Part shown: positions 1 to 64,000 of the stretch, one piece after another
Layout: every line of letters starts with the position of its first letter
Position numbering within the stretch: the first letter of the stretch is position 1
NCBI GenBank assembly: GCA_963810755.1
Contig: CAWEOP010000006.1
Span: forward strand, 465,057-529,056
Direction: 5' to 3'
Length of the DNA stretch: 64,000 bases
DNA from: an uncultured Gammaproteobacteria bacterium
GTDB taxonomy: Bacteria; Pseudomonadota; Gammaproteobacteria; Steroidobacterales; Rariloculaceae
Translations under genes and position numbers: made by a program
The notes under the pieces: model-generated
Databases searched by the model: none
Told to the model about the DNA's origin: nothing
The model's input: only the letters and a program-made list of their open reading frames with translations

Positions 1-221
1 CCGAATCCGACAACGTACAGAACCCGGGCTGGGAGATGGGCATCCGGATCGGCGACGCGGCGACGGGCTGGGTGAGCGAGTTCATTCTCTATCCGTGGGG
101 CGACCCGCGCGACACGATGGGCAACGGGGCGGAGTTTGCGGCCGTGGATCGCGCGGGGAACATCTACGCGGGTGAGCCGCGGCCGCGCAAGCTGACCAAG
201 TACGTGCGGGTGCGGCCTTAG
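1..221 (+). CDS. 3' end of a gene entering from upstream; function unassigned (beta-propeller/NHL-like C-terminus is only a guess)
   Basis: Frame 3 is open from base 3 to TAG at 219-221. Peptide ...GWEMGIRIGDAATGWVSEFILYPWGDP...AVDRAGNIYAGEPRPRKLTKYVRV. GC3-rich. Confidence 0.45.
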   Translation, partial: ESDNVQNPGWEMGIRIGDAATGWVSEFILYPWGDPRDTMGNGAEFAAVDRAGNIYAGEPRPRKLTKYVRVRP

Positions 222-417
222 CGTCGTGGACGTTCGCCGGCGCTGTCCCTGACCCGCCGCATCGCGCGGACGTGCGTTGGCGGCGTGCGCGTTAGGCATC
301 TCCCGGGGGACGCCAAGACACCATCCCTGGGGCTCGGCGGCGCACATCCCTGTGCGCCGACGCCCCCGGGAGACGCCTAACGCGCACACCGCCAACGCAC
401 GATCGAGCGCAGCGCAC

Positions 418-1698
418 TCAGAGGCGCAGCGACGCTTGGCGTTGTTGGAGGAATTTGCGGACGGCGGGATCGCGCTCGAGGCCGATGGCGATGTCGTAGG
501 CGTCGCGCGCGTTCGCATGGTCGCCGACGCTCCCGAGCAGCTCCGCACGCGCCGCCCAATACGGTTGGTACTCCTCTAGGCGCGCGTCCGCCGCGACGTC
601 ATCGAGCGCGGCGAGCCCTGCGCGCGCGCCGTCGACTTGCGCGAGCGCGAGCGCGCGATTGATGGCGACGACCGGCGAGCCGGACAGCGCGAGTAGCGCA
701 TCGTAGATCTGCACGACCGCGCGCCAGTCCGACTGGCCCGTCCGGCGCCGATCGACGTGCGCGGATTGGAGCGCGGCCTCGAGCTGGTAGCGCCCGGGCG
801 CGCGCTGCTCGCTCGCGCGCAGCAGCAGCGCTTCCGCCTCGTCGACCATTTCTATGTCCCACAGCGCGGGATCCTGCGACGCGAGCGGCACGTACTCGCC
901 GTACGCATCGCGGCGCGCTCGGCGGCGCGCCTCCGCGTGCAGCATCAACGCGAGAAGACCGAGCGCCTCCGGCTCATCCGGCAGCAGTGTGGTCACGAGC
1001 CGGCCGAGGAAAATCGCCTCCTCCGCAAGATCTCGCCGCGCGACGTCGCTACCGATCGCGTCGCTCCAGCCCTCGGCGAACGCGGCGTAGATCGCGTCGA
1101 GCACCGTGCCGAGCCGGTCGGGCAGCTCTTCGCGCGCGGGAATCCGGAACGGGATGCCGGCCTCGCGAATCTTCGTCTTCGCACGCACGAGGCGCTGTGC
1201 CATCGCGGCGGGCGACAGCAGGAACGCGGAAGCGATCGCGGCCGCCTCGAGACCGAGCACCGTCTGCAGCATCAGCGGCGCGCGAATGCCCGCTTCGATC
1301 GCGGGATGGGCACACGCAAACATCAACGCGAGCCGCTGGTCGGGAATCTCCCGCGTCTCGCCGGCGCCTTCGTACTCGACCTCGAGCTGCTCGGCGAGCA
1401 CGCGCAGCTCGCCGGCTGCATTCGCCCCGCTCCGCCGGCGGCGCGCGAAATCGATGAGCTTGCGCCGCGCGGCTGTGAGCAGCCACGCCTCGGGGTTCAC
1501 GGGGCAGCCGCTCACGGGCCAATCCGCGAGCGCGGCCGCGAACGCCTCCGAGAGCGCATCCTCGGCCGCCGCGACGTCGCGCGACCGCGCGGCGAGGAAC
1601 GCGACGAGCTTGCCGTAGCTGCGGCGCGCGACCGCGTCCGCCGTGCTACGCGCGCGCTCGTCGCCGCCCGATGCATCGCCCGAGACGTCGCCGCTCAT
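418..1698 (-). CDS. ECF-type sigma-70 family factor with long C-terminal TPR-like extension (YciI-associated type)
   Basis: Inside ORF 418..1887. Start taken at MSGDVSGD (ATG 1698), 13 nt after the YciI stop. Region 2/4-like sequence: ARRSYGKLVAFLAARSRDVAAAEDALSEAF...PEAWLLTAARRKLIDFARRR...LALMFACAHPAI. Confidence 0.85.
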   Translation of the reverse strand: MSGDVSGDASGGDERARSTADAVARRSYGKLVAFLAARSRDVAAAEDALSEAFAAALADWPVSGCPVNPEAWLLTAARRKLIDFARRRRSGANAAGELRVLAEQLEVEYEGAGETREIPDQRLALMFACAHPAIEAGIRAPLMLQTVLGLEAAAIASAFLLSPAAMAQRLVRAKTKIREAGIPFRIPAREELPDRLGTVLDAIYAAFAEGWSDAIGSDVARRDLAEEAIFLGRLVTTLLPDEPEALGLLALMLHAEARRRARRDAYGEYVPLASQDPALWDIEMVDEAEALLLRASEQRAPGRYQLEAALQSAHVDRRRTGQSDWRAVVQIYDALLALSGSPVVAINRALALAQVDGARAGLAALDDVAADARLEEYQPYWAARAELLGSVGDHANARDAYDIAIGLERDPAVRKFLQQRQASLRL

Positions 1699-1711
1699 TG
1701 GCTCATGGGGG

Positions 1712-2059
1712 TCACATGCTCCAGACGGGCCGCACCTCGACGACTCCGTGCGCGGCGCCCGGGCAGCGAGCCGCCCAGGTGAGTGCGGCATCGAGATCCG
1801 GCGCATCGATGAGGAAATAGCCGCCGAACTGCTCCTTGGCCTCGGTGTACGGCCCGTTGAGCACCTGCGACTTGCCATTCGCGACACGCACCGTCGTCGC
1901 GGACGCCGTCGGCTGGAGCCGGTTGGAGTCCTTCAGCGCGCCTGCCTCGCGCAGCGCCGCCGTGTAGGCCGTGTATGCCGCCATGCCCTGCTTCTGCTCG
2001 GCCTGCGTCATCTTCGAGAACGCGTTCTCGTTCGAATAGATCATCAATAGATATTGCAT
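1712..2059 (-). CDS. YciI (YCII-related) family protein
   Basis: MQYLLMIYSNE...GPYTEAKEQFGGYFLIDAPDLDAALTWAARCP is typical YciI. Lies directly upstream of the sigma gene on the same strand. Confidence 0.85.
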   Translation of the reverse strand: MQYLLMIYSNENAFSKMTQAEQKQGMAAYTAYTAALREAGALKDSNRLQPTASATTVRVANGKSQVLNGPYTEAKEQFGGYFLIDAPDLDAALTWAARCPGAAHGVVEVRPVWSM

Positions 2060-2307
2060 CGGTAATCTCCGCTCGGGCTGTTTCGAGGGCGGGCAACGTG
2101 CGCCACCAACACAATGACGTTCGAGAGCTCGCCATTTCGACAGCGGTGACTCGCGATTGTAGTGAACCAGGCTGAGGACTTCTCATGCGTCCCGTGCGGC
2201 CGTGGCCCGTGGGCTCGCGGTGTGACACGATCCTCGGCGCGGCCCAAGCGCATTGGGGGATGCTAGGGGCCGGCTCGTTGCACGTCATTCAAGAGAAGGT
2301 GTGATCG

Positions 2308-3771
2308 GTGGCCAAAGTTCCCCCCGGCGTGGGTCCGCGCTTCCCGCAAGTCGTCGTGCTCGTCGGTGCGACCGGCGACCTCGCCCGCCGCAAGCTGCTT
2401 CCAGGCCTGTTCCACCTGTCGACCGCCGGCTTCATTCCGGGCTGCCGGATCATCGGCGTATCGCTCGACGACCTCAGCGCCGACGCGTTCCGCGAGAGCG
2501 CGCACGCTGCGATCACCGAATTCTTCGCGCGCACGGTGAATCAGCCGGACTGGGATGCGTTCGCCCAGAACATAGACTACGTGCCGCTCGGCGCGGGACC
2601 GGCTGCATTGCAAGCCGCCGTCGCGAAGGCGGAGGCTTCGATCGGCGCCGAATGCCGCAGGCTCCACTACTTGAGCGTGCCTCCGAGCGCAGCGCTGTCC
2701 GCGGTTCATCTGCTCGGCGACGCGCAGCTCGTGGAACGCTCGCGAATCGTGATGGAGAAGCCGTTCGGCACCGACCTCGCAAGCGCGCAGTCGCTGAACA
2801 AGGAGCTCCACGAGGTGTTCGACGAGGAGCAGATCTTTCGGATCGACCACTTCCTCGGCAAGGAGCCGGCGCAGAACATCCTCGCGTTCCGCTTTGCGAA
2901 CGGCCTGTTCGAGCCGATCTGGAACCGCAACTTCATCGACCACATCCAGATCGACGTGCCCGAGACGATCGGCCTCGGCAAGCGCGCGGGTTTCTACGAG
3001 AGCACCGGCGCGTTTCGCGACATGGTCGTGACTCACCTGTTTCAGATCCTCGCGTTCGTCGGCATGGAAGCGCCGACATCGCTCGCGCCCGCGCCCATTA
3101 GCGAGGAGAAGAACAAGGTCTTCCGCAGCATGCTGCCGATCCAGCCGTCGGACGTGATCCGCGGCCAATATACGGGTTACCGAAGCGAGGACGGCGTGAG
3201 CGCGGATTCGCAAACGGAAACCTTCATCGCGCTCAAGTGCTCGATCGACAACTGGCGCTGGGCCGGCGTGCCCTTCTACTTGCGCACGGGCAAGAGGATG
3301 GCCGAGGGCCAGCGGATCATCTCGATCGCGTTCAAAGAGCCGCCGAAGAGCATGTTCCCCGCGAATTCAGGTGTCGGCGCGCACGGCCCCGACCATCTCA
3401 CGTTCGATCTCGCCGACGCTTCGAAGATGTCGCTGTCGTTCTACGGCAAGCGGCCCGGTCCCGGAATGCAGCTCGACAAGCTGAGCCTACAGTTCGCGAT
3501 GAACGACACGACGTTGATCGGGGACGTGCTCGAAGCGTACGAGCGCCTGATCTTGGACGCGATGCGCGGCGATCGGACGCTATTTACGACGGCCGAGGGC
3601 ATCGAGCGGCTCTGGGAAGTTTCGACGCCGTTGCTCGAGGCTCCGCCGCCGGTGCGCTCGTACGCACCGGGCTCGTGGGGACCGAACGCGGTCCACCAGC
3701 TCGTCGCGCCGCACGCATGGCGGCTGCCGTTCGAGCGCGCGTGGCGCGATCCGAACCTCCTCGGCGGCTGA
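2308..3771 (+). CDS. zwf: glucose-6-phosphate 1-dehydrogenase
   Basis: 487 aa, GTG start. NADP motif LVGATGDLARRKLLPGLF and active-site RIDHFLGKE. Full length and intact. Confidence 0.95.
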   Translation: MAKVPPGVGPRFPQVVVLVGATGDLARRKLLPGLFHLSTAGFIPGCRIIGVSLDDLSADAFRESAHAAITEFFARTVNQPDWDAFAQNIDYVPLGAGPAALQAAVAKAEASIGAECRRLHYLSVPPSAALSAVHLLGDAQLVERSRIVMEKPFGTDLASAQSLNKELHEVFDEEQIFRIDHFLGKEPAQNILAFRFANGLFEPIWNRNFIDHIQIDVPETIGLGKRAGFYESTGAFRDMVVTHLFQILAFVGMEAPTSLAPAPISEEKNKVFRSMLPIQPSDVIRGQYTGYRSEDGVSADSQTETFIALKCSIDNWRWAGVPFYLRTGKRMAEGQRIISIAFKEPPKSMFPANSGVGAHGPDHLTFDLADASKMSLSFYGKRPGPGMQLDKLSLQFAMNDTTLIGDVLEAYERLILDAMRGDRTLFTTAEGIERLWEVSTPLLEAPPPVRSYAPGSWGPNAVHQLVAPHAWRLPFERAWRDPNLLGG

Positions 3772-3854
3772 CCGCACCGCGCAACGCTCCTCCCGGCTGT
3801 CCGCACACGCGAATAGCGCCCGGCGTTGCAGCCCGAGTCTGTTCGGATTACCGC

Positions 3855-4019
3855 TCAGAGGACCGAACCGCCCAGTGACCGCACGCACTCGACGACAGCT
3901 CCCACGACCGCGGCGACGAGCATGAGCTGAAGCATCCAGTCCTGAACGAAGTCTGAGGAACGCTCGACACGCGTTGCGACGACGCGCCGTTCGCGGTTGA
4001 GGCCATTTGAGTTGGTCAT
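3855..4019 (-). CDS. small (54 aa) hypothetical tail-anchored membrane peptide
   Basis: Below the ORF-track cutoff. ATG at 4019 is preceded by AAGGAG. MTNSNGLNRERRVVATRVERSSDFVQDWMLQLMLVAAVVGAVVECVRSLGGSVL has one C-terminal hydrophobic helix. Confidence 0.3.
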   Translation of the reverse strand: MTNSNGLNRERRVVATRVERSSDFVQDWMLQLMLVAAVVGAVVECVRSLGGSVL

Positions 4020-4214
4020 TTTCCGTACTCCTTGAATCGATGTTCGAAATTGCTGCGTTCAATGTGGAATACGTACGAGGACCGAAGAAATTACAGACGA
4101 CCAATCAGACGCTGTCCGCGCGGTTGCTGACCACGCGGTGTTACCGATCGGATCCAGACCTGAGGGGCGCGAGCCTGCGAGGAAGCTCGCGGAGAGACGC
4201 GGACGCCGCGGAGG

Positions 4215-4562
4215 CTAACGCGACCCCGAGACCATGACGTCCGTACCGGCCGCCTCGGCGTCGCGCAGCAGCGCTAGCAGAGGCAGCGCGCGATGGCCGA
4301 GCGGCACCGCGGGCTCCGCTTCGGGATCGTACTTCGCGGGGTCGCGCGTACCGCCTGCGGCTTTGACTGCCGAGTCCTCCGGCACCATGGCGTTGCGTTG
4401 CGCGAGCCCTCCTTCGAGGCGCGCAATGACCGCCGGAATGTCGCCCGCGAGAATCGCGGTCGGCACGGCTCCCGTCAATCCCGCGAGCTTGAGCAGGTCG
4501 GTCGCGACGTTGCCGAACATCGTAATGTCCGCGTGAGCCTTGGTGCGAAACGTGACCAGCAT
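4215..4562 (-). CDS. DUF1840-like protein
   Basis: Start at MLVTFRTKAHADITMFGNVATDLLKLAG (ATG 4562), 2 nt after the upstream CMD gene stop. The N-terminal pattern matches DUF1840 as I remember it. Confidence 0.7.
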   Translation of the reverse strand: MLVTFRTKAHADITMFGNVATDLLKLAGLTGAVPTAILAGDIPAVIARLEGGLAQRNAMVPEDSAVKAAGGTRDPAKYDPEAEPAVPLGHRALPLLALLRDAEAAGTDVMVSGSR

Positions 4563-4564
4563 TC

Positions 4565-4918
4565 CTACACCGCGAGCGGCTTCGAGCCGCGCCCTTTTTT
4601 GACGATGCCGTCGATGACGTCGTCTGCCCAACTGATCGATGCGACGACCGTCGGAAAACCGATCGTGCTCGTGAGCAGCAGCAGCGCGTGGTGGATTTCG
4701 GCGGCGCTCGCGCCCACCTCGAGTGCGCGGCGCGTGTGGCTGTGCACCGCACCCTCGGACCGCAGTGCCGCAGCCGCGCCGAGCTGGACGAGCTGTTTCA
4801 CTTTGTCATCGAGCGGGCCTGCGCCCGTCGTGACGATACCGAGCTGCTCGACGGCAGCCATCACATCGGGATAGCGGCGCTTCATGGTCTGGTAGCGTTT
4901 CACGGGTACTTTGTTCAT
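4565..4918 (-). CDS. carboxymuconolactone decarboxylase (AhpD-like) family protein
   Basis: 117 aa. KVKQLVQLGAAAALRSEGAVHSHTRRALEVGASAAEIHHALLLLTSTIGFP is the CMD-domain core. No CxxC motif. Confidence 0.8.
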   Translation of the reverse strand: MNKVPVKRYQTMKRRYPDVMAAVEQLGIVTTGAGPLDDKVKQLVQLGAAAALRSEGAVHSHTRRALEVGASAAEIHHALLLLTSTIGFPTVVASISWADDVIDGIVKKGRGSKPLAV

Positions 4919-5077
4919 GCGGCGAGCTCCGATCGACGTTGTGCTCTTACCGAATCTAACACCGCACCGTCGAATACCGAATCGCCCCTTGCGGACGCCG
5001 CGACTCCCACGCGCTCGCGGCCGGCGTGCTCACGCAACGCCGGCCGCGACTCTGCAGAATTCGACGTCGCTGCGTCG

Positions 5078-5656
5078 TCAGAAGCGCCAGTTCGCGCTGA
5101 GCCAGATGGCGTTCGCGTCATCGAACTGCTCGATGTCGATGCTCTCGTACTCTAAGCGAAAGTTGAGCCTCTCGAATGCGGTGAAGCCAATGCCGACTCC
5201 GTATACCGGGTCGTTACCGCTGTCGTCGACGAGATTGCTCGTGTTGCTGTTGACCTCGACGTTGTAGTACATCATCCCGGCCTTCGCGTACAACTCGACG
5301 GGTCCGAGCGGCAGCGTGCCGACCACCGCCGGCGTCCACGCGTCGCTCTCCGCGCGGAGTCCGAGCAAACCCGGTGCGACGTTCGACTCCCCGAAGTCCG
5401 TCCAGTCGAGCTGGAACGCGACGAACCGATTGAAACGCCAACCCGCGAAGATTCGATTCGCGTCCTGGTTTTCGAAATCGAGATCGACGTCGTCGGCGTC
5501 GTCGGGACGGTCGAGGTCCGCCGAGAAGTCCCCGATTGCGGCGCCGAGGTACAACCCGTCAGTGTTGTCGTTGTCGTCGGCCGCGAACGCGGGAGCGGCC
5601 GCCAACGCGATCGCGGCCGCAAGCGATGCACCGATCCCAGCTGATTGTTTGAGCAT
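5078..5656 (-). CDS. outer-membrane beta-barrel protein (OmpA-like barrel / OmpW-size)
   Basis: Start MLKQSAGIGASLAAAIALAAAPAFA (signal peptide) preceded by AAGGAGG. Alternating beta pattern and C-terminal ...LSANWRF with terminal Phe. Confidence 0.8.
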   Translation of the reverse strand: MLKQSAGIGASLAAAIALAAAPAFAADDNDNTDGLYLGAAIGDFSADLDRPDDADDVDLDFENQDANRIFAGWRFNRFVAFQLDWTDFGESNVAPGLLGLRAESDAWTPAVVGTLPLGPVELYAKAGMMYYNVEVNSNTSNLVDDSGNDPVYGVGIGFTAFERLNFRLEYESIDIEQFDDANAIWLSANWRF

Positions 5657-5962
5657 TTCTTCCTCCTTGTGCATGTCGATTCGTCGTCGCTGACGTATAG
5701 CAAGCTCCATGCCGCCAGCCGGATCGGCACACAAATCTGTAGTCAAAACAGTGAGTCGCGTGCGCCTAAAGGCGTTGTGCTGTGTACCGAAAATTTGCAG
5801 TTCTCGAAATGCGCACCTTTGTGATTGCAGATCTTGGGTTGCGCCGCCGCACCGGATGCGACGCGGGCGTCCGCTCCGCGCGCGCAGTCTTGCGGGCACA
5901 GCAGCGCGGCGCGCCGGGACTGTGAACTGTACGTATGGACGATCCGCCGTGTTGAACCGATC

Positions 5963-7723
5963 ATGGAGCGCACGTCGATGAGCACGAGTCACGAAGTCCC
6001 CCCGCGCCCGAGCTTCACCGAGCTATTCACACCGAAGCTGGTCACCGTCCTTCGCGAAGGCTACGGCGCAGCGCAGCTGCGCGCCGACGCGCTCGCGGGG
6101 CTCACCGTCGCGATCGTCGCGCTGCCGTTGTCGATGGCGATCGCGATCGCTTGCGGTGCGTCGCCGGCGCAAGGCCTGTATACCGCGATTTTCGGCGGTT
6201 TCCTGGTTTCCGCGCTCGGCGGCAGCCGCTTCCAGATCGGCGGTCCCGCCGGCGCGTTCATCGTGCTCGTCGCGGCCACGGTGCAAGCGCACGGGATGCA
6301 AGGCCTGCTGCTGGCCACGCTGCTCGCGGGGCTGATACTCGCGGCGATCGGCCTGCTGCGGCTCGGCACCTACGTGAAGTTCATCCCGTATCCCGTGACC
6401 GTGGGTTTCACGGCCGGCATCGCCGTCATCATCTTGGCTAGCCAGGCGAAGGACCTCCTCGGATTGCGGCTCGCGGAAGCCGAGCCCGGCGAGCTCATGC
6501 AGAAGCTACCGATGCTCTGGAGGTACTTGCCGACGCTCACTCCCGCCGCGATCGCGCTGTCGCTCGCGACGATTTTCGTCATCATCGCGCTGCGGAAGCT
6601 GCGGCCGCATTGGCCCGGCATGCTCATCGCCGTCGCGGCGGCCGCGGCGGCGGGCACGCTGCTGCACCTACCGGTCGCGACGATCGGCTCGCAGTTCGGC
6701 GGCATTCCATCGAGCCTGCCTTGGCCCGCGTTACCGGAAATCAGTTGGGCGAAAGTGCAGGCCGTCCTGCCTAGCGCGCTGTCGTTCGCGCTGCTGGGCG
6801 CCATCGAGTCGCTGCTGTCGGCGGTGGTTGCGGACAGCATGACGGGCCGGCGGCATCGCTCCAATTGCGAGCTCGTCGCCCAGGGAGCGGCGAACATAGC
6901 GTCCAGTCTGTTCGGCGGCATCTGCGTGACGGGCACCATCGCACGCACCGCCACGAACGTGCGCGCGGGCGCGCACGGCCCGCTTGCAGGCATGTTCCAC
7001 TCAGTATTCCTGCTGCTGTTCGTGCTGCTCGCCGCCCCGCTCGCGAGCTACATCCCGCTCGCGGCACTGGCGGGCGTGTTGGCGGTCGTGGCCTGGAACA
7101 TGGTCGAGAAGCAGGCGTTCGCGACGCTGCTGCGAGCCTCGAGCGGCGACGCCGTCGTGTTGCTCGCGACGTTTCTGCTCACGATCTTCCGGAGCCTATC
7201 GGAAGCGATCGTCGTCGGTTTCGCGCTCGGCTCGGTACTGTTCATCCACCGGATGTCGCGCGCGACCGCGATCGTGACGCACACGGCGCTCGTCGAGGAA
7301 GACACGGCCGACGCGAGCCCGGCAGCACGCAAAGCGTACGACGAAACGATGTCTTCGAACCCGAACGTCGTGATCTATCGGATCACGGGCGCGTTCTTTT
7401 TCGGGGCGGCCGCGTCGATCGGCGCGGTGCTCGATCGCATCGCGTCGACTCACCGCGCGCTGATCGTCGACTTATCGGCGGTGCCGTTCGTCGACTCGAC
7501 CGCCGCGAACACGCTCGAGGGCATCGTGCGCAAGGCCTCGCGCCGCCGCGTCCAGGTCGTGCTGACCGGCACGACGCGGGAAATGCGTGCCGAGCTCGGC
7601 GTGCACGGACTCGAACCGCCGCGCGTGCGCTTCGAGAGCTCCATCGAGACGGCGCTCGCGTCGCGCAGCCTGTTCGGCGCGGCCGGCGACGGCGCAGCGG
7701 CGTCGACGCCGGCGACTGACTGA
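5963..7723 (+). CDS. SulP family inorganic anion transporter with C-terminal STAS domain
   Basis: Start MERTSMSTSHE. LRADALAGLTVAIVALPLSMAIAIA..., multiple TM helices, STAS-like tail VVIYRITGAFFFGAA...VDLSAVPFVDSTA. Confidence 0.9.
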   Translation: MERTSMSTSHEVPPRPSFTELFTPKLVTVLREGYGAAQLRADALAGLTVAIVALPLSMAIAIACGASPAQGLYTAIFGGFLVSALGGSRFQIGGPAGAFIVLVAATVQAHGMQGLLLATLLAGLILAAIGLLRLGTYVKFIPYPVTVGFTAGIAVIILASQAKDLLGLRLAEAEPGELMQKLPMLWRYLPTLTPAAIALSLATIFVIIALRKLRPHWPGMLIAVAAAAAAGTLLHLPVATIGSQFGGIPSSLPWPALPEISWAKVQAVLPSALSFALLGAIESLLSAVVADSMTGRRHRSNCELVAQGAANIASSLFGGICVTGTIARTATNVRAGAHGPLAGMFHSVFLLLFVLLAAPLASYIPLAALAGVLAVVAWNMVEKQAFATLLRASSGDAVVLLATFLLTIFRSLSEAIVVGFALGSVLFIHRMSRATAIVTHTALVEEDTADASPAARKAYDETMSSNPNVVIYRITGAFFFGAAASIGAVLDRIASTHRALIVDLSAVPFVDSTAANTLEGIVRKASRRRVQVVLTGTTREMRAELGVHGLEPPRVRFESSIETALASRSLFGAAGDGAAASTPATD

Positions 7724-7824
7724 GGCCCGCCTTCTCGCCGGCTCGGAATGTCGACCCGATCCCGACGGAGCTGCCGGGCCTTGAACTATCATCTCGGCGG
7801 TCGTTCTTGGCGAGCTCACGAATC

Positions 7825-8562
7825 ATGCGAAAGCTCTGTGTCCTGCCGCTGCTGCTCGCTTGGGCTGCATGCAGCGCGGCGCCTCCCGAAACCGTCGCGG
7901 GCCGAGTCGAGGTCACCGACGGCGATTCATTCGAGATCGGCGGCGCGCGCATCAGGTTGAACGCGATCGACGCACCCGAGGGTCGGCAAACGTGCGTCCG
8001 CAACGGCGCGATTTGGCAATGCGGTGAGGCGGCCGCCGCGAAGCTGCGTTCGCTCGTCGCGGGCCGCGAGGTCGTGTGCACCCGCAAGGATACGGACTCC
8101 TACGGCCGCATGGTCGCGGTGTGCCGCAGCGGCGCAGCGGATCTCGGCGCTGAGATGGTGTCCGCCGGGCTGGCGCTCGCGTACCGGCAATACGGGAATG
8201 ATTACGTCGCGGAAGAAGACGCGGCGCGCGCCGCGCGCCGGGGGCTCTGGGCGGGCGAGTTCACGCCGCCGTGGGAGTATCGCCAAGGCCAGCGCGGAGA
8301 AGCGAACGCGACCCGCACGCAGCAGCCGACGCCGGCGCCGCAACCTCGGTCGCCCGCGCCCACGACGGCACCGCCCCGCTCTGCCGCGTCGGCGCAATGC
8401 CTGATCAAGGGAAACATCAACCGCGAAGGCGAGCGGATCTATCACGTGCCGGGTTCGCCGTCGTACGACGAGACCCGTATCGATCCCGGCCACGGCGAGC
8501 GCATCTTTTGCTCCGAAGCGGAAGCGCAGGCCGCGGGCTGGCGCGCTCCGCGCGGGCGCTAG
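7825..8562 (+). CDS. thermonuclease (SNase-like) lipoprotein with C-terminal 'sunset'-type domain
   Basis: MRKLCVLPLLLAWAACS lipobox. VTDGDSFEIGGARIRLNAIDAPE...DSYGRMVAVC...GLALAYRQY is the SNase fold. Tail CLIKGNINREGERIYHVPGSPSYDETRI...FCSEAEAQAAGWR. Confidence 0.8.
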   Translation: MRKLCVLPLLLAWAACSAAPPETVAGRVEVTDGDSFEIGGARIRLNAIDAPEGRQTCVRNGAIWQCGEAAAAKLRSLVAGREVVCTRKDTDSYGRMVAVCRSGAADLGAEMVSAGLALAYRQYGNDYVAEEDAARAARRGLWAGEFTPPWEYRQGQRGEANATRTQQPTPAPQPRSPAPTTAPPRSAASAQCLIKGNINREGERIYHVPGSPSYDETRIDPGHGERIFCSEAEAQAAGWRAPRGR

Positions 8563-8769
8563 GCGCGCCGAGCCGCCAATTTTTCCGAAACGCTCGACAG
8601 CGGACGCCGTGAGCAACGGCTGATCACGAGGGGCGCGGCTTCATGGGAACGACGCGCCGCGCTCGTCACAATTCGTCATAGTTCGGCGCCGCTTGGCCAC
8701 GATTCGCCGCCGCGCTGCCCGCACCGCGGCGCGAAATGCCACCCCAGGATTCCTACTGGGAGTGCGCCG

Positions 8770-11043
8770 ATGGTGAGACGAATGCCGCCGCTTCCGCCGA
8801 GTGTCAAGGAGACGCTCGAGCGCATCGCGGTCGCTCTGTGGTTCGCGGGCGTCTGCTGGCTGCTCTACATGACGCTGCACGCGCAGCTCGCTCGCGCGGC
8901 GGAATTCCCGCAAGACATCGGCGCCGGCACGCTGCTGTTCCAAGCCGCCGACAGCTACGCGCCCGCGGCGCCGCTCGCGACCGACGTCCGGATGTCCGTG
9001 GCCGGCGTCGTCGCGCGCGTCACCGTTGCGCAGCGGTTCCGCAATCCCGGCAGCGAGTGGGCCGAGGCGGTGTACGCGTTTCCGCTGCCGGACGACGCGG
9101 CCGTAGATCGCCTGCAAATGAAGATCGGTGAGCGCGTCGTCGAAGGCGAGATTCACGAGCGTGAGCAAGCCGAGCGAATCTACGGCGCCGCGCGCGCCGC
9201 GGGACAACGCGCGAGCCTAATGCGGCAAAGCACGCCGAATCTCTTCACCACGGCCGTCGCGAACATCGCCCCCGGCGAGTCGATCGACATCACGATCGAG
9301 TATCTGCAGACCGCGCACTACGACGGCGGCGAGTTCAGCTTGCGATTCCCGATGACGATCACGCCGCGCTACGGCGTGGGCGACACACCGGAGCAGAAGA
9401 TGTCCGTGCCGTCGGATCCGTCGGCCGCGGCCGTCGGCTCGCGCGCGTCGATCGCCAACGCGATCACGGGCACGCAAACGCTTGCGATCGGAGCTCTCGC
9501 GGCGCCGAGCGCCGCGCACATCCTGCACGACGCCGGACGCGAGCAATTCGCGACGGGTGCCGCGCGGAGCGATGCCTCGCTGCGCGTGATCCTCGCGCCC
9601 GGACTGCCGCTCGCGGCGGTCGGCGCACGCCAGCACGATGTCCACGTGATCCGTGAGAGCGGCACTGCGAGCGACCTCGCGCTCGGCGGCAACGACCAAG
9701 GCGGCGGCGACGGCTTCGACACGAGCGGCGGCGACGGCCGCAGCAAGTCTGCCCAAAGCCGCAACGTGGCCGCCGCCGACCGTTACGTCATCGAACCGAC
9801 GACCGCGCGAGTTCCGATGGACCGCGACTTCGTGCTCGCATGGCGCCCGCAGGTCGGTAGCGAGCCGGCGGTCGCCGCGCTGACCGAGACGAAGGGCGAC
9901 ACGACCTACGCGCTGCTGATGATCGTGCCCCCGACCGAGACGCATGTGCGCTCGATTCGGCCGCGCGAGATGATCTACGTGATCGACACTTCCGGATCGA
10001 TGGGCGGGCAGTCGATCGAGCAGGCGAAGAGCGCGCTCAAGGATGCGCTCGGCAGGCTCACGAGCGCCGATCGGTTCAACATCTTTCAGTTCAACTCCTG
10101 GACCTCGAGCTTGTTCCGCCTGCCCGTCGACTTCACGGCGGAGAGCCACGCCCAAGCGCTGCATTGGATCGACACGCTTCAGTCCACGGGCGGCACCGAG
10201 ATGGAGCCCGCGATCCGCGCCGCGCTTGCGCAGCCCTCGGTGGAGGGTTACCTGAGGCAGGTGGTGTTTCTCACCGACGGCGCCGTGGCCGGAGAAACCA
10301 CACTGTTCACGGCGATCACGCAGGGTCTCCGCGACGCGCGGTTGTTCACGATCGGGATCGGCTCGGCGCCGAACTCGCACTTCATGCGCAAGGCGGCGCA
10401 GTTCGGCCGCGGCACCTACACGCACATCTCGAAGGAGTCGGAGATCGCGACCGCGATGCAGCGGCTGTTCGACAAGCTCGACGGCGTCGCGCTCACGGAC
10501 GTGCTCGTCGATTGGCCGAGCGCGATCGAAATCTACCCGAACCAGATTCCGGACCTCTACGCGGGCGAGCCCATCGTCGTCGCGGCGAGCTTCGCCGCGC
10601 GCGGCCCTGAGCCGCTCGCGGTGACGGCGTTCGGCCGCCTCGCGGGCGCGGAGTGGCGGCAGCAAGTCGTCGCCGCGTCGGACTCTCTGCCGGGCATCGC
10701 GGCGCTGTGGGCGCGGCGCAAGATCGAGTTCCTGACCGACAGCCGCGTCGCCGGCACGGACGAGAGCCTGATCCGCAAGATGATCGTCGACGTAGCGCTC
10801 GAGCACGGTCTCGTGAGCCCATACACGAGCCTCGTCGCCGTCGACAAGACCCCGGCACGCTCCGAAGCCGCGGCGCTCGAGCGGCGAGCCGTCGGCAACA
10901 TGCGGCCCGAGGGCGCGCAGTGGTCGGGCCTGCCGCAGACCGCGACCGCCGCGCCGCTCTATCGCTGGCTCGGTCTCTGTGTGCTGCTGCTCGCAGCGGC
11001 CGTCGGCGGGGCCGGGATACGGCGGCCAAGGCTCGCCGCGTGA
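8770..11043 (+). CDS. proteobacterial (GN) sortase target protein: VIT + vWA domains, C-terminal LPQTA sorting signal
   Basis: 757 aa, intact. VIT region (VAGVVARVTVAQRFRN...YAFPLPDDAAV). vWA MIDAS MIYVIDTSGSMGG. C-terminus LPQTAT (10930-10944) + hydrophobic helix + RRPR. Confidence 0.9.
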   Translation: MVRRMPPLPPSVKETLERIAVALWFAGVCWLLYMTLHAQLARAAEFPQDIGAGTLLFQAADSYAPAAPLATDVRMSVAGVVARVTVAQRFRNPGSEWAEAVYAFPLPDDAAVDRLQMKIGERVVEGEIHEREQAERIYGAARAAGQRASLMRQSTPNLFTTAVANIAPGESIDITIEYLQTAHYDGGEFSLRFPMTITPRYGVGDTPEQKMSVPSDPSAAAVGSRASIANAITGTQTLAIGALAAPSAAHILHDAGREQFATGAARSDASLRVILAPGLPLAAVGARQHDVHVIRESGTASDLALGGNDQGGGDGFDTSGGDGRSKSAQSRNVAAADRYVIEPTTARVPMDRDFVLAWRPQVGSEPAVAALTETKGDTTYALLMIVPPTETHVRSIRPREMIYVIDTSGSMGGQSIEQAKSALKDALGRLTSADRFNIFQFNSWTSSLFRLPVDFTAESHAQALHWIDTLQSTGGTEMEPAIRAALAQPSVEGYLRQVVFLTDGAVAGETTLFTAITQGLRDARLFTIGIGSAPNSHFMRKAAQFGRGTYTHISKESEIATAMQRLFDKLDGVALTDVLVDWPSAIEIYPNQIPDLYAGEPIVVAASFAARGPEPLAVTAFGRLAGAEWRQQVVAASDSLPGIAALWARRKIEFLTDSRVAGTDESLIRKMIVDVALEHGLVSPYTSLVAVDKTPARSEAAALERRAVGNMRPEGAQWSGLPQTATAAPLYRWLGLCVLLLAAAVGGAGIRRPRLAA

Positions 11044-11055
11044 TCTTGTCGGAGG

Positions 11056-11778
11056 GTGCGCACGATGAAAACGCTCGATACGCGGCCCGAGGCGCTCAGC
11101 GCACTGCGCCGGCCGCTGCGCGGCGAGATTCCCGTGATGCTCAGCTTGCCGCTGCGCATCGAGCGGCGGCCGCGCCGGCGACAGGGGCGCGCCCGCCGCG
11201 CGCTGCTGCTCGCGCTCGTCGCGCTCGGCGCCGCGTTGCTCGCCGCCGGCGTGTGGATGCCTGTGAAGGCCGAGGTCGCGCAGCAGCTGCTCAACCGCGC
11301 GTGGACCGCGACGAAAGACGACCGCCGCAACGTGCGCCCCTGGCCGTGGGCCGACACCTGGCCCGTCGCGCGGCTGCGTTTGCCGAACGGCGGCGAGCCG
11401 CTGACGGTGCTCGCGGGCGCCTCGGGCCGCAACCTCGCGTTCGCGCCGGCGCTGATGGACGGCAGCGCCGCGCCCGGGACTCCCGGTGTGACCGTGATCG
11501 CCGGCCATCGTGACACGCACTTCCGTGCGCTCGAGGCGCTTGCCCTCGGGGATACGTTCGAGATCGAGCGGGCCGACGGCGCCGTCTACGCCTACGACAT
11601 CGCAGCGATCGACGTCATCGACACCGAGCGCGAGCTGCTGCGGCTCGACGCGGACGAATCCATCGTCGCGCTCGTAACCTGCTGGCCGTTCGACGCGGTG
11701 ACTCCAGGCGGCAGCGAGCGTTTCGTCGTCACGGGGCGATTGCGCTCCGGACCCCCGCGCGGCGCCTCGGCTCCGTAG
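11056..11778 (+). CDS. class GN sortase
   Basis: 12 nt after its target gene. N-terminal TM helix. TVIAGHRDTHFRALEAL...IVALVTCWPFD contains the catalytic His and the TC(W)P Cys motif. Confidence 0.85.
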   Translation: MRTMKTLDTRPEALSALRRPLRGEIPVMLSLPLRIERRPRRRQGRARRALLLALVALGAALLAAGVWMPVKAEVAQQLLNRAWTATKDDRRNVRPWPWADTWPVARLRLPNGGEPLTVLAGASGRNLAFAPALMDGSAAPGTPGVTVIAGHRDTHFRALEALALGDTFEIERADGAVYAYDIAAIDVIDTERELLRLDADESIVALVTCWPFDAVTPGGSERFVVTGRLRSGPPRGASAP

Positions 11779-11925
11779 GCTCTGCCACCCGCGGCGTCAC
11801 GCGTCGCCGCCGCTCCTTTGCCGGCGCGCGACGCTTCGCCGGCTCGCGGCGCCTTTGCCGGCTCGCGGAGCGGGGCTACACTCCGCGCAGCCATCCCGAG
11901 CGATCGCGAGATCGAGGAACGCTGC

Positions 11926-12927
11926 ATGAAAGCCCTTGCCGTCGCCGCCGCACTCGCGCTGTTGTCCGCACCGGCCGTGAATGCCCACCACTCGTCCGCC
12001 GCCGTCTACGACCGCGACAAGATCATCGAGGCCGAGGGCGACATCACCGAAGTGTCCTGGAGCAACCCGCACGTCCGCTTCAAGATGCGCGGCGCGGAGC
12101 CCGGCGGCCCCGAGCGCGTCTGGGAGATCGAATCGAACTCCGTGAGCACCGTGAGCCGCTTCGGCCTGCGCGAGGACCTCGTCGAAGTCGGCGAGCACGT
12201 GAAGCTCGCGGGCAACAGCGGCCGGGCCCGCGACGACATCATATGGGTCACGAACATGCTGCTGCCCGACGGCCAGGAGATCCTGTTCGGCGCGGCGATC
12301 GCGCCGCGCTGGTCGGACCGTACGGTCGGAAAGGATATCCGCAGCGCCGTCGCCGCCGATTCGCAGGAGCTCGGACTGTTCCGCGTTTGGACGAACGTGA
12401 CGAATCCGCCGGCTTTCTGGAAACAGAATTACCCACTGACGCCGGCCGCCGCGGCGAAGCGCGCCGCGTTCCGGCCCGTGATCGACGATCCGACGCAGAA
12501 CTGCACGCCGAAGGGCATGACCTACGTCATGGAGCAGCCGTATCCGATCGAGTTCGTCAAAGACGGCGACGACATCCTGCTCACGATGGAGGAGTACGAC
12601 ACCGTCCGCCGGATCACGATGACGGGCTCGCCGAGTCCCGCGAAGCGCGGCGCCGCGCGGCTAGGCGTGTCGGTCGGGCGCTGGGAGGGCGGTACGCTCG
12701 TCGTCGACACCAGCGACATCGACTACCCGCACTTCGACGGCCGCGGCATCCCGCTCGCGCGCGGCGCACGCGTCGAGGAACGGTTCACGATGAACGCCGA
12801 CGGCAGCCGGCTCGACTACACGATGAAGGTGACCGACGCCGCGACGTTCACCGAGCCCGTGACGCTGACGAAGCAGTGGGAGTGGCGACCCGGCGAGCAG
12901 GTGCGGCCATACGACTGCCGCAAATGA
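11926..12927 (+). CDS. secreted fusion: DUF6152-like N-domain (HHS...NPH) + Cys-bracketed domain (family copy 1)
   Basis: MKALAVAAALALLSAPAVNA|HHSSAAVYD...WSNPHVRF. C-terminal half: NCTPKGMTYVMEQPYPIEF...GVSVGRWEGGTLVVDTSDIDYPHFD...PYDCRK. Intact. Confidence 0.75.
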   Translation: MKALAVAAALALLSAPAVNAHHSSAAVYDRDKIIEAEGDITEVSWSNPHVRFKMRGAEPGGPERVWEIESNSVSTVSRFGLREDLVEVGEHVKLAGNSGRARDDIIWVTNMLLPDGQEILFGAAIAPRWSDRTVGKDIRSAVAADSQELGLFRVWTNVTNPPAFWKQNYPLTPAAAAKRAAFRPVIDDPTQNCTPKGMTYVMEQPYPIEFVKDGDDILLTMEEYDTVRRITMTGSPSPAKRGAARLGVSVGRWEGGTLVVDTSDIDYPHFDGRGIPLARGARVEERFTMNADGSRLDYTMKVTDAATFTEPVTLTKQWEWRPGEQVRPYDCRK

Positions 12928-12934
12928 GAAATCG

Positions 12935-13666
12935 ATGTCCGCCGCGGTAATCATCGAGGACGCCGCGCCGCGGGCGCGCTTGGGGCGCAGCAAGTTCTAC
13001 GTCGGCGTCGCGCTGCTGATCACCCTGATCGTATTCACGGGCTTCTCGCCGAGCTTTTACGGAACCGTCGTCGCAGGCGTCGCGCATCCGTGGATCATCC
13101 ACGTGCACGCCGCGGTCTACGTCGGCTGGCTCGCGCTGTTGATCACGCAAAGCGTGCTCGCGGCACGCGGGCAGATCGCGCTGCACCGGCGCGTCGGCAC
13201 GCTTGGCATCGGCTACGGCGTGCTCGTCTTCGTTCTCGGGCTCATCGTGTCCGTCGCCGTTCCCGTGATCCACGTGCATGCGGGCGACTGGCCGATGGCG
13301 CGTGCCGAGCAGTTCCTCATCGTCCCGCTCGGCGACATGGTGCTGTTCGGCGGCTTCTTCGGTGCGGCGGTCGCCTACCGGCGGCAACCGGAGATTCACA
13401 AGCGGCTGATCCTGCTCGCGGCCGTTGCCGTGATGTTCGCCGCGGTCAGCCGAGTGTGGTTCGTCGAGTCGATCCCCGTGCGCCTATTCGTTTGGTATTT
13501 TCCGGTGCTCGTAGGGATGGCGTACGACCTCGTCAGTCGCCGGCGGATTCATCCCGTCTACTGGATCGGAGTTGCGGCCATGGCCGTCGCGTTCCTGCGT
13601 ATTCCGCTCAGCAGGACCGACTGGTGGCACGGCGTGGCGCGAGCGGCGTACGCCCCCTTCCTGTAG
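12935..13666 (+). CDS. His-rich polytopic membrane protein, unknown function
   Basis: 8 nt after the previous gene. About 6-7 hydrophobic helices. Repeated HxH at helix ends (HPWIIHVHAAVY, PVIHVHAGDW). Confidence 0.7.
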   Translation: MSAAVIIEDAAPRARLGRSKFYVGVALLITLIVFTGFSPSFYGTVVAGVAHPWIIHVHAAVYVGWLALLITQSVLAARGQIALHRRVGTLGIGYGVLVFVLGLIVSVAVPVIHVHAGDWPMARAEQFLIVPLGDMVLFGGFFGAAVAYRRQPEIHKRLILLAAVAVMFAAVSRVWFVESIPVRLFVWYFPVLVGMAYDLVSRRRIHPVYWIGVAAMAVAFLRIPLSRTDWWHGVARAAYAPFL

Positions 13667-13672
13667 CGCGAC

Positions 13673-14791
13673 TCAGCGCACGCGCGCGAGCGCCGCGCCG
13701 CGGCACAGCGACTCGAGCTTCGCCCACGCGATCTGCGGATGGCAGCGGCCGCCGAACCCGCAGTCCGCACCGGCCATCATGTTCTCGGCGCCCACGAGCC
13801 GCGCGAACCGCTCGATCCGCTGCGCGACGAGCTCAGGATGCTCGACGATGTCCGTCGAGTGCGTGACGCAGCCGGGGACGATCATCTTGCCGGCGGGCAG
13901 CTTCACGCTCTCCCAAACGGCGTGCTCGTGCTCGTGACGCGCGTTCGCGGCCTCGAACAAGTAAGTGCGCGCCTTGACGCGCAGCATGATGTCGACCACG
14001 TCCTTCATCGGCAGATCGAACGCGTGCGGGCCGTGCCAGCTTCCCCAACACAAGTGGTAGCGAATTTTTTCTTCCGGCACATTCGCGAGCGCATGGTTCA
14101 GCGCGTCGACGCGCAGCATGCAGTACTGCTTGTAGCGCTCGAGGCCCATCGAGATGCCGATCCGGTCCCAGAGCGCGAGCAGCCACGCGTCGTCCACTTG
14201 CACGGTGAAGCCCGCGCGCACGATGGTCTCGTACTCGGTGCGCAGAGCCTCCGCCAGCGCGAACACGAACGCTTCCTCGCTCTCGTAGTACTCGTTGCCG
14301 CGATACGGCTCGAGGCTCGCGGGTGCCGTGGTCGTGATGAAGCAATCGTCGGTATGGCCACCGACGATGGCCTTGAACACGTCGATCTCGCGCGCGAGCG
14401 CCGCTTCGGCCCGATACGTGATCGGCCCGGTGCATACCCAGTGCGGCCGCTGCGCCTTCATGCGGCCGTCCTCGGCGTAGAACAGCGTCTGGCGCTGCGC
14501 CGCGTAGCCGTAGAAGTCGGCGAACTCCTCGCGATCCGCGCCTTGGAGGATGAGCGGCTTGCGCACCGTTGGACGCTGCTCGAAGCCCGCGAAGCGCTGA
14601 TCGAGATACGACAGCCAGTCGCCGCCCTTGGTGAGCTCGCCTTCGTTGATCACGTCGAGGCCGATCAGCCGCTGCTTGTGGACGACCCAATCGACCGCGG
14701 CGCGCAACTCGGCGTCGCTCGCCGTGCCGTCGGCGTTGAAGCCTTGCGGCTCGGGCAAGCTGCCGATGTGGGTGGTTCTGATCTTCGTCAT
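13673..14791 (-). CDS. cobalamin-independent methionine synthase II (MetE C-terminal-like) family protein
   Basis: 372 aa. MTKIRTTHIGSLPEP..., ...HLCWGSWHGPH..., ...VPGCVTHSTD... match the UROD/MetE-like family. Confidence 0.85.
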   Translation of the reverse strand: MTKIRTTHIGSLPEPQGFNADGTASDAELRAAVDWVVHKQRLIGLDVINEGELTKGGDWLSYLDQRFAGFEQRPTVRKPLILQGADREEFADFYGYAAQRQTLFYAEDGRMKAQRPHWVCTGPITYRAEAALAREIDVFKAIVGGHTDDCFITTTAPASLEPYRGNEYYESEEAFVFALAEALRTEYETIVRAGFTVQVDDAWLLALWDRIGISMGLERYKQYCMLRVDALNHALANVPEEKIRYHLCWGSWHGPHAFDLPMKDVVDIMLRVKARTYLFEAANARHEHEHAVWESVKLPAGKMIVPGCVTHSTDIVEHPELVAQRIERFARLVGAENMMAGADCGFGGRCHPQIAWAKLESLCRGAALARVR

Positions 14792-15054
14792 TTTCGCGTT
14801 CGATAGACCTCGCGCCGGTTGCCGACCCTGACCACGAGGACGACTAGCCGATCGTCCTCGATCTCATAGATGATCCGATACGCACCTTGCCGGACACGAT
14901 AGCGCTCGAGCCCCGACAGCTTCTCGCAGCCGGGCGGCCGCGGGTCGTCGGCAAGCGCGGCGATGCGCTGCATGATCCGTTGAACATCCTGTTTCGGAAA
15001 GCGGCGCAAATCTTTCGCGACCGACTTTCGAAACACGAGCTCATAACTTGCCAT
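14788..15054 (-). CDS. type II toxin, RelE/ParE family
   Basis: 88 aa. YELVFRKSVAKDLRRFPKQD...YRVRQGAYRIIYEIEDDRLVVLVVRVGNRREVY. Its stop overlaps the MetE-like start (ATGA). Confidence 0.85.
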   Translation of the reverse strand: MASYELVFRKSVAKDLRRFPKQDVQRIMQRIAALADDPRPPGCEKLSGLERYRVRQGAYRIIYEIEDDRLVVLVVRVGNRREVYRTRK

Positions 15055-15277
15055 GCGCTTTGAGATCTTTCAGCAGCGCCTCGTACGACATCGTGGGCTC
15101 CGCAACACGGTCTTCGAAAGCTGCCAAGTCCTCTTCATCCTCGCGCAGGGCCATCCGCACGGCGTCGTTGACGATCTCCGAGATCGAGCGGTGCGTATGC
15201 GCGGCCTTCAGCCGGATGGCTCGATGCAAGTCGGCTTCGAAGTAAACGGTCGCGCGCTTTGCGGCGTCTTGGCTCAT
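15041..15277 (-). CDS. type II antitoxin, ribbon-helix-helix type
   Basis: 78 aa. ATVYFEADLHRAIRLKAAHTHRSISEIVNDAV (RHH) with an acidic tail. Overlaps the toxin start by 14 nt. Confidence 0.8.
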   Translation of the reverse strand: MSQDAAKRATVYFEADLHRAIRLKAAHTHRSISEIVNDAVRMALREDEEDLAAFEDRVAEPTMSYEALLKDLKAHGKL

Positions 15278-15577
15278 GGCTACCTCCGTGGAATGGCATC
15301 GTAACGTTCTAACGTTCTAGCGTCAAAACGTCGAGCCGATGCTCCCGAGCTCCATCCCGCGACCGGGACGTCGCGTGCGATTGCGGGACTCGACACTCGG
15401 CCGCGACGAGCGCGCTCGCGACGCGCATGCAAGGCAAATCAAGGCGTTGCTTGCGGACCGGCGCTTGGCACGGCCGTTGCTCTTCGCGTGGACGAGCGAG
15501 CGGCGGCGATCGATTCCGCGGAGACGTCGAAGACGGAGTAGCGGGCTGGCGCCGTGCGGCGCGCCGTCCGCCTTGAC

Positions 15578-17608
15578 CTAGCGGGCGGCCGCCGCCGGCG
15601 CCAACCCCATCCGCGCGACGATCTCGACGAAACGCGGCTCGCCGCGCAGAGCGGCGAAGAACGGATCGTTCGCGATGTCGAGCACGTCGCGTTGCCGTTG
15701 CTCGGCCCCGCGCTCGAGCAGCGCCAACGCACGCTCGCGCTCGCCGAGCGCAGCGTAGACGCGCGCCACGGTCGCGTAGTTCACCGGCGCGTCCGCGGGC
15801 GCGCGCGCCTCTAGCTCGCCGAGCAAAGCGCGCGCGTCGTCCTCGCGCCCAACGCGCGCGTAGGCCGCCGCGAGCCGTCCGACGACGGGAGCCGCGCGCT
15901 GCTGCAACACGGCCGCGCGCTCGAGCTCGCCAACGGCGGTCGCGAAGTCGCCGGCGCCGAACGCGGCGCAACCGAGCAGGTCGCGGCTCTGACCCTGCTC
16001 GGCACCGGTGCCGAGCGCCGCGTTCGCGAACTCCGCGGCTTCGGCGAAGCGGCCCGCGTCGATCAGCCGCTCGGCTACTTCCTGCTTGAGCCGGCCGTCC
16101 TCGGGGAGCGCGTCCGCGAGCGCTCGTACCCGCGCGACGGCCTCCTCGTGCCGCCCGAGCAGCGCCAGCACATACGCGTAACTCCAGACCGTGCCGCTCT
16201 CCGCCGGTGCGGCGGCGACCGCGCGCTCGAGCTCCGCGACTCCGTCTTGCCAGTCCCAGTCGAACGCAGCGCGAAGGTAGCCGAGCAGCGCGCTCGAGGT
16301 CGCGAGCTTCGGGTCGAGCTCGAGCGCACGCAGCGCGGCCGCGCGCGCGCGCGGAAACGCGCGTGCGGGGGTCGTCCATTCCACGTCGACGCCCGCGTCG
16401 TTCCAAGCGTACGCGAGCCAATCCCAGGCGACGGCGAAGTCGGCGTCCGCTTCGACAGCCGCTTCGAATTGCTCGATCGCGAGCTTGCTGTCGCCGGGTT
16501 GCTTGCGGCGGTAATGGTATTTGCCGAGCAAGAACGCTTCGTACGCGGGCAAGCTCGCCGTCGGCAGCGGTGCGGCGCGCGCGTCGGCGACCGCGAGCGA
16601 GCGCTTCAGCCCGGCCGCGACGCCGTCCGCGATGTCCGACTGCATGTCGAACAGAGCCTCTAGCGTGAGCGCCCGATCGAAGATGTCGGCCCAGAGCACG
16701 CTATCGGTGCCGACGTCCGTGAGCTGCGCGGTCACGCGCACGCGCTCATCGGCGTAGCTCACCGTGCCTTGCAGCACGGCGCCCACGCCGAGCTCGCGCG
16801 CGACCTCGCGGACGGGCTTACCCGAGCCGCCATACGAGGCGACGGCGGATTGCGACGCGACGCGAAGCGCGGGCGTCCCGGCGAGCCGCGCGATGATCTC
16901 TTCGTGCACGCCGTCCGCGAAATACTGATGGTCGGCCGCGGGGCTGAGGTCGCTGAATGGCAGCACCGCAACGCTGACGACGACGCCGGACCCCGCGGGC
17001 TTGGGAGCGCGCAGCGCAATGGTAATTCCGACCGCGGCTGCCACGGCGACGGCGAGCGCGAGCACCGCAACCCGCAAACGACTCCTTGCGGTCGCGGGAG
17101 GCGCAGGTTCGGCCGGCACCGTGCCGGCCCATTGCCCCGGCGCCAGCGGAACGGCTCCGGCCCATGGATGCAGCGGCGGCGCAGCGGCGCCGTCCGGCGC
17201 AGCCCCAATGGCAGACTCCGGGCGCGGCGCAGCAACGTCGCGCTCGGAAGCCGCGGCCGGCACGGCCTCGGGAGCGGCGGCCGGCGCCGCGCGCACGGTC
17301 GCGACGACTCGGTAGCCGCGCTTCGGAATCGTCTCGATGTAGGTCGGGTCGGCGCGCACGTCGCCCAAGATCTTGCGCAGATCCGCGACCGCGCGCGTCA
17401 GCGGCTCGTCGGAAACGGCGCTGCGTTCGCCCCAGACGACGCGCAGGAGCTCGTCGCGGCTCGCGACGCGGCCGGCGCGCTGCGCGAGCGCGACGAGCAG
17501 ATCCGTGAGCTTCGGAGTGAGATGGCGCTCGCCCGCCGGTCCGGTCAACGTTCCGGTCGCGGGGTCGACGGTCCATTCGCCGAGCACAAAGGGTTCGTGG
17601 GCGTTCAT
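15578..17608 (-). CDS. CadC/ToxR-like one-component regulator: winged-helix DNA-binding domain, TM helix, TolB-N-like domain, TPR region
   Basis: 676 aa, intact. LTPKLTDLLVALAQRAGRVASRDELLRVVWG...ETIPKRGYRVV. TM helix LRVAVLALAVAVAAAVGITIAL. VAVLPFSDLS...YFADGVHEEII. C-terminal TPR-like repeats. Confidence 0.85.
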   Translation of the reverse strand: MNAHEPFVLGEWTVDPATGTLTGPAGERHLTPKLTDLLVALAQRAGRVASRDELLRVVWGERSAVSDEPLTRAVADLRKILGDVRADPTYIETIPKRGYRVVATVRAAPAAAPEAVPAAASERDVAAPRPESAIGAAPDGAAAPPLHPWAGAVPLAPGQWAGTVPAEPAPPATARSRLRVAVLALAVAVAAAVGITIALRAPKPAGSGVVVSVAVLPFSDLSPAADHQYFADGVHEEIIARLAGTPALRVASQSAVASYGGSGKPVREVARELGVGAVLQGTVSYADERVRVTAQLTDVGTDSVLWADIFDRALTLEALFDMQSDIADGVAAGLKRSLAVADARAAPLPTASLPAYEAFLLGKYHYRRKQPGDSKLAIEQFEAAVEADADFAVAWDWLAYAWNDAGVDVEWTTPARAFPRARAAALRALELDPKLATSSALLGYLRAAFDWDWQDGVAELERAVAAAPAESGTVWSYAYVLALLGRHEEAVARVRALADALPEDGRLKQEVAERLIDAGRFAEAAEFANAALGTGAEQGQSRDLLGCAAFGAGDFATAVGELERAAVLQQRAAPVVGRLAAAYARVGREDDARALLGELEARAPADAPVNYATVARVYAALGERERALALLERGAEQRQRDVLDIANDPFFAALRGEPRFVEIVARMGLAPAAAAR

Positions 17609-17735
17609 CTGGCGCGTACTCTGGCGCGCCGTTGATGCCGCGCCCGTGCCAAGAATTGGCGGCGCCTAGGTTACCCCAGGTTGACCGTAAGTTGCGGGGC
17701 GAGCGTCAGATTCGCCCGGTCTTCCCGCGGGCGCG

Positions 17736-18551
17736 CTAACGCGCCGAGCAGGGCGTCGGCCGGAACTTGCTACCGTTCGGCTCGCGCTTGAAGTTCGTCG
17801 TCGTGACCCAGGGGCCGACGAGAAACTCGGGGTCGCGCACGATCGTCGTCACGACGAACCATTCCGTGCCGCTCGGCTCTTTGAACGTATCGAAATACTC
17901 GTTGAGCTCGACGGACGCGCCGAACGGGATCCCGTTGGCGCGCAAGTAACCGGGCTTCAGGAGAGTCGTCACGACCTCGAGCGCGCGCCCTTGTGCGCCG
18001 GCGCGCGGCTGCGTGCCGATGGCGAACGCCTCCGGGGGCGCGACGCCGTGCATCGGCCCCTCCCAGCGCGCGGCCGACCAGCCCTGGAGGCTCGGCTGCT
18101 CTGTAGCAGGGGGAAGCTGGCCGCCGAAGCGCAGCAGCCGCGTCTGAGTGCCCTCGTCGGTCTCGATCTTGAGCGTCGCGTCGTCCGCCCACGTGATGTG
18201 CAGACGGCCGGGCCGGCGCAGGATCGCGGGCGCGCCGTACGCCTTGCAGCGCTCACCGGCCGCTTCATCCTTCGCGGGATCCCAGGCCGCGCCGAGCGCG
18301 TGCGCGGCCGGCGTCGCGGGTATGTTCGCGAAGTCGCCCCTGAGCGGCGTGACCATGCGCCAACGCCAATCCTCGGTGACCACGGACACCCACCAGCCCG
18401 TGAGGTCGATCGGCGCCGCGGCCTTCGGCGTCGTTGGCAGGGCGGCGCCAGGCGCACCGCCCGGCGGCTGCGCGCTCACGGCCGCTGCGCAGAAGATCGC
18501 AACGAGGCCACCGAGCATCGTGTAAGTCGCCTTGCGACCGGTCCAGCTCAT
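17736..18551 (-). CDS. secreted Cys-bracketed domain protein (family copy 2)
   Basis: Signal peptide. IDLTGWWVSV (GxW), CKAYGAPAILRRPGRLHI, GWSAARWEG, ...PEFLVGPWVTT...RPTPCSAR. Confidence 0.7.
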   Translation of the reverse strand: MSWTGRKATYTMLGGLVAIFCAAAVSAQPPGGAPGAALPTTPKAAAPIDLTGWWVSVVTEDWRWRMVTPLRGDFANIPATPAAHALGAAWDPAKDEAAGERCKAYGAPAILRRPGRLHITWADDATLKIETDEGTQTRLLRFGGQLPPATEQPSLQGWSAARWEGPMHGVAPPEAFAIGTQPRAGAQGRALEVVTTLLKPGYLRANGIPFGASVELNEYFDTFKEPSGTEWFVVTTIVRDPEFLVGPWVTTTNFKREPNGSKFRPTPCSAR

Positions 18552-18555
18552 CGCA

Positions 18556-19635
18556 TCACTCTCCGTTCCTCGCGGCGCTCGTGCCCGCGCTCGCGAGGCT
18601 CGAGTAAACGGCCTCGACGAACATGCTCGGCGTCACCGCACGCGACGGATACTCGAGGTCGTAGTCGAGCGTCGGTCGCGCGGCCTGCACCTGCGCGAGC
18701 GTCTGGCCCTTCGCGATCAGATCGCGGATCCGATCGGCGACGATCACCACCATGTCGCGGTACTCGACGACGTCGATCTCCTCGCACAGACGACCGTGGC
18801 CCGGGATCACCTTCGTGCCGCCTTCTTGGAACGCTTCGGGCACCGTCATCGCGAGAATCGCGTTCAGCGCGTCGATCAAACCCTGCACGCTGCCCCCGCG
18901 TGCGCGGTCGATGTTCGGAAAACGATCCGGCGTGAACACGTCGCCCGTGCTGATCACGTCGGAATTGCGGAACAGCACGACGCTGTCGCCGTCCGAGTGT
19001 GCGCTCGGCATGTGGTAGACGATGATCGGCTCGCCGTTGAACGAGAAGTCCTTCGTCGGCTGGTAGTACTCGCTCGTCGGCAGCACCGAGCGCGGCACGG
19101 CCGCGCTGCCGGTCGCCTGCGTGAGGCGGTTCAGCACGTTCTCGTGCGCGAGGATCGTCATGCCCTGCGCGGAGCCGAGCAGCACCGGATTCGCGGCCGC
19201 GCTCTGCCGCGACGCGCCGCCCGGCGCCTGCCCGAACGAGGCGATCGCTTCGTTGCCCGCGATGTGCTCGCGCGCGTCGCTCGTGCTCACGACGTAGCGG
19301 ATCGGATCGGCGCTGAGCTTCGCGATCTCGGCGAACGCCTGCGACGCGAGCTCGAGCGGCGGCGCGTCGACGAGCAGGACACCGTGCTTGCCGGTCTGCA
19401 CCGTGACGTTCGCGCCGCCGGCGGACAGCCCGGCGGAAAGCATGTAGACGTTCGGGCGCACTTGCAGCACGCGCACGCTCGGCACGGCCCCCGCGTCCGG
19501 TGCGGCGGTCGCAGTCGATCGCGCCGGACGCTGCGCGGCGGCGCCCGCGGCGAGGAATACGCAGACGGCGGCGCAGGCGACCGCGACGCAGCGCGCCGCA
19601 ACGCGCGCGCAACCTAGCTCGGCGATCGGGCTCAT
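18556..19635 (-). CDS. MBL-fold protein with degenerate first metal motif
   Basis: Signal-like N-terminus. Where HxHxDH is expected it reads VVSTSDAREHIAGN. Later motifs are kept (ILAHEN, PSAHSDGDSVV, TGDVF, VIPGHG). Confidence 0.8.
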   Translation of the reverse strand: MSPIAELGCARVAARCVAVACAAVCVFLAAGAAAQRPARSTATAAPDAGAVPSVRVLQVRPNVYMLSAGLSAGGANVTVQTGKHGVLLVDAPPLELASQAFAEIAKLSADPIRYVVSTSDAREHIAGNEAIASFGQAPGGASRQSAAANPVLLGSAQGMTILAHENVLNRLTQATGSAAVPRSVLPTSEYYQPTKDFSFNGEPIIVYHMPSAHSDGDSVVLFRNSDVISTGDVFTPDRFPNIDRARGGSVQGLIDALNAILAMTVPEAFQEGGTKVIPGHGRLCEEIDVVEYRDMVVIVADRIRDLIAKGQTLAQVQAARPTLDYDLEYPSRAVTPSMFVEAVYSSLASAGTSAARNGE

Positions 19636-19645
19636 GGTCGCGGCC

Positions 19646-20716
19646 TCATCGGCTCGGGGTTGGGCTCGGCCTCGGGGGCGCGCTCTCGAGCGGACCCGCG
19701 GGCGGCGCGGCGCGCGCCGGGCCGCCGAGCGGCACGCCGGGAAGCCGGCCGCCGAGCAGCGTCGTGCCGGGCTCGCGCTGGCAGTCGAAGAGATTCGAGC
19801 AGATGCAGTAGATCTCGCACTGGGCGGGCGGCGGCTTCGCCGGCGGTCCCATCGTCAGGCGATACTCGGGATACAAGGTCTGCGCGCCGCCGCGCGCCGC
19901 CTCGAGCGGCAGGCCATAGGTCTCCGCGAACTCGTGCAGCCACGGATTGGTGCCGGGCAGGTGATGCGGCACTAGCTGCGCGGGATCCGGAATCTCGGTC
20001 ACGTATTCGCACGCCGTCTGCCCCATCCTCTGGCCCGGATCGAGCACCCAGCTCTGGCTTCGGACCAACGGCTCCGTCAGCAACGCGGGATCGTCGATCA
20101 CCGTCACGACCGTGAGGAACTCGCCGTGCTTCATCCAATGCTCGGTGAACGTGCGGTTCGCCGTCGCCGGCAGGCCATTGCGCCGCAAGTAGCTCGCCTT
20201 CAGGTGCGTGGTCGTGATCGAGAGCATGTTGCCCTCCCACGCGCCCGTCGAGAATCCTTGCCACGTGTGCGCCGCTTCCGGCGGCGGGTGCGCGCGGCCG
20301 TCGAGCCAAATCGTCCTCTCCATGCTCTGGAAGCCGATCCGCGTATGAAACGCGAGAAGCCGCTGCGTCGCGGGATCGATCTCGGAGTTGATCCTGAGGG
20401 TCGCCAACCCGCGCATCGAGTAGTCGCCGCCGTGCTGGCGGCACTGGTATTCCGTGACGACCGAGATCCGGTCCGCGTCGTAGCTGTCGCCGCGCAGCCG
20501 CGCCGCTTCGTTCACGGGGATGCCGGTGTAATCACCGAGCTCGGGGCCCGGCAGCCGCTCGGGACCGTCCTCGTGATAGAGCGGCATCCAGGCGCCCGCG
20601 AAGTCGACGTTCTGGGCCGCGGCACCCACGGTCACGCCCGCGGCCGTGAACGCCATTGTCCAGGTCGCGGCTCCGATCGCGCGCGCGCGCTGCCAGTCCC
20701 GCATGACGCCCCGCAT
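19646..20716 (-). CDS. secreted Cys-bracketed domain protein (family copy 3) with Cys-rich tail
   Basis: VDFAGAWMPLY, YQCRQHGGDYSMRGLATLRI, GFSTGAWEGNMLSITTTHLK, ...MGQTACEYV. Tail CEIYCICSNLFDC. Confidence 0.7.
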   Translation of the reverse strand: MRGVMRDWQRARAIGAATWTMAFTAAGVTVGAAAQNVDFAGAWMPLYHEDGPERLPGPELGDYTGIPVNEAARLRGDSYDADRISVVTEYQCRQHGGDYSMRGLATLRINSEIDPATQRLLAFHTRIGFQSMERTIWLDGRAHPPPEAAHTWQGFSTGAWEGNMLSITTTHLKASYLRRNGLPATANRTFTEHWMKHGEFLTVVTVIDDPALLTEPLVRSQSWVLDPGQRMGQTACEYVTEIPDPAQLVPHHLPGTNPWLHEFAETYGLPLEAARGGAQTLYPEYRLTMGPPAKPPPAQCEIYCICSNLFDCQREPGTTLLGGRLPGVPLGGPARAAPPAGPLESAPPRPSPTPSR

Positions 20717-21066
20717 GGCGATGATTCCTTCGAAGTCGAGTCAGTCGAGCTAGTTAGTACGAATCGCGCGCCAGCCCGGCGACATCGAGCGCGCGCGGCG
20801 CCGAATCGGGGCGCTCGCCTCGCAACGGACCCGCGCGGACGGTGAGCGGCGTGCTGCGCGGCGCCGCCGTACCGTGGCTGAAACCCGCGCCGCGCAAGGG
20901 TTTCACGGCTGGGAGAACTTTTGGAGCTTTCTTGGGGGAAGAAAGGACGAAACGCGCAGGACCTCGCTGCCGCGATTCGAAGAATGACGCCCCAGCGCCG
21001 GCCGCATTGGGCGGCGACGGCATCAACCACTGACTGCTGAATCAACCCTTGGGAGGGATTTACGCC

Positions 21067-22062
21067 ATGCAAACCGCAACCTTGTCCAACGACGTTTCCG
21101 TTCTGCCAGGCTACGAGCTTGCGCCCGCGGCGAACGATGCTTCGACGACTCCGCGCTACGCGCGCACCATCAAGGTGTCCAAGCACGTGCGCTGGGATAT
21201 CGACGCCGACGTGATCCGCGGCCGCGACTTCGACGACACGCGGACGTTCCTGCCGAACGGCTTGTCCAAGGTCGACGACCTCGAGATCCTGAGCGCGACC
21301 GAACGCCGGCTGCTGAGCCAGGTTCAAGGCCGCACCTACGCGTACATGTTCGGCCTCGTGGAGCGCTTCATCGGCGCGAAGGTGCTCGAGCTATCGGGGA
21401 ACCATTGGCTCGGGGATCAAGTGGCGCTCGAGGCGCTAGTTCGATTCTCCGACGAGGAGCTCAAGCACCAGGAGCTGTTCCGCCGTCTCGACGTCATGCT
21501 CGCCGCCCGCATGCCGGCGGGCTACCGCAAGACCGCGGAGCCGAACGCGATTGCCGAGTTCGTGCTCGGCAAGAGGACGTGGGCCGTGCTCGCGCTCACG
21601 GCGCACATCGAGCTCTTCTCGCAGTCGCACTACGTGCAGAGCATCGCGCCGCAAGAGTATCTGTGCCCCCTGTGGAAGGACGTGTTCATGTACCACTGGC
21701 GCGAGGAAAGCCAGCACGCGGTGCTCGACGAGCTCGAGTGGCGTGCGGAGAACGCGCGGATCTCGGCGGCCGAACGCGACGCGGCGGTGGACGACCTCAT
21801 CGCGCTCGTGGCGGGCGTCGACGGCGTGCTGCAGGCGCAGTCGGCGGCCGACGCGGAGTACTTCGCGGCGATCAACGCACGCCGCTTCACGGCGACGGAG
21901 CGGGAGCGCATCGCGGCCGGGCTGCTGCGCGCGTACCGGTGGCAGTACATCGTCTCGGGAGCGCAGCACCCGCGGTTCACCGAGCTGCTCCAAGAGATGA
22001 CGACGCCGGCGCAGCTGCAGCGCATCGGCGCGGCGCTCGCGCCGATCGTGCAAGGGGCCTAG
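21067..22062 (+). CDS. ferritin-like di-iron oxygenase (AurF-like family, tentative)
   Basis: ATG 21067 preceded by GGGAGGG. Two ExxH motifs (SDEELKHQE, WREESQHAV) in a helical protein with additional E/H-containing helices. Confidence 0.65.
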   Translation: MQTATLSNDVSVLPGYELAPAANDASTTPRYARTIKVSKHVRWDIDADVIRGRDFDDTRTFLPNGLSKVDDLEILSATERRLLSQVQGRTYAYMFGLVERFIGAKVLELSGNHWLGDQVALEALVRFSDEELKHQELFRRLDVMLAARMPAGYRKTAEPNAIAEFVLGKRTWAVLALTAHIELFSQSHYVQSIAPQEYLCPLWKDVFMYHWREESQHAVLDELEWRAENARISAAERDAAVDDLIALVAGVDGVLQAQSAADAEYFAAINARRFTATERERIAAGLLRAYRWQYIVSGAQHPRFTELLQEMTTPAQLQRIGAALAPIVQGA

Positions 22063-22069
22063 CGACTGA

Positions 22070-22097
22070 GCCCGCCGGCGCGCGTGCGCCGGCGGGC
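22070..22097. terminator. GC-rich hairpin between convergent genes (possible bidirectional terminator)
   Basis: Perfect 12-bp stem GCCCGCCGGCGC / GCGCCGGCGGGC with loop GCGT, followed by GCTTTGTG. Lies between the stop at 22062 (+) and the stop at 22128 (-). Confidence 0.5.
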
Positions 22098-22127
22098 GCT
22101 TTGTGAGCGCGGACGCAACCGGCTTTT

Positions 22128-22571
22128 TTACCGGCGGCGTGCCGCCGCGGCCGCGCGCTTGGCCGAGTCCGCGATGTACGCCGCGATGTCCGCGAGATCC
22201 TCGTCGGTCACCTCGGTCTTGCGGAACGGCGGCATCGACCAGGTACCGCGCCGCACGAACGTCTTGATCGCGTCCGCGTTGAGGTCCGTGCGCTGCTCGA
22301 TCAACGCGGGCAGCTCGCCCTTGTACTTGATCCGCAGCGCGTCCGTGCCGGGCAACATCGCTCGGCCGTCGTCGCCGGGGCCGGCGGCATGGCACGGTGC
22401 GCACGTGTGCTCGAACTTCGCCTTGCCGCGCTCGACCGCGGTCGTTTGCGCGTGCACGGCGGTCAAGGCGCCGAGCATCGCGCTCGCGAGCAAGCAGCGG
22501 AGCACGGTCCGCTGAAACGCGCACGATGCCGCGTCTGCGCCGTGCGATTCCCATGGTCTCGTCAAACTCAT
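22128..22571 (-). CDS. c-type cytochrome subunit (PchC-like) of the flavocytochrome
   Basis: 147 aa read from ORF 22128..23792. Sec signal ...LGALTAVHA, heme motif CAPCH. Its ATG overlaps the flavoprotein stop (ATGA). Confidence 0.85.
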   Translation of the reverse strand: MSLTRPWESHGADAASCAFQRTVLRCLLASAMLGALTAVHAQTTAVERGKAKFEHTCAPCHAAGPGDDGRAMLPGTDALRIKYKGELPALIEQRTDLNADAIKTFVRRGTWSMPPFRKTEVTDEDLADIAAYIADSAKRAAAAARRR

Positions 22572-24226
22572 GATCGCAACGCCCCTCGGAGCGCCCGATG
22601 CGCCGCTGGCCACACGCCCGCGCGGCCCGGCGAGAGAATGCCGTTCGGATCGGCCGCGTCCTTGAGCTGTTCCATGAAGCGGCGCAGCACGTAGCCGTTG
22701 AACGAGTATTGGTCCGCGACGTCGTCCTGCAGCATCGGCGGGGCGCGGTAGTCGCCGTAGCCGAGCTTCGCGTTCTCGGCGAGCGTCCTGCGCAGCAGCT
22801 CCGCCGCCTTCTTCTTGCCCGCGGGGCTCGTGTCGCCGCCGCCGAGACCGAAGCCGTTGCCCATCAGGAACCCGAATTGGTACCACTGCACGGGCGTCGC
22901 GATCGCGTTCGGGAACAGCGTCGGCACCTCGAGGCGCCGCGCGATGTCGGCGAAGTCCTTCTGCGCCTTGAGCACGGCTTCGCCGCTGCGCGCGACGAGC
23001 GAGAACAGCCCGATGTGCGTTTCGTTCCACGCGTTCGGATTCTGCTCGGTGCGGCCCGTCTGATACCAGACGCCGAGGCCCGGCACGCCTTGCGTGATGT
23101 TGCGCCGCATGTTGGTCGGGTACGGCCCGGTCGTCTCGTCGATCTGCTCCGGCGTCAACGGCACCTTGAGCGACTCGCCGGCCGTGAAGCGCGCGCCCGG
23201 AACCGCGCGAGCCACGAGCTCCTGCGCGTATTCCCAGTTCGCGAGCGTCGTCTTCTCGGAGCCGTAGAACTGCAGCTCCACTTGCCACGAGTGAAGGTTC
23301 GCGGCCGCCGCCTGGGCGTCCATCTTCGCCTCGTCGAACGCGAACGCCGCGTCGCGGAACTCGGTGCTCTGCATCAGCGCGCGCAGCGGGCTGCCGTACC
23401 ACGGCTCGCCGGTCATCGAGAGATCGCTCAAGTAGTTCACCGTGTCGACGAGCGGGATGAGGTCCGCGCGTTTCGGCACGGTGATCAGGCCGTTGCGCCA
23501 GTGCTCGGGCTGGGGCATCAGCCTGAAGCCCATCTTCGTGACGATGCCGAAGTTGCCCTGGCCGAACAGCCCCGCGGGATCGGGGCCGAAGCCGTGCTTG
23601 TACTCGTGCCAGCTGCGCGACGCGGGCAGCGCGCCCATGCCCGTGCGCAAGACCTCGCCGTTCGCGAGCACGACCTCCATGCCGCAATGCGCGCCGAAGT
23701 GATCGCGGTAGAAGCCCATCGTGTAACCGATGCCGTGATCGAGCGCGTTGCCGATCGGCGAGCCCCAGCCCGGATCCGGCGTGTCGATCCACACCTTGAG
23801 ATTACGATCTTGAATGTAGCGGTAGAGGTCGATGTACGACACGCCGGGCTCGACGAGCGCGAAGTTGCGCTTCGCGTCCACCTCGAGCACGCGGTTCATG
23901 CGCTTCAAGTCCACGGTCACGCTGCCGCGCACGTTCGGCGACGGCCCGCCGTAGGCGAAGTTCTTGCCGGTCGAGATCGCGTAAAGCGGAATCTTGTACT
24001 TGTTGGCGGTGCGGACGATCGCCTGCACCTGCTCGGTCGAGTCCGGCCCGACGGCTGCCGACGGAATCAGCTCGTTCGGCTGATCCTTGATGTAGGAAAA
24101 GTGATCGCGGTACGGATGGATGTCTTCGTCGCTCGTGAAGACCCATTCCTTGCCGACCGCGGCTTCGAATTCTTTGATGGCAGCCGCGAAATTCTCCGCA
24201 CTGACTCCGGGTGGCAGTATCGCCAT
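22568..24226 (-). CDS. FAD-linked oxidase of the vanillyl-alcohol oxidase / p-cresol methylhydroxylase (PchF-like) family
   Basis: 552 aa, intact, no signal peptide. PCMH-type FAD-binding fold (AVGPDSTEQVQAIVRTANKYKIPLYAISTGKNFAYGG...VEPGVSYIDLY...GNFGIVTKMGFRLMP). Confidence 0.9.
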   Translation of the reverse strand: MAILPPGVSAENFAAAIKEFEAAVGKEWVFTSDEDIHPYRDHFSYIKDQPNELIPSAAVGPDSTEQVQAIVRTANKYKIPLYAISTGKNFAYGGPSPNVRGSVTVDLKRMNRVLEVDAKRNFALVEPGVSYIDLYRYIQDRNLKVWIDTPDPGWGSPIGNALDHGIGYTMGFYRDHFGAHCGMEVVLANGEVLRTGMGALPASRSWHEYKHGFGPDPAGLFGQGNFGIVTKMGFRLMPQPEHWRNGLITVPKRADLIPLVDTVNYLSDLSMTGEPWYGSPLRALMQSTEFRDAAFAFDEAKMDAQAAAANLHSWQVELQFYGSEKTTLANWEYAQELVARAVPGARFTAGESLKVPLTPEQIDETTGPYPTNMRRNITQGVPGLGVWYQTGRTEQNPNAWNETHIGLFSLVARSGEAVLKAQKDFADIARRLEVPTLFPNAIATPVQWYQFGFLMGNGFGLGGGDTSPAGKKKAAELLRRTLAENAKLGYGDYRAPPMLQDDVADQYSFNGYVLRRFMEQLKDAADPNGILSPGRAGVWPAAHRALRGALRS

Positions 24227-24262
24227 TCTCGATCCCCTCGTTGAATCCCGTTGTTATTCCGA

Positions 24263-24877
24263 TCAGACCGTCGCACCGACGGCCGCGCGCGGCGCGATGA
24301 CCCATGAGAAGAGCGGCTCGCCGCGGGCGGCGTCGCTAGGAGCCGCCGCGGAGCTGCAGACGAGCCGCGTCGCCGCCATCGTCGAGGCAGAGCAACGAGC
24401 CATCGCACGGCTGAGTGTGAGCGGCCACGCGTGCCCCTCGGCCTGCGTTCCGTCCATCGCGGCGGCGACGAGCTCCGCAGGGCCCGCGAGCGTGTGCACT
24501 ACGGCGCCCGCCCGCGCGACGACGTGCTCGCCGCGATAGAGCACGCGCATGCCGCGGTCCGCGGCGAACGTCTCGAGCACGAACAGCGCGCCGCGCGTCG
24601 TGACGCCGGCGAGCGCCATCGGCGCAGCTTGCCAGCGCAGATCGAGGTCGTGATACCAGAGGCTCGTCAGGTCGCCGTCCGTCGCCGCGAGAGCGACGCC
24701 GTGCGCGGCGGCCTCCGTCGCGGCCGCGACGGATTCGGGGAAGCGGCGATCGAGCACGAACAGCTCGAGGCGTAAGCGCGGCGCCTCCAAGCCGGACGCC
24801 CGCGCCGCGAGCGGCGCGACGCACAAAGCACTAGAGACGGCGATGCCGGATTGCAGGAATTGTCTTCGACTGGTCAC
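24263..24877 (-). CDS. Tat-signal protein of unknown function, first gene of the flavocytochrome operon
   Basis: MTSRRQFLQSGIAVSSALCVAPLAARA is a twin-arginine signal. 204 aa. 36 nt upstream of the flavoprotein gene on the same strand. Confidence 0.6.
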   Translation of the reverse strand: MTSRRQFLQSGIAVSSALCVAPLAARASGLEAPRLRLELFVLDRRFPESVAAATEAAAHGVALAATDGDLTSLWYHDLDLRWQAAPMALAGVTTRGALFVLETFAADRGMRVLYRGEHVVARAGAVVHTLAGPAELVAAAMDGTQAEGHAWPLTLSRAMARCSASTMAATRLVCSSAAAPSDAARGEPLFSWVIAPRAAVGATV

Positions 24878-25105
24878 GTTTCCCCCTCGACATAGTCGCG
24901 AATTAGTGACTCCACAGTCATTTTCGGCATGCTCGTCGCGCCGCGCGCGAGTGTCAAGACGGTGCGCGACGCGACCCGCTAGCGCAAAAGAGTTTCGCTA
25001 AACGTTGCGCGAATTCGCCATGACTTGACGATGAGCCGCAACCCGCACGTAGCGCCGACTCTCGGCACTTGCATGAATATCAGACAGTTACGCTGCGCGC
25101 CGCCT

Positions 25106-25121
25106 TGGCACGCTCTCTGCA
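25106..25121 (+). promoter_or_regulatory. candidate sigma-54 (-24/-12) promoter
   Basis: TGGCACGCTCTCTGCA versus consensus TGGCACG-N4-TTGCW (GG and GC correctly spaced, one mismatch). About 90 nt upstream of the ATG at 25211. No EBP gene seen nearby. Confidence 0.3.
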
Positions 25122-25210
25122 AATAGTCCGCCTTCGTAAGCGTTTGAAATACCCGCCGAGTCGAAGCCGCTGCGCCGAGCACGGCTCGGCGCGATCTTGG
25201 GAGGATCGGA

Positions 25211-25543
25211 ATGAGCGTTGAACTCGTCAGGACCCAATCCGAACGCAGCGTCGTGCTGATCGCATACGTTCTGCATCTCGTGGGAGCCACGGTCGGACTC
25301 ACCAGCATCGTCGGGCTAATCCTCAACTACATCAGACTCAATCAACACGGCGAGCCGCTCGCAAGCCATCACCGTTGGATGATCCGCTCGTTCTGGTGGG
25401 CGCTCGTGTGGTTCGTCATCGGGATCATCACGTCGTTCATTCTGATCGGCTTCGCGATCTGTTTCCTCGCGTGGGTCTGGTACGTGTATCGGCACGTGCG
25501 CGGGTTGATCGCGCTCACGAACGGCGAGTCGATGCCGGGCTGA
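25211..25543 (+). CDS. small 3-TM membrane protein (COG3671/DUF4870-like)
   Basis: GGAGG SD. VVLIAYVLHLVGATVGLTSIVGLILNYIRL...HHRWMIRSFWWALVWFVIGIITSFILIGF... Confidence 0.75.
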   Translation: MSVELVRTQSERSVVLIAYVLHLVGATVGLTSIVGLILNYIRLNQHGEPLASHHRWMIRSFWWALVWFVIGIITSFILIGFAICFLAWVWYVYRHVRGLIALTNGESMPG

Positions 25544-25858
25544 CTTCGCCGCCGAAGCAACGCGCGGAGGCTTCCTGCGTATCGAATGCAACCGATCGCC
25601 GCACCAACGCATCTATTCAGCACGGGCGAAGCTCAGCCCGAGAGAAAACGACCAGGAGAGAACTGCCAGGAGAGAACTGTGTAATCGCGAATAGCTGATC
25701 GTGCCGCGCACGATCCGCGCCGGGGAGGAGCGCGTCAAGAGAACGGCCCGTGTCCGCGCACGCGAAGCAGCGGCGCGAGAAATGGGCTCAGAGGGTTTCA
25801 CACGGTCGATGTCTTCGCCGGCGCGCATCAAGAACGCGACGGCAAAAGGAGCCGAGCG

Positions 25859-26101
25859 ATGAACCCTCGAAAGAGATTGATGTTGCTCATGGTTGTCTGC
25901 GCCACGCCGCTCGCCGCGTGCTCGAGTGGCGGCTCGTCAAGCCTGACTTTCGCGGGCGCCCCGTACTACATCGGACCGGGGTTATTGAAGATCGACACCG
26001 ACTACCTCGACCGCTACGCCTGCGCGAACGGTCAGCCGATGAGGTGCGAGCGCGAGTCGCGGATTCGGGGCTCCACCGCGTATTGCCGTTGCCCTTTGTG
26101 A
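25859..26101 (+). CDS. small Cys-containing lipoprotein, unknown function
   Basis: AAGGAG SD. MNPRKRLMLLMVVCATPLAAC lipobox. Four further Cys in 80 aa. Confidence 0.6.
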   Translation: MNPRKRLMLLMVVCATPLAACSSGGSSSLTFAGAPYYIGPGLLKIDTDYLDRYACANGQPMRCERESRIRGSTAYCRCPL

Positions 26102-26172
26102 GCGCGCTGCCCACGCTAGGCCGCGAAGGTACTCGCGGAGCATAATCCCGAAAACCTCGGGGGCCGCTTCGC

Positions 26173-27845
26173 ATGACTCACAGAAAGATCACGCGCAAGG
26201 ATTTTCTGCGCCGCGCAGGGCGCTGGCGTAGGCGGCCTGTTGGTGGGCTCGGTGCTGCCGTCGCAAAACGTGCTGCGCGCGCAGCCGCGCGACGCGCGGC
26301 CGAACGTGCTGTTCATCTGCATGGACCAGCTGCGCTCGTGGCTCGACTTGCCCGAGAAGCTGCCGCTGCCGTCGTTCCGGCGGCTGCTGCGCGAGGGCCG
26401 TGGCTTTCGGAACTATCACGTGCACCAAGCGCCGTGCGGCCCGTCGCGCTCGACGTTCTACACGGGCCAGCACATCCAGAAGACGGGCATGTACACGAAC
26501 CCGGTCGGCGAGTTCGGCGAGTACTCGGTCGACGCGCCGCGCGGCGTCGAGCTGCCAAGCGGGCTTCCCGACGATCGGCACGATGCTGCGCGAGCAAGGC
26601 TACTACACCGCGTACAAGGGCAAGTGGCACTTGAGCGTCATCAACCAGAAGGTCGGCAAGAACGCGTTCCCGAACTCGATGAACTCGCTCGAGGACTACG
26701 GCTTCTCCGACTACAACTACGACGGCGAAGTCACACGGGCCTCACGTGGGCCGGCTTCGGCCACGACGGCGTCGTGACGGCCGAGTCGATCAACCTGCTC
26801 GAGCGTTTCGCGGCGGGCACGCACCGAAGGCAAGCCGTGGTTCCTCGCGGTGAATCTCGTCAATCCGCACGACATCATGTTCTTCGACGCCGATGGCGAC
26901 GGCGGCGGGCTCGTCGGCACGCCGACGCTCGGCGCGCCGGGCACGCCGCTCTACGCGAAGGACTGGGGCTTCGATCTGCCGCGCAGCTACCGCGCCGACG
27001 ATCTGTCGACGAAGCCGGCCGTGCAGCGAGGAGCTGTCGGGTTCACTCGAGGCCCGGCCGCTCACGGAGGCGCAGCTGCGCGTCTATCAGAACTACTACT
27101 TCAACTGCGTCCGCGACGTCGACCAGCACGTCGGCGCGCTGCTCGACACGCTCGACCGGCTCGGTCTCGCGCGGAATACCGTCGTCGTCAGTGACCGCGG
27201 ACCACGGCGAGCGCGGCGGCGCGCACGGCGGCATGCTCGGCAAGGGCGCGGACATATATAAGGAGACGCTGCGCGTGCCGCTGATCGTGCGTCACCCGGA
27301 CGTGCGCGGCGGCGGCCTCACCGACGCGCTCGCGGGCGGCATCGACCTCGCGCCGACGCTGCTCGGATTCGCGGGGCTTGAGCGACGCGGAGCGTGCACA
27401 GCGCTATCCCGATCTGCACGGCGTCGACTTGCGTGGGGCGATCGCCGACGCGCGCGCGCGCACGGCGCGCGACGCGCGCGGGATCCTGTTCAATTACGGC
27501 ACGCCGGGCGGATCGTGAACGACAAGGGACCGGTCGCGGGCAACACGACGCGCGGCCTGATCCGCGGCGTGTTCGACGGACGCTACAAGCTCGGCCGGTA
27601 CTTCCGCGCGACCGAGCACCATGTGCCGCGGGATTGGGACACGCTAGTCGCGCACAACGACCTCGAGCTCTACGACACCGCCGAGGATCCGGACGAGATC
27701 GTGAATCTCGCAGCGCGGCCCGACGGAGCAAAAAGCGCGGATACTGGAGCTCAACACGAAAGTGAACGCGTTGATCGAGACGGAAGTCGGAGCCGACGAC
27801 GGCGCGATGTACCCCGGACCCACGGAGCTGTACAACACCGTGTAG
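26173..27845 (+). pseudogene. Tat-exported arylsulfatase-family enzyme, frameshifted as assembled (about 8 frame changes)
   Basis: Tat signal RKDFLRRAG. PNVLFICMDQLR, formylglycine motif APCGPSRSTFYTG, GYYTAYKGKWHL, NLVNPHDIMFFD, VTADHGERGG...GKG, ...ELNTKVNALIETEVG...LYNTV*. Pieces lie in all three frames. Confidence 0.8.
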
Positions 27846-27874
27846 ACGGCGCGCCGCGAGCGCGGCGCGAACCG

Positions 27875-28252
27875 TCAGCTCGCGCGGCGCTCGACCTCGA
27901 GCGAGCTCAGCAGCGCCGACAACTTCTCGAAGTCCACGGGCTTGACGAGATGCCCGTCGAACCCCGCTTCGCGCGACTTGCGGCGGTCTTCGTCCTGTCC
28001 CCAGCCTGTCAACGCGACGAGCACGATGTTCCTTCCCCACGCCTGCTGCCGAATATACCGGCAGACTTCGTGCCCGCTCATCTTCGGCAAGCCGATGTCG
28101 AGCAGGATCACGTCGGGCCGATGCTTCTCGGCCTCGGCGACCGCTTCGGCGCCGTCATGGGCCGTGAAAGTCTCGTTGCCTTCGATCCGAAGCAGCATCG
28201 CGAGCGACACGGCGGAGTCCGCGTTGTCGTCGACGACGAGGATTCGCCGCAC
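27875..28252 (-). CDS. response-regulator receiver domain (stand-alone, or C-terminal REC of the upstream kinase)
   Basis: RRILVVDDNADSAVSLAMLL...PDVILLDIGLPKMSGHEV...ALTGWGQDEDRRKSREAGFDGHLVKP. The kinase ORF overruns it by 98 nt. Confidence 0.85.
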   Translation of the reverse strand: MRRILVVDDNADSAVSLAMLLRIEGNETFTAHDGAEAVAEAEKHRPDVILLDIGLPKMSGHEVCRYIRQQAWGRNIVLVALTGWGQDEDRRKSREAGFDGHLVKPVDFEKLSALLSSLEVERRAS

Positions 28253-30531
28253 CTCCGGCTTCGGGCGATCGGCAGCCGCGGGGAAGGTCGTCTACGCCGG
28301 CTTCCTCCGCCGGCACCGGCAAGCGGACGACGAACCGGCTGCCGGTTCCCAAACCCGCGCTGTGCGCCTCGACCTGGCCGCCGTGCATCTGCACGAGCCT
28401 CTTCACGAGCGTGAGGCCGATGCCGAGCCCGCCTTGCGCCTTGTCCGAGCCGCCATCCACTTGAGTGAACATCTCGAAGATGCTCTCGAGCTTGTCTCGC
28501 GGGATGCCCGTGCCGGTGTCCTGCACGGCCACGACGACGTCGTTTCCCTCCCGCTGCGCGCTCACCGTGATGCTGCCGCCGGTATCCGAGTACTTGCACG
28601 CATTGTTGAGCAGGTTACCGAACACCTGGGTGAGCCGAGCAGGATCGGCCTCCAACCAAATCGGCTCGGGCGGCAGCTCCAACCGGAGCTCGTGGCCGAG
28701 CGATTCGGCGAGCGGGCGGGACGCTTCGGCCGCCTGCTGAATCGCGGTCGCGAGCTCGACGCGGCTCGGCCGCAGCTCGAGCCGGTTGTGCGTGATGCGG
28801 TTCAAGTCGAGCAGGTCGTCGACCAACCGAATCATCTGCCCGAGCTGCCGCTCCATCGTGTCGCGTGCGCGGCGGACGGCGCCGTCGTCGTCCGAGCGCT
28901 TCCAGATCTCGAGGACGTTCGAGAGTGGCGCGAGCGGGCCGCGCAGCTCGTGTGCGAGCGTCGCGAGGAACTCGTCCTTGCGCCGGTCCGCCTCGGAGAG
29001 GTCGGCGGCCAAGCCGCGGAGGTTGTCCTCGAGCCGCCTCCGGTCGGTGACGTCTTGGCTCACGGTCGCAAACGCCGTCGGCCGGCCGTCGCCGTCTTGG
29101 AGCGTCAGCACCTTGTAGGCCATCCAGCGCGCTTCGCCGGTCTTGAAGTTGCGGAAGCGAACTTCGACCTCGCCATGGCCCTGTTCCAGAACCTTGGGGA
29201 AGAAATTCGTCGATCATCTTGGACCGATCTTCCGGGAAGAAGAAATCCCCGACGGGCACGCTGCGGGCCTGCTCCACGCTCTCGAGCCCGACCATCGCGA
29301 GGCCCGCGCGATTCACGAACGTCGGCACGCCTTGCAGATCGCAGATGCCGATGAAGTCGGTGCTCGTTTCGACGAGCGTGACGAACTTCTCACGCTCGGC
29401 CTCGGCTACGCGTTCGCGCATGATGTCGCGCACGATCTTCGACGCGCCGATGATGTTGCCGTCGTCGTCGCGCACGGGCGAAATCGTGAGCGCCACCCAA
29501 ATCCGCTGCCCGTCGGCGCGCAGCCGCTCCGTCTCGAAATGCTCGATCCGCTTGCCGGCCTTGAGGCTGGCAACGATCTCGTCTTCCTCGGCGATCCGCT
29601 CGGGCGGGATCACGAGGGAGATATGGCGGCCAATGGCCTTGTCGGCCGGATAGCCGAACAGGTGCTCGGCCGCGTCGTTCCAGGTCTGAATGACGCCGTC
29701 CAGAGACTTGCTGATGATCGCGGCGTCCGACGATTCGACGATCGACGCGAGCAACCGGGCGCCGAGTAGCTGGACCGCTTTGTCGCGCTCGCTGCGCCGC
29801 TGCGCCTCGACGTCGCGGAAGATCAGCACGCTGCCCGAGACCTGACCGTGCTCGTCGCGAATCGGCGCCGCGCTGTCGTCGATCGCGCGCTCGGTACCGT
29901 CCTTGCTGATGAGCAGAGTGTGATTCGCAAGACCGACGACGACGCCTTCGCGTAGCGCCCGCTCAGCGGGGTTGTCGACCGGCCGGCGCGTGCTCTCGTT
30001 GATGATTCGGAACACCGCGCCGAGCGGCTGGCCGAACGCGTCCTCGTGCGACCAACCCGTCAACGACTCGGCCACCTCGTTCAAGTAGGTGACGCAACCC
30101 TCGACATCGGTGGTGACCACGGCGTCGCCGATGCTGCGCAGAGTGACCCGCAATGTCTCCTGTCGCTCGGCGGCATGCCGCTGCGCGGCGCGCATCATCT
30201 CGCCGAAGCCGATGATCAGCGCGCAAGTAAAAAGATAGGCAGAGATTCCGACTACGTCGCTGACGTGCGCGAGCACGATCGTGCCGCGCGGCTCGACGAA
30301 GAGGTAGTCGCACGCGAAGTAGCCGAGCACGGCGACGACGGCCGCCGGCGCAAAGCCGCCCACCCACACCGCAGCTGCGACCGCGCCGTAAAGGGTGACA
30401 AGCGGCAGCGCGTCGCCCAGCAACGGATCGAGGGCCCAGCGCGCTAGGACGGCCACGGCGAGCGCCGCGAGGGAAAAGGCGAAGCCTTGCGCCGGGGTAC
30501 AGGTGCCGCCGCTTGGCCAAGGAATTCTCAC
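28155..30531 (-). pseudogene. PAS-domain sensor histidine kinase (DUF4118-like membrane N-terminus), frameshifted as assembled
   Basis: N-terminal part in ORF 28615..30531 (3 PAS-like blocks). Frame change at about 29196-29208 (GAATTTCTTCCCC). HisKA FLATLAHELRGPL and HATPase NLLNNACKYS...DTGTGI...GLGIGLTLV in ORF 28155..29123. Confidence 0.8.
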
Positions 30532-30592
30532 CGGCGCATTATCGTCGGCGGTGGGCCAACCTCAACAAGAATCTGGGCGACGCGCGACCGGG

Positions 30593-31051
30593 CTACTTCG
30601 GCGGAGCGGCGCCCGAGCCCGCGGCGGCGTCCGGCGCCTTGTCGTCCGGCTTACCCGTGCTCGGCGAGAGCCCGCCGAACCCGACCGTGAGCCCGTTCGC
30701 GGTGAAGGCCTGGATGAAGCCGCCGTCCGCGCCGTCGTGACGCGGCGCAATCAGGATCGATATCTTATCGCCCACCTTCACGGCGCCTTTGGTGAAGCCC
30801 GCGCGATAGAAATTGCTCGCGCTGTGCCCCTCATATTCGACGTCGCGAGTTCCTTTCTCGTCCGTCACCGAGACGACGGCGAAGGTATGGGGGTTCACCA
30901 CGTTGAACTCCTTGACGACGCCTTCGATCGTGACCTTTTTGCTGAAATCGAACGGCGCGGCTGAATGATGCGCCGTCGCGACCGCTGCCCAAAGCATGAG
31001 CGACGGAGCGGCGGTGGCCGCGACGACAAATTTCTTGATCATTGGCGACAT
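30593..31051 (-). CDS. stand-alone DUF6152-like secreted protein (HHS...NPH)
   Basis: GGGAGAG SD before ATG 31051. Signal ...LWAAVATA|HHSAAPFDF...VVNPHTFA. Pro/Ala/Gly-rich tail. Confidence 0.75.
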   Translation of the reverse strand: MSPMIKKFVVAATAAPSLMLWAAVATAHHSAAPFDFSKKVTIEGVVKEFNVVNPHTFAVVSVTDEKGTRDVEYEGHSASNFYRAGFTKGAVKVGDKISILIAPRHDGADGGFIQAFTANGLTVGFGGLSPSTGKPDDKAPDAAAGSGAAPPK

Positions 31052-31082
31052 ACGAGCTCTCCCAATCCAGTCTCGCAACACG

Positions 31083-31882
31083 TCATTCTTTCTCTTCGCG
31101 CGCTTTGTAGACGTCGCTCATCCGAGCATCGGCCGGCTTCCCGGCTTTCAACTGCTCGCGCCGCGTCTTGAGAAGCGCGAACCAGAACTCGTCGGGGCAG
31201 CGGTACGGAATGATGAATCCGTTCAAAGGCGCCCACTTCTTCTGCACCTTGATGGGCTCGGTGTAGTAGATCGGATCGTCATCGTCATCTCGTAGGAGAT
31301 GACCTTCGTTCCCTTCGCGTCCGCGCCGAGGGAGAACCGCTCGACGATCTTCGCCTCGTCGCTGCGCGGGTGCTGCATCTGATCTTGCCCGTCCGTGAGA
31401 TCGGTCGTCTCGACGACGAGCACGTCGGCTTCCCAATGTCCCGAGGAATAGCCTTGCCGGCTCGGCAGCCGCTTCTCCGGAGGAACCTGCCGATCGCCGA
31501 TGTAGATCCGGCGCAGCTCGCTTTCGACCTCGTAGATGATCGTCACCTGATCGGGCTTCTGGATGAACTCGATCGGATAGCCGCCGGCCTGCTCCATCAT
31601 TGACGGCATGCCGTAGTCGACGCAGTAGGCGGCGGGATTCGCGGCCTCGGGCCCCAACAGCTTCCGGTACTCGTCGTACCGGCGCCGGCCCTCGGGCGTG
31701 AACGGCTGATTGGGCGGCGTGCGGCCGAAGCCGCGCGGCGACTGTCCGGGCTCGACATACATCGTCCAGACGCCGGTGAAATCCGGCCGCTCCTTCTCAG
31801 CGGCTGGGTCGGCCCGGCCATGACGAGCAGCGCGCGCCGAAACAGCGACCGAGCCGAGAACCGTCAAACATTTCTGCGCCAT
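31083..31882 (-). pseudogene. secreted Cys-bracketed domain protein (family copy 4), one frameshift as assembled
   Basis: ORF 31223..31882: PDFTGVWTMY, YCVDYGMPSMMEQAGGYPIEF, GYSSGHWEADVLVVETTDL. Continues in ORF 31083..31436: DPIYYTEPIKVQKKW...IPYRCPDEF. Confidence 0.7.
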
Positions 31883-31935
31883 GCAATGCTCCCCCTACGC
31901 GCGCGCGTTCCCGCAGACTTTGCCGGTCGCGCCGC

Positions 31936-32753
31936 CTAGTACGGATTCGCGATCGGCGACTCTTGGCCGGAGAGCAGCGTGATGATCTTCGCACCCTCGG
32001 GCGTCAGTACGATCTCCTCCTCGATGCGCGCGGCCGAGATGCCGTCGGTGCGGGGCAGTAGGTCTCGACCGCGAACACCATGCCGACCTTGAGCTCGATC
32101 GGGTCGCGGAACGACGTGACGCGCGAGATGAGCGGACGCTCGTGCAGCCCGAGTCCCAAACCGTGGCAGAAGTTAAGGCCGAACGCGTCGATCTCGCTCG
32201 CGAAGCCGATCTCGTCGGCCGTCGGCAGCGCATGCGCCACCTCGTCGCTGCTCATCCCGGGTCTCAGCAACTCGATCGTCCGGTCCATCCACTCGCGTGC
32301 CTTACGATAGGCGGTGCGCTGCGGACTCGTCGCGCGGCCGACCGAGAACGTGCGGTAGTAGCACGTGCGATAGCCGATGAACGACTGGATGACGTCGAAG
32401 AACGCCTGGTCCCCGGGCCGGATCAAGCGATCCGTGAAGTTGTGCGGATGCGGGGAGCAGCGCTCGCCGGAGATCGCGTTGATCGCTTCGACATTGTCCG
32501 AGCCGAGATCGTACAAGCGGCTAGTCGCGAGCGCGACGATCTCCGATTCCTTCACGCCGGGCTTCAGCGCTTCGGAAATGTCCTGGTAAACGCCGTCGAC
32601 CATCGCGGCCGCCATGTTGAGCAGCGTGATCTCGTCGTGACTCTTCACCTCGCGCGCGTGCAGCATCGTCTGCTGGCCGTCGCGCACGTCGATGCCCGCG
32701 TTCTGCAGCTCGAACATCATCGGCGGCTCGATCACGTCCACGCCCACGGGCAT
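31936..32753 (-). pseudogene. M24 (creatinase/prolidase-type) metallopeptidase fragment: N-domain missing, 3' frameshift
   Basis: Catalytic 'pita-bread' half (SHDEITLLNMAAAMVDG...GYRTCYYRTF...HGLGLGLHERP...VFAVETY). An in-frame TGA lies just upstream of the first Met. The tail ...DGISAARIEEEIVLTPEGAKIITLL...NPY* is in another frame. Confidence 0.65.
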
Positions 32754-32791
32754 GTCGCCGACGCCTTCCGCATCAGTTCAAATCATCGATC

Positions 32792-33103
32792 GTGACGGAG
32801 TCGTACACCTACGAGCGCCAGCAGAGCTCGTTCGCCGTGGCCGGCATCCAGGCCGGCAGCTCGACGGTCTCGATGAGCCGCGTCACGGTCGCTGTCGACG
32901 GCGTCCTCGTCACGGGCGATTGGGAGCCGCAGACTCTCGAGAGCACCACCGCGAAGAACTTTCGGCGCGGCACTGACGTGCCGGCCGCGGTCACCCGCAA
33001 CAAGTTGTTGTTGAAGCTGCCCGACGGCAGCGTAGTCACTACCAAGATCGTCAAGCGCGAGAAACAGAAGCCGCCGCATCTGAGCGGCAGACCGCACGAC
33101 TGA
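32792..33103 (+). CDS. orphan hypothetical protein (103 aa)
   Basis: No recognisable motif. Called only because third-codon positions are overwhelmingly G/C in this frame (read by eye) and the peptide is not Arg/Ala junk: TESYTYERQQSSFAVAGIQ...LLKLPDGSVVTTKIVKREKQKP. Confidence 0.4.
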   Translation: MTESYTYERQQSSFAVAGIQAGSSTVSMSRVTVAVDGVLVTGDWEPQTLESTTAKNFRRGTDVPAAVTRNKLLLKLPDGSVVTTKIVKREKQKPPHLSGRPHD

Positions 33104-33172
33104 TCCGATTCGGTTGCCCCGCGTGCGGCGGCGGCCGACACGGCGTTCATGCGAGGCCACATCTCGATACCG

Positions 33173-34140
33173 ATGCGCACGTTACTTATGATGTCTCGCG
33201 GCGCTCTGCGTGCGAACGCTCGGGCGCAGACGCCTGCACCCGCGCAAGCGCCTCTGACCGTCCCGAACGGTCTGCCGGCACGGTGCTTTCAACATCCCGG
33301 ATCCCGTGCAGCCCAATGCGCCGCCGATCACAGGCACGGTCCGCGTGCCGGGCAGCACGAAGGAGTACGACGCCGCGGCCATCGCGGGCAACGCCAATCC
33401 GCCGGACTGGTTTCCCGACGAGCACCCGCCGGCACCGCAAGTGGTTGCCGGCCCGGCGCCGAATGCGTGCGGCTCGTGTCATCTCATGTCGGGTCAAGGC
33501 CACTCGGAGTCGGCCGACATCGCCGGCAGCTCCCACCGAATACCTCATTCGACAAATGAGTGACTTCAAAAGCGGCGCGCGCAAGGAGGAGACCAGGATG
33601 GGGCCGATTGCGCGCGCGACGTCGGACGACGATGTCCGACTCGCAGCGGCGTATTACGCGGCTATCCGGCCGATCCCGTTCGTCAAGTAGTCGAAACGGC
33701 CACGCCGCCGAAGACCTACGTGAGCGTCGTCGCGCGCCACCGCATTCTCGCGCCGGACGGCGGGACGGAGCCGATCGGCCGGCGTATCGTCCAGATTCCC
33801 GAAGACCCGTTTCGCACGAATATTCGCGACCCGCGCTCGGGCTTCATCGCTTACGCGCCGCCGGGAAGCGTTCGCCGCGGAGAGGGGCTCGTGAAGACGG
33901 GCGACGGCGGGAAGACCGTTCCGTGCGGAATGTGCCACGGCGATGCGCTCCTCGGTGCTCGGTGAGGTACCGCGTCTCGCCGGCATGCAACCCGTCTACA
34001 TCGCGCGGCAGTTGATCACGATGCAAAACGGCACCAGCGCCGGCGCGAAAGCGGCGCCGATGAAGGAAGCCGTCGCGAAGCTATCGGAAGACGACATCAT
34101 CGCGATCGCGGCTTACTTAGGCTCGCTCCCGCCTCGCTGA
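33173..34140 (+). pseudogene. di-heme c-type cytochrome, frameshifted as assembled (at least 4 frame changes)
   Basis: Heme motifs CGSCH (ORF 33306..33563) and CGMCH (ORF 33720..33965). Linking pieces YLIRQMSDFKSGARK... and PRLAGMQPVYIARQLITMQNG...DDIIAIAAYLGSLPPR*. Confidence 0.7.
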
Positions 34141-35298
34141 GCGGGATCGCTGCCGCCCATTCGCGTGCGTCCAGCGCTCGTCAGTCGAGGCCAACAACTG
34201 CTCGACCACCGTCGCGACGGGAATTACGTGCCCGTACTCGCCGACGTTCACCAAGAAGGAGACTCGCTCCGTCATGTACTCCTGGGTGCTCGCAGAGTAG
34301 ACCTCCTTGGCGGCGAGGCCTTTCACGCCGGAAAAACAACAGTTGTCGAATTCATTGTAGATCTCCACGTGCCTGCGACGCGGCTGAAAACCGCCCGCCG
34401 CTTCGTAGAGCGCTTGGTAGCTCAGCAGCCGAAATACGTGTGGACCGTATTGTTCCCAGTCGCCGAGGTCGTCCGTCCCGTCGAGGTCCGGTGTGCGCAG
34501 CTCGATCGGCAAGGTTCCCCGCTACGCTCACGGATCTCGTTATTCTCCAGTCCAACGCGGCGTAATTCGTCGTCGCCCCACCGCCACCACTGCGACCGGT
34601 CATGTGAATGGTTCGATACTTCGGCCCGAGATAATCGATCGCGCGATTGATGTGATTGAAGAAATACGCTAGGGCCGACTCACCTGGTTGATCGACGGAG
34701 CAAACCAGTTGTGCAGCTTGCCGGTGTAGGTGGTTCCGTTGAAATCGATCGTCTGGCCGCAGTTCGTCGCCAATAGGGGCATATCGAGGTAGAGGACGTC
34801 TGCGCGTTCGAGAACGCGTGCGATCAGGTCATTCGCGTCCGGCAAGACGTATCCGCCATACGCGCGAGCGACGTGCATGCCATGTGGCCCTCGTGGTAGA
34901 TGACGAGGACGTCGTGCCTCGTCGAGAACAGGAAAGCACGATAGGTTGTCCCGAGCGACTGTATCTGGAGCTCATCGCAAATCGGTGGTGTCAGCAGATC
35001 GGGGATTTGTTCCTCGTGCTCGGAGCAAGAGGAGGACAACACCGTTCCAGAACTATCTCGAACGAGACCTTCCTGGCGCAGTGTGTTGCGCGTCTGCACT
35101 GCACGGCGCTCGCCTTCTGGCGCTGTCGGGCGTTCTGTCCGGCCAATTCGTTTGAGCCACCTGACTCTGTGCAGCTGCCTGCGGTTGTTCCTGTTGCTTT
35201 AGATCTTCTTGTGCCACAGCTTCGCAGCCGGCGACGGCGACGGCGACGAGAGAAAGCACTAGAGCGTCCAACCTAAACCGAGAATCCATGACCGTCAC
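34117..35298 (-). pseudogene. alpha/beta-hydrolase-like lipoprotein in a lower-GC patch, frameshifted as assembled
   Basis: Lipobox LVAVAVAGC (ORF 35053..35298). Pieces VLVIYHEGH, HVARAYGGYVLPDAN..., nucleophile elbow IHMTGRSGGG (GxSxG), ...EYGHVIPVATV. At least 4 frames used. The 3' end is uncertain. Confidence 0.5.
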
Positions 35299-35540
35299 GA
35301 GATCTTCCCAAGCACCAAAACCGGTCCGAGACTTTATGTCGTATCGCCGCGCTGAGACTGTGCAGCGCTTCGCGGTCTTCCCGCGGCGAAAAGGATCGCC
35401 GTCACACTTTTCCGACAGGATTGTTTCGCGAAACAGGTGCGATAGTTAGCCGGCTCTATTTGGCGGTCCGCGGAGGGGCGGGATGCGCGTGTGCTACCGC
35501 CGCAGTCACGGGGTGGCTATGATCGGCGCCTCTGTAGCAA

Positions 35541-36533
35541 ATGAGACAACGCATGCGCACGACACTCGCCTTTCGCACTTACTTACTCTGCGTTCTGATC
35601 GTGGCGAGCGGTCTCGGCTTGCGGGACGCGGTCGCACAAAGCGCTCCGCTCGCGCAGAGCGCCGCCGCAGCGCAAAGCGCGGCGAGCTGCGACAACGCCT
35701 GCCTGAAGGGCTTCGTCGACGGCTACATCGACGCGCTCTCGCATCGCGACGCCACGAAGCTGCCCGTGGCCAAAGAGGTGAAATACACCGAGAACGGCCG
35801 CGTGCTCGATCTCGGCGAAGGCTTCTGGCACACGGCCGGCGCGCCGATCCCCTATCGCGACTACATTCTCGATCCGAGCACGGGCAGCGTGGCCGTTTCA
35901 CGGCGCTGAAGGAGTACGACGCCACCGCGGAGATGTTCGTGCGCCTGAAGGTCGCGAGCGGCAAGATCACGGAGATCGAGACGTTCGTCGTGCGCGTCGG
36001 CGACCAGCGCTGGTTCGCGCCGCAGAACCTCGAGCACCTGTCCGACATCTTCGCGCAGACGGTGCCGGCCGCGCGAGCGGCACACGCGCGAGCAGCTCGT
36101 CGCGACGGCCGAACTCGTATTTCGACGCGATCCAGACCGAGGGCACGCCGCAGTTCAAGCAGGCGCCGTTCGCACCCGGCATGAAGCGGTTCGAGAACGG
36201 CTTGCAGACCACGAACGTGACGGAGAAGCCGATCATGGAGCGCCACACGTGGAGCCCGGATCTACAGCTCGAGCGTGCGTCGTACAAAGGCACGATGGTC
36301 ATGGACCGGCGTCTTCCGATCGTCGACGTCGAGCACGGCACGGTGCTCGCCGTCGGCACGTTCCGGCGCGAAGGCCCGGATACTTCCACGCTGCTCTTGG
36401 CCGAGATGTTCAAGGTCACGGCGGCAAGCTGCGCGAGATCCGCGCGGTGATCCTGAACTTGCCGAACGGCGCTGGCACGGGTGGACGTCTTCGCATTGAC
36501 ACGCACCACGACTCGCCGCGAGCTCCGCGCTGA
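35541..36533 (+). pseudogene. secreted protein with N-terminal CDxxC, paralog of 56043..56981, frameshifted as assembled
   Basis: Signal + SCDNACLKGFVDGYIDAL...VKYTENG aligns with ACDRACLKSTLDSYLQAV...YRHTENA of the intact paralog. Later pieces are in two other frames. The 3' end is uncertain. Confidence 0.6.
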
Positions 36534-37406
36534 TCGCGGCCGGCGCCGCGGCCGGCGCGTATCGCAGGAACACGTGGGCGCAGCGCCCACTGCCGGCTCG
36601 CACGATCCCGAGCACGGGGGAGCCGTTGCCGATCATCGGGCTCGGGTCGTCGGCCGTGTCGGAGATCGCGGAGCACGGCGCGGAGCGTGTCGAAGGCGTC
36701 GTGCGCGCGTTGGTCGAGCACGGCGGCAAGGTCGTCGACACGTGGCCGCGCAACGCGGACAACGACGGCGCGTTCGGGCAGATCATCGACGCACCCGATC
36801 TGCGCGGCCGGTTGTTCGTGACGGTGAACCTCGAGCAGACGGAGCGGCAGGCCGGAATTGCTCAGCTCGAGCGCGCGCTGCGCGCCTATCGGCGCGACTC
36901 GATCGATCTCGTGAACGTGGGCAGCCCATGGGCCTCGACGTGCACTGGCCGAGCCTCAAGAATCTGAAAGAAGCGGGCCGAGCGCGCTACATCGGCGTGA
37001 CCGCCGCGCGCGCGGAGCTTTACGATCAGCTCGAAGCGTTCCTGCGCACCGAAACGCCGGACTTCGTCGAGATCAACTACTCCGTCACGGAGCGCGAAGC
37101 GGAGCGGCGCTTCCTCCCGATGCTCGCGGAGCGCGGCATCGCGACGTTGATCAGCCGGCCGTTCATGAACGGCGCCTACTTCGAGCGCCTCGCGAACGCG
37201 CCGGTGCCCGACTGGGCCGCGGAATTCGAATGCGCGAGAGCTGGGCGGATTTCTCGCTGCAGTACATCCTCGCTACGGCCGTCACCTGCGTGCTCACGGA
37301 GACGACGAACGCGGCGCACATGACGGAGAACGCGCTCTGCGCCCTGAAGCCGATACCCGATGCCGCGGCGCGGCAACGGATGCGTGAGGTCATCGACGCG
37401 GCGTAG
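36481..37406 (+). pseudogene. aldo/keto reductase with Tat-like leader, frameshifted as assembled
   Basis: Leader VDVFALTRTTTRRELRA + LIAAGAAAGAY (needs one frame change). PIIGLGSSAV, DTWPRNADNDG, IDLVNV, YIGVTAA..., ...LATAVTCVLTETTNAAHMTEN... ends at TAG 37404-37406. Confidence 0.7.
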
Positions 37407-37463
37407 ACCCTCGCGTCGGGCGCTGCCCGCTCCCACCGTGAGCTGCACGCGCACTGCCGGTGT

Positions 37464-38672
37464 ATGATCGAGCGCGCTCCTCGGAGACACTCGTGCGCAA
37501 GCCCAGCCCACACTCGCGTCTCGCGCCGCACCTTCGTTCGCACGACCGCCGCCGCGGCCGTCGCGTTCGGCGCCCCTTCGGTCGTGCGCGCGCAAAGTCC
37601 GCTCACGCTGCGCTTTCGCACGATCCGCGACCCCGACGGCTGGTACCCGAGCCTGCGGCTCAAGGGCGACTGGCTGATCTTCGAGGTCAGCGACGGCGTT
37701 CTGTCGGGCTTCGGCGAAGCCTCGCACAGCATGGACGACGAAGGCTGCAAGCGAACCGCGGCCGGCCTGTTCGTCGAGCACTACGCGGGCTTTTCGCCGT
37801 CGCTCGAGAACCTGGCGCGCAAGGAGAGCGAGATCGCGGCGCTCGAGCCCGACTTCGTGACCGCAACGGCATTCTCCGGGATCAACCAAGCGCTTTACGA
37901 CCTGCTGGCCAAACGCGAGCGCGTGCCGGTGTGGCAGCTGTTCAGGAGCGGCACGGCGTTCCACGGCCTGCCGCTCTACACGACGATCAATCGGGCGCTG
38001 CAGACGCGCACGCCGGAGGAATACTCCGCGGTCGTCGGTGAGCTCCAGGCACTCGGATTCAAGACCTACAAGTGCGCGCCCTTCGAGGCCGTGAACAGCC
38101 CGGACCACGCCGTCGAGAAAGCCGCGGCGGGCTTGGCGACGCTCGCGCGGCTGCGCGAGCAATTCCCGGACCTCGCGGTACGCGTGGATTTCCACGAGCG
38201 ATTTCAGCCGAAGGACTTCTACGCGCTGATACCGGAGCTCGAGCGCCTGAAGCTCGACTGGCTCGAGGAGCCGTTCCCCGTCGGCCCGACCTACGACGAG
38301 CTCAAGCGCAAGACGCACCTGCGGCTGTCGGGCGGCGAGCTCTTCTGGGGCAGGCGCCGCTTCGAGGAAATCACCGAGCACCGCTGGGTCGACGTGATCA
38401 TGCCGGACGTGAAGCACTCGGGCGGCTTCGGCCCGCTGCTCGACGTGATGCGGATGGGCGCGGGCAGGATCGAGATCTCGCCGCACAATCCGTCGGGCCC
38501 GATCTCGACGGCCGCGAGCCTGCACGCCGCGGCCGTCTATCCCGACCTCGTCCGCTCGCTCGAGTACTCGTTCGATCGCAAGCAGACGCGGCGCAGCACG
38601 GGCGAGACGATCGAGAACGGCGTGCTGCTGCTCAGCGACAAGCCGGGCTGGGGCGTAGAACCGCCGGCGTGA
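37464..38672 (+). CDS. enolase-superfamily (mandelate racemase/muconate lactonizing enzyme family) protein with Tat signal
   Basis: 402 aa, intact. SRRTFVRTTAAAAVAFGAPSVVRA twin-arginine leader. Barrel motifs VRVDFHERF, WLEEPF, LSGGELF, DVIMPDVKHSGG. Confidence 0.85.
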   Translation: MIERAPRRHSCASPAHTRVSRRTFVRTTAAAAVAFGAPSVVRAQSPLTLRFRTIRDPDGWYPSLRLKGDWLIFEVSDGVLSGFGEASHSMDDEGCKRTAAGLFVEHYAGFSPSLENLARKESEIAALEPDFVTATAFSGINQALYDLLAKRERVPVWQLFRSGTAFHGLPLYTTINRALQTRTPEEYSAVVGELQALGFKTYKCAPFEAVNSPDHAVEKAAAGLATLARLREQFPDLAVRVDFHERFQPKDFYALIPELERLKLDWLEEPFPVGPTYDELKRKTHLRLSGGELFWGRRRFEEITEHRWVDVIMPDVKHSGGFGPLLDVMRMGAGRIEISPHNPSGPISTAASLHAAAVYPDLVRSLEYSFDRKQTRRSTGETIENGVLLLSDKPGWGVEPPA

Positions 38673-38847
38673 GCGAGCGCGCGGGCGATCGCCTAAGGAC
38701 GCGCCGCGCTCGCAGACTCGACGACGTCGCGTTGATCGTCGGCTACGAAGATTCGGGCGGGTCGCGTAGGCGTGATTGGACGACTAGTCGATCTCGTCTG
38801 GAGCAGCGCGTGCGGATACTCGGTCCGCGCGCTGTTGCCATTCCCGT

Positions 38848-39314
38848 TCATCGCGTTGCAGCCGTCTCCGGATCACGGCATGCACGTGCGCGACGAGCCT
38901 CATCTCCCGCGTGCCGAGTCCGCTGTAGTGCGATCACCCATGAGAATTCGCACGCATGCGTCGCAGCCAACTCGCGCCGCCCCCCGCGGTGTCAGCGCAA
39001 TGCGGATCGAACGTCGGTCGAATGGATCGGGCAAGAGCTCCAGCAACCCCGCGCGCGCCGCTACGATAACGCCTTTACGCGCGGCCTGCTTCGATACGCC
39101 TAGCATGCGCGCCACTCCGAGATCGATGGATCGCCGCCGACTGCGCTCGAGTGCGGATAGGAGGCGGTACCGCGCGTCAGTCCGAAACACGAGCTCGCCG
39201 CGCGTCGCCGCGGGCCTTTTGCATCAGCTCCGCGGTAGCCGCGATCTCGCGGACGAACTTGACGGCCTCGTTGCGCCAGAGTTTCCCGGCGTATCGCCGG
39301 CGCTCGCGATGCAT
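38848..39314 (-). pseudogene. MarR-family regulator, frameshifted as assembled
   Basis: Core in ORF 38900..39190: DARYRLLSALE...SIDLGVARMLGVSKQAARKGVIVAARAGLLELLPDPFDRRSIRIALTPRG. N-terminal helix (YAGKLWRNEAVKFVREIAAT...) and C-terminus are in other frames. One shift is at a G6 run. Confidence 0.5.
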
Positions 39315-39413
39315 CGCGTCCGCTTGCGACTCGGGCGCGAGGTCCTTGAGCGCACTGCGTAACGCATCGTCACGCGTATCGGGAGAACGCATACGCGCAG
39401 GGTGCACTTCTGC

Positions 39414-39497
39414 AATCGACAAGTGCGGCGTCGAATCTCGCCCGATCGACAAATTACCTGTCGATCGGCGCGAAATCGAATCTCGGGCTGTCGATCG
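39414..39497. promoter_or_regulatory. cluster of operator-like repeats upstream of the MarR gene
   Basis: TCGAATCTCG at 39431-39440 and 39476-39485. Inverted repeat CGATCGACA (39443-39451) / TGTCGATCG (39459-39467). Third TGTCGATCG at 39489-39497. Half-site ATCGACA at 39415-39421. Confidence 0.35.
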
Positions 39498-39588
39498 AAA
39501 AAGCCCCTCCCAATCGCGACAAGGACGGAGCGCGCGCCGGCCCGTCCGCCATGCACCCGCATGAATTGCGCTGTCTGTCGGCCGCGCC

Positions 39589-40744
39589 TCAATAGCCCGC
39601 CGCCAAATCGACGACGGACAACAGCGCGTCACCTCTTATATAGCGGCGCACGTTCTCGGCGACCAAGACGAGCGTGCGCTCGTCGCGGATGTCCGAGCTC
39701 GTCGCGATGTGCGGCGTGATGATCACGTTGCGCATGCCCCAGAGCGGGTGGCCCGGGGGCAGCGGCTCCGGGTCCGTCACGTCGAGCCCCGCGCCGCCGA
39801 TCTTGTGCTGCTCGAGCGCGGCGGTGAGCGCGGCGGTGACGACGCTCTCGCCGCGCCCGATGTTGATGAAGAACGCGTCGTCCTTCATCGCGTCGAAGAA
39901 CTGCGCGTCGAACATGCCGCGCGTCTCGGGCGTCAACGGCGTCGCGTTCACGACCACGTCCGCGCGCGCCGCAAGCGTGCGATATTCGTCCGCGAGACCC
40001 ACGTACTCGACGTAGTCCGGCCCTTCGCGCCGGCTGTTGCGCGTCGCGATCACGTGCATCCCGAGCGCGTGCGCGCGCTTCGCGACCTCGGTGCCGATCC
40101 CGCCCAAGCCCACGACGAGCAGCGTCTTTCCCTTCGACCTCGCGCAGGCGCTCTTCGCGCAGCTCGCGAAACCCGCGGCTCCACGCACCCGCGATCTGCT
40201 CCGCTTCGTACTGCGGGAGCGCACGCGCGAGCGCGAGCATCAACGCAACCGCGTGCTCCGCCATGTGCGGCCCTTGGATGCGCTGCAGGTTCGTGACGAC
40301 GATGTCGCGCTGCGCGACCGCTGGAACCGTCGCGCAGCTATCCGCGCCCGCATTGAGCAGCTGGATCCATTTCAGGCCTTGGCCGCGCTCGATGATTCCC
40401 GGCGTGCAGAGCCCGATCAGGACGTCCGCGCCGGCGACGGCTTCGGTCATGGCCGCGAAATTTCTCAAGCCCGGCACGCCGACCACTTCGACGCCGGGCG
40501 CGATGCCGCGGAGTGCGTCCGCGATCTCCACGTCGGCCACGACGATGCGCTTCGGCGGAGCCCAGCCCTTGCGCTCGCGGACGGGCGTCGGCGCCTCGCG
40601 CAGCTCGAAGCGCTCGATCAGCGCGGCCGCGGCGGCGCACAGGTTGTCGCAGCCCGCGGCCGGCTGGGCCGGGGTCCGCGCGGCGGGTATCGCGAGCGCG
40701 GCGGCTGCGATCAGCGCGGCGCAAAACCGGTTGGGCGACAGCAC
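39589..40744 (-). pseudogene. D-isomer-specific 2-hydroxyacid dehydrogenase with about 60-aa signal-bearing N-extension, one frameshift as assembled
   Basis: MLSPNRFCAALIAAAALAIPAARTPA leader. Catalytic-domain start KRIVVADV... Frame change at the TTTCCC run near 40127-40133. NAD motif GKTLLVVGLGGIGTEVA, ...NIGRGE..., ...ITPHIA... Confidence 0.8.
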
Positions 40745-40876
40745 GAGCGTCTACCCTACCGATCTTGCGCAGCGACGCGCGTCGAGTGCCAAACGCCGGC
40801 GACCAGCAAAGCAGTGATCACCACACCGCGAGCGGTTGCACGAAAAGCATCGAACGACGCGGCTGCGCTGGCTGCC

Positions 40877-41926
40877 ATGTCGGGTGCTCCGTTGACCGGA
40901 GCGAACTATACTCCGTTCGTGAAAACCCTCGGCGCTCTGGTCGCTCTTGCTGCTGCTCGCAGCAACCGCTCACGCGCACCACTCCGCCGCGATCTTCGAC
41001 CGCGAGTCGGTCATCGAGGTCGAAGGCGTGATCACCGAGGTCGCGTGGGTCAATCCGCACGTGAAGCTCAAGATGCGCGGCGCAGTACCGGGCGGCACCG
41101 AGCACGTCTGGGACATCGAGTCGAACTCGGTCAGCATCGTGAGCCGGTTCGGGCTGTCGGAGGAGCTCATCCCGGTAGGCCAACGCGTGAAGGTCGCGGG
41201 CAACGGCGGCCGCGGCCGCGACGACATCCTCTGGATCACGAACCTGCTGCTGCCCGACGGCAGGGAGATCCAGTTCGGCGACTTCATCCCGGCACGCTGG
41301 TCGCAGCAGCTCGTCGGCAAGGACACTCGCCGCGCGGTGACGGCGGATACCGGCAATCGCGGCATCTTTCGCGTCTGGACGAACGCGGGCTGGCTCTGGA
41401 ATGACCAAATGCCATTGACGCCGGCGGCCACGGCCGCGCGCCAGACGTTCGATCCCGTCAAGAACGATCCGACCGCGAACTGCGCGCCGAAGGGGATGCC
41501 GTACGCGATGGAGCAACCGTATCCGCTCGAGTTCGTCGACAACGGCGACGAGATCCTGCTGAAGCTCGAGGAATACGACGCGGTGCGTCACATCACGCTG
41601 ATCGCCGCGCAATGCGGTGACGCGTGAGCGCGCCCGCTCGCCGCTCGGCACTTCGTTCGGCCGGTGGGACGGGAAGGCGCTCGTCGTCGAGACGATCGAC
41701 ATCGACTACCCGTATCTGAACGGCACGCGGCATTCCGCTCGGACCGGACGTGCGCACCGAGGAACGATTCTCGCTGAACGCGGACGGCAGCCGGCTCGAG
41801 TACACGCTGACGGTGACGGATCCGACCACGTTCACGGAGCCCGCCGAGTTCACGAAGGCGTGGGAGTGGCGGCCCGGGGAGCAAGTGAAGCCGTACGATT
41901 GCCAGCGGTCGGCGCCGATCCGCTGA
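40877..41926 (+). pseudogene. DUF6152-like + Cys-bracketed domain fusion (family copy 5), paralog of 11926..12927, frameshifted as assembled
   Basis: Leader in one frame (start ATG 40877 or GTG 40919). AHA|HHSAAIFD...WVNPHVKL...NCAPKGMPYAMEQPYPLEF in ORF 40947..41627. GRWDGKALVVETIDIDYP... and ...WEWRPGEQVKPYDCQ...* (TGA 41924-41926) in other frames. Confidence 0.75.
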
Positions 41927-42050
41927 GCGGTCTCGCAGCGCTTCCTCGCAGGCTCTGCTCGGCTCCACGCCGCGACCAGCAACCTGAACGATGGAGTCGA
42001 ACGAAATCGGCGCGCCACGCGCCGCCGGTCGACAAGACTCGGGGGACATC

Positions 42051-44265
42051 ATGCGCGGATGTATCCCGTTGGCCGTTGGCGCTGTCGCCGCGGCAATAGC
42101 CTCTCGCTTGCGCGCCGAAGGCGCCGAGCGGCGGCTCCGCCGGAGGCGTCGACGCACGCGCGCGCAGCTCCCACTGCACGGCGCCGCGGCCGTCGACGCC
42201 GCGCGCCTGCGCGCCGCGGACTCCGAGCCCGGCCATTGGATGTCCGACGGGCGCACACTACGATGAGCAGCGCTTCAGCCCGCTCGATCAAATCACCACG
42301 GACAACGTGCAGACTCGGGCTCGCCTGGTACGCCGATCCCGACCGAACCGCGGCCAGGAGGCAACACCGATCGTCGTCGACGGCGTGCTGTACGTGTCCC
42401 GCCTGGAGCAAGGTGTACGCGTTCGATGCGCAAGACCGGCAAAGAGCTCTGGAAATACGACCCGCAGGTGCCGCGTGAGTGGGCCGTGAACGTCTGCTGC
42501 GAAGTCGTGAATCGCGGCGTCGCCGCCTGGAACGGCAAGATCTTCTCGGCACCCTCGACGGCCGCTCGATCGCGCTCGACGCGGCGACCGGCAAGGAAGT
42601 GTGGAGCACGCTCACGATCGACCGGACATGCGAGCCTACTCGATCACCGGCGCGCCGCGCGTCGTGAAGGGCAACGTGCTCATCGGCAACGCGCGGCGCC
42701 GAGTTCGGCGTGCGCGGCTACGTGTCCGCCTACGACGCCGAGACCGGCAAGCGCGCCTGGCGCTTCTACACCGTGCCCGGCAATCCGGCCGACGGCGTTC
42801 GAGAACGCGGCGATGGAGATGGCCGCCAAGACCTGGAACGGCGAGTGGTGGAAGCTCGGCGGCGGCGGCACGCCGTGGGACGCGCATCGTCTACGACCCG
42901 AGACCAACCTGGTTATCTTCGGCACCGGCAACGGCGCCCCTGGAAGCCAGGCGCTCAGAGCCCCGGCGGCGGCGACAACCTGTTCCTCGCGTCGATCGTC
43001 GCGCTCGATCCCGACGACCGGCGAGTACGTGTGGCATTACCAGACCACGCCCGGCGAGACGCTGGGACTTCACGGCCACGCAGCCCATCATGGTCGCCGA
43101 ATCTCGACTCGGCGGAACGACGCGCCACGTCGTGATGCAGGCGCCGAAGAACGGCTTCTTCTACGTGATCGACGCGAAGACCGGCGAGCTGATTTCCGCG
43201 GACAACTTCGCGCCGGTGAACTGGGCGAGCGGCGTGGACCCGAAGACCGGCCGGCCGATCCAAAATCCCGACGCGCGCTTCGACCAGACCGGCAAGGTCG
43301 CGTTCGTCACGCCGACGGGACGCGGCGCGCACAACTGGCAGCCGATGTCGTTCAACCCGAACACCGGGCTCGTGTACTTCGGCTCGCGGCACAACGCGCA
43401 GGCCTACATCCCGATGCCAGCTAAGGACTTCAAGGTATCGAACGTCGGCACGAACGTCGGCCTCGTCCGCCCCGTGCCGGACGCGGTGACCGCCGAGCTC
43501 GAAGCGCGGCCGGACCTGCAGTTCGAGGATCGCGGCGCGATGCTCGGTTGGGATCCCGTCGCGCGCAAGCCGCGCTGGCGCTACGTCGACAAGAGCGGCG
43601 GCGGCGACGGCGGCACGCTCTCGACGGCGGGCAACCTCATGTTCGCGGGCGGCGGCGAGCGGCAGTTCATCGCGTACGACGCCGCGACCGGCGAGCGCAT
43701 CTGGCACTTCACGGCGCAGACCGGCGTGGCGGCGGGCCCGATCTCGTACGAGATCGACGGCGAGCAGTACGTCGCGGTCGCGGCCGGCCGCGGCCTGCAG
43801 CCGTACTACCAGCCGAACTATTCGCGTCTGCTCGCGTTCAAGCTCGGCGGCATCGGCGCAGCTGCCGCCGATGCTCGACTACACGCCGCCCGCGCTCGAT
43901 CCGCCGGAGAGCACGGCCGTCCGCGGAGGTCCTGACGCGCGGCGCCGCGGTGTACGGTCAGAACTGCGTCCAGTGCCACGGCAACACGATCGGCACGTTT
44001 CCGGACCTGCGCGTGTCTCCCGCGATCAAGAGTCGCAGGAGCTATTCGACGCGATCGTGCTGAACGGCGCGCGCGCGGCGAACGGCATGGTGTCGTTCGC
44101 GCTCGCAGGTGACTCCCGAGGATGCGCGCGCGGTGCGCGAGTACGTGATCACGCTCGCGATTCAGGAGAAGGGTGTGCAGGCTGCGGCGGCCGCGCGCGC
44201 AGCCGCCGGCTTCCGCCCGCGCCGCGGCGGCCGCGACGAACGAGGCGCAACCGCACGACAATTGA
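42051..44265 (+). pseudogene. type-II quinohemoprotein alcohol dehydrogenase (PQQ propeller + C-terminal cytochrome c), heavily frameshifted as assembled
   Basis: Motifs in order but spread over all frames: RGQEATPIVVDGVLYVS, vicinal-Cys NVCCEVVNRGVA, LDGRSIALDAATGKEVW, GAEFGVRGYVSAYDAETGK, TPWD, NLFLASIVALD. Clean stretch 43.06-43.86 kb. Heme motif CVQCH. About 15 or more frame changes. Confidence 0.8.
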
Positions 44266-44279
44266 GTCGTCGAGCCGGG

Positions 44280-44914
44280 CTACTTTGTCTTTCGCCCAAT
44301 ACGGCTTCGGCTCGAGCTTCGCGTTCGCGAGCACGCGCGCGACGCCCGCCCGGCCTCGAGCGAGACGAGCGCGCCCGTCGAGTCGAGCTTCACGTCGGCC
44401 GCGAGCGACAGCGTGCCGTCGCCGTGCCCGTTGCCGTCCAAGTACAGCTCGATCACGCGTGTAGTCGAGCTTGTCGGCGCCGCGGGCGCCGATGACTCGG
44501 CAGCCACGGACCACGGCTTGAACTCGTAGCCGCCGATCGGCTTGTCGGTCACGAACGTGACGCGCTCTCCCTTGCGGCGTCGAAGACTGCGATGCGCGTA
44601 CTTCACCGAGTATCCGACGCCGCTGCCGCTCTGCCAGACGTAGCCGACCGTCGGCAGGCTCGCGAGCGCCTCGTGCACGCCGGACTCTTGCGCGAGCGCG
44701 GCCACGACGGCGCCGCGCGCCGCTTCGTCGGACCAGGCGCGCACGTCGACTCGGAGGCGTCACGCCGCTCGGGTCATCGCAGCCGTCGTCGCCGTGAACT
44801 TGTCGGGGACGACGGGCGGCGCCGCGTGCGTGCTACTGACGCCGGCAGCGGCTATCGGCCGGTCAGCACGACCACGTCGATTCTGGCGAAAAGTGTCGGG
44901 TTCGGATTCTTCAT
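44280..44914 (-). pseudogene. hypothetical protein, frameshifted as assembled
   Basis: GAGGAGG SD + ATG 44914 (MKNPNPTLFARIDVVVLTG) hits a stop after 20 codons. Continues in ORFs 44760..45032 and 44280..44744 (…VGYVWQSGSGVGYSVKY…VIELYLDGNGHGDGTLSL…). No family recognised. Confidence 0.35.
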
Positions 44915-45057
44915 GCTCTGCCTCCTCGTCCGGCTGACGCCGATGGCTTATGTGGGCGCTACGACGGCCGAGCCATACGCTTCGACCGGCGCCGATCTTT
45001 GTCAGCTCCGTGGAGTTTTTCAAGGGGTGCAAACGCCAGCGCCGCCGAAAAAGCGAT

Positions 45058-45690
45058 TCAACGGTTGGCGACGTTCGTTTCGCGCGTGAAAACGCGCTCT
45101 ACCACGACCGGGTCGGCCTTCTTCTGCTTGAGCCGTACGATCCAGTGCAGATCGTCGGCCCCGTCGAGCAGATAGGTTTCCGTGACCGTCGTGCCGTTCT
45201 CGTACTCGTGCACGACCTCGAAGACGTCGCCGTTCCAGCCGGCGCGCACGCTGCCATCGCGATCTTCCGACCGGCGGCCATGCTCGTAGGTCGCCGTGAG
45301 CGCGCCGCCGTAGTCGAACTCGGTGGCGGAGGCTTCTTGGAGGATCCGAATTTGCGTGACTACGCTGAGCGCCTGCTCGGCGCCGGGCAGGTCGTCCGCC
45401 TCGAGCGGCTCGGGCTCGTGGCCCGTGGGCAGCGGCAAGCTGCCGACCGGAATTCCGAAGACGTTGATACCCTTGATGACTTGGCGCCCGATACCGCTCC
45501 CGCCGCTACTGGAGGATTTTTCTTCGCGCGGACGAGCCGGATTGTCGCTGTGCGACTTGTCGAGCACCCAAGTGCCCGTGAGGTTCGGATGAGGAGCGGG
45601 CTGCGCCACCGCGCCGATCGCGATGAATGCGAGCACGGCAAGCGCCGCACGTAACGGCACCGGCCGCAGAGCTGTTCTTGCGTTGACCAT
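45058..45690 (-). CDS. secreted hypothetical protein (GxW start, no Cys pair)
   Basis: AAGGAG SD + ATG 45690. Signal ...AFIAIGAVAQP. PNLTGTWVLDKSHS... 210 aa. Read from the lower part of ORF 45058..46233. Confidence 0.6.
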   Translation of the reverse strand: MVNARTALRPVPLRAALAVLAFIAIGAVAQPAPHPNLTGTWVLDKSHSDNPARPREEKSSSSGGSGIGRQVIKGINVFGIPVGSLPLPTGHEPEPLEADDLPGAEQALSVVTQIRILQEASATEFDYGGALTATYEHGRRSEDRDGSVRAGWNGDVFEVVHEYENGTTVTETYLLDGADDLHWIVRLKQKKADPVVVERVFTRETNVANR

Positions 45691-45997
45691 TCGCGTTTCT
45701 CCTTCGCTCGCTTGCCGCCATCGTGCGAACGCGGCCGAGCATTCCACCGATAGCCTAGCGACGAGGCCGCCGACGAACCGTCGGTCGACTATGGGCAATT
45801 GTGACATCGGCACCGAACGTTCGACTCGCCGCCTCGGTGTTCGTTCGCGTGCTCGCCGCCGCCGAATACTGAACGTTGCGTCCCGTCGTTCAGCTTCGCG
45901 CTCGGCGCTATACTCCGGCAGCCCAACAAAATCACGTCGGCGGCCGTGCGACCGCGACAAGAAAGAATGAGCTTCAATCGAGCACTGGCCGTCCTGA

Positions 45998-46435
45998 TTG
46001 TCCCTGTCGTGCATAGCCGCGTTCGCGTGGCGGGTCGCTGCCGCGACGGGCGAGTCGTTCGACGTGCGCCTGTCGCCCGCGCCGCGCGACGCCGCGATGC
46101 GCAAGACCATCGCGGGCAAAGGTGCAGCGAAGGCCACGCTGGCCGGCAACCAGTTGACGATCGAAGGCACGTTCGACGGATTCCCTTCGCCCGCCACGCA
46201 TGCCGAGATCCATCGCGGGCCCGCGGTCGGCATGCGCGGTCCCGCGATCTACGAGCTCACCGTATCGAACGGAACGAGCGGCACTCTGTCCGGCTCGTTC
46301 ACGCTGAGCGACGACGCGCTCGCCGGGCTCAATTCGGGGCAGCTCTACATTCAGGTAGCGAGCGAAGGCGCGCCGGACGGCAACGTCTGGGGATGGCTGC
46401 TGCCGGCCGCCGCGCCGATCGTGAGGGACCGATGA
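45998..46435 (+). CDS. CHRD domain protein
   Basis: ATLAGNQLTIEGTFDGFPSPATHAEIHRGPAVGMRGPAIYEL...GQLYIQVAS is a CHRD-like pattern. TTG start at 45998, or ATG 45967 with a frame change in the leader. The stop overlaps the next gene's ATG. Confidence 0.7.
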   Translation: MSLSCIAAFAWRVAAATGESFDVRLSPAPRDAAMRKTIAGKGAAKATLAGNQLTIEGTFDGFPSPATHAEIHRGPAVGMRGPAIYELTVSNGTSGTLSGSFTLSDDALAGLNSGQLYIQVASEGAPDGNVWGWLLPAAAPIVRDR

Positions 46436-48621
46436 AACGTTTCGCGCGGGCTATCGCGACCATCGGGGCCATTCCTTGCGGCCGTGCTCGCGGCCGTGCT
46501 CGCCGGCGGCCCGACGAACGCGTGGGCGCAACCCGCCGCGCGCGCGCACACGGCCGCGCAAGCGCAAGCCGGTCGCGCGGTGTACGCGACGGAGTGCGCC
46601 ATGTGTCACGGCGCGGACCTGCACGGCGGCGCGGGGCCGCCGCTCGCGGGCCAAGCGTTTCTCGCTCGCTGGAGTCCGCGCACCGCGAGCGAGCTCTTCC
46701 AGTTCATCCAGGTCACGATGCCGCCCGGCATCGCAGGGCTCTTGTCCGCGGACGACTATTTGAGCGTCGTCGCGTTCATCCTCGAAACGAACGGCGCCGC
46801 CGCCGGAGAGCAGGCGCTGACGGCAGAGAGCGCGGTGTCCATCGGCTCTCTCGCGACGGCGACGGCACAGACGGCGGGCGCGGCGCAAGCGGCGAGCGCG
46901 CCGCAAGCGGCAAGCGCGCCGCAGAGCGAAGCCGAGGTCCCGCCGCTCGGCGTCATGGTCGCGGGCACCGTCACGAGCTTCGTGCCGCTCAGCGACGAGA
47001 AGCTTCGTAAGCCCGACGCCGGCGATTGGCCGATGATTCGGCGCGACTACGAAGCATCGAACTACAGCCCGCTCGACGAGATCACGCCGCAGAACGTTGC
47101 GAGCCTCCAGCTCGCGTGGGTCTGGTCGATGGCCGATCGCGACGGACGCGACGAGCCCGCGCCGATCGCCTACGACGGCGTGATCTACGTGAACAACCCG
47201 CCGAACGTGATGCAGGCGCTCGATGGGCGCACGGGCACGCCTGATCTGGCAGACGCGCATCGCAGTCGACGCTGAACTTCCATCCGATGCGCGGCAGCGC
47301 GCTCGCCGGCGACAAGATCTTCGTCGCGACCAATCAGGCGCACTTGCTCGCGCTCGACGCGCGCACCGGCGAGATCGTCTGGGAGACCGTGGTCGGCGAG
47401 CGCGAGAACGGCGACTTCACGGCGAGCAGCACGCCGCTCGTGATCAACGGCAAGGTCCTGATTGGCACGGGCACGTGCCAGCAGTACCGGCCCGACAAGT
47501 GCTTCATCGGCGCCTACGACGCGGCGACCGGCAAGGAGCTCTGGCGGTTTCGCACCGTCGCGCTCGACGGCGAGCCGGGCGGCGACACTTGGAACGGACT
47601 ACCGGATCTCTTTCGCGCGGGCGGCGACGTCTGGATCACCGGCAGCTACGACCCGGGCCTGAACCTCACCTATTGGGGCGTGGCGCAGGCCAAGCCGTGG
47701 ATGCGCGCGAGCCGCCAGTCGGGCAACGGCGCCCTGCTCTACACGGCGTCCACGCTCGCGTTGAATCCCGACACCGGCGAGCTCGCGTGGCATTTCCAGC
47801 ACGCGCCGGGCGAGACCGCCGATCTCGACGAAGCGTTCGAGCGCGTGATCGTCGACGACGCGGGCGAGAAGCTCGTCATGACGATCGGCAAGCCCGGCAT
47901 CTTGTGGAAGCTCGACCGCGAGACGGGCAAGTACATCGACCACAAAGAGACGATCCTGCAGAACGTCTTCACGTCGTTCGACCCTGAGACAGGGCTACCG
48001 AAATACCGCCAAGACATCGTGGACCAGCGTGTCGGCGAGTGGATCCAGATTTGTCCGGGCACCTCGGGCGGACACAACTGGCAAGCGGTGAGCTACAACC
48101 GCAAGTCGCGGCGGCTGATCATTCCGCTGATCCGCACCTGCAACGAGCTCAGCCCGCAGGCGGTCGACTTGAAGGCCGGGCTCACGAGCTACGGCGCCGG
48201 CGCACGCGGCTACGAGATGCCGGGCACGAACGGCAACATCGGTAAGCTCGCGGCCTACGACGTGCGCTCGATGCAGGAGCTCTGGTCGCTCGAGCAGCGC
48301 GTGCCGTTCATGACGTCGGCGCTGTCGACGGCGGGCGGCGTGATCTTCGTCGGCGACCTCGCGCGCTCGTTCAAGGCCGTGGACGTCGGCAGCGGCGACG
48401 TGCTGTGGGAGACGAAGCTCGGCACGTCGGTGCAGGGATTTCCGATCTCGTTCAGCGTCGACGGCAAGCAGTACGTCGCCGTGCCGACCGGGTATGGCGC
48501 GGGCGCGCCGCAGTTCTACACCGAGTGGATCATCGACGAGGAGCTGAACCTCTCGAGCAGCGGCAGCGCGCTGTACGTGTTCGCGCTGCCGGAGAAATCT
48601 GCCGGTAAACGGCCGCGGTGA
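46432..48621 (+). pseudogene. PQQ-type beta-propeller dehydrogenase with N-terminal cytochrome c domain, frameshifted as assembled (about 3 sites)
   Basis: MKRFARAIATIG leader. Heme motif CAMCH, then an Ala/Gln/Ser/Pro linker with a short tandem repeat. Propeller WPMIRRDYEASNYSPL...APIAYDGVIYV...(shifts near 47230-47290)...[12 protein letters not shown]...[10 protein letters not shown]...[10 protein letters not shown]... No vicinal Cys-Cys. Confidence 0.8.
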
Positions 48622-48646
48622 TCCCAGCGCGGCGCGCCTTGCAGCA

Positions 48647-49672
48647 TTACTTGTCCGGCTGCCGTGTGTACCGCCAATCGCCGGACACGTGCCGTTCCAC
48701 CATGAACGCCGCCGGATTTCCCTCCGGATCGAATTCGAAGGAGAGGCCGTCGGTCCCCATGAACGTGGCGTCGGAGCGTGGAATGAGCCGCACCTTGTCT
48801 CCGACGAGTCCGTTCGCGTACAGCGTTCCGCCTTCGAGCTGAACCGTAACGGTCCGCGGTCGCGTGACCCACAGACCGCTGTACACACCTACGTACTTCG
48901 CCAAAATTTCCGGCGCAACGGTGACCGCGCCGACTTCGAGATCGGATTGACGGCCGATCCAGTGGGTCCGGTCTTCGCAGACGCCTTCGACCATCTCCGT
49001 GTCCGGCTGAAACTCCAAGTCGTACGTCACCGTCCACGGCTTCGCGAACGCTTGCGCGTCGGTGACGGTGAGCTCGACCTGTATCTTTCCGACGTTCGGC
49101 CGCCGGTACCGTTCGGTCGTCCGCAGCGCTTCCGTGTGCGGCAAGCCGCGCGCATCGAGCCACGTGCGATCGTTGAATCCAAAGCTGTCGACGACCAGCG
49201 TGTCGCCTTCCCAACGTCCGACCGAGTACCCCATCCAAGTGCGTTCGGGGTCGGCTTCGAGCTTGCGGCCGTCCATGAAAATGAGGCGGTATTCGAGGTT
49301 CTCGTAGAGGATCGCTATGAGTAAGGGCGTCTGGATGATGCGCCTGAAGCCGGCGACGGTCTCGGGCCCGCTCGGCTGGCACTGGAACGCCGGTCGGTCC
49401 TTGAAGAAGTTCTCTTCCCGCTCGCGGATCAGAGCCCGCGATGTCGCGGTGAGCGCCTCGTCGGGCACGTGAATCTTCGCCGGCCGGCCATTCCAAGGGC
49501 CGGAGAGATCGGGATGAGCGTCCGCGCCGCGCGGGGCCGGCGCCGCGAGATCCGGTTTACCGTCGGACGTGCGCGGGATGTTCGGCGTCGGATATTTGAG
49601 CCATTGCGAACTGGCGGGGAAGCCGACGGCGGCGAACGACAGAACAACTGCGACCCTGAGCGCAACGTTCAT
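48647..49672 (-). CDS. secreted Cys-bracketed domain protein (family copy 6) with extra C-terminal domain
   Basis: Signal MNVALRVAVVLSFAAVGFPASS. PDLSGPWNG, FQCQPSGPETVAGFRRI, GYSVGRWEGDTLVVDSFGFNDRTWLDARGLPHTEAL, ...EMVEGVCED. About 110 further aa follow. Confidence 0.75.
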   Translation of the reverse strand: MNVALRVAVVLSFAAVGFPASSQWLKYPTPNIPRTSDGKPDLAAPAPRGADAHPDLSGPWNGRPAKIHVPDEALTATSRALIREREENFFKDRPAFQCQPSGPETVAGFRRIIQTPLLIAILYENLEYRLIFMDGRKLEADPERTWMGYSVGRWEGDTLVVDSFGFNDRTWLDARGLPHTEALRTTERYRRPNVGKIQVELTVTDAQAFAKPWTVTYDLEFQPDTEMVEGVCEDRTHWIGRQSDLEVGAVTVAPEILAKYVGVYSGLWVTRPRTVTVQLEGGTLYANGLVGDKVRLIPRSDATFMGTDGLSFEFDPEGNPAAFMVERHVSGDWRYTRQPDK

Positions 49673-49701
49673 TCTCGTCTCCACGTCCGAGTCGCGACAT
49701 C

Positions 49702-50637
49702 CTAGCGCGACACCCAATCGGGTCGCGAGCGCAATTTGATGCGCGCACCGCTCTCAGGATGCGCGAACGACAGCGCGGCGGCATGCAGCAAATAGCCGCC
49801 CTCGCCGGGCGGCACTTCGCTCTTCGGTGTTCCGCCCGCGCCGAATAGCGGATCTCCAACGATCGGCGCGCCCGCCGCGGCAAGATGAATCCGGATCTGA
49901 TCGGGGCGGCCCGTGATCGGCTGCGCGGCGACGAGCGCACGCTCGCCTACACGGTCTGCGCCGTCCTCCTCGCCGTCTTCGCGCCGCGGCTCGCGCCGCA
50001 GCACGCGCACGCGCGTGAGCGACGCGCGGCCGTGCTGCGCGGCCACATGGATCTGGAGCGGCCCGTGCGCCAAACGCGCGATGGGTTGTCGCGCCGCGAA
50101 TGAGCCCGGCAACCGCGCGCCCTCCACCCACGCGAGATAAGTCTTCCCGAGCGTGAGCTCGCGGAGCTGACGTGCGAGCGACGAGCGGCCGAGCGCGGAC
50201 TTTCCGAACGCGATGAGCCCCGACGTGCCGCGCCCGAGCCGGTGCGCGGGCGCGGCTGCGGCGCGCGACGCATCGCTCGCGCGCACGAGCTCGAGCAGCG
50301 TGCGCGCCGAGAACGGGCCGGCGGGCAGCACTTGCAGACCCGAGGGCTTGACCACGACGAGCACATGCTCGTCCTCGAACGCCACGTCGAAGGACCCTGG
50401 CGCGTCGGGCTCGGTCCAAGGCGGGCGATGGAACTCGAGCTCGTCGCCTGCGCGCAGCGAATCATCGGCGGCGGCGCGGCGGCCGTTGACGAGCACGCGC
50501 CCGTGATCGATCGACTCGCGCCACGCCGCTTCGTCGGAGTGACGGAAGCGCGCGACGTGGAACGCGAGCACGCTCTGCCCCGCGCCGACACCGTCAACGC
50601 GCGTTCGGTAAACGTAGCCGCGATTCGCGTCGCTCAT
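49702..50637 (-). CDS. RluA-family pseudouridine synthase
   Basis: 311 aa. S4-like N-terminus, VVVKPSGLQV, catalytic HRLGRGTSGLIAF, ...ITGRPDQIRIHLAAAG.PIVGD. Confidence 0.85.
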   Translation of the reverse strand: MSDANRGYVYRTRVDGVGAGQSVLAFHVARFRHSDEAAWRESIDHGRVLVNGRRAAADDSLRAGDELEFHRPPWTEPDAPGSFDVAFEDEHVLVVVKPSGLQVLPAGPFSARTLLELVRASDASRAAAAPAHRLGRGTSGLIAFGKSALGRSSLARQLRELTLGKTYLAWVEGARLPGSFAARQPIARLAHGPLQIHVAAQHGRASLTRVRVLRREPRREDGEEDGADRVGERALVAAQPITGRPDQIRIHLAAAGAPIVGDPLFGAGGTPKSEVPPGEGGYLLHAAALSFAHPESGARIKLRSRPDWVSR

Positions 50638-50688
50638 GGGTACGCAAGCGACGCCCGCACGAGGAACGTGCCGGAACGGACGCCCGTC

Positions 50689-52153
50689 TTACTTCTTCTC
50701 GTCGAAGTTGAAGAGATCCTCTTCCTTGGGCCGGTCCATGCCCTGCTCCCAGTACTTCTCCCAGATCTGCGCCCACGGCCGGCCGTAGATGTCGGGCACC
50801 TCGTACTCGATCACGTTGCCCGGCGACTCGGGCGTCGCGGTGCCCTTGACCGGGAAGATGGTTTGCACGCAGTCGATGAACACGTACGGATCGCCTTCGT
50901 CGAAGCCGCTCAGCTTCACGAAGTTGCGGACGATGCGCACGGGCTCCACCAGCGCCTCGGGATCGTAGAAGATCGCTTCGTGGTTGAGCCCCAGGAACTT
51001 GCCGCTCGCGTCGCGGTTCGGCGTGTAGATCTCGATCGTCTGCAGCTTGTTCGAGTGCTCGTACGCGGAGTGCACCTTCCAGCCCTGGATGTTCGACGTC
51101 CAGGTGATCAGCGTGTCCTTGTCCCAGAAGCCGATCGTCTCGCCGTACCAGCGCGGCACGTCCTGCCCCAGGCGCGGCACCGCGCCGTCCATGTTGAACT
51201 CGCGGCCGATGTGGATGTTGGTGATGAAGTTGCGCGCGACGCCGGCCAGGATCTGCACGAGCTCCGGCGTCACCATGATGTTGTGCTCCCACACCGCGGC
51301 CTCGTGCCAGCGGCGCATGAAGCCTTCGGGCCAGCAGTACTGCGACGGCCACATCGCCTTGTTCGAGTTGCCGTGGTGGTAGGCCTCCTGGACCATCCGC
51401 GTCTGATACTCCGGCGTCAGCAGCGACAGGATCGTCGGCATCTGCACGTGCCGCATGCGGTACCAGTACTGGTTGCCCGGCGTGCGTCCCGGGTGCATGT
51501 AGCGGCCGTTCCATTCGTCCGGCAGCGTCTCGTAGGTGTGCTTCGTCGGGCCGCCGCGCTTCTTCGTCTCCGCGAGCAGTGCTTCGTAGTGTGCCTGCGC
51601 GGTCTTGAACGGATACGGGCTCACGATCGCTTCGCGCGGATAGTCGCGGTCGCAATAGCCCCACGCCGCCGAGCCGGGCGGGTGATCGCCGATCAAGCTC
51701 GAGCGGTTGCCGCCCCAGAGGTCTTCGATCGCGGCCGGGCTGTTGCAGCGGAAGTAGCGCGGGTCGGTCCAGAGCGCGCGATCCTTGTAGAAATCCTTCG
51801 ACGTGAAGAGGTCCACTGTCGAGCGGCTTGATGCCCGGAGGCGAGTCGCCGTTGCGCGCGGAGCCGAGGAAGAAGGGTTCCGGAGGCGGTCCGGCTTGTG
51901 CCGGCTGCCCGGGCTGCGCGCCCTGCCCAGGCCGCGCGGCTTGGCCGCCTTGGCCAGGTTGGCCCGGGCCGCCGGGCCCCTGGGGTCTGCGAGACGTCGC
52001 GCCTGTCATCTCGTATTTGTTGATGTCCGCGGCGAGCGGCGCAGCGCGGCCGACGCTCACGAAATCGATTTTGGCGACGGTTTGGCCGGTGGCAGACGAA
52101 CCGACCAGTCCTGCCGCGGCGATGGCCAGGACGCCCACTACGTTGTTCTTCAT
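50689..52153 (-). pseudogene. large member of the Cys-bracketed family (copy 8), one frameshift as assembled
   Basis: GGGGGA SD + MKNNVVGVLAIAAAG signal, P/G/Q-rich linker. Frame change near 51817. Then [26 protein letters not shown]...[11 protein letters not shown]...[22 protein letters not shown]...FIDCV (ORF 50689..51816). Confidence 0.75.
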
Positions 52154-52220
52154 GATTCCCCCGGGGTTGCTTCAGGCGCGTGCAGTCCCGGCGGATAGTA
52201 ATTTCAAACGCTGCGCGGCG

Positions 52221-54019
52221 TCACGAAGCCGACAAAACTTCGGTGTTCTTCGCGCGCCGATACTCGGCCAGGCCGAGGCGCTCGAGCAGCTCCGGGAAGC
52301 GCGCGTGCTCGCGCACGCGGGCAAACACCGGAAACCAGAGCCACGACAGGTTCATGTAGTAGAGGTCGACATAACCACGCCACAGTGCGTCGAACGCCGA
52401 GTCGACGTCGCCGTAGGCCGCGAGCCACCAAGCCAAGATCACCTGACCAGGCGGAGTCTGGTACTCAGGCGCACCCGTCGCGCCGCGTAGCTTCTCTAAC
52501 GCGCGCGGCGGATCCTCGCATACCGGGTAGACGTCCTCGAGGATCGGCGCGGGCTTCGTTTGGGTCAGATCGAGATAGCGGCGAAACTGAGCGCGAAACG
52601 GTTCGCTGCGCGCCCAAAGCCGGTGCAAGACGAGGTGCTCGACCATTTCGCGATCGCCGGCGAGATCTAGGCTCCGGCGATACTCCGTTTCCGCTTCTGC
52701 GTCGCGTCCCAGCATGATCGACAGCATCTGAACGAGCCCCGACATCTGCAGCGACAGCGGATCGCTGCGCATCGCCGCCCGAAAGTGCGCGAGGCCTGCG
52801 TCCAAATCGCCAATCGTCGTGCAGAAGATCCCGGTGTTGTACGGGATCTCCCACGGCGTGCCCGGCGCCAGCTCGCGCGCGCGCTCGAGCGCTCGCTCCA
52901 TCCCGCGCCAATCGCGCCGGAGGTGCAGAGGCCAACTCTGCGCCATGTGCGTCGCCCACCAGTGCGGCGCGAGCTCGAGCAGCTTCGCGACCGCTTCATC
53001 GATGTCCTCTGATCGCGCGAGCGCCGTGCTCCGGCGCGAAGATCAGTCGGCCGCGGCTCGTCGACGCGAACGCCAACCACGCCGCGGCGAAGTCCGGATC
53101 GCGCGTGACAGCCTCGCGGTACAGCTCCGCCGAGCGGACCATCGCGTAGGCCGCCGCTGTGGCTGGCAAGAGAGCGGGCGCGCAAGATACAGGTCGTACG
53201 CTTCGAGATCTCGCGTCGAGCCTTCGGCCAGGGCCGCGCGCCCTCGGCGAACGGCGTCGTGCCGACACCGAGCGTCGCGCTCAGTGCATTCGCGACGGCG
53301 CGCGCAATGTCGTCTTGGATCGCGAATATGTGCTCGAGCTCGACCGCGCGATCGAAACGCTCCGACCAAACCTGCGAATCGCCGGACGCGTCGATCAACT
53401 GTGCTGTGATCCGCACGCGCCCGCCGTCCCTGCGCACGGCGCCGGCCAATAGATAGTCGACGCCCAGGGCACGACCGATCGCTTGCGCGCTCTCGGCGCG
53501 GTCGCGAAATCGGAACGACGAGCTCTTCGCGATCAGCCGCAATCCCGTGACGCTCGCGAGCCGGTTCAGCACCTCCTCAGCGATCCCGTCCGCGAAGTAG
53601 CCTTGATCGCGCTCGCGGCTCAGATCCTCGAACGGCAAGACGGCGATCGACGGCTCGTGACGCCGCGCCGGCAACTCGGTCGCACGCGCTTGCGTCACCG
53701 TGACGGACTGCACGAATCGATAGCCGAGGCCTGACACCGTCTCGATGTAGCGATGCTCGCCCGCGCGATCGCCGAGAATCTGCCGCAGCGCGGAGATCGT
53801 GCGGCTCAGCGTGTTCTCCTCGACCACGGCGCCCTTCCACACCGCGTCGAGCAGCGCCTGCTTCTCGAGCAGGCGCCCGGGCCGCTCGACCATGAACAAC
53901 AGCGTGTCGTAGAGCCGGCGCGTGAGCTGAATCGGCGCGCCGTCGGCGGACGCGAGCGAGCGCTCGAGCCTGTTCAGCCGAAAGCTTCCGAACTCGATCA
54001 GCGAATCGTCTTTCGACAC
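52221..54019 (-). pseudogene. second wHTH + TolB-N-like + TPR regulator (paralog of 15578..17608), frameshifted as assembled
   Basis: GTG 54019. FGSFRLNRLERSL...IQLTRRLYDTLLFMVERPGRLLEKQALLDAVW...ETVSGLGYRFV. IAVLPFEDLS...YFADGIAEEVL. TPR part spread over ORFs 52996.., 53043.. and 52221..52946. No TM helix seen. Confidence 0.75.
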
Positions 54020-54146
54020 GTTCGAGGCCCAGCCGAATTTTTTCCGAAAAGTATCCGGTCGCCGGCAAAGACCGTGGGACCGCGGCGCCGTAAGAGTAGC
54101 GAACGGTCGAGGGGACCGGAAGCGGATCGATGGGAGGAGCGCTGCC

Positions 54147-55014
54147 ATGAGCACACACGGGGTTCGACGAACGCTTCGATTACGGGCCTGGGCACTACGG
54201 CCGGCCGCGGCGGCGGCCGTCGCCGCGGCTTATGGGGTTGCCGGCCCGGGCGCAGTTTCCGGACGTGCTATCGGCGACCGAGTGTCCGGGTTGCGCTGAC
54301 CACTTCGCGGGTCAGCAGCGCTTCGCGGGCACGTGGAGCTCTGCACTCACGTCGTCGGACGATCCCGAATGGACGCTCACGGACTTCTTATTGCGTCGTC
54401 GCGTGCACACCCGAGGCGCGCGCGGCCGCGACCGCACGGCTGACCGATCCCGCGAACGCGCATCGTCCCGGCGCTGGAGCTCTTGCCGCAGCGAGCTCCG
54501 AAATTCTCGTGCGACCCGCACGGATTCGCGTCCCAGGTGGTGTCGCCGCTGCCGCTGCGGATCGAGCAGCATCCGGGCCACGTCGTGCTTCATTACGAAG
54601 AGTTCGGCGTCGAGCGAGCGATCTCGCTCGGCGGCCACGACGCGCCTTCCGCGAATCAACCGCACTCGTTCGGCGTCTCGAAGGGACGGTTCGAGAACGG
54701 CGCCTTCGTCGTGGAGACGAGCCACATCCCCGCGGGCCGGTTCCACGACAGCTTCGGCGGCGCACCGCACAGCGATGGACTGCGCGCGACCGAGCGCTAC
54801 ACGACTGAGCGACGACGGCGACTCGCTGTTCCTCGTGCTCGAGCTCGTGGATCCCGCGACGCTCAGCGAGCCTCTGATCTTGACCAAGAGCTGGCGACGC
54901 GCTCCGAACGCCGCGATTCTTCAGTACCGCTGCGACGTGATGTCCGGGCAACTCGAAGGCGTGCTCGCCGATTACCTCGATCCGGCGACACTCGACGCGC
55001 GGCGGCGCGAGTAG
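54147..55014 (+). pseudogene. secreted Cys-bracketed domain protein (family copy 7), frameshifted as assembled
   Basis: GGAGG SD + ATG 54147. QRFAGTWSS (GxW), FSCDPHGFASQVVSPLPLRIE, GVSKGRFENGAFVVETSHI, ...SEPLILTKSW...LQYRCDVMSG. Pieces in three frames. Confidence 0.65.
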
Positions 55015-55503
55015 TTACGGCCGGAAGAACGTCAGCATCCGCCCCGCGCACATGATCGCGACGAGCAGGCACAACGAGATCGCTGCGAAGCAGCGCGCGA
55101 GCACCGGCGCGTCGCCGTTCGGGCCGAGCGCGAGCACCTTGCGCGCCTCGAGCGAATAGAACGCGAGCACGTTGAGCCCGAGCAGCGCGAGGCAAACCAC
55201 CTTCACCTTGAACGCGTCGTTGTAGAAGTACTGATCGGGCTGCCCGAAGATGAACAGCGAGCCCGTAACGACGGAGATCCCGAAGCCGATCACGCCGTAG
55301 CGCAACGACCGGTGCAGCGCTGCGGGCGCGATGCCTTTGCCGAGGCCGAGCAGGCGCAGGTCGAAGGCGCCGACGGTGCCGGTCATCAGCACGAGCCCGC
55401 AGAAGTGCAACGTCTCGCTGATCGGCCACGTCCACCGATAGTCCATCACCAACGAGTTGACGGGCGTGTGCGTGAGCCAATGAATGAGCTGCGGGAACGT
55501 CAT
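55015..55503 (-). CDS. 4-TM membrane protein, unknown function (tandem paralog B)
   Basis: MTFPQLIHWLTHTPVNSLVMD...ETLHFCGLVLMTG... 162 aa. Its ATG overlaps the upstream paralog's TGA (ATGA). Confidence 0.65.
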   Translation of the reverse strand: MTFPQLIHWLTHTPVNSLVMDYRWTWPISETLHFCGLVLMTGTVGAFDLRLLGLGKGIAPAALHRSLRYGVIGFGISVVTGSLFIFGQPDQYFYNDAFKVKVVCLALLGLNVLAFYSLEARKVLALGPNGDAPVLARCFAAISLCLLVAIMCAGRMLTFFRP

Positions 55504-56020
55504 AGCAGCTCGTCCGCGAACAGCACGGCTGCGTGTACGCGAGCAGCCGGCCGGTGAGCACCGTGCCGGCCCAGATGAGCAGCGAGATACGGCCCAACGT
55601 TTCGCCACGTCGTGACGACGGCGCCCGCGACCGCGAAGCCGTCGGAAATACCTCGCGGTTGATGCGCGTCACCGCGTACACGCCGAGCGCCACGAGCAGC
55701 ATCTTCGTATAGAACACAGGATTCGTGAGCGCCTTCGCCGGATATGCGAGCAGCAGCGCGATGCCCGATACCGTGTTGATGCCGAAACCGAGCCACATCG
55801 TGCGAACGTAGCCGGTCATCTGAGCCGCGCTCCCGAACGCGCGGATGCGCAGTAGCCACACGTCGATCGCGACGCTGATCCCCGCGAGCATCGCGAGACC
55901 CAGCGTATGCAGGAACAAGATGAAGGGAAACGCAAAGACCGACGGCGTTTCTCGGATCCAGGCACTGAGGTCGTTGCGCTCGAGCCAAAGGAGAACGTTC
56001 ACCAAGGCCGCGTGCTCCAT
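55500..56020 (-). pseudogene. 4-TM membrane protein (tandem paralog A), probable frameshift close to the 3' end
   Basis: MEHAALVNVLLWLERNDLSAWIRETPSVFAFPFILFLHTLGLAML... The frame from ATG 56020 has no nearby stop. The frame ending ...AAVLFADELL* (TGA at 55500) gives an ATGA junction with the next gene. Confidence 0.55.
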
Positions 56021-56042
56021 GGCGGCGGAACGCGAGCTGAAG

Positions 56043-56981
56043 CTAACGCGCCGGCGCCGCGGATGCCGCCGGCGCAGCGCCCGCCAACGGGAAATTGCCC
56101 TCGTACGGCGGCCAATTCGGCACCGGCCGCTCGGGTCCCGGGTAGAACATCGCCGTCCAGATGTCGCGTATCCGGCCGTCCTCGATCCAAAACCATTCGC
56201 TGAACGCATTGCGCGGCCGGACCGAGCCCGGCTTGCGGATGAACACCGCCATCCCGAGCACCACGCCCTGCTCGTCGTCGACGAGCGGGATGCGGCGGCC
56301 GGCGACGTTCGCAAGGTCGAAGCCCGCGAGCCCCGAGACGCAGTCATCGTTGTCGCCGTTGCGGCGCCCCGTAACGCGAGTGCCGTTCTCGTACCTGTTG
56401 CAGCCCTTGTGTGCGAGCACGACCTCGCCGTCGTGCGACGTGATGCCGTCGAAGTAGCTGCTCACGATCGCGATCATCCGGTCGCGCGGCAGCCGCTCGT
56501 TCGCGGGCAGCACGCGTTCCGGCGGAGGCGTGGCGGTGAGGCCGTCCGGGCTCCACAGGTTCGGCGGCGTCGCGCCCGGCAGCCCCGGATCGCCGTCGCG
56601 CGCGATGAACCATTCGGCTTCGGTGATCGCGCGGTTGTCCACGCGCAGCCGCGCCGTCACCACGGCGAGCTTGCCGCCCTCGTCGACGATGCCGTAGTAC
56701 GCCGCCTGCCCAGCGGTCTGATCGAGGTAGCGGCGCTGCACTTTGCCGAGCGCCGTGACGCTCTGCCAGACGCCTTTGCCGCGCGGCACGTTGATTGCGT
56801 TCTCGGTGTGGCGATAACCCACCGCGAGCGGCGCGGCCGCCGGGTCGTGCTTCACGACCGCCTGTAGATAGGAGTCGAGCGTGGATTTCAGGCACGCGCG
56901 GTCGCAGGCGGGCTGCGCGGGCTGGCCCAAAGTCGCGAGCGGGACTGCGATGAGCGCGAGGCACGCGGCGATGCGCTTCAT
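56043..56981 (-). CDS. secreted protein with N-terminal CDxxC (intact paralog of 35541..36533)
   Basis: MKRIAACLALIAVPLATLG signal. ACDRACLKSTLDSYLQAV... 312 aa. First gene of a three-gene same-strand cluster with the two membrane paralogs. Confidence 0.65.
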   Translation of the reverse strand: MKRIAACLALIAVPLATLGQPAQPACDRACLKSTLDSYLQAVVKHDPAAAPLAVGYRHTENAINVPRGKGVWQSVTALGKVQRRYLDQTAGQAAYYGIVDEGGKLAVVTARLRVDNRAITEAEWFIARDGDPGLPGATPPNLWSPDGLTATPPPERVLPANERLPRDRMIAIVSSYFDGITSHDGEVVLAHKGCNRYENGTRVTGRRNGDNDDCVSGLAGFDLANVAGRRIPLVDDEQGVVLGMAVFIRKPGSVRPRNAFSEWFWIEDGRIRDIWTAMFYPGPERPVPNWPPYEGNFPLAGAAPAASAAPAR

Positions 56982-57168
56982 GGGAAACCCCCGGTTCTTG
57001 CTATCCGCTCGATCGTACACGAACGGCCGTTTGGCGCGCTCGCCGACCGCGCGGACGCAAATGTCGCCACGCCGCGGAAAGGGGTCCGCTGAGTTGAAAA
57101 CTGCGGCCGTGCTACGCTTCCGACGGAGCGCGCCTCAGAGCCGCGCAACGATAACCGGGGGTCTACAC

Positions 57169-59101
57169 GTGCGCCGACGGAACGAACGGCTGCGGCCGTC
57201 ACTCGCCTTCCTGCTTCTCGCCACCAGCGCGGTGCCGCTGCACGCGCAAGACGCCGCGCAGTGGGGCTACTACTCCGCCGACAAGCACACGACGCGCTAC
57301 TCGCCGCTCGCGCAGATCGACAAGGCGAACGTCGCACAGCTGCGGATCGCGTGGCGGCACCCGCAGGTCGATCCCGCGATCATCGCGGCGAACCCCGACC
57401 TCACCGTGTCGAATCGCTACATGGCCACGCCGATCTACGTCGGCGGCATGTTGTACATTCCGAACGGCTTCGGCCTCGCCGAGGCGATCGATCCGAAGAG
57501 CGGGCGCACACTCTGGACGCAGAAGCCCCTCATCGCGGGACCCGAAGGGCTGCCATCGCTGATGATCAGCAAGGGCGTCGCGTACTGGGGCCGCGGCGAC
57601 GAGGCGCGGATCCTCACCGTTCGCCAGCAACATCTGTTCGCGCTGAATCCGAAGACCGGCTTGGCCGTAGCGAGCTTCGGCGACGGCGGCAAAGTCGAGC
57701 TCACGACGCCGGAGTTCCGCTACAAGTGGGCCGGCGTGCCGGTGGTCGCGGGCGACGTGGTGCTCGTCGGCTCGTCGATGCTCGAGCAGGACTCCGCCGT
57801 GTACAAGGATGGGCCGCCGGGCGACGTGCGCGCGTTCGACGTGCGCACGGGCAAGCTGCGCTGGGCGTTCCAGGCGATCCCGAAGGCCGGCGACCCCGCC
57901 ATCGCTACGTGGCAGAACGACTCGTGGAAGTACTCGGGCGCCGCCAACACCTGGTCGACGTTCAGCGTCGACGACGAGCTCGGCTACGTCTACGTGCCGA
58001 CGAGCGGCGGCACCAACGACATGTACGGCGGCCACCGGCTCGGCGACGACCTGTACACGAGCTCGATCGTGTGCCTCGACGCGAAGACCGGCGCGCGCGT
58101 CTGGTATTTCCAGACGGTGCATCACGACCTATTCGACTACGACAACCCGGCCGCGCCGATCCTCGTCGACATCACGGTCGACGGCCGCAGAATCCAAGCG
58201 CTCGCGCAGGTCACGAAGCAAGGGTTCGTGTTCGTGCTCGACCGCGTCACCGGCAAGCCCGTGTGGCCGATCGAGGAGCGCCCGGTGCCCGCGTCGACCG
58301 TGCCGGGCGAGGTCGCCGCACGCACGCAGCCGTATCCGACCAAGCCGCCGCCGTACGAGCGCCAGGGGCTCACCGCCGACGACCTCATCGACTTCACGCC
58401 GGCGCTGCGCGCCGAAGCGCTCGAGATCGTGAAGCGCTACGTGATCGGGCCGCAGTTCACGCCGCCGTCGGTCATCGACAAGACGCCCGGCGGCAAGCTC
58501 GGCACGATCCAGCTCGCGGGCGCGAGCGGCGGCGCGAACTGGAACGGCGGCGCGTTCGACCCGGACACCGGCATCCTGTACGTCGCCGTCGCGCACGGTG
58601 GCGTTCGTCGCGGATCTGTTCGCACCCGATCCCGCGCGCTCGGATCTGCGCTACCGCGCGGGCATGCGCGAGATCATGAACGGGCCGCAGGGGCTGCCGC
58701 TCATGAAGCCGCCGTACGGCCGCATCACGGCGTTCGACTTGAATCGCGGCGACCAGGCCTGGATGGTGCCGAACGCCGACGGCCCGCGGAACCACCCCGC
58801 GCTCGCCGCCTTGAAGCTGCCGCCGCTCGGCGACGCCACTCCGTCCGCCGTCATCGCGACGAAGACGCTGCTGTTCGTCACCGAAGCCGACAAGAGCACA
58901 CCGCGCTCGCCCGCGAACGTCGGCGGCACGAAGTTCAAGGCGCTCGACAAGGCAACGGGTGCGACGATCTGGTCGATCGATCTCGGTGTCGGTCAGAACA
59001 ACACGCCGATGACGTTCATGCACGACGGCAAGCAGTACGTCGTGCTCTCGGTCGGCAGCACCGACCATCCCGCGGAGCTCGTCGCGCTCGCGCTTCCGTG
59101 A
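57169..59101 (+). pseudogene. soluble PQQ-dependent dehydrogenase (glucose/quinate dehydrogenase-like propeller), one frameshift as assembled
   Basis: GTG 57169, signal ...[86 protein letters not shown]. Frame change near 58596. Tail in ORF 58598..59101. Confidence 0.8.
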
Positions 59102-59128
59102 CGCGTTAGCGAACGTGCAACGCGCGTA

Positions 59129-59668
59129 TTAGCGCATGTGCGTCGCGAAGAAATACGCGAACCCGAGGTACACGGTCATTTGGCCGAGTAGCGCCATGTA
59201 CATCTGGCGCGTGATGCTGCTCGCGCTCGCGTGCATCTCGGCGCGAAGGGTCGCGCCGAGCTCCGCCATCTCACGGCGAAGGCTCGCGCCGAGATCGGCC
59301 ATCTCACCCCGCAGGCTCGCGCCGAGATCGGCCATCTCGCCCCGCAGGCTCGCGCTGAGATCGGCCATCTCACCGCGGAGGGTCGCGCCGAGCTCGGCCA
59401 TCTCGCCGCGAAGAGTCGCGCCGAGCTCTGCAATCTCACCGCGGAGGCTCGCGCGCATCTCCGCCATCTCGCCGCGAACTGTCGCACCGAGCTGGTGAAT
59501 GTCCTGGTTCTGCAGCACGAGATCGTGCTTCGTCGCGAGCGTGTCTTTCGCTCCGGCGATCTCGATCTCGATCGCGCGAACGATTGCGCGCGCCTGCGCG
59601 GGCGCTACGTCCGCCTTCTCGAGAACCTCGAGCGATTCGGCTTGCATCGGCACGATGATAAGGGGCAC
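59129..59668 (-). CDS. DUF1640-like coiled-coil protein with C-terminal TM anchor and expanded 11-residue repeat
   Basis: N-terminus ...[33 protein letters not shown]. Seven to eight LRGEMA(E/D)LGA(T/S) units. Tail [23 protein letters not shown]. Confidence 0.7.
59234..59497. repeat. 8 tandem 33-bp units (in-frame, coding)
   Basis: Units start at 59234, 59267, 59300, 59333, 59366, 59399, 59432 and 59465. Consensus on the + strand is CATCTCRCCGCGVAGGSTCGCGCCGAGMTCGGC. Terminal units are more diverged. Confidence 0.9.
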
Positions 59669-59811
59669 GCAAAGCGCGCTGTCAATGGCTTGGTACCGCA
59701 GATCATGAGCCCGGTCCGACGACTGCCGCGACGCGCGAATGTGGGCAAGGTCGACCGAAATGCTCTAGATTGCGCGACGACGGTTCATCTTGCGACAACG
59801 AGGTCACGCTC

Positions 59812-61302
59812 ATGCTGAAGATCGGGGCATTCGAAACGAGAACGCATTTCGGAACGCCCGTCGACGGGGTCGGCGCGGCAACAATCACGGCCATCGCAAT
59901 CGCAACGGCCACCGTCGCACTCGCGCTGCTCACGAGCACCGTCGCGGAGGCGCAAAAAACCGCCGACATTGGCTTCAAGAGCGTGGGCCGCGCCGCGCCG
60001 CTCGCGCGTGCCATTCCCGGCGTGTCGCCTGCGACGCCCGCGACGCTCGAGGCCTATCCCGACAGCGATTTGATCGTCGGCGCGTTCAGGCCGTCGCGCC
60101 GCGGACCCGACGGCAAGCTCACGCAGATCAACTACGGGTCGGCGTTCGACGGCGCGGCGCCGCCGGGAGTCGAGCCGCTTCCGGTCGACTTGTTCACATC
60201 GAAAGACTTCTACAAAGACCGCGCGCTCTGGACCGACCCGCGCTACTTCCGCTGCAACAGCCCTTGGTCGATCGAGTCACAGCGCGGCGCCTACGGCGGC
60301 ATCACTTCGATCGGCAGCAACCCTCCGCGCTCTGCGGCTTGGGGGTATTGCGATCACGACTATCCGCGCGCGGCGATCGTGAGCCCGTACCGGTTCAAGT
60401 CCGCGCAAGAGCACTACGAAGCGCTGCTGAACGAGACGCGCGGACGCGGCGGCCCGACGCAGCACACTCAGGCCACCGCCCCCGTCGAATGGTCCGGCCG
60501 CTACCTTTGGCCGCGCGGGCAGAACTGGTACGCGGAGATCTACTGGAACCAGACGCCGACGATCTTGTCGCTGCTCACGCCGGAGTACCAGACGCGCATG
60601 GTCGAGGAGCTCTACCACGATGCGGTCTCGGACGCGGCGCAGTGGCCCGCGCAGTACTGCTGGCCCGAGGGCTTCATGCGGCGCTGGCACTACCACGGCG
60701 TCACGAATCAGCCGCACTCGATCATCGTGACGCCGAAGCTCGTGCAGATCATGGCCGGCGACGCCGACACCTTCGTCACCAACGTGTACATCGGCCGCGA
60801 GTTCAAGATGGACGGCGCGACCCCTCGTCTCGGCGCGGACGTGGCGCGCTGGTATGGCGAGACGATCGGCTTCTGGGACAAAGACGTGCTCGTCACGTGG
60901 ACCTCGAACATCCAGGGCTGGAAGGTCCACGGCAACTTCGAGTTCTCGAGCAAGCTGCAAACGATCGAAATCTACACGCCGAACCGGGACGCCGCCGGCA
61001 AAGTGATCGGGCTGAACCACGAAGGAATCTTCTACGACCCCGAAGCGCTCGTGGAGCCGGTCCGCATGATCCGCAACTTCGACAGAGTGGCCGACGTCGA
61101 CGAAGGCGATCCGTTCGTATTCATCGACTGCGTGCCGTCGCTCTATCCCGTGAACGGCCGCGCGACGCCCGTCTCCCCCGGCACCACGATCGAGTACAAG
61201 GTACCCGACATGTACGGGCGTCCGTGGGCGCAAATCTGGCAGGAGTACCACGAGAACGGCATGGAGCGGCCCGAGGGCGAGGACATCTTCAGCTTCAAAT
61301 AG
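59812..61302 (+). CDS. large member of the Cys-bracketed family (copy 9), intact
   Basis: ATG 59812. TM/signal [49 protein letters not shown]...[11 protein letters not shown]...[22 protein letters not shown]...FIDCV. Highly similar to 50689..52153. Confidence 0.8.
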
Positions 61303-61337
61303 TCGGGTCGGCGGTGGCTCCGAAGCGGAGCGCGGCG

Positions 61338-61721
61338 CTAGCGCACGCGCCCGCCGACGCGCTCGCGAACGGTTTCGATGTCGCGAATCGGCCGAACCTC
61401 GACGCAGCCCGTCTGCGCCCACGGAAATTCGGACGCGATTCGCACCGCCTCGTCCATGCTCTCGGCCTCGATCACGTTGAAGCCGGCGATCATTTCCTTC
61501 GTCTCCGCGAACGGACCGTCGATCGTCGTCTGACGCCCGTTGCGAATGCGCACCGACTTCGCGGCGGACGGCTCCTCGAGCATCTGCGAGTCGAGCAGCT
61601 TTCCCTTGTGGCGCAGGTCGTCGGCATGGGAGAGGCACTGCCGCATGCGCGCGTCGAACTCGCCGGCCGGAAGCGCGTCGAGCAACGGCTTTTCGTTGTA
61701 GATCATCAGCATGAACTTCAC
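61338..61721 (-). CDS. YciI family protein (second copy)
   Basis: GGAGAG SD + GTG 61721. VKFMLMIYNEKP...DGPFAETKEMIAGFNVIEAESMDEAVRIASEFP. Confidence 0.8.
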   Translation of the reverse strand: MKFMLMIYNEKPLLDALPAGEFDARMRQCLSHADDLRHKGKLLDSQMLEEPSAAKSVRIRNGRQTTIDGPFAETKEMIAGFNVIEAESMDEAVRIASEFPWAQTGCVEVRPIRDIETVRERVGGRVR

Positions 61722-61935
61722 GGGCGACTCTCCGCAGAGTGGGGCAGAATTTTTCTTGGAGCGCCTCGGATTTTGGCGGCCGTGGCGCGTGGTGTCCATA
61801 GAACGGCGATTCTTGGAGCGCTCCCGCGCGAGCTGCGCGGCGGAACCCGGGCTCGTCGTCGCGGCGTCAAACATGACACGCGTTGTCACGTGACCCACGT
61901 TAACCTGTTGTCGACAACACAGAAGGAGCTCGGAC

Positions 61936-62355
61936 ATGGCCAAAGCAGCGAACGAAGCAAGCAAGCATACGGGCAGCTGTCACTGCGGCGCGGTGAAGTT
62001 CGAAGCGGAGCTCGACGCAAGCTCCGGAAGCGCCTGCAACTGCACGGTCTGCACGAAAGTCGCCACGCTTGGAGCGATCGTGAAACCCGCCGCGTTCCGC
62101 TTGCTGTCCGGAGAGCGCAATCTCACGGCATACGAGTGGGGCGGCAAGACGGCGAAGCGCTACTTCTGCAAGACCTGCGGCGTCACGTGCTTCGGCCGCG
62201 GCCACCTCGAGCAACTCGGTGGGGACTACGTTTCGCTCAACTTGAACGCGCTCGACGACATCGATCCGGCCACGGTGAAGGTCGGCTATTTCGACGGCCG
62301 GCACAACAACTGGCAGGCAGGGTTGCGCGACGAGCCGTGGCCGATACGCGCCTGA
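61936..62355 (+). CDS. GFA (glutathione-dependent formaldehyde-activating / CENP-V-like) family protein
   Basis: 139 aa. GSCHCGAVKFE...CNCTVC...YFCKTCG zinc-Cys pattern. Confidence 0.85.
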   Translation: MAKAANEASKHTGSCHCGAVKFEAELDASSGSACNCTVCTKVATLGAIVKPAAFRLLSGERNLTAYEWGGKTAKRYFCKTCGVTCFGRGHLEQLGGDYVSLNLNALDDIDPATVKVGYFDGRHNNWQAGLRDEPWPIRA

Positions 62356-62415
62356 CCTCGCTCGGCGCGGGTCGCGCCTGAGCACGCGCCCGCCGCGACG
62401 GCCGACGCGTCTCCG

Positions 62416-63699
62416 TCAATCCGGCACGCCCGCTCCACCGGCGGGCGCCGGAGCGCTGTCGGAAACATCTTTGCTCACCCTCGTGCGCGTGAGCAACGCG
62501 CACAGGTTCGCCGCGACGGATGCGACGAGCATCGTGACGACCATGGGCCGCAGCGTACCGTCGAAGAACAGACCCGATACGGCACCGAACACCGCGCCCA
62601 TCCCGAACATCAGTGTGGTGTACAGCGACGACGCGCTGCCCGCGAGCCGATCGAAGTGCCGCATGTACTGCGAGGAACCCGCCGGGCCCGCGATGCCGAA
62701 CGTCGCGACGATGACCGCGACGCATGCGACGACGAGCCAGATCGAGCGCGGTCCGGCCAACACGATCCCCGCAAGGCAGACGGCAGCGACGAGCTGGATG
62801 GCCAGGCCGGCACGAAAGAACGTCGGCGCGTTGTCCATCTTCAAGTGCCGCATGCTGTAGATGTTCGTCGCGATCATGCCGACGATGCCCACGCCGAAGT
62901 ACAGCGGAAACTGACTTTCTGAAACGCCGAAGTACTCGATGTAGGCGAACGACGAGTTCGTGAGGAACGTCATGAAGCAGCTCGCGCCGAACGCCATCGA
63001 GAAGGCGTAGACCATCGGCCATTGCCCGCCCTGATCCTTGAAGGTGAGCACGCGCGCGCACTGCTGCAGGGTCGTGATCACGGACAGCCGGTTCCACGCG
63101 CCGGGCCGCGTCTCGGGAACCGCCGCGTAGTAGTAAACGGCGAGCGAGCTCGCGTACGCCGCCTTGAAGAAAAAGATCGCCGGCCAGCCGAAGCGCAGCA
63201 GGGCCGCTCCGAGCGACGGCGCGATCACCGGCGACGCGAGCATCACGAGCGTGACCATGGCCATGCGCTTACCGAGCTCCTCGACGGGATAGACGTCGCG
63301 AACGATCGCCCAGCAGATCACGGTGGAAAACCCTCCGCCGATCGCCTGCGTGAAGCGCAGCCACTCCACCTGCTCGACGTTCGTCGCGAAGCTGATCGCG
63401 ATCGAGGCGAGCGCGAATAGGCTCAAGCCGATGAGACCCACGCGCTTGCGGCCGATCTGGTCCGAGAACGAGCCGCCGAAGATCTGGCCGAGCCCATAGC
63501 CGACGAGATAGACGCTGATCGTGTTGTTGATCTGCACGATGCCGACGCCGAACGCTTTGGCCATCGCCGGCATGGCCGGGAGGTAGGCGTCGAGGCTCAA
63601 GGGGCCGATCGCGACGAGCGCGCCGATGAATAGAATCAGATGGCGCGGGACGGCGACTTTCGGCGCCGGCGGCGCGAGATCGTGAGGCGGCAAGCTCAT
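62416..63699 (-). CDS. MFS transporter, Bcr/CflA drug-resistance subfamily
   Basis: 427 aa, 12 TM-like segments. LSLDAYLPAMPAMAKAFG...YLVGYGLGQIFGGSFSDQIGRKRV. Confidence 0.9.
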   Translation of the reverse strand: MSLPPHDLAPPAPKVAVPRHLILFIGALVAIGPLSLDAYLPAMPAMAKAFGVGIVQINNTISVYLVGYGLGQIFGGSFSDQIGRKRVGLIGLSLFALASIAISFATNVEQVEWLRFTQAIGGGFSTVICWAIVRDVYPVEELGKRMAMVTLVMLASPVIAPSLGAALLRFGWPAIFFFKAAYASSLAVYYYAAVPETRPGAWNRLSVITTLQQCARVLTFKDQGGQWPMVYAFSMAFGASCFMTFLTNSSFAYIEYFGVSESQFPLYFGVGIVGMIATNIYSMRHLKMDNAPTFFRAGLAIQLVAAVCLAGIVLAGPRSIWLVVACVAVIVATFGIAGPAGSSQYMRHFDRLAGSASSLYTTLMFGMGAVFGAVSGLFFDGTLRPMVVTMLVASVAANLCALLTRTRVSKDVSDSAPAPAGGAGVPD

Positions 63700-63848
63700 T
63701 TCGGGGCGACTCGTCAGCGGAGAAGGCGGCGATTGTACGGTAGTTCGCTCGCTAGAGCGGGACGAGCCCTCGGCGCGGGCGCGCCGGAACGGCGCGGGAC
63801 GCGCCAGCGCCGCGTGTCATACGCGTCAATGTCGCGGCGGAATTCTGA

Positions 63849-64000
63849 TCACGGCCCCGTCGCTGCCAACTGCCGCGCGCGTTCCGGCGCGGACCAGCGC
63901 AGGGCGGCGCTCGCCTGTACCCAGACACCGGCCTCCGGCTCGAACCGCAGCATCCGCTCCGCGCCCGCGAACGACGTGACGAGCGGGCCATCCCAGATCA
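63849..64000 (-). CDS. 3' end of a gene running off the window; unassigned
   Basis: Minus-strand frame reads ...IWDGPLVTSFAGAERMLRFEPEAGVWVQASAALRWSAPERARQLAATGP* (TGA at 63849-63851). Too short to assign. Confidence 0.3.
   Translation of the reverse strand, partial: IWDGPLVTSFAGAERMLRFEPEAGVWVQASAALRWSAPERARQLAATGP

Follow-up and report, generated by a model that had tools for sequence, protein, structure and literature searches.

A cluster of redox and catabolic genes with broken frames

The window analysed here, a stretch of 64,000 nt from an uncultured gammaproteobacterium, carries a cluster of periplasmic redox and catabolic genes that comprises three PQQ dehydrogenases, including a quinohemoprotein, together with cytochrome-c proteins, an arylsulfatase, a hybrid histidine kinase, an aldo/keto reductase, an enolase-like enzyme, a 2-hydroxyacid dehydrogenase, and DUF6152 proteins. 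The features of this region and their frame breaks are the following:

24,991 and 25,579, no strand: two window-private single-base insertions, intergenic (against all five covering references)
26,173–27,845, plus: arylsulfatase gene, full-length once stitched, 9 private indels (indel list against short-read contig L002)
27,878–30,531, minus: hybrid sensor histidine kinase in three frames (Pfam on the stitched product; indels against L002)
30,628–32,771, minus: DUF6152 small protein, unknown protein of ~266 aa, and C-terminal part of an M24 (Xaa-Pro) peptidase
32,777–34,140, plus: cytochrome-c-containing protein, at least 8 private frameshifts (ortholog is a 470–508-aa ORF in a relative)
35,541–37,400, plus: unknown 303-aa protein and aldo/keto reductase, several frame switches each (frame path; events against contig L003)
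37,464–38,672, plus: enolase-superfamily (MR_MLE) gene, intact within the affected region (98.5% nucleotide identity to the relative)
39,589–40,748, minus: D-2-hydroxyacid dehydrogenase, one +1 insertion at 40,134 (frame path, reference alignment)
40,930–41,894, plus: DUF6152-containing protein of ~318 aa, two frame switches at ~41,611 and ~41,726
42,051–44,265, plus: quinohemoprotein alcohol dehydrogenase (ADH1; PQQ propeller and C-terminal cytochrome c)
44,149–46,435, both strands: three small genes of 250 aa (minus), 227 aa (minus), and 209 aa (plus; CHRD domain), compared with the relative
46,484–48,621, plus: second PQQ dehydrogenase (ADH2), +1 insertions at 47,240 and 47,264, 24 nt apart
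50,704–52,166, minus: unknown periplasmic protein, paralog of 59,9xx–61,299, one frame switch at ~51,816
52,245–54,130, minus: regulator with winged-helix (Trans_reg_C-type) N-terminus and TPR-like C-terminus, switches at ~53,008 and ~53,150
54,460–54,999, plus: C-terminal half of a protein homologous to one of 332 aa, one frame switch at ~54,800
57,104–59,105, plus: third PQQ dehydrogenase (ADH3), single +1 insertion at 58,586 (intact 643-aa ortholog in L086)

Combining a codon-usage frame tracer with alignments to six other assemblies of the locus, we find roughly 60 to 100 frame-changing indels at 26.2–58.6 kb and none in the remaining 31 kb of the window. The tracer, a Viterbi model trained on the flank ORFs, places ~29 same-gene frame switches in this interval and none in 1–26 kb or 58.6–64 kb; it labels several very densely frameshifted stretches “non-coding”, and the cytochrome-c-containing gene at 32,777–34,140 was scored in this way. 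In the reference alignments, 120 events of a length not divisible by 3 (80 net clusters) fall between 26,173 and 50,711, with five further ones at ~51,816, 53,008, 53,150, 54,800, and 58,586, the last of which is also the last event detected in the window. A uniform spread is excluded (at least 60 events in 32.4 kb versus 0 in the other 31.6 kb; binomial P < 1e-17), and within the affected region the density varies from patch to patch, between 0 and ~3% per base. The first-pass annotation had described frame breaks confined to this region, about 20 damaged genes, and clean flanks, and our data bear out all three points: switches and events fall solely inside the interval, the number of genes is upheld, and the window’s flank proteins are as long as the short-read members of their clusters. 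Where flank genes of window and relative differ by 1 nt (13,713, 18,470, and 18,643), the sensible protein is the window’s. The low-quality patch may begin before 26,173, as the two intergenic insertions at 24,991 and 25,579 would suggest; these have the same look as natural intergenic indels. Four junctions previously placed near 28,285, 29,200, 40,130, and 51,817 were recovered there by frame path and reference alignments, and a G6 run near 38,975, also named as a junction, falls inside a window-specific 870-bp insert without reference counterpart.

Damage to individual genes

The arylsulfatase carries +1 insertions at 26,217, 26,554, 26,819, 27,039, 27,189, 27,383, and 27,722, a +2 at 26,729, and a −1 at 27,516 (all against L002), close to the “about 8” frame changes first estimated. 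Its stitched product shares 89% identity with an intact protein of 554 aa (98% query coverage) and matches positions 1–297 of the 301 in Pfam Sulfatase. The histidine kinase has +1 insertions at ~28,290 and ~29,202 relative to L002; its stitched product contains DUF4118, three PAS, HisKA, HATPase, and REC domains, and the intact 884-aa protein P0179 matches it across three frames (residues 1–446, 443–757, and 747–884). Further downstream, −1/+1 events at 31,277, 31,804, 31,836, 31,965, 31,971, and 32,050 are private to the window, with all three covering references in agreement. The N-terminus of the M24 peptidase is absent because 1.3–1.6 kb present in L003, L087, and L088 are lost at 32,769/32,777. 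This window-specific deletion could be a genuine loss and is an observation that runs against a reading of the region as consensus errors.

ADH1 is the most densely hit, with 33 frame-changing events (20 insertions and 13 deletions) against an intact 734-aa ortholog (L003:12917–15121; Pfam PQQ and Cytochrome_CBB3), where “15 or more” had been estimated. About 30 of these 33 lie within 42,046–43,110; the clean stretch noticed earlier is real and comes next, at 43,115–43,850. Of the three small genes that follow, the 250-aa, 227-aa, and CHRD-domain ones have up to 16, 1, and 4 events, respectively, against the relative. The C-terminal 451 aa of ADH2 are 97.6% identical to the intact 721-aa short-read protein P0182; a third event in this gene, at 46,992, belongs to the relative, in which the gene falls into two pieces of 193 and 528 aa. 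The stitched product of 35,541–37,400 gives a Pfam match to Aldo_ket_red, and an intact 664-aa ORF of the short-read MAG locus L005 matches the regulator across three frames. Full-length intact counterparts comprise 554-aa sulfatases, 884-aa P0179, 734-aa ADH1, 721-aa P0182, 643-aa ADH3, and the 664-aa regulator.

Frame breaks in other assemblies of the locus

The indels are private to the window’s assembly: they are absent from the short-read assemblies of this locus, and other Nanopore assemblies carry different sets. Comparison of the orthologous loci yielded two independent short-read contigs without net frameshift, L002 and L089, the latter from another sample and 98.4% identical, with 0 net frameshifts in L002 coordinates. 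In the same coordinates, the Flye-style contigs have 11 (window), 8 (L083), 20 (L087), and 4 (L088) private frameshifts, with insertions making up 38 of the 43. MAG MFD00392.bin.2.65, to which both L083 and L003 belong, is from a catalogue that is Nanopore-only (Flye meta nano-hq and one Medaka round, no short-read polishing; PMC12313526), and Nanopore consensus indels below ~40x coverage are a known source of frameshifted gene calls (PMC9262707). The error sites of independent assemblies cluster (8 site pairs at most 10 nt apart versus 1.85 expected, P ~0.001), and at the single site common to independent assemblies the inserted sequences differ, which agrees with context-dependent miscalls and not with inheritance. 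Since the fragments of the broken genes are also public on the same 593-kb NCBI/ENA contig, the errors belong to the deposited assembly.

The references are at least 2% and mostly 7–10% divergent from the window, a same-strain assembly having not been found. The window is the outgroup to the other assemblies, so that its having private events would, taken alone, also be compatible with real lineage-specific mutations. That the fault lies with the comparison sequences and not with the window is hardly credible: the Nanopore references L003, L083, L087, and L088 do have errors of their own, but the broken reading frames are the window’s, and L002, L089, the intact L003 ORFs, and database proteins from many sources run full-length across its junctions. 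We thus consider this reading refuted, as we do programmed ribosomal frameshifting or other recoding that would restore the products, to which we give practically no credence. Recoding would account for frameshifts in otherwise conserved genes and nothing more, whereas there are dozens of events in the region, as many as 33 in a single gene, which shift the frame both ways and lie at non-conserved, non-slippery sites, and orthologs in other assemblies are not shifted at the same places.

Gene decay or consensus error

A periplasmic redox island that had genuinely and only very recently undergone mass pseudogenisation, with selection lost and real indels in about 20 genes, would agree with events private to the window’s lineage, with gene content that differs from relatives (including the deletion that truncates the M24 peptidase), and with dN/dS values that, averaged over a long branch, are compatible with very recent loss of constraint. 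Like the pseudogene clusters of Mycobacterium leprae and recent host-restricted pathogens (relaxed selection or reductive evolution), the window has many neighbouring frameshifted genes and one kb-scale gene-truncating deletion. Unlike these, it retains the codon-position and dN/dS marks of purifying selection. On frame-corrected genes, dN/dS is 0.14 for the arylsulfatase (with 0 new stops despite 9 frameshifts) and 0.23 for the C-terminal part of the histidine kinase (2 frameshifts), next to 0.05 for an FAD gene in the clean flank. Mismatches to L003 fall 209/159/583 on the three codon positions over 5,141 codons, and even ADH1, with 33 frameshifts in one 2.2-kb gene, has 67% of them at position 3 (23/20/88). 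New stop codons number 0 in 5,141 codons compared with L003 and 0 in 1,132 compared with L002 (~6,270 in total), so the earlier impression of few internal stops holds. The substitutions or stop codons expected from real decay do not accompany the indels.

An “indel-only” pattern, as initially described, is correct only approximately, because first- and second-position mismatches are also in excess in the indel-dense half of ADH1 (position-3 share 0.55 versus 0.85–0.95 in the clean parts). This dense part has ~30 indels per 1,045 aligned nt and ~35–45 mismatches above the 3.5–4.9% level of the gene’s clean parts, giving an indel to excess-substitution ratio of ~0.75. In bacterial pseudogenes, this ratio is expected to be roughly 0.05–0.2 and a deletional bias is well known; the window has far too many indels for its substitutions and, conversely, at least as many insertions as deletions (57:43 overall and 10:1 in sulfatase and kinase). 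Real single-base indels also concentrate in homopolymers, and the window’s events do not. Add to this that known Nanopore-only assemblies of the locus are similarly and privately damaged, that short-read ones are undamaged, and that sites cluster between independent assemblies, and mass pseudogenisation becomes highly improbable; indel density, insertion bias, lack of nonsense codons, and the other assemblies make “very recent decay” quantitatively untenable.

The link to homopolymer runs drawn in the first-pass annotation did not survive counting: at 100 single-base events, run lengths are those of the background, with run-length-1 bases involved in 75% of the insertions and 63% of the deletions (per-base background 63%). 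Some events, though not many, are located in runs (G6 to G5 at 42,046; run context at 29,202). The events resemble homopolymer errors of 454, Ion Torrent, or Nanopore R9.4.1 in being single-base and frameshifting, with a few in runs, but differ in their background-like run lengths. This departs from the textbook Nanopore error mode and speaks against consensus errors, as does the sharp confinement beside 26 kb of flawless sequence.

Closest to the window are the residual indels of Nanopore-only (Flye and Medaka) MAGs known from IDEEL-type tests and truncated or fragmented gene calls. These likewise are single-base indels that break conserved ORFs, are missing from short-read assemblies of the locus while other Nanopore-only ones carry private sets, and are attributed to Nanopore consensus at insufficient coverage (PMC9262707, PMC12313526). 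The differences are that the literature stresses homopolymers, that damage in the window is extremely patchy (26 kb clean beside up to ~3% indels), and that the technology of its contig is deduced; we infer that its source was itself a Nanopore-only assembly.

As to the local cause, the likely candidates are mixed strains and coverage that is low or patchy. That co-occurring strains of 90–98% identity, and not low coverage, were collapsed by the polisher into a mosaic consensus with spurious indels is a tentative possibility. Co-occurring strains at this locus are real, as one metagenome assembly (ERZ25039464) holds two contigs of it (contig_1534 and contig_25042). In addition, kb bins differ from the relative by anything between 0.7% and 14%, a mosaic, the dense ADH1 stretch has its position-1 and position-2 mismatches besides indels, and microdiversity was named a major problem in these soils (PMC12313526). 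However, relatedness to the relative changes at ~22 kb and not at the error boundary at 25–26 kb, and local indels of ~3% would resemble unpolished raw reads more than two good haplotypes blended. The cause suggested earlier, paralog-rich DNA that is hard to polish with short reads, finds no support: the only paralog pairs within the window are 75–77% identical, and the closest comparable assemblies are Nanopore-only and were never short-read polished (PMC12313526).

We therefore read the frameshifts, with a probability of about 0.93, as consensus errors in ~33 kb (roughly 25–59 kb) of a long-read metagenome contig, most probably a Nanopore-only one. Too little or too heterogeneous read evidence would have underlain the consensus in ~25–59 kb, and single-base insertions, deletions, and some substitutions would have outlasted polishing. 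Several independent lines of evidence agree with the initial lean towards long-read consensus errors and with its provisional treatment of pseudogene calls. Because the signature of selection is kept, new stops are lacking, short-read contigs are clean, Flye/Nanopore-style contigs carry private sets, and error sites cluster, we regard the frameshifts as almost certainly artefacts of assembly rather than signs of real decay. Judged from their sequences, the underlying genes appear intact and under purifying selection, and the apparent gene breakage in this organism is an ordinary finding.

Frame breaks and predicted gene content of the affected region

Open reading frame lists are uninformative at the G+C content of the window (64-72%), and we therefore traced the coding frame by codon usage, with codon log-odds trained on twelve long flank ORFs and a Viterbi path through the frames. 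This tracer finds about 29 same-gene frame switches within 26.2-58.6 kb and none in 1-26 kb or beyond 58.6 kb; several stretches that it labels non-coding are genes frameshifted too densely to be traced. Because tblastn over-extends through wrong frames in GC-rich DNA, nucleotide alignments to syntenic contigs were used instead of translated searches. Both approaches show that the counts and coordinates of the first-pass annotation, which had described frameshifts confined to about 26-59 kb between unbroken flanks, are essentially right, and the frame breaks are real and beyond chance. At single-base differences from its closest relative within flank genes, it is the window that yields the sensible protein.

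Window proteins on record come from a single 593,012-bp NCBI/ENA contig, and broken fragments of the affected region are on record from this same contig, so that the frameshifts are part of the deposited assembly. The naming of this contig is Flye-style, and its source is probably a long-read assembly. Its nearest relatives are Nanopore-only MFD MAGs, and in the species-representative collection no genome is closer than that of the MAG [quoted passage not shown] (hereafter the relative). A homolog look-up returned, by our count, six other assemblies of the locus.

Table. Comparison loci, with frameshifts counted against the short-read contig L002
L002: JGI contig from short reads, to which window 22,472-29,611 is colinear at 90.7% identity; reference
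L089: second short-read JGI contig, from a different sample than L002; 0 net frameshifts
Window: Flye-style naming, technology inferred; 11 frameshifts
L083: Nanopore-only MAG; 8 frameshifts; spans window 9.2-50.7 kb together with L003, both being pieces of the MFD00392 MAG contig
L087: Flye-style ENA contig; 20 frameshifts
L088: further Flye-style ENA contig; 4 frameshifts
L005, L006: loci from short-read MAGs in which synteny is rearranged
L086: carries the third PQQ dehydrogenase

Between 26,173 and 50,711, these alignments give 120 raw events of a length that is not a multiple of three (80 net clusters), some of them intergenic or belonging to the reference. Indels of 1-2 nt dominate, and 100 of the 120 are single-base events (57 insertions and 43 deletions). 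Twenty-six events are private to the window and backed by every covering reference. Left of 26.17 kb, the FAD, 204-aa and 110-aa genes show no frame-changing event against L002, and two of the 26 private events, intergenic insertions at 24,991 and 25,579, may place the left edge some 1.2 kb further upstream in the window. The most heavily affected gene is the quinohemoprotein alcohol dehydrogenase (ADH1), with about 30 events packed into 42,046-43,110 and a clean 740-bp stretch thereafter. Events further right lie at about 51,816, 53,008, 53,150, 54,800 and 58,586.

Full-length counterparts of every broken gene exist elsewhere. The stitched sulfatase aligns along 98% of its own length with intact proteins of about 552 aa at up to 89% identity, and stitched products contain complete Pfam domains across the junctions. 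Judged by these domains and counterparts, the frame-corrected region is a predicted periplasmic redox and catabolic cluster.

Table. Predicted content of the frame-corrected cluster
26173-27845 (+): arylsulfatase; intact counterparts of 554 aa; 9 frame-changing events against L002 (eight insertions, one deletion)
27878-30531 (-): DUF4118-PAS-HisKA-HATPase-REC hybrid kinase; counterpart P0179 (884 aa) needs exactly three frames to align with the window; 2 insertions against L002
42051-44265 (+): PQQ dehydrogenase ADH1; counterpart of 734 aa; 33 frame-changing events against this intact ORF in L003
46484-48621 (+): PQQ dehydrogenase ADH2; counterpart P0182 (721 aa), with 97.6% identity in the part downstream of the break
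57104-59105 (+): PQQ dehydrogenase ADH3; counterpart of 643 aa
Also in the cluster: DUF6152 proteins
M24 peptidase, N-terminally deleted in the window
Cytochrome-c protein
Aldo/keto reductase
Enolase-superfamily enzyme, intact
D-2-hydroxyacid dehydrogenase
CHRD protein
RluA-type pseudouridine synthase
Winged-helix regulator (regulator counterpart of 664 aa)
One of the three PQQ dehydrogenases has a C-terminal cytochrome c.

Consensus error or real decay

We conclude that the frameshifts are consensus errors and not a biological feature (probability about 0.93), as the first-pass annotation had suspected when it favored sequencing error over decay; this reading draws on the selection signature, the lack of new stops, the arithmetic of indels and mismatches, the dependence on sequencing technology and the clustering of sites. 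The dN/dS ratios that had been proposed as a check, calculated on frame-corrected genes, amount to 0.14 (sulfatase) and 0.23 (kinase). Mismatches over 5,141 codons, compared in Viterbi-consistent frames, split 209/159/583 by codon position, and those of ADH1 split 23/20/88 notwithstanding its 33 frameshifts. The third position holds 61-67% of mismatches, with a lowered share (0.55) only in the indel-dense half of ADH1. Genuine pseudogenes, in contrast, collect substitutions randomly by codon position with dN/dS drifting toward 1, and they carry nonsense mutations alongside their frameshifts, whereas 5,141 plus 1,132 frame-corrected codons contain no new stop codon.

Natural decay of bacterial pseudogenes involves several-fold more substitutions than indels, so that indels form a small minority of their mutations. 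The dense part of ADH1 departs from this, with about 30 indels in 1,045 aligned nt and only some 35-45 excess mismatches (a mismatch rate of 8.1%, where the clean parts of ADH1 have 3.5-4.9%). Codon positions 1 and 2 do show an excess there, and the third-position share is 0.55 compared to 0.85-0.95 in the clean parts. The stretch therefore resembles noisy sequence rather than a mutated gene. Deletions also outnumber insertions in genuine pseudogenes and multi-base deletions are common there, while insertions prevail among the single-base events of the window and reach 10 against a single deletion in the sulfatase and kinase compared with L002.

It is very unlikely, given these patterns, that the indels are real and stem from localized indel-biased mutation or from a loss of selection so recent that substitutions and stops had not yet accumulated. 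The inactivated unit would then be a ~33-kb periplasmic island of PQQ-dehydrogenase, cytochrome and sulfatase genes in one uncultured soil gammaproteobacterium, a scenario to which we give hardly any credence; if true, it would capture, unusually, an island just entering decay, but the evidence is strongly opposed. Programmed ribosomal frameshifting would be expected to use one conserved slippery site per gene in orthologs, and we instead find up to 33 sites per gene, none of them common to orthologs, and no common motif at the frameshift sites.

Sequencing technology and recurring error sites

The comparison with orthologous loci, also proposed beforehand, separates the assemblies by technology. 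In both short-read contigs the genes are intact with 0 net frameshifts, as seen in related strains that are about 91% identical to the window and not the same strain. Insertions account for 38 of the 43 frameshifts of the window, L083, L087 and L088 in L002 coordinates, and with one exception the sites are private to each assembly. The relative is broken where the window is intact, with an FAD protein of 321 instead of 552 aa, a disrupted 204-aa gene and ADH2 split into 193 and 528 aa. That both assemblies degrade at this very locus is an idea weakened by the errors of the relative in the flank as well.

The two contigs of the relative stem from the Microflora Danica long-read catalogue, which is Nanopore-only and was assembled with Flye --meta --nano-hq and one round of Medaka, without short-read polishing (PMC12313526). 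Below about 40x coverage, indels in Nanopore consensus sequences are known to produce frameshifted gene calls (PMC9262707). The pattern of the window matches such artefacts in its 1-2-nt indels, in sets of errors private to each assembly and in their absence from short-read assemblies. It differs in that Nanopore errors concentrate in homopolymer runs, and here the association drawn by the first-pass annotation did not hold: runs at event sites are no longer than background, with the affected base lying outside any run (run length 1) in 43 of 57 insertions (75%) and 27 of 43 deletions (63%) compared to a per-base background of 63%. Since short runs occur near almost any position at 68% GC, a run beside four out of five junctions is at chance level.

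Frameshift sites of independent assemblies cluster, with 8 pairs no more than 10 nt apart where 1.85 are expected (P ~0.001). The recurrent sites lie at L002 4177-4196, 4533-4538, 5012-5022, 5219, 6689-6702 and 7062-7073 (window ~26.7-29.6 kb), and most of the events are +1 insertions in non-homopolymer sequence. No k-mer at error sites survives multiple testing as a sequence or methylation motif. At a single site, window 27722 (L083rc 15145), the window and the relative have a +1 in the same sulfatase codon. There the window reads GACGGAG and the relative GCAGGAG, and the intact form has CTGGAG; the difference between the two inserts together with the site clustering argues for context-dependent miscalls and against an inherited mutation, for which the phylogeny would also demand homoplasy. 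We estimate that this coincidence arises by chance at about 9% and is otherwise a systematic miscall. More broadly, the recurrence may reflect a context-dependent weakness of basecalling or polishing in this high-GC lineage, and residual, mostly non-homopolymer +1 errors near the same sites could be of interest to polisher developers.

Confinement of the errors and variability of the locus

To account for the confinement of the errors to one stretch, the first-pass annotation had invoked paralog-rich DNA resisting short-read polishing, but the sole self-matches within the window are 75-77% identical, which speaks against paralog confusion, and comparable assemblies were never short-read polished. 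These self-matches are the pair 50704-51866 and 60135-61296 (76.5% nucleotide identity; a periplasmic protein with a 26-residue motif) and the pair 11983-12919 and 40974-41903 (74.6%; a DUF6152-containing protein), and both connect the affected region with the clean flanks. A chimeric join at the error boundary was likewise dismissed, as relatedness to the relative shifts at ~22 kb and not at 25-26 kb. One candidate is locally low or patchy coverage, by which near-raw assembler sequence would have escaped polishing; local indel densities near 3% would fit this. Another is a collapsed mixture of co-occurring strains, with which the presence of two contigs of the locus in one metagenome assembly and the mosaic divergence are compatible. 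These two contigs, L083 and L088 (contig_1534 and contig_25042), both come from ENA assembly ERZ25039464 and indicate that closely related cluster-carrying strains co-occur in one soil sample.

Divergence from the relative over window 9000-51000 is strongly mosaic, ranging from 10-14% at 9-21 kb through 2.8% at 23 kb (FAD gene) to 0.7-2.4% at 38-40.7 kb (enolase-like and 2-hydroxyacid dehydrogenase genes), and suggests that parts of the cluster may have recently recombined or been transferred between lineages. Segments 15637-17736, 20791-22129, 34140-35493 and 38717-39587 have no counterpart in the relative, so that, going by the alignments, closely related strains differ here in gene content. 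The segments contain, in turn, ORFs of 676 and 337 aa, a stretch of ~61% G+C with predicted minus-strand ORF fragments, and an insert of 870 bp in which a MarR-like fragment of 96 aa lies on the minus strand (38900-39190). Conversely, ~1.3-1.6 kb present in L003, L087 and L088 is missing from the window at 32769-32777, so that the M24 (Xaa-Pro) peptidase lacks its N-terminus and the adjoining cytochrome-c gene its start; this gap may reflect either genuine deletion or mis-assembly within the low-quality patch. Just beyond the affected region, a 33-nt tandem repeat (59234-59493; 7.9 copies, 82% match) lies in frame within the minus-strand ORF 59129-59668 and encodes the 11-residue unit LRGEMAxLGAx. 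A search for genomic-island markers found no tRNA and no Rfam family in the window. A recombining island that varies among strains, is shared by co-occurring populations and would degrade long-read consensus wherever it is present may underlie the error patch; the mosaic divergence of 0.7-14%, the differences in gene content and the presence of two strains in one sample would fit.

The value of this result is practical rather than biological. Consensus quality of long-read MAGs can drop locally beside flawless sequence, so that genome-wide quality scores can mask the drop, and metabolic reconstructions or pseudogene counts from this MAG would be wrong for the affected stretch. The approximately 20 apparent pseudogenes of this record, among them the three PQQ dehydrogenases, the sulfatase and the sensor kinase, are not to be taken as gene loss.

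Follow-up and report, generated by a model that had tools for sequence, protein, structure and literature searches.

Enzymes of the enolase superfamily, the aldo/keto reductases (AKRs) and the D-2-hydroxyacid dehydrogenases are usually located in the cytoplasm. The glucose-fructose oxidoreductase (GFOR) of Zymomonas mobilis is exported through Tat with NADP already bound, according to a statement in PMC7317946 that cites Halbig et al. 1999. The Caulobacter aldose-aldose oxidoreductase, also of a normally cytoplasmic nicotinamide-dependent type, acts on sugars in the periplasm, as stated in the abstract of PMC4628093. The stretch of DNA analysed here (64,000 nucleotides, called the window) comes from an uncultured soil bacterium and carries an AKR-fold gene (AKR-like), an enolase-superfamily gene (ENO) and a D-2-hydroxyacid dehydrogenase family gene (HADH), each with an export leader. 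As with GFOR and the Caulobacter enzyme, a nicotinamide-dependent, normally cytoplasmic enzyme type would here be placed in the periplasm. Unlike GFOR, which is a Gfo/Idh/MocA protein, the NADP-type enzyme here belongs to the 2-hydroxyacid dehydrogenases and has a leader that appears to be of the Sec type. Relatives of the three genes all stem from uncultured MAGs, and a full-text literature search found no description of these relatives of ENO, AKR-like or HADH.

The initial annotation had ascribed export leaders to these three adjacent genes. The leader peptides that it quoted were found in the window sequence, and the Pfam families were as claimed (Aldo_ket_red for AKR-like, MR_MLE_C and MR_MLE_N for ENO, 2-Hacid_dh_C and 2-Hacid_dh for HADH). 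The leaders are a property of the families and not a product of misplaced start codons: they are retained beyond chance among the best 120 homologues of each protein. Orthologues keep them and they survive correction of start codons and frames, a check that the initial annotation itself had named as a possible refutation. Leader conservation was counted in the full-length subset of these homologues (108 for ENO, 106 for AKR-like and 116 for HADH). The closest related locus, L001, served as reference for indels and intact orthologues. Leader conservation, motif conservation and synteny counts were observed directly; localisation, substrates and pathway are inferred. Export leaders kept in hundreds of relatives make it probable that the three enzymes work in the periplasm, a prediction drawn from motifs, simple physico-chemical measures and conservation. 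With moderate confidence, we read the locus as three separate cases of proteins that leave the cytoplasm and not as one cofactor-loaded Tat pathway. The three genes and their leaders are as follows.

36481 to 37406, plus strand: AKR-like, AKR-fold gene with Tat-type leader, window copy multiply frameshifted (Pfam Aldo_ket_red, 56 bits)
36481 to 36580, plus strand: AKR-like leader, MDVFALTRTTTRREL(L)ALIAAGAAAGAYRRNTWA↓Q, with a 2-nt gap at 36527 relative to L001 (↓, predicted cleavage)
37464 to 38672, plus strand: ENO, intact enolase-superfamily gene (mandelate racemase subgroup; catalytic residues of the GalD type; Pfam)
37464 to 37592, plus strand: ENO Tat leader, ...HTRVSRRTFVRTTAAAAVAFGAPSVVRA↓Q (homologue motif counts, TIGR01409)
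40744 to 39589, minus strand: HADH, D-2-hydroxyacid dehydrogenase family gene with one frameshift near 40127 (Pfam 2-Hacid_dh_C and 2-Hacid_dh)
40667 to 40744, minus strand: HADH Sec-type leader, MLSPNRFCAALIAAAALAIPAARTPA↓Q (homologue h-region and AxA-like site)
40637 to 40651, minus strand: HADH CDxLC (CxxxC), a few residues past the predicted cleavage site (conservation)

ENO had been called intact, which was borne out. Like D-galactonate dehydratase (GalD/DgoD) and related acid-sugar dehydratases, it has the two-domain MR_MLE architecture (MR_MLE_C 120 bits, MR_MLE_N 26 bits) and the same catalytic pattern. Its active site is of the galactonate-dehydratase type, with D/E/E as metal ligands, DxH as the acid and an Asp-His dyad; residues D242-x-H244, E268, E292, D315 and H341 are invariant among homologues, and the catalytic residues align with ‘LDFHGR/IEEP/GE/PD/PH’ of 3rr1. 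Unlike GalD/DgoD, ENO scores far below the cut-off of its best NCBIfam match, galactonate dehydratase (99.7 versus 311 bits), and its best PDB sequence matches, 2qq6 and 3rr1, reach only 78-90 bits. The ENO clade is an uncharacterised, widely distributed clade within the mandelate racemase subgroup. A further difference from GalD/DgoD is the conserved Tat leader (or Tat leader plus lipobox-like site), which predicts a periplasmic location. The Tat motif is present in all 108 full-length homologues, with R21 and R22 invariant. Against a cut-off of 16.7 bits, TIGR01409 gives the window leader 16.6 bits and that of L001 19.2 bits. The leader occurs in at least four phyla and is kept in homologues from Acidobacteriota, Rhodospirillales, Bryobacterales and Opitutales; the Opitutales form, RR plus FLGC, looks like a Tat lipoprotein leader. 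ENO would cross the membrane folded, via Tat, and its activity in the periplasm would most likely be acid-sugar dehydration.

HADH shares its fold, the GxGxxG motif, an R-S-R-type 2′-phosphate motif and the Arg-Glu-His triad with GhrA/GhrB, GRHPR and 2-ketogluconate reductase. Its 2-Hacid_dh_C score is 195 bits, and PDB matches in the glyoxylate/hydroxypyruvate/2-ketoaldonate reductase group, including 8hpg, 2gcg and 9m0t, score 114-169 bits. The NAD motif noted initially is present as GLGGIG, which is invariant, as are ATRNSRR, IGRG, PEP and TPH; the patterns GxGGIG, AT[RK]xSx[RK], GRG, PEP and TPH were found in 118-120 of 120 homologues. All catalytic and NADP-binding motifs are retained, with an NADP-type Rossmann site and the triad. 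Compared with L001, the frameshift near 40127 is an indel within a T/C homopolymer; the initial annotation did not mention it. No NCBIfam profile reached its cut-off with HADH. Since no NCBIfam equivalog cut-off is reached, the substrates of these enzymes cannot be named; for HADH, the most likely one would be the 2-keto or 2-hydroxy acid that ENO produces or consumes.

In contrast to the GhrA/GhrB and GRHPR group, HADH adds a leader of ~26 residues and a conserved linker helix of ~35 residues with CxxxC. The 60-residue leader-bearing extension described before thus holds as to its hydrophobic leader, whereas the remaining ~35 residues are a mature linker. CxxxC follows the leader in 115 of the 116 full-length homologues, C32 and C36 are invariant, and the motif starts the linker helix ahead of the dehydrogenase core (residues 34-46 are helical in the AF2 model). 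Also unlike that group, some members of the exported HADH clade are fused behind signal-peptide-bearing metallo-beta-lactamase-fold or 3-keto-disaccharide hydrolase domains. A few distant relatives have no leader. An uncharged h-region (median 19 residues) together with an AxA-like site was observed in 116/116 full-length homologues, a Tat-like motif in only 3 of 116, and a search of the HADH leader with the TAT_signal profiles TIGR01409 and PF10518 gave no match. Judged by its motifs, the leader looks Sec-type.

AKR-like, like L-galactose dehydrogenase, AKR11 and AKR14, is an (alpha/beta)8 barrel with an Aldo_ket_red score above the Pfam gathering score. Modelling confirmed the AKR TIM barrel as its predicted fold: the AF2 model has a pLDDT of 86, and its best Foldseek matches are AKRs (TM ~0.72, 15-20% identity). 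These AKRs differ from the AKR-like family, which carries a Tat leader and has Arg, Asn and Gly/Asn in place of the catalytic Tyr, Lys and His. The tetrad D-Y-K-H has become D-R-N-G/N, with three of four residues lost. This replacement was seen in three independent HMM alignments, and the corresponding sites are DTWPR (119/120 homologues), T-x-N (118/120) and DLxNVGS (118/120). The canonical AKR strand motif ‘IPKS’ reads ‘LTET’ here, by motif-by-motif comparison and not by a tool alignment. The AKR-like protein is probably not an NADPH-dependent, hydride-transfer reductase.

The RR motif is present in 96 of 106 full-length AKR-like homologues and an AxA-like site in 104. Their leaders score 15.0-21.2 bits with TIGR01409 (cut-off 16.7) and also match PF10399 and PF10518. 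AKR-like would be a Tat-exported AKR-fold TIM barrel whose tie to ENO and HADH is local to this lineage. A single frame correction had been proposed for the window copy, but at least three frame changes are needed (0 to 1 near 36527, 1 to 0 near 36927 and 0 to 2 near 37232). Compared with the intact L001 orthologue, it shows six 1- or 2-nt indels and three in-frame 3-nt indels, and it may be a pseudogene.

The following neighbouring genes flank the three.

35541 to 36470, plus strand: exported protein upstream of AKR-like, frameshifted; DUF8021 in L001
40947 to 41627, plus strand: DUF6152 protein (Pfam DUF6152, 72 bits)
41813 to 44000, plus strand: PQQ quinohaemoprotein dehydrogenase, coding sequence spread across three or more frames (window ORFs, L001 orthologue)

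The neighbouring PQQ dehydrogenases reported initially were recovered as three genes at ~41.8-44.0 kb, 46.4-48.6 kb and 56.9-59.1 kb. The L001 orthologue of the first is intact (734 aa, PQQ and Cytochrome_CBB3); the blastn block for this region has 70 gap openings. Of the 18 loci whose ENO is at least 70% identical, 9 carry the convergent ENO-HADH pair, with differing flanks, so HADH would be a recurrent partner of ENO. AKR-like adjoins ENO and HADH only in the window and L001; in L001 a peptidase gene and one more ORF lie between AKR-like and ENO. Elsewhere its neighbours vary. A conserved three-gene operon was rejected, as only the pair recurs. Recurrent exported neighbours of ENO are DUF6152, the commonest (13 loci), NHL propeller (9), PQQ quinohaemoprotein dehydrogenase (6), PQQ glucose/sorbosone dehydrogenase (GSDH; 4-5) and 3-keto-disaccharide hydrolase (4). 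For ENO and HADH, the suggested tie to sugar oxidation in the periplasm is plausible: in other genomes they lie beside GSDH, PQQ quinohaemoprotein dehydrogenases, an exported NHL propeller and 3-keto-disaccharide hydrolase. AKR-like has no conserved link to either. A periplasmic sugar-acid module at this locus is plausible, though unproven.

It is rather unlikely that the three proteins are exported yet functionally unrelated, with the ENO-HADH adjacency reflecting shared ancestry in a region rich in periplasmic proteins. Exported proteins are indeed numerous in the region (cytochromes c, PQQ dehydrogenases, DUF6152, CHRD, DUF8021), ENO and HADH are convergent and not co-transcribed, the pair is absent from half of the related loci, and the loci that bear it are mostly named Gammaproteobacteria MAGs. 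However, the pair is kept despite wholly different flanks in L001 and L002 and also occurs in L012, a MAG labelled Rhodospirillaceae. The two families are also associated with sugar-oxidation proteins independently of each other, ENO through adjacent GSDH, NHL and 3-keto-disaccharide hydrolase genes and HADH through its 3-keto-disaccharide hydrolase fusion.

We consider improbable a single NAD(P)-linked route for sugars or sugar acids in the periplasm, with redox enzymes exported cofactor-bound as in Zymomonas GFOR. Conserved leaders on all three proteins and the flanking PQQ dehydrogenases and c-type cytochromes would suit such a route, for which GFOR, as an NADP-containing Tat substrate, is an established precedent (Halbig et al. 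1999, cited in PMC7317946). Yet HADH, the enzyme with the intact NADP site, has the Sec-type leader, whereas AKR-like, with its Tat leader, has lost Tyr, Lys and His of the catalytic tetrad. The AKR-like gene, moreover, neighbours the other two in no locus but the window and L001, and in L001 it is separated from ENO. Tat export of cofactor-loaded NAD(P) enzymes, as the initial annotation had it, therefore suits neither AKR-like, with its lost tetrad residues, nor HADH, without a Tat motif. With a Sec-type leader, GFOR-like cofactor preloading is impossible and HADH would not carry NADP across the membrane. Under the reading of three separate cases, HADH would be exported unfolded and would need to pick up its nicotinamide cofactor after leaving the cytoplasm; we know of no periplasmic cofactor source for a Sec-exported NADP enzyme.

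The leaders also differ in their physical properties. Hydrophobicity of the h-region is 2.48 in HADH versus 1.8-2.0 in the ENO and AKR-like leaders, which match TIGR01409 and PF10518 at or near the cut-offs. The N-flanks are net positive and the C-flanks neutral or negative. Hydrophobicity and charge asymmetry fit Tat for ENO and AKR-like and Sec for HADH. The way charges are distributed and the AxA↓Q cleavage sites point to an N-in/C-out topology with catalytic domains predicted to face the periplasm, and speak against cytoplasm-facing membrane anchors, named earlier as a refuting option. Across homologues the leader sequence varies while the RR motif and the AxA↓Q site stay constant, a pattern expected for signal peptides. 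It is very improbable that wrongly placed starts or frames merely mimic the leaders, or that these are uncleaved anchors keeping the catalytic domains in the cytoplasm: frameshifts are abundant in the window and a 1-nt indel relative to L001 lengthens the ENO start, but hundreds of independently assembled, equally long homologues bear the same leaders with these constant motifs, and the flanking charges, a lipobox-like FLGC replacing the cleavage site in Opitutales homologues and conserved cysteine pairs directly after the cleavage site speak against this reading too. In L001, the DUF8021 gene (5962-6873) ends exactly where the AKR-like gene is called to begin, and this upstream DUF8021-type protein has a signal peptide followed by CDNAC.

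The three genes considered here lie between 36.4 and 40.8 kb of the window, which has a G+C content of about 67%:

36481-37406, plus strand: AKR-like, a gene of the aldo/keto reductase fold; Pfam Aldo_ket_red, 56 bits (cut-off 24).
37464-38672, plus strand: ENO, an intact gene of the enolase superfamily; Pfam MR_MLE_C (PF13378), 120 bits, and MR_MLE_N (PF02746), 26 bits.
40744-39589, minus strand: HADH, a D-2-hydroxyacid dehydrogenase gene; Pfam 2-Hacid_dh_C, 195 bits, and 2-Hacid_dh, 28 bits.

None of the three proteins reaches an NCBIfam equivalog cut-off. Textbooks and annotation pipelines regard enolase-superfamily, 2-hydroxyacid dehydrogenase and AKR-fold enzymes as cytoplasmic, and it is known that cytoplasmic enzyme families can have exported variants. 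The corrected proteins were searched against 5.8 billion proteins, and the N-termini of the best 120 matches were inspected for each protein. Homologues carry generic names only in the sources, namely ‘galactonate dehydratase’, ‘D-2-hydroxyacid dehydrogenase’ and ‘aldo/keto reductase’. An exact look-up of the ENO protein of the window returned no match; a protein on a 593-kb contig (P0001) is 100% identical to it and a second protein (P0002) 98%. Among GTDB species genomes, the ENO clade was found in MAGs only.

The contig that carries P0002 (L001/L003), which served for comparison with the window, comes from the uncultured Gammaproteobacteria MAG MFD00392.bin.2.65. It shares synteny with the window (87-98% identity), and AKR-like, ENO and HADH are all intact on it. 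In the window, AKR-like changes frame at three places, near 36527, 36927 and 37232, where the initial annotation had assumed a single correction, and HADH contains a frameshift near 40127, inside a T/C homopolymer, that had gone unnoticed. The PQQ quinohaemoprotein dehydrogenase of the window is broken across several frames, whereas its L001 orthologue is a single protein of 734 residues. Likewise, the DUF8021-like and AKR-like genes are split over frames and their L001 orthologues are intact. Gap openings relative to L001 number 19 in 1,929 bp (87% identity; 35493-37402) and 70 in 6,853 bp (91%; 41813-48629). They are fewest in the 98% blocks, with 1-3 per ~1,200 bp, and their density peaks in the least similar blocks. 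Long-read consensus error is the simplest explanation of the frameshifts, favoured by the many gap openings and by the fragmented gene calls that are also seen in other contigs of the same nanopore project (MFD). On the other hand, AKR-like differs from its intact L001 orthologue by six 1- or 2-nt indels and three 3-nt indels, and these lie outside homopolymers; only the HADH indel is homopolymeric. For this reason, the AKR-like copy of the window may be a real pseudogene that reflects gene decay rather than assembly error.

Apart from these indels, three segments are extra in the window compared with L001. The first (34140-35493) falls in the 2-kb bin of lowest G+C content (61%). The second (38717-39587) contains a MarR-like fragment at 38900-39190 (minus strand) that scores 22.7 bits, below the cut-off, and the third (41103-41813) completes a DUF6152 gene. 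The remaining ORFs of these insertions gave no Pfam match.

The leader peptides quoted in the initial annotation are present in the window sequence, and leaders persist in the orthologues of all three proteins, so that the loss of leaders which the initial annotation had named as a refutation did not occur. For ENO, the leader was found in 108 of 108 full-length homologues. It consists of [S/T]RRxF[V/L], an Ala-rich h-region that drifts in sequence and a VRA↓Q site; R21 and R22 are invariant. In AKR-like, TRR[D/E]FL followed by an h-region and A-x-A↓Q-R was observed in 95-96 of 106 homologues, and the homologues without the motif appear to have their start called at a downstream Met. The HADH leader, present in 116/116 full-length homologues, starts with a short basic n-region, which is followed by an uncharged stretch of 19 residues (median) and an A-x-A↓Q site; within a few residues past the cleavage site, 115 of these homologues carry CDxLC. 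A Tat-like motif occurs in just 3 of the 116 HADH leaders. The maximal 10-residue hydropathy rises from 1.80 for ENO to 2.03 for AKR-like and 2.48 for HADH, an order that fits two putative Tat leaders and one putative Sec leader. The N-flanks of the leaders are net positive. Past the h-region, the charge is approximately neutral in ENO, net negative in HADH and net positive in AKR-like, and the pattern of ENO and HADH fits an N-in/C-out orientation. With the TAT_signal_seq profile TIGR01409 (cut-off 16.7 bits), the ENO protein of the window scores 16.6 bits, that of L001, the closest relative of the window, 19.2 bits, that of Opitutales 17.6 bits, and the AKR-like homologues score 15.0-21.2 bits. 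The predicted leaders of ENO and AKR-like combine the sequence features of a Tat substrate, namely the motif, a moderate h-region and an AxA site.

HADH was rejected as a Tat substrate, since its leader lacks the RR motif, has a more hydrophobic h-region and gives no match to the TAT_signal profiles. It was also rejected as a lipoprotein, since its h-region does not end in a lipobox, L-[ASTVI]-[GAS]-C; the first Cys is located 5-8 residues past AxA↓Q, and the residues at -3 to -1 vary and are frequently polar. The N-terminal extension of HADH, described initially as 60 residues with a hydrophobic leader, divides into a leader of ~26 residues and a mature linker of ~35 residues; the AF2 model places a helix in the linker (residues 34-46).

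The Tat leader of ENO can be read directly in the Gammaproteobacteria-labelled MAGs L004 and L013. It is also present in Acidobacteriota/Vicinamibacteria, Rhodospirillales (including L012), Bryobacterales and Ca. Rariloculaceae. In Opitutales and other Verrucomicrobia (L021-L025), a lipobox-like (F/M)LGC stands after the RR motif in place of VRA↓Q, which suggests that these ENO proteins are Tat-exported lipoproteins that would reach the same compartment by another route. In L028 and L030 the ENO leader is apparently missing, or the gene is truncated or frameshifted.

Both MR_MLE domains of ENO score above their gathering cut-offs, indicating that the capping domain and the C-terminal barrel are present. 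The GalD-type residues D242-F-H244, E268 (EEP), E292 (GE), D315 (PD) and H341 (PH) are invariant among 22 aligned sequences. They align to the corresponding motifs of 3rr1, and 118-119 of 120 homologues carry the catalytic motifs. ENO therefore has the three carboxylate metal ligands at the ends of strands 3-5 and the His-Asp dyad on strands 7 and 6 that are expected of the mandelate racemase subgroup. Its best family match, galactonate dehydratase (NCBIfam NF010624), scores 99.7 bits against a cut-off of 311, and its closest PDB relatives are structural-genomics proteins at 78-90 bits, with 3rr1 being a putative galactonate dehydratase. Judged by sequence, the kinship with galactonate dehydratase is at the subgroup level only, and ENO is a predicted distinct, uncharacterised clade of acid-sugar-dehydratase-like enzymes.

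HADH retains the motifs GLGGIG, ATRNSRR, IGRG, DPEP and TPH. G212-G217, R297, E326 and H345 are invariant and align to 8hpg and 3evt, and 119-120 of 120 homologues carry GxGxxG and the Arg-Glu-His triad, as expected of D-2-hydroxyacid dehydrogenases. By comparison with enzymes of the GRHPR/GhrA type, we take ATRNSRR to be an Arg-rich 2′-phosphate motif, which suggests NADP. Among 1.84 billion cluster representatives, a profile search found a broad clade of exported HADH proteins (P0372-P0478). Some of its proteins, 550-670 residues in length, consist of a signal peptide and a metallo-beta-lactamase-fold domain (PF00753), followed by the linker helix and the dehydrogenase. In P0375, a 3-keto-disaccharide hydrolase takes the place of this domain ahead of the dehydrogenase. 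A few relatives have no leader, for example P0399 and P0410.

The AF2 model of AKR-like has a pLDDT of 86. The top Foldseek matches are L-galactose dehydrogenases, AKR11 and AKR14 (TM ~0.72, 15-20% identity), and the top 50 all have the AKR fold at TM ~0.7 (AKR enzymes and one Kv channel entry). By the Pfam profile and the model, AKR-like has the (alpha/beta)8 AKR barrel. The catalytic Asp-Tyr-Lys-His tetrad is incomplete: Asp is retained (D84), but in three independent profile alignments (to 7smi, 7ezi and 4mhb) the Tyr is replaced by R88, the invariant Arg of DTWPR, or by the next residue, the Lys by the invariant N114, and the His falls on a gap or on G145/N143. DTWPR was observed in 119 and TxN in 118 of 120 homologues, the canonical T[TS]K in none. 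Since it lacks the full tetrad, AKR-like should not be taken by default for a canonical NADPH reductase, and ‘reductase’ is an unsuitable name for the family.

The three genes do not form a conserved operon, which was rejected on the basis of synteny. AKR-like and ENO are separated by 58 bp in the window, and in L001 an S41 peptidase gene and a 130-residue ORF (7787-9990), absent from the window, lie between them. At the other ENO loci, no AKR-like gene was found within 8-10 kb of ENO. Three AKR-like loci on other contigs have unrelated neighbours; PQQ genes are close to two of them. A scan of 35300-41000 showed no promoter-like sites and fewer terminator-like sites than shuffled sequences, so that operon structure is read from spacing and strand only. 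A convergent HADH gene directly downstream of ENO was found at 9 of 18 loci with ENO of at least 70% identity. This pair is kept in L001 and L002 despite wholly different flanks, and it also occurs in a Rhodospirillaceae-labelled MAG.

Clustering the ORFs of 33 ENO loci revealed the recurrent neighbours. DUF6152 is the commonest (13 loci), followed by an exported NHL-repeat propeller (9 loci; directly upstream on the same strand in L005, L007 and L012), a PQQ quinohaemoprotein dehydrogenase (6 loci), a PQQ glucose/sorbosone dehydrogenase (GSDH, 429 bits; 4-5 loci) and a 3-keto-disaccharide hydrolase (4 loci, Opitutales). By guilt by association, the neighbours and the domain fusions suggest that ENO and HADH act on sugars or sugar acids outside the cytoplasm. 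In L005, L007 and L012 (~4400-10300 in each), GSDH (minus strand) is followed by the exported NHL propeller and ENO (plus strand), nearly without gaps, and then by convergent HADH. DUF6152 and PQQ quinohaemoprotein dehydrogenase genes flank this conserved block. Several DUF6152 genes occur per locus, at 11779-12927 and 40947-41627 (both plus strand) in the window and at 1055-1513 and 12468-12689 in L001.

In the most likely pathway, periplasmic PQQ dehydrogenases would produce aldonolactones or aldonates, ENO, exported in a folded state via Tat, would dehydrate an acid sugar to a 2-keto-3-deoxy acid, and HADH would interconvert a 2-keto and a 2-hydroxy acid. The cofactor is the difficulty here. 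The initial annotation had cited Tat export of cofactor-loaded enzymes as a precedent; for HADH, the GxGxxG motif is indeed intact, but the leader is of the Sec type, which does not agree with Tat-type preloading. According to Halbig et al. 1999, as cited in PMC7317946, glucose-fructose oxidoreductase (GFOR) of Zymomonas requires Tat because NADP is bound before export. HADH, in contrast, combines a Sec-type leader with an invariant NADP-type site, and would therefore have to acquire the cofactor after leaving the cytoplasm or function unlike its relatives. We consider it rather improbable that soil bacteria of multiple phyla share a periplasmic sugar-acid module of a Tat-exported ENO dehydratase and a Sec-exported NADP-type HADH. 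If they do, a usable pyridine-nucleotide cofactor would have to be acquired or retained in the periplasm. HADH could bind NADP tightly after export and follow a GFOR-like ping-pong mechanism, or there might be a small periplasmic NAD(P) pool. The source of a periplasmic nicotinamide cofactor is thus a testable question.

Soil metagenomes contain hundreds of members of the exported ENO, HADH and AKR-like clades. Should these be real periplasmic enzymes, oxidative periplasmic sugar metabolism would not end at the PQQ/FAD dehydrogenase steps but would also include dehydration and reactions of 2-keto acids. Full-text literature searches gave no description of enolase-superfamily, mandelate racemase, AKR or 2-hydroxyacid dehydrogenase proteins with a Tat leader or other signal peptide, and on periplasmic sugar-acid dehydratases a general review only.

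Four further large ORFs of the window, at 18556-19854 (minus strand), 21034-22062 (plus strand), 50689-52005 (minus strand) and 59662-61302 (plus strand), have a coding-like GC3 of 0.85-0.92 and gave no Pfam match at E <= 0.001. Finally, three exported proteins of the window carry C-D-x-x-C shortly past the predicted cleavage site, followed by a helix-like stretch:

35688, plus strand: DUF8021-like protein upstream of AKR-like, SCDNACLKGFVDGYIDAL.
40651, minus strand: HADH, GCDNLCAAAAALIERF.
56906, minus strand: ORF 56043-57134, ACDRACLKSTLDSYLQAV.

The last of these has no Pfam match and resembles a paralogue of the DUF8021-like protein. The C-D-x-x-C motif could be a disulfide cap.
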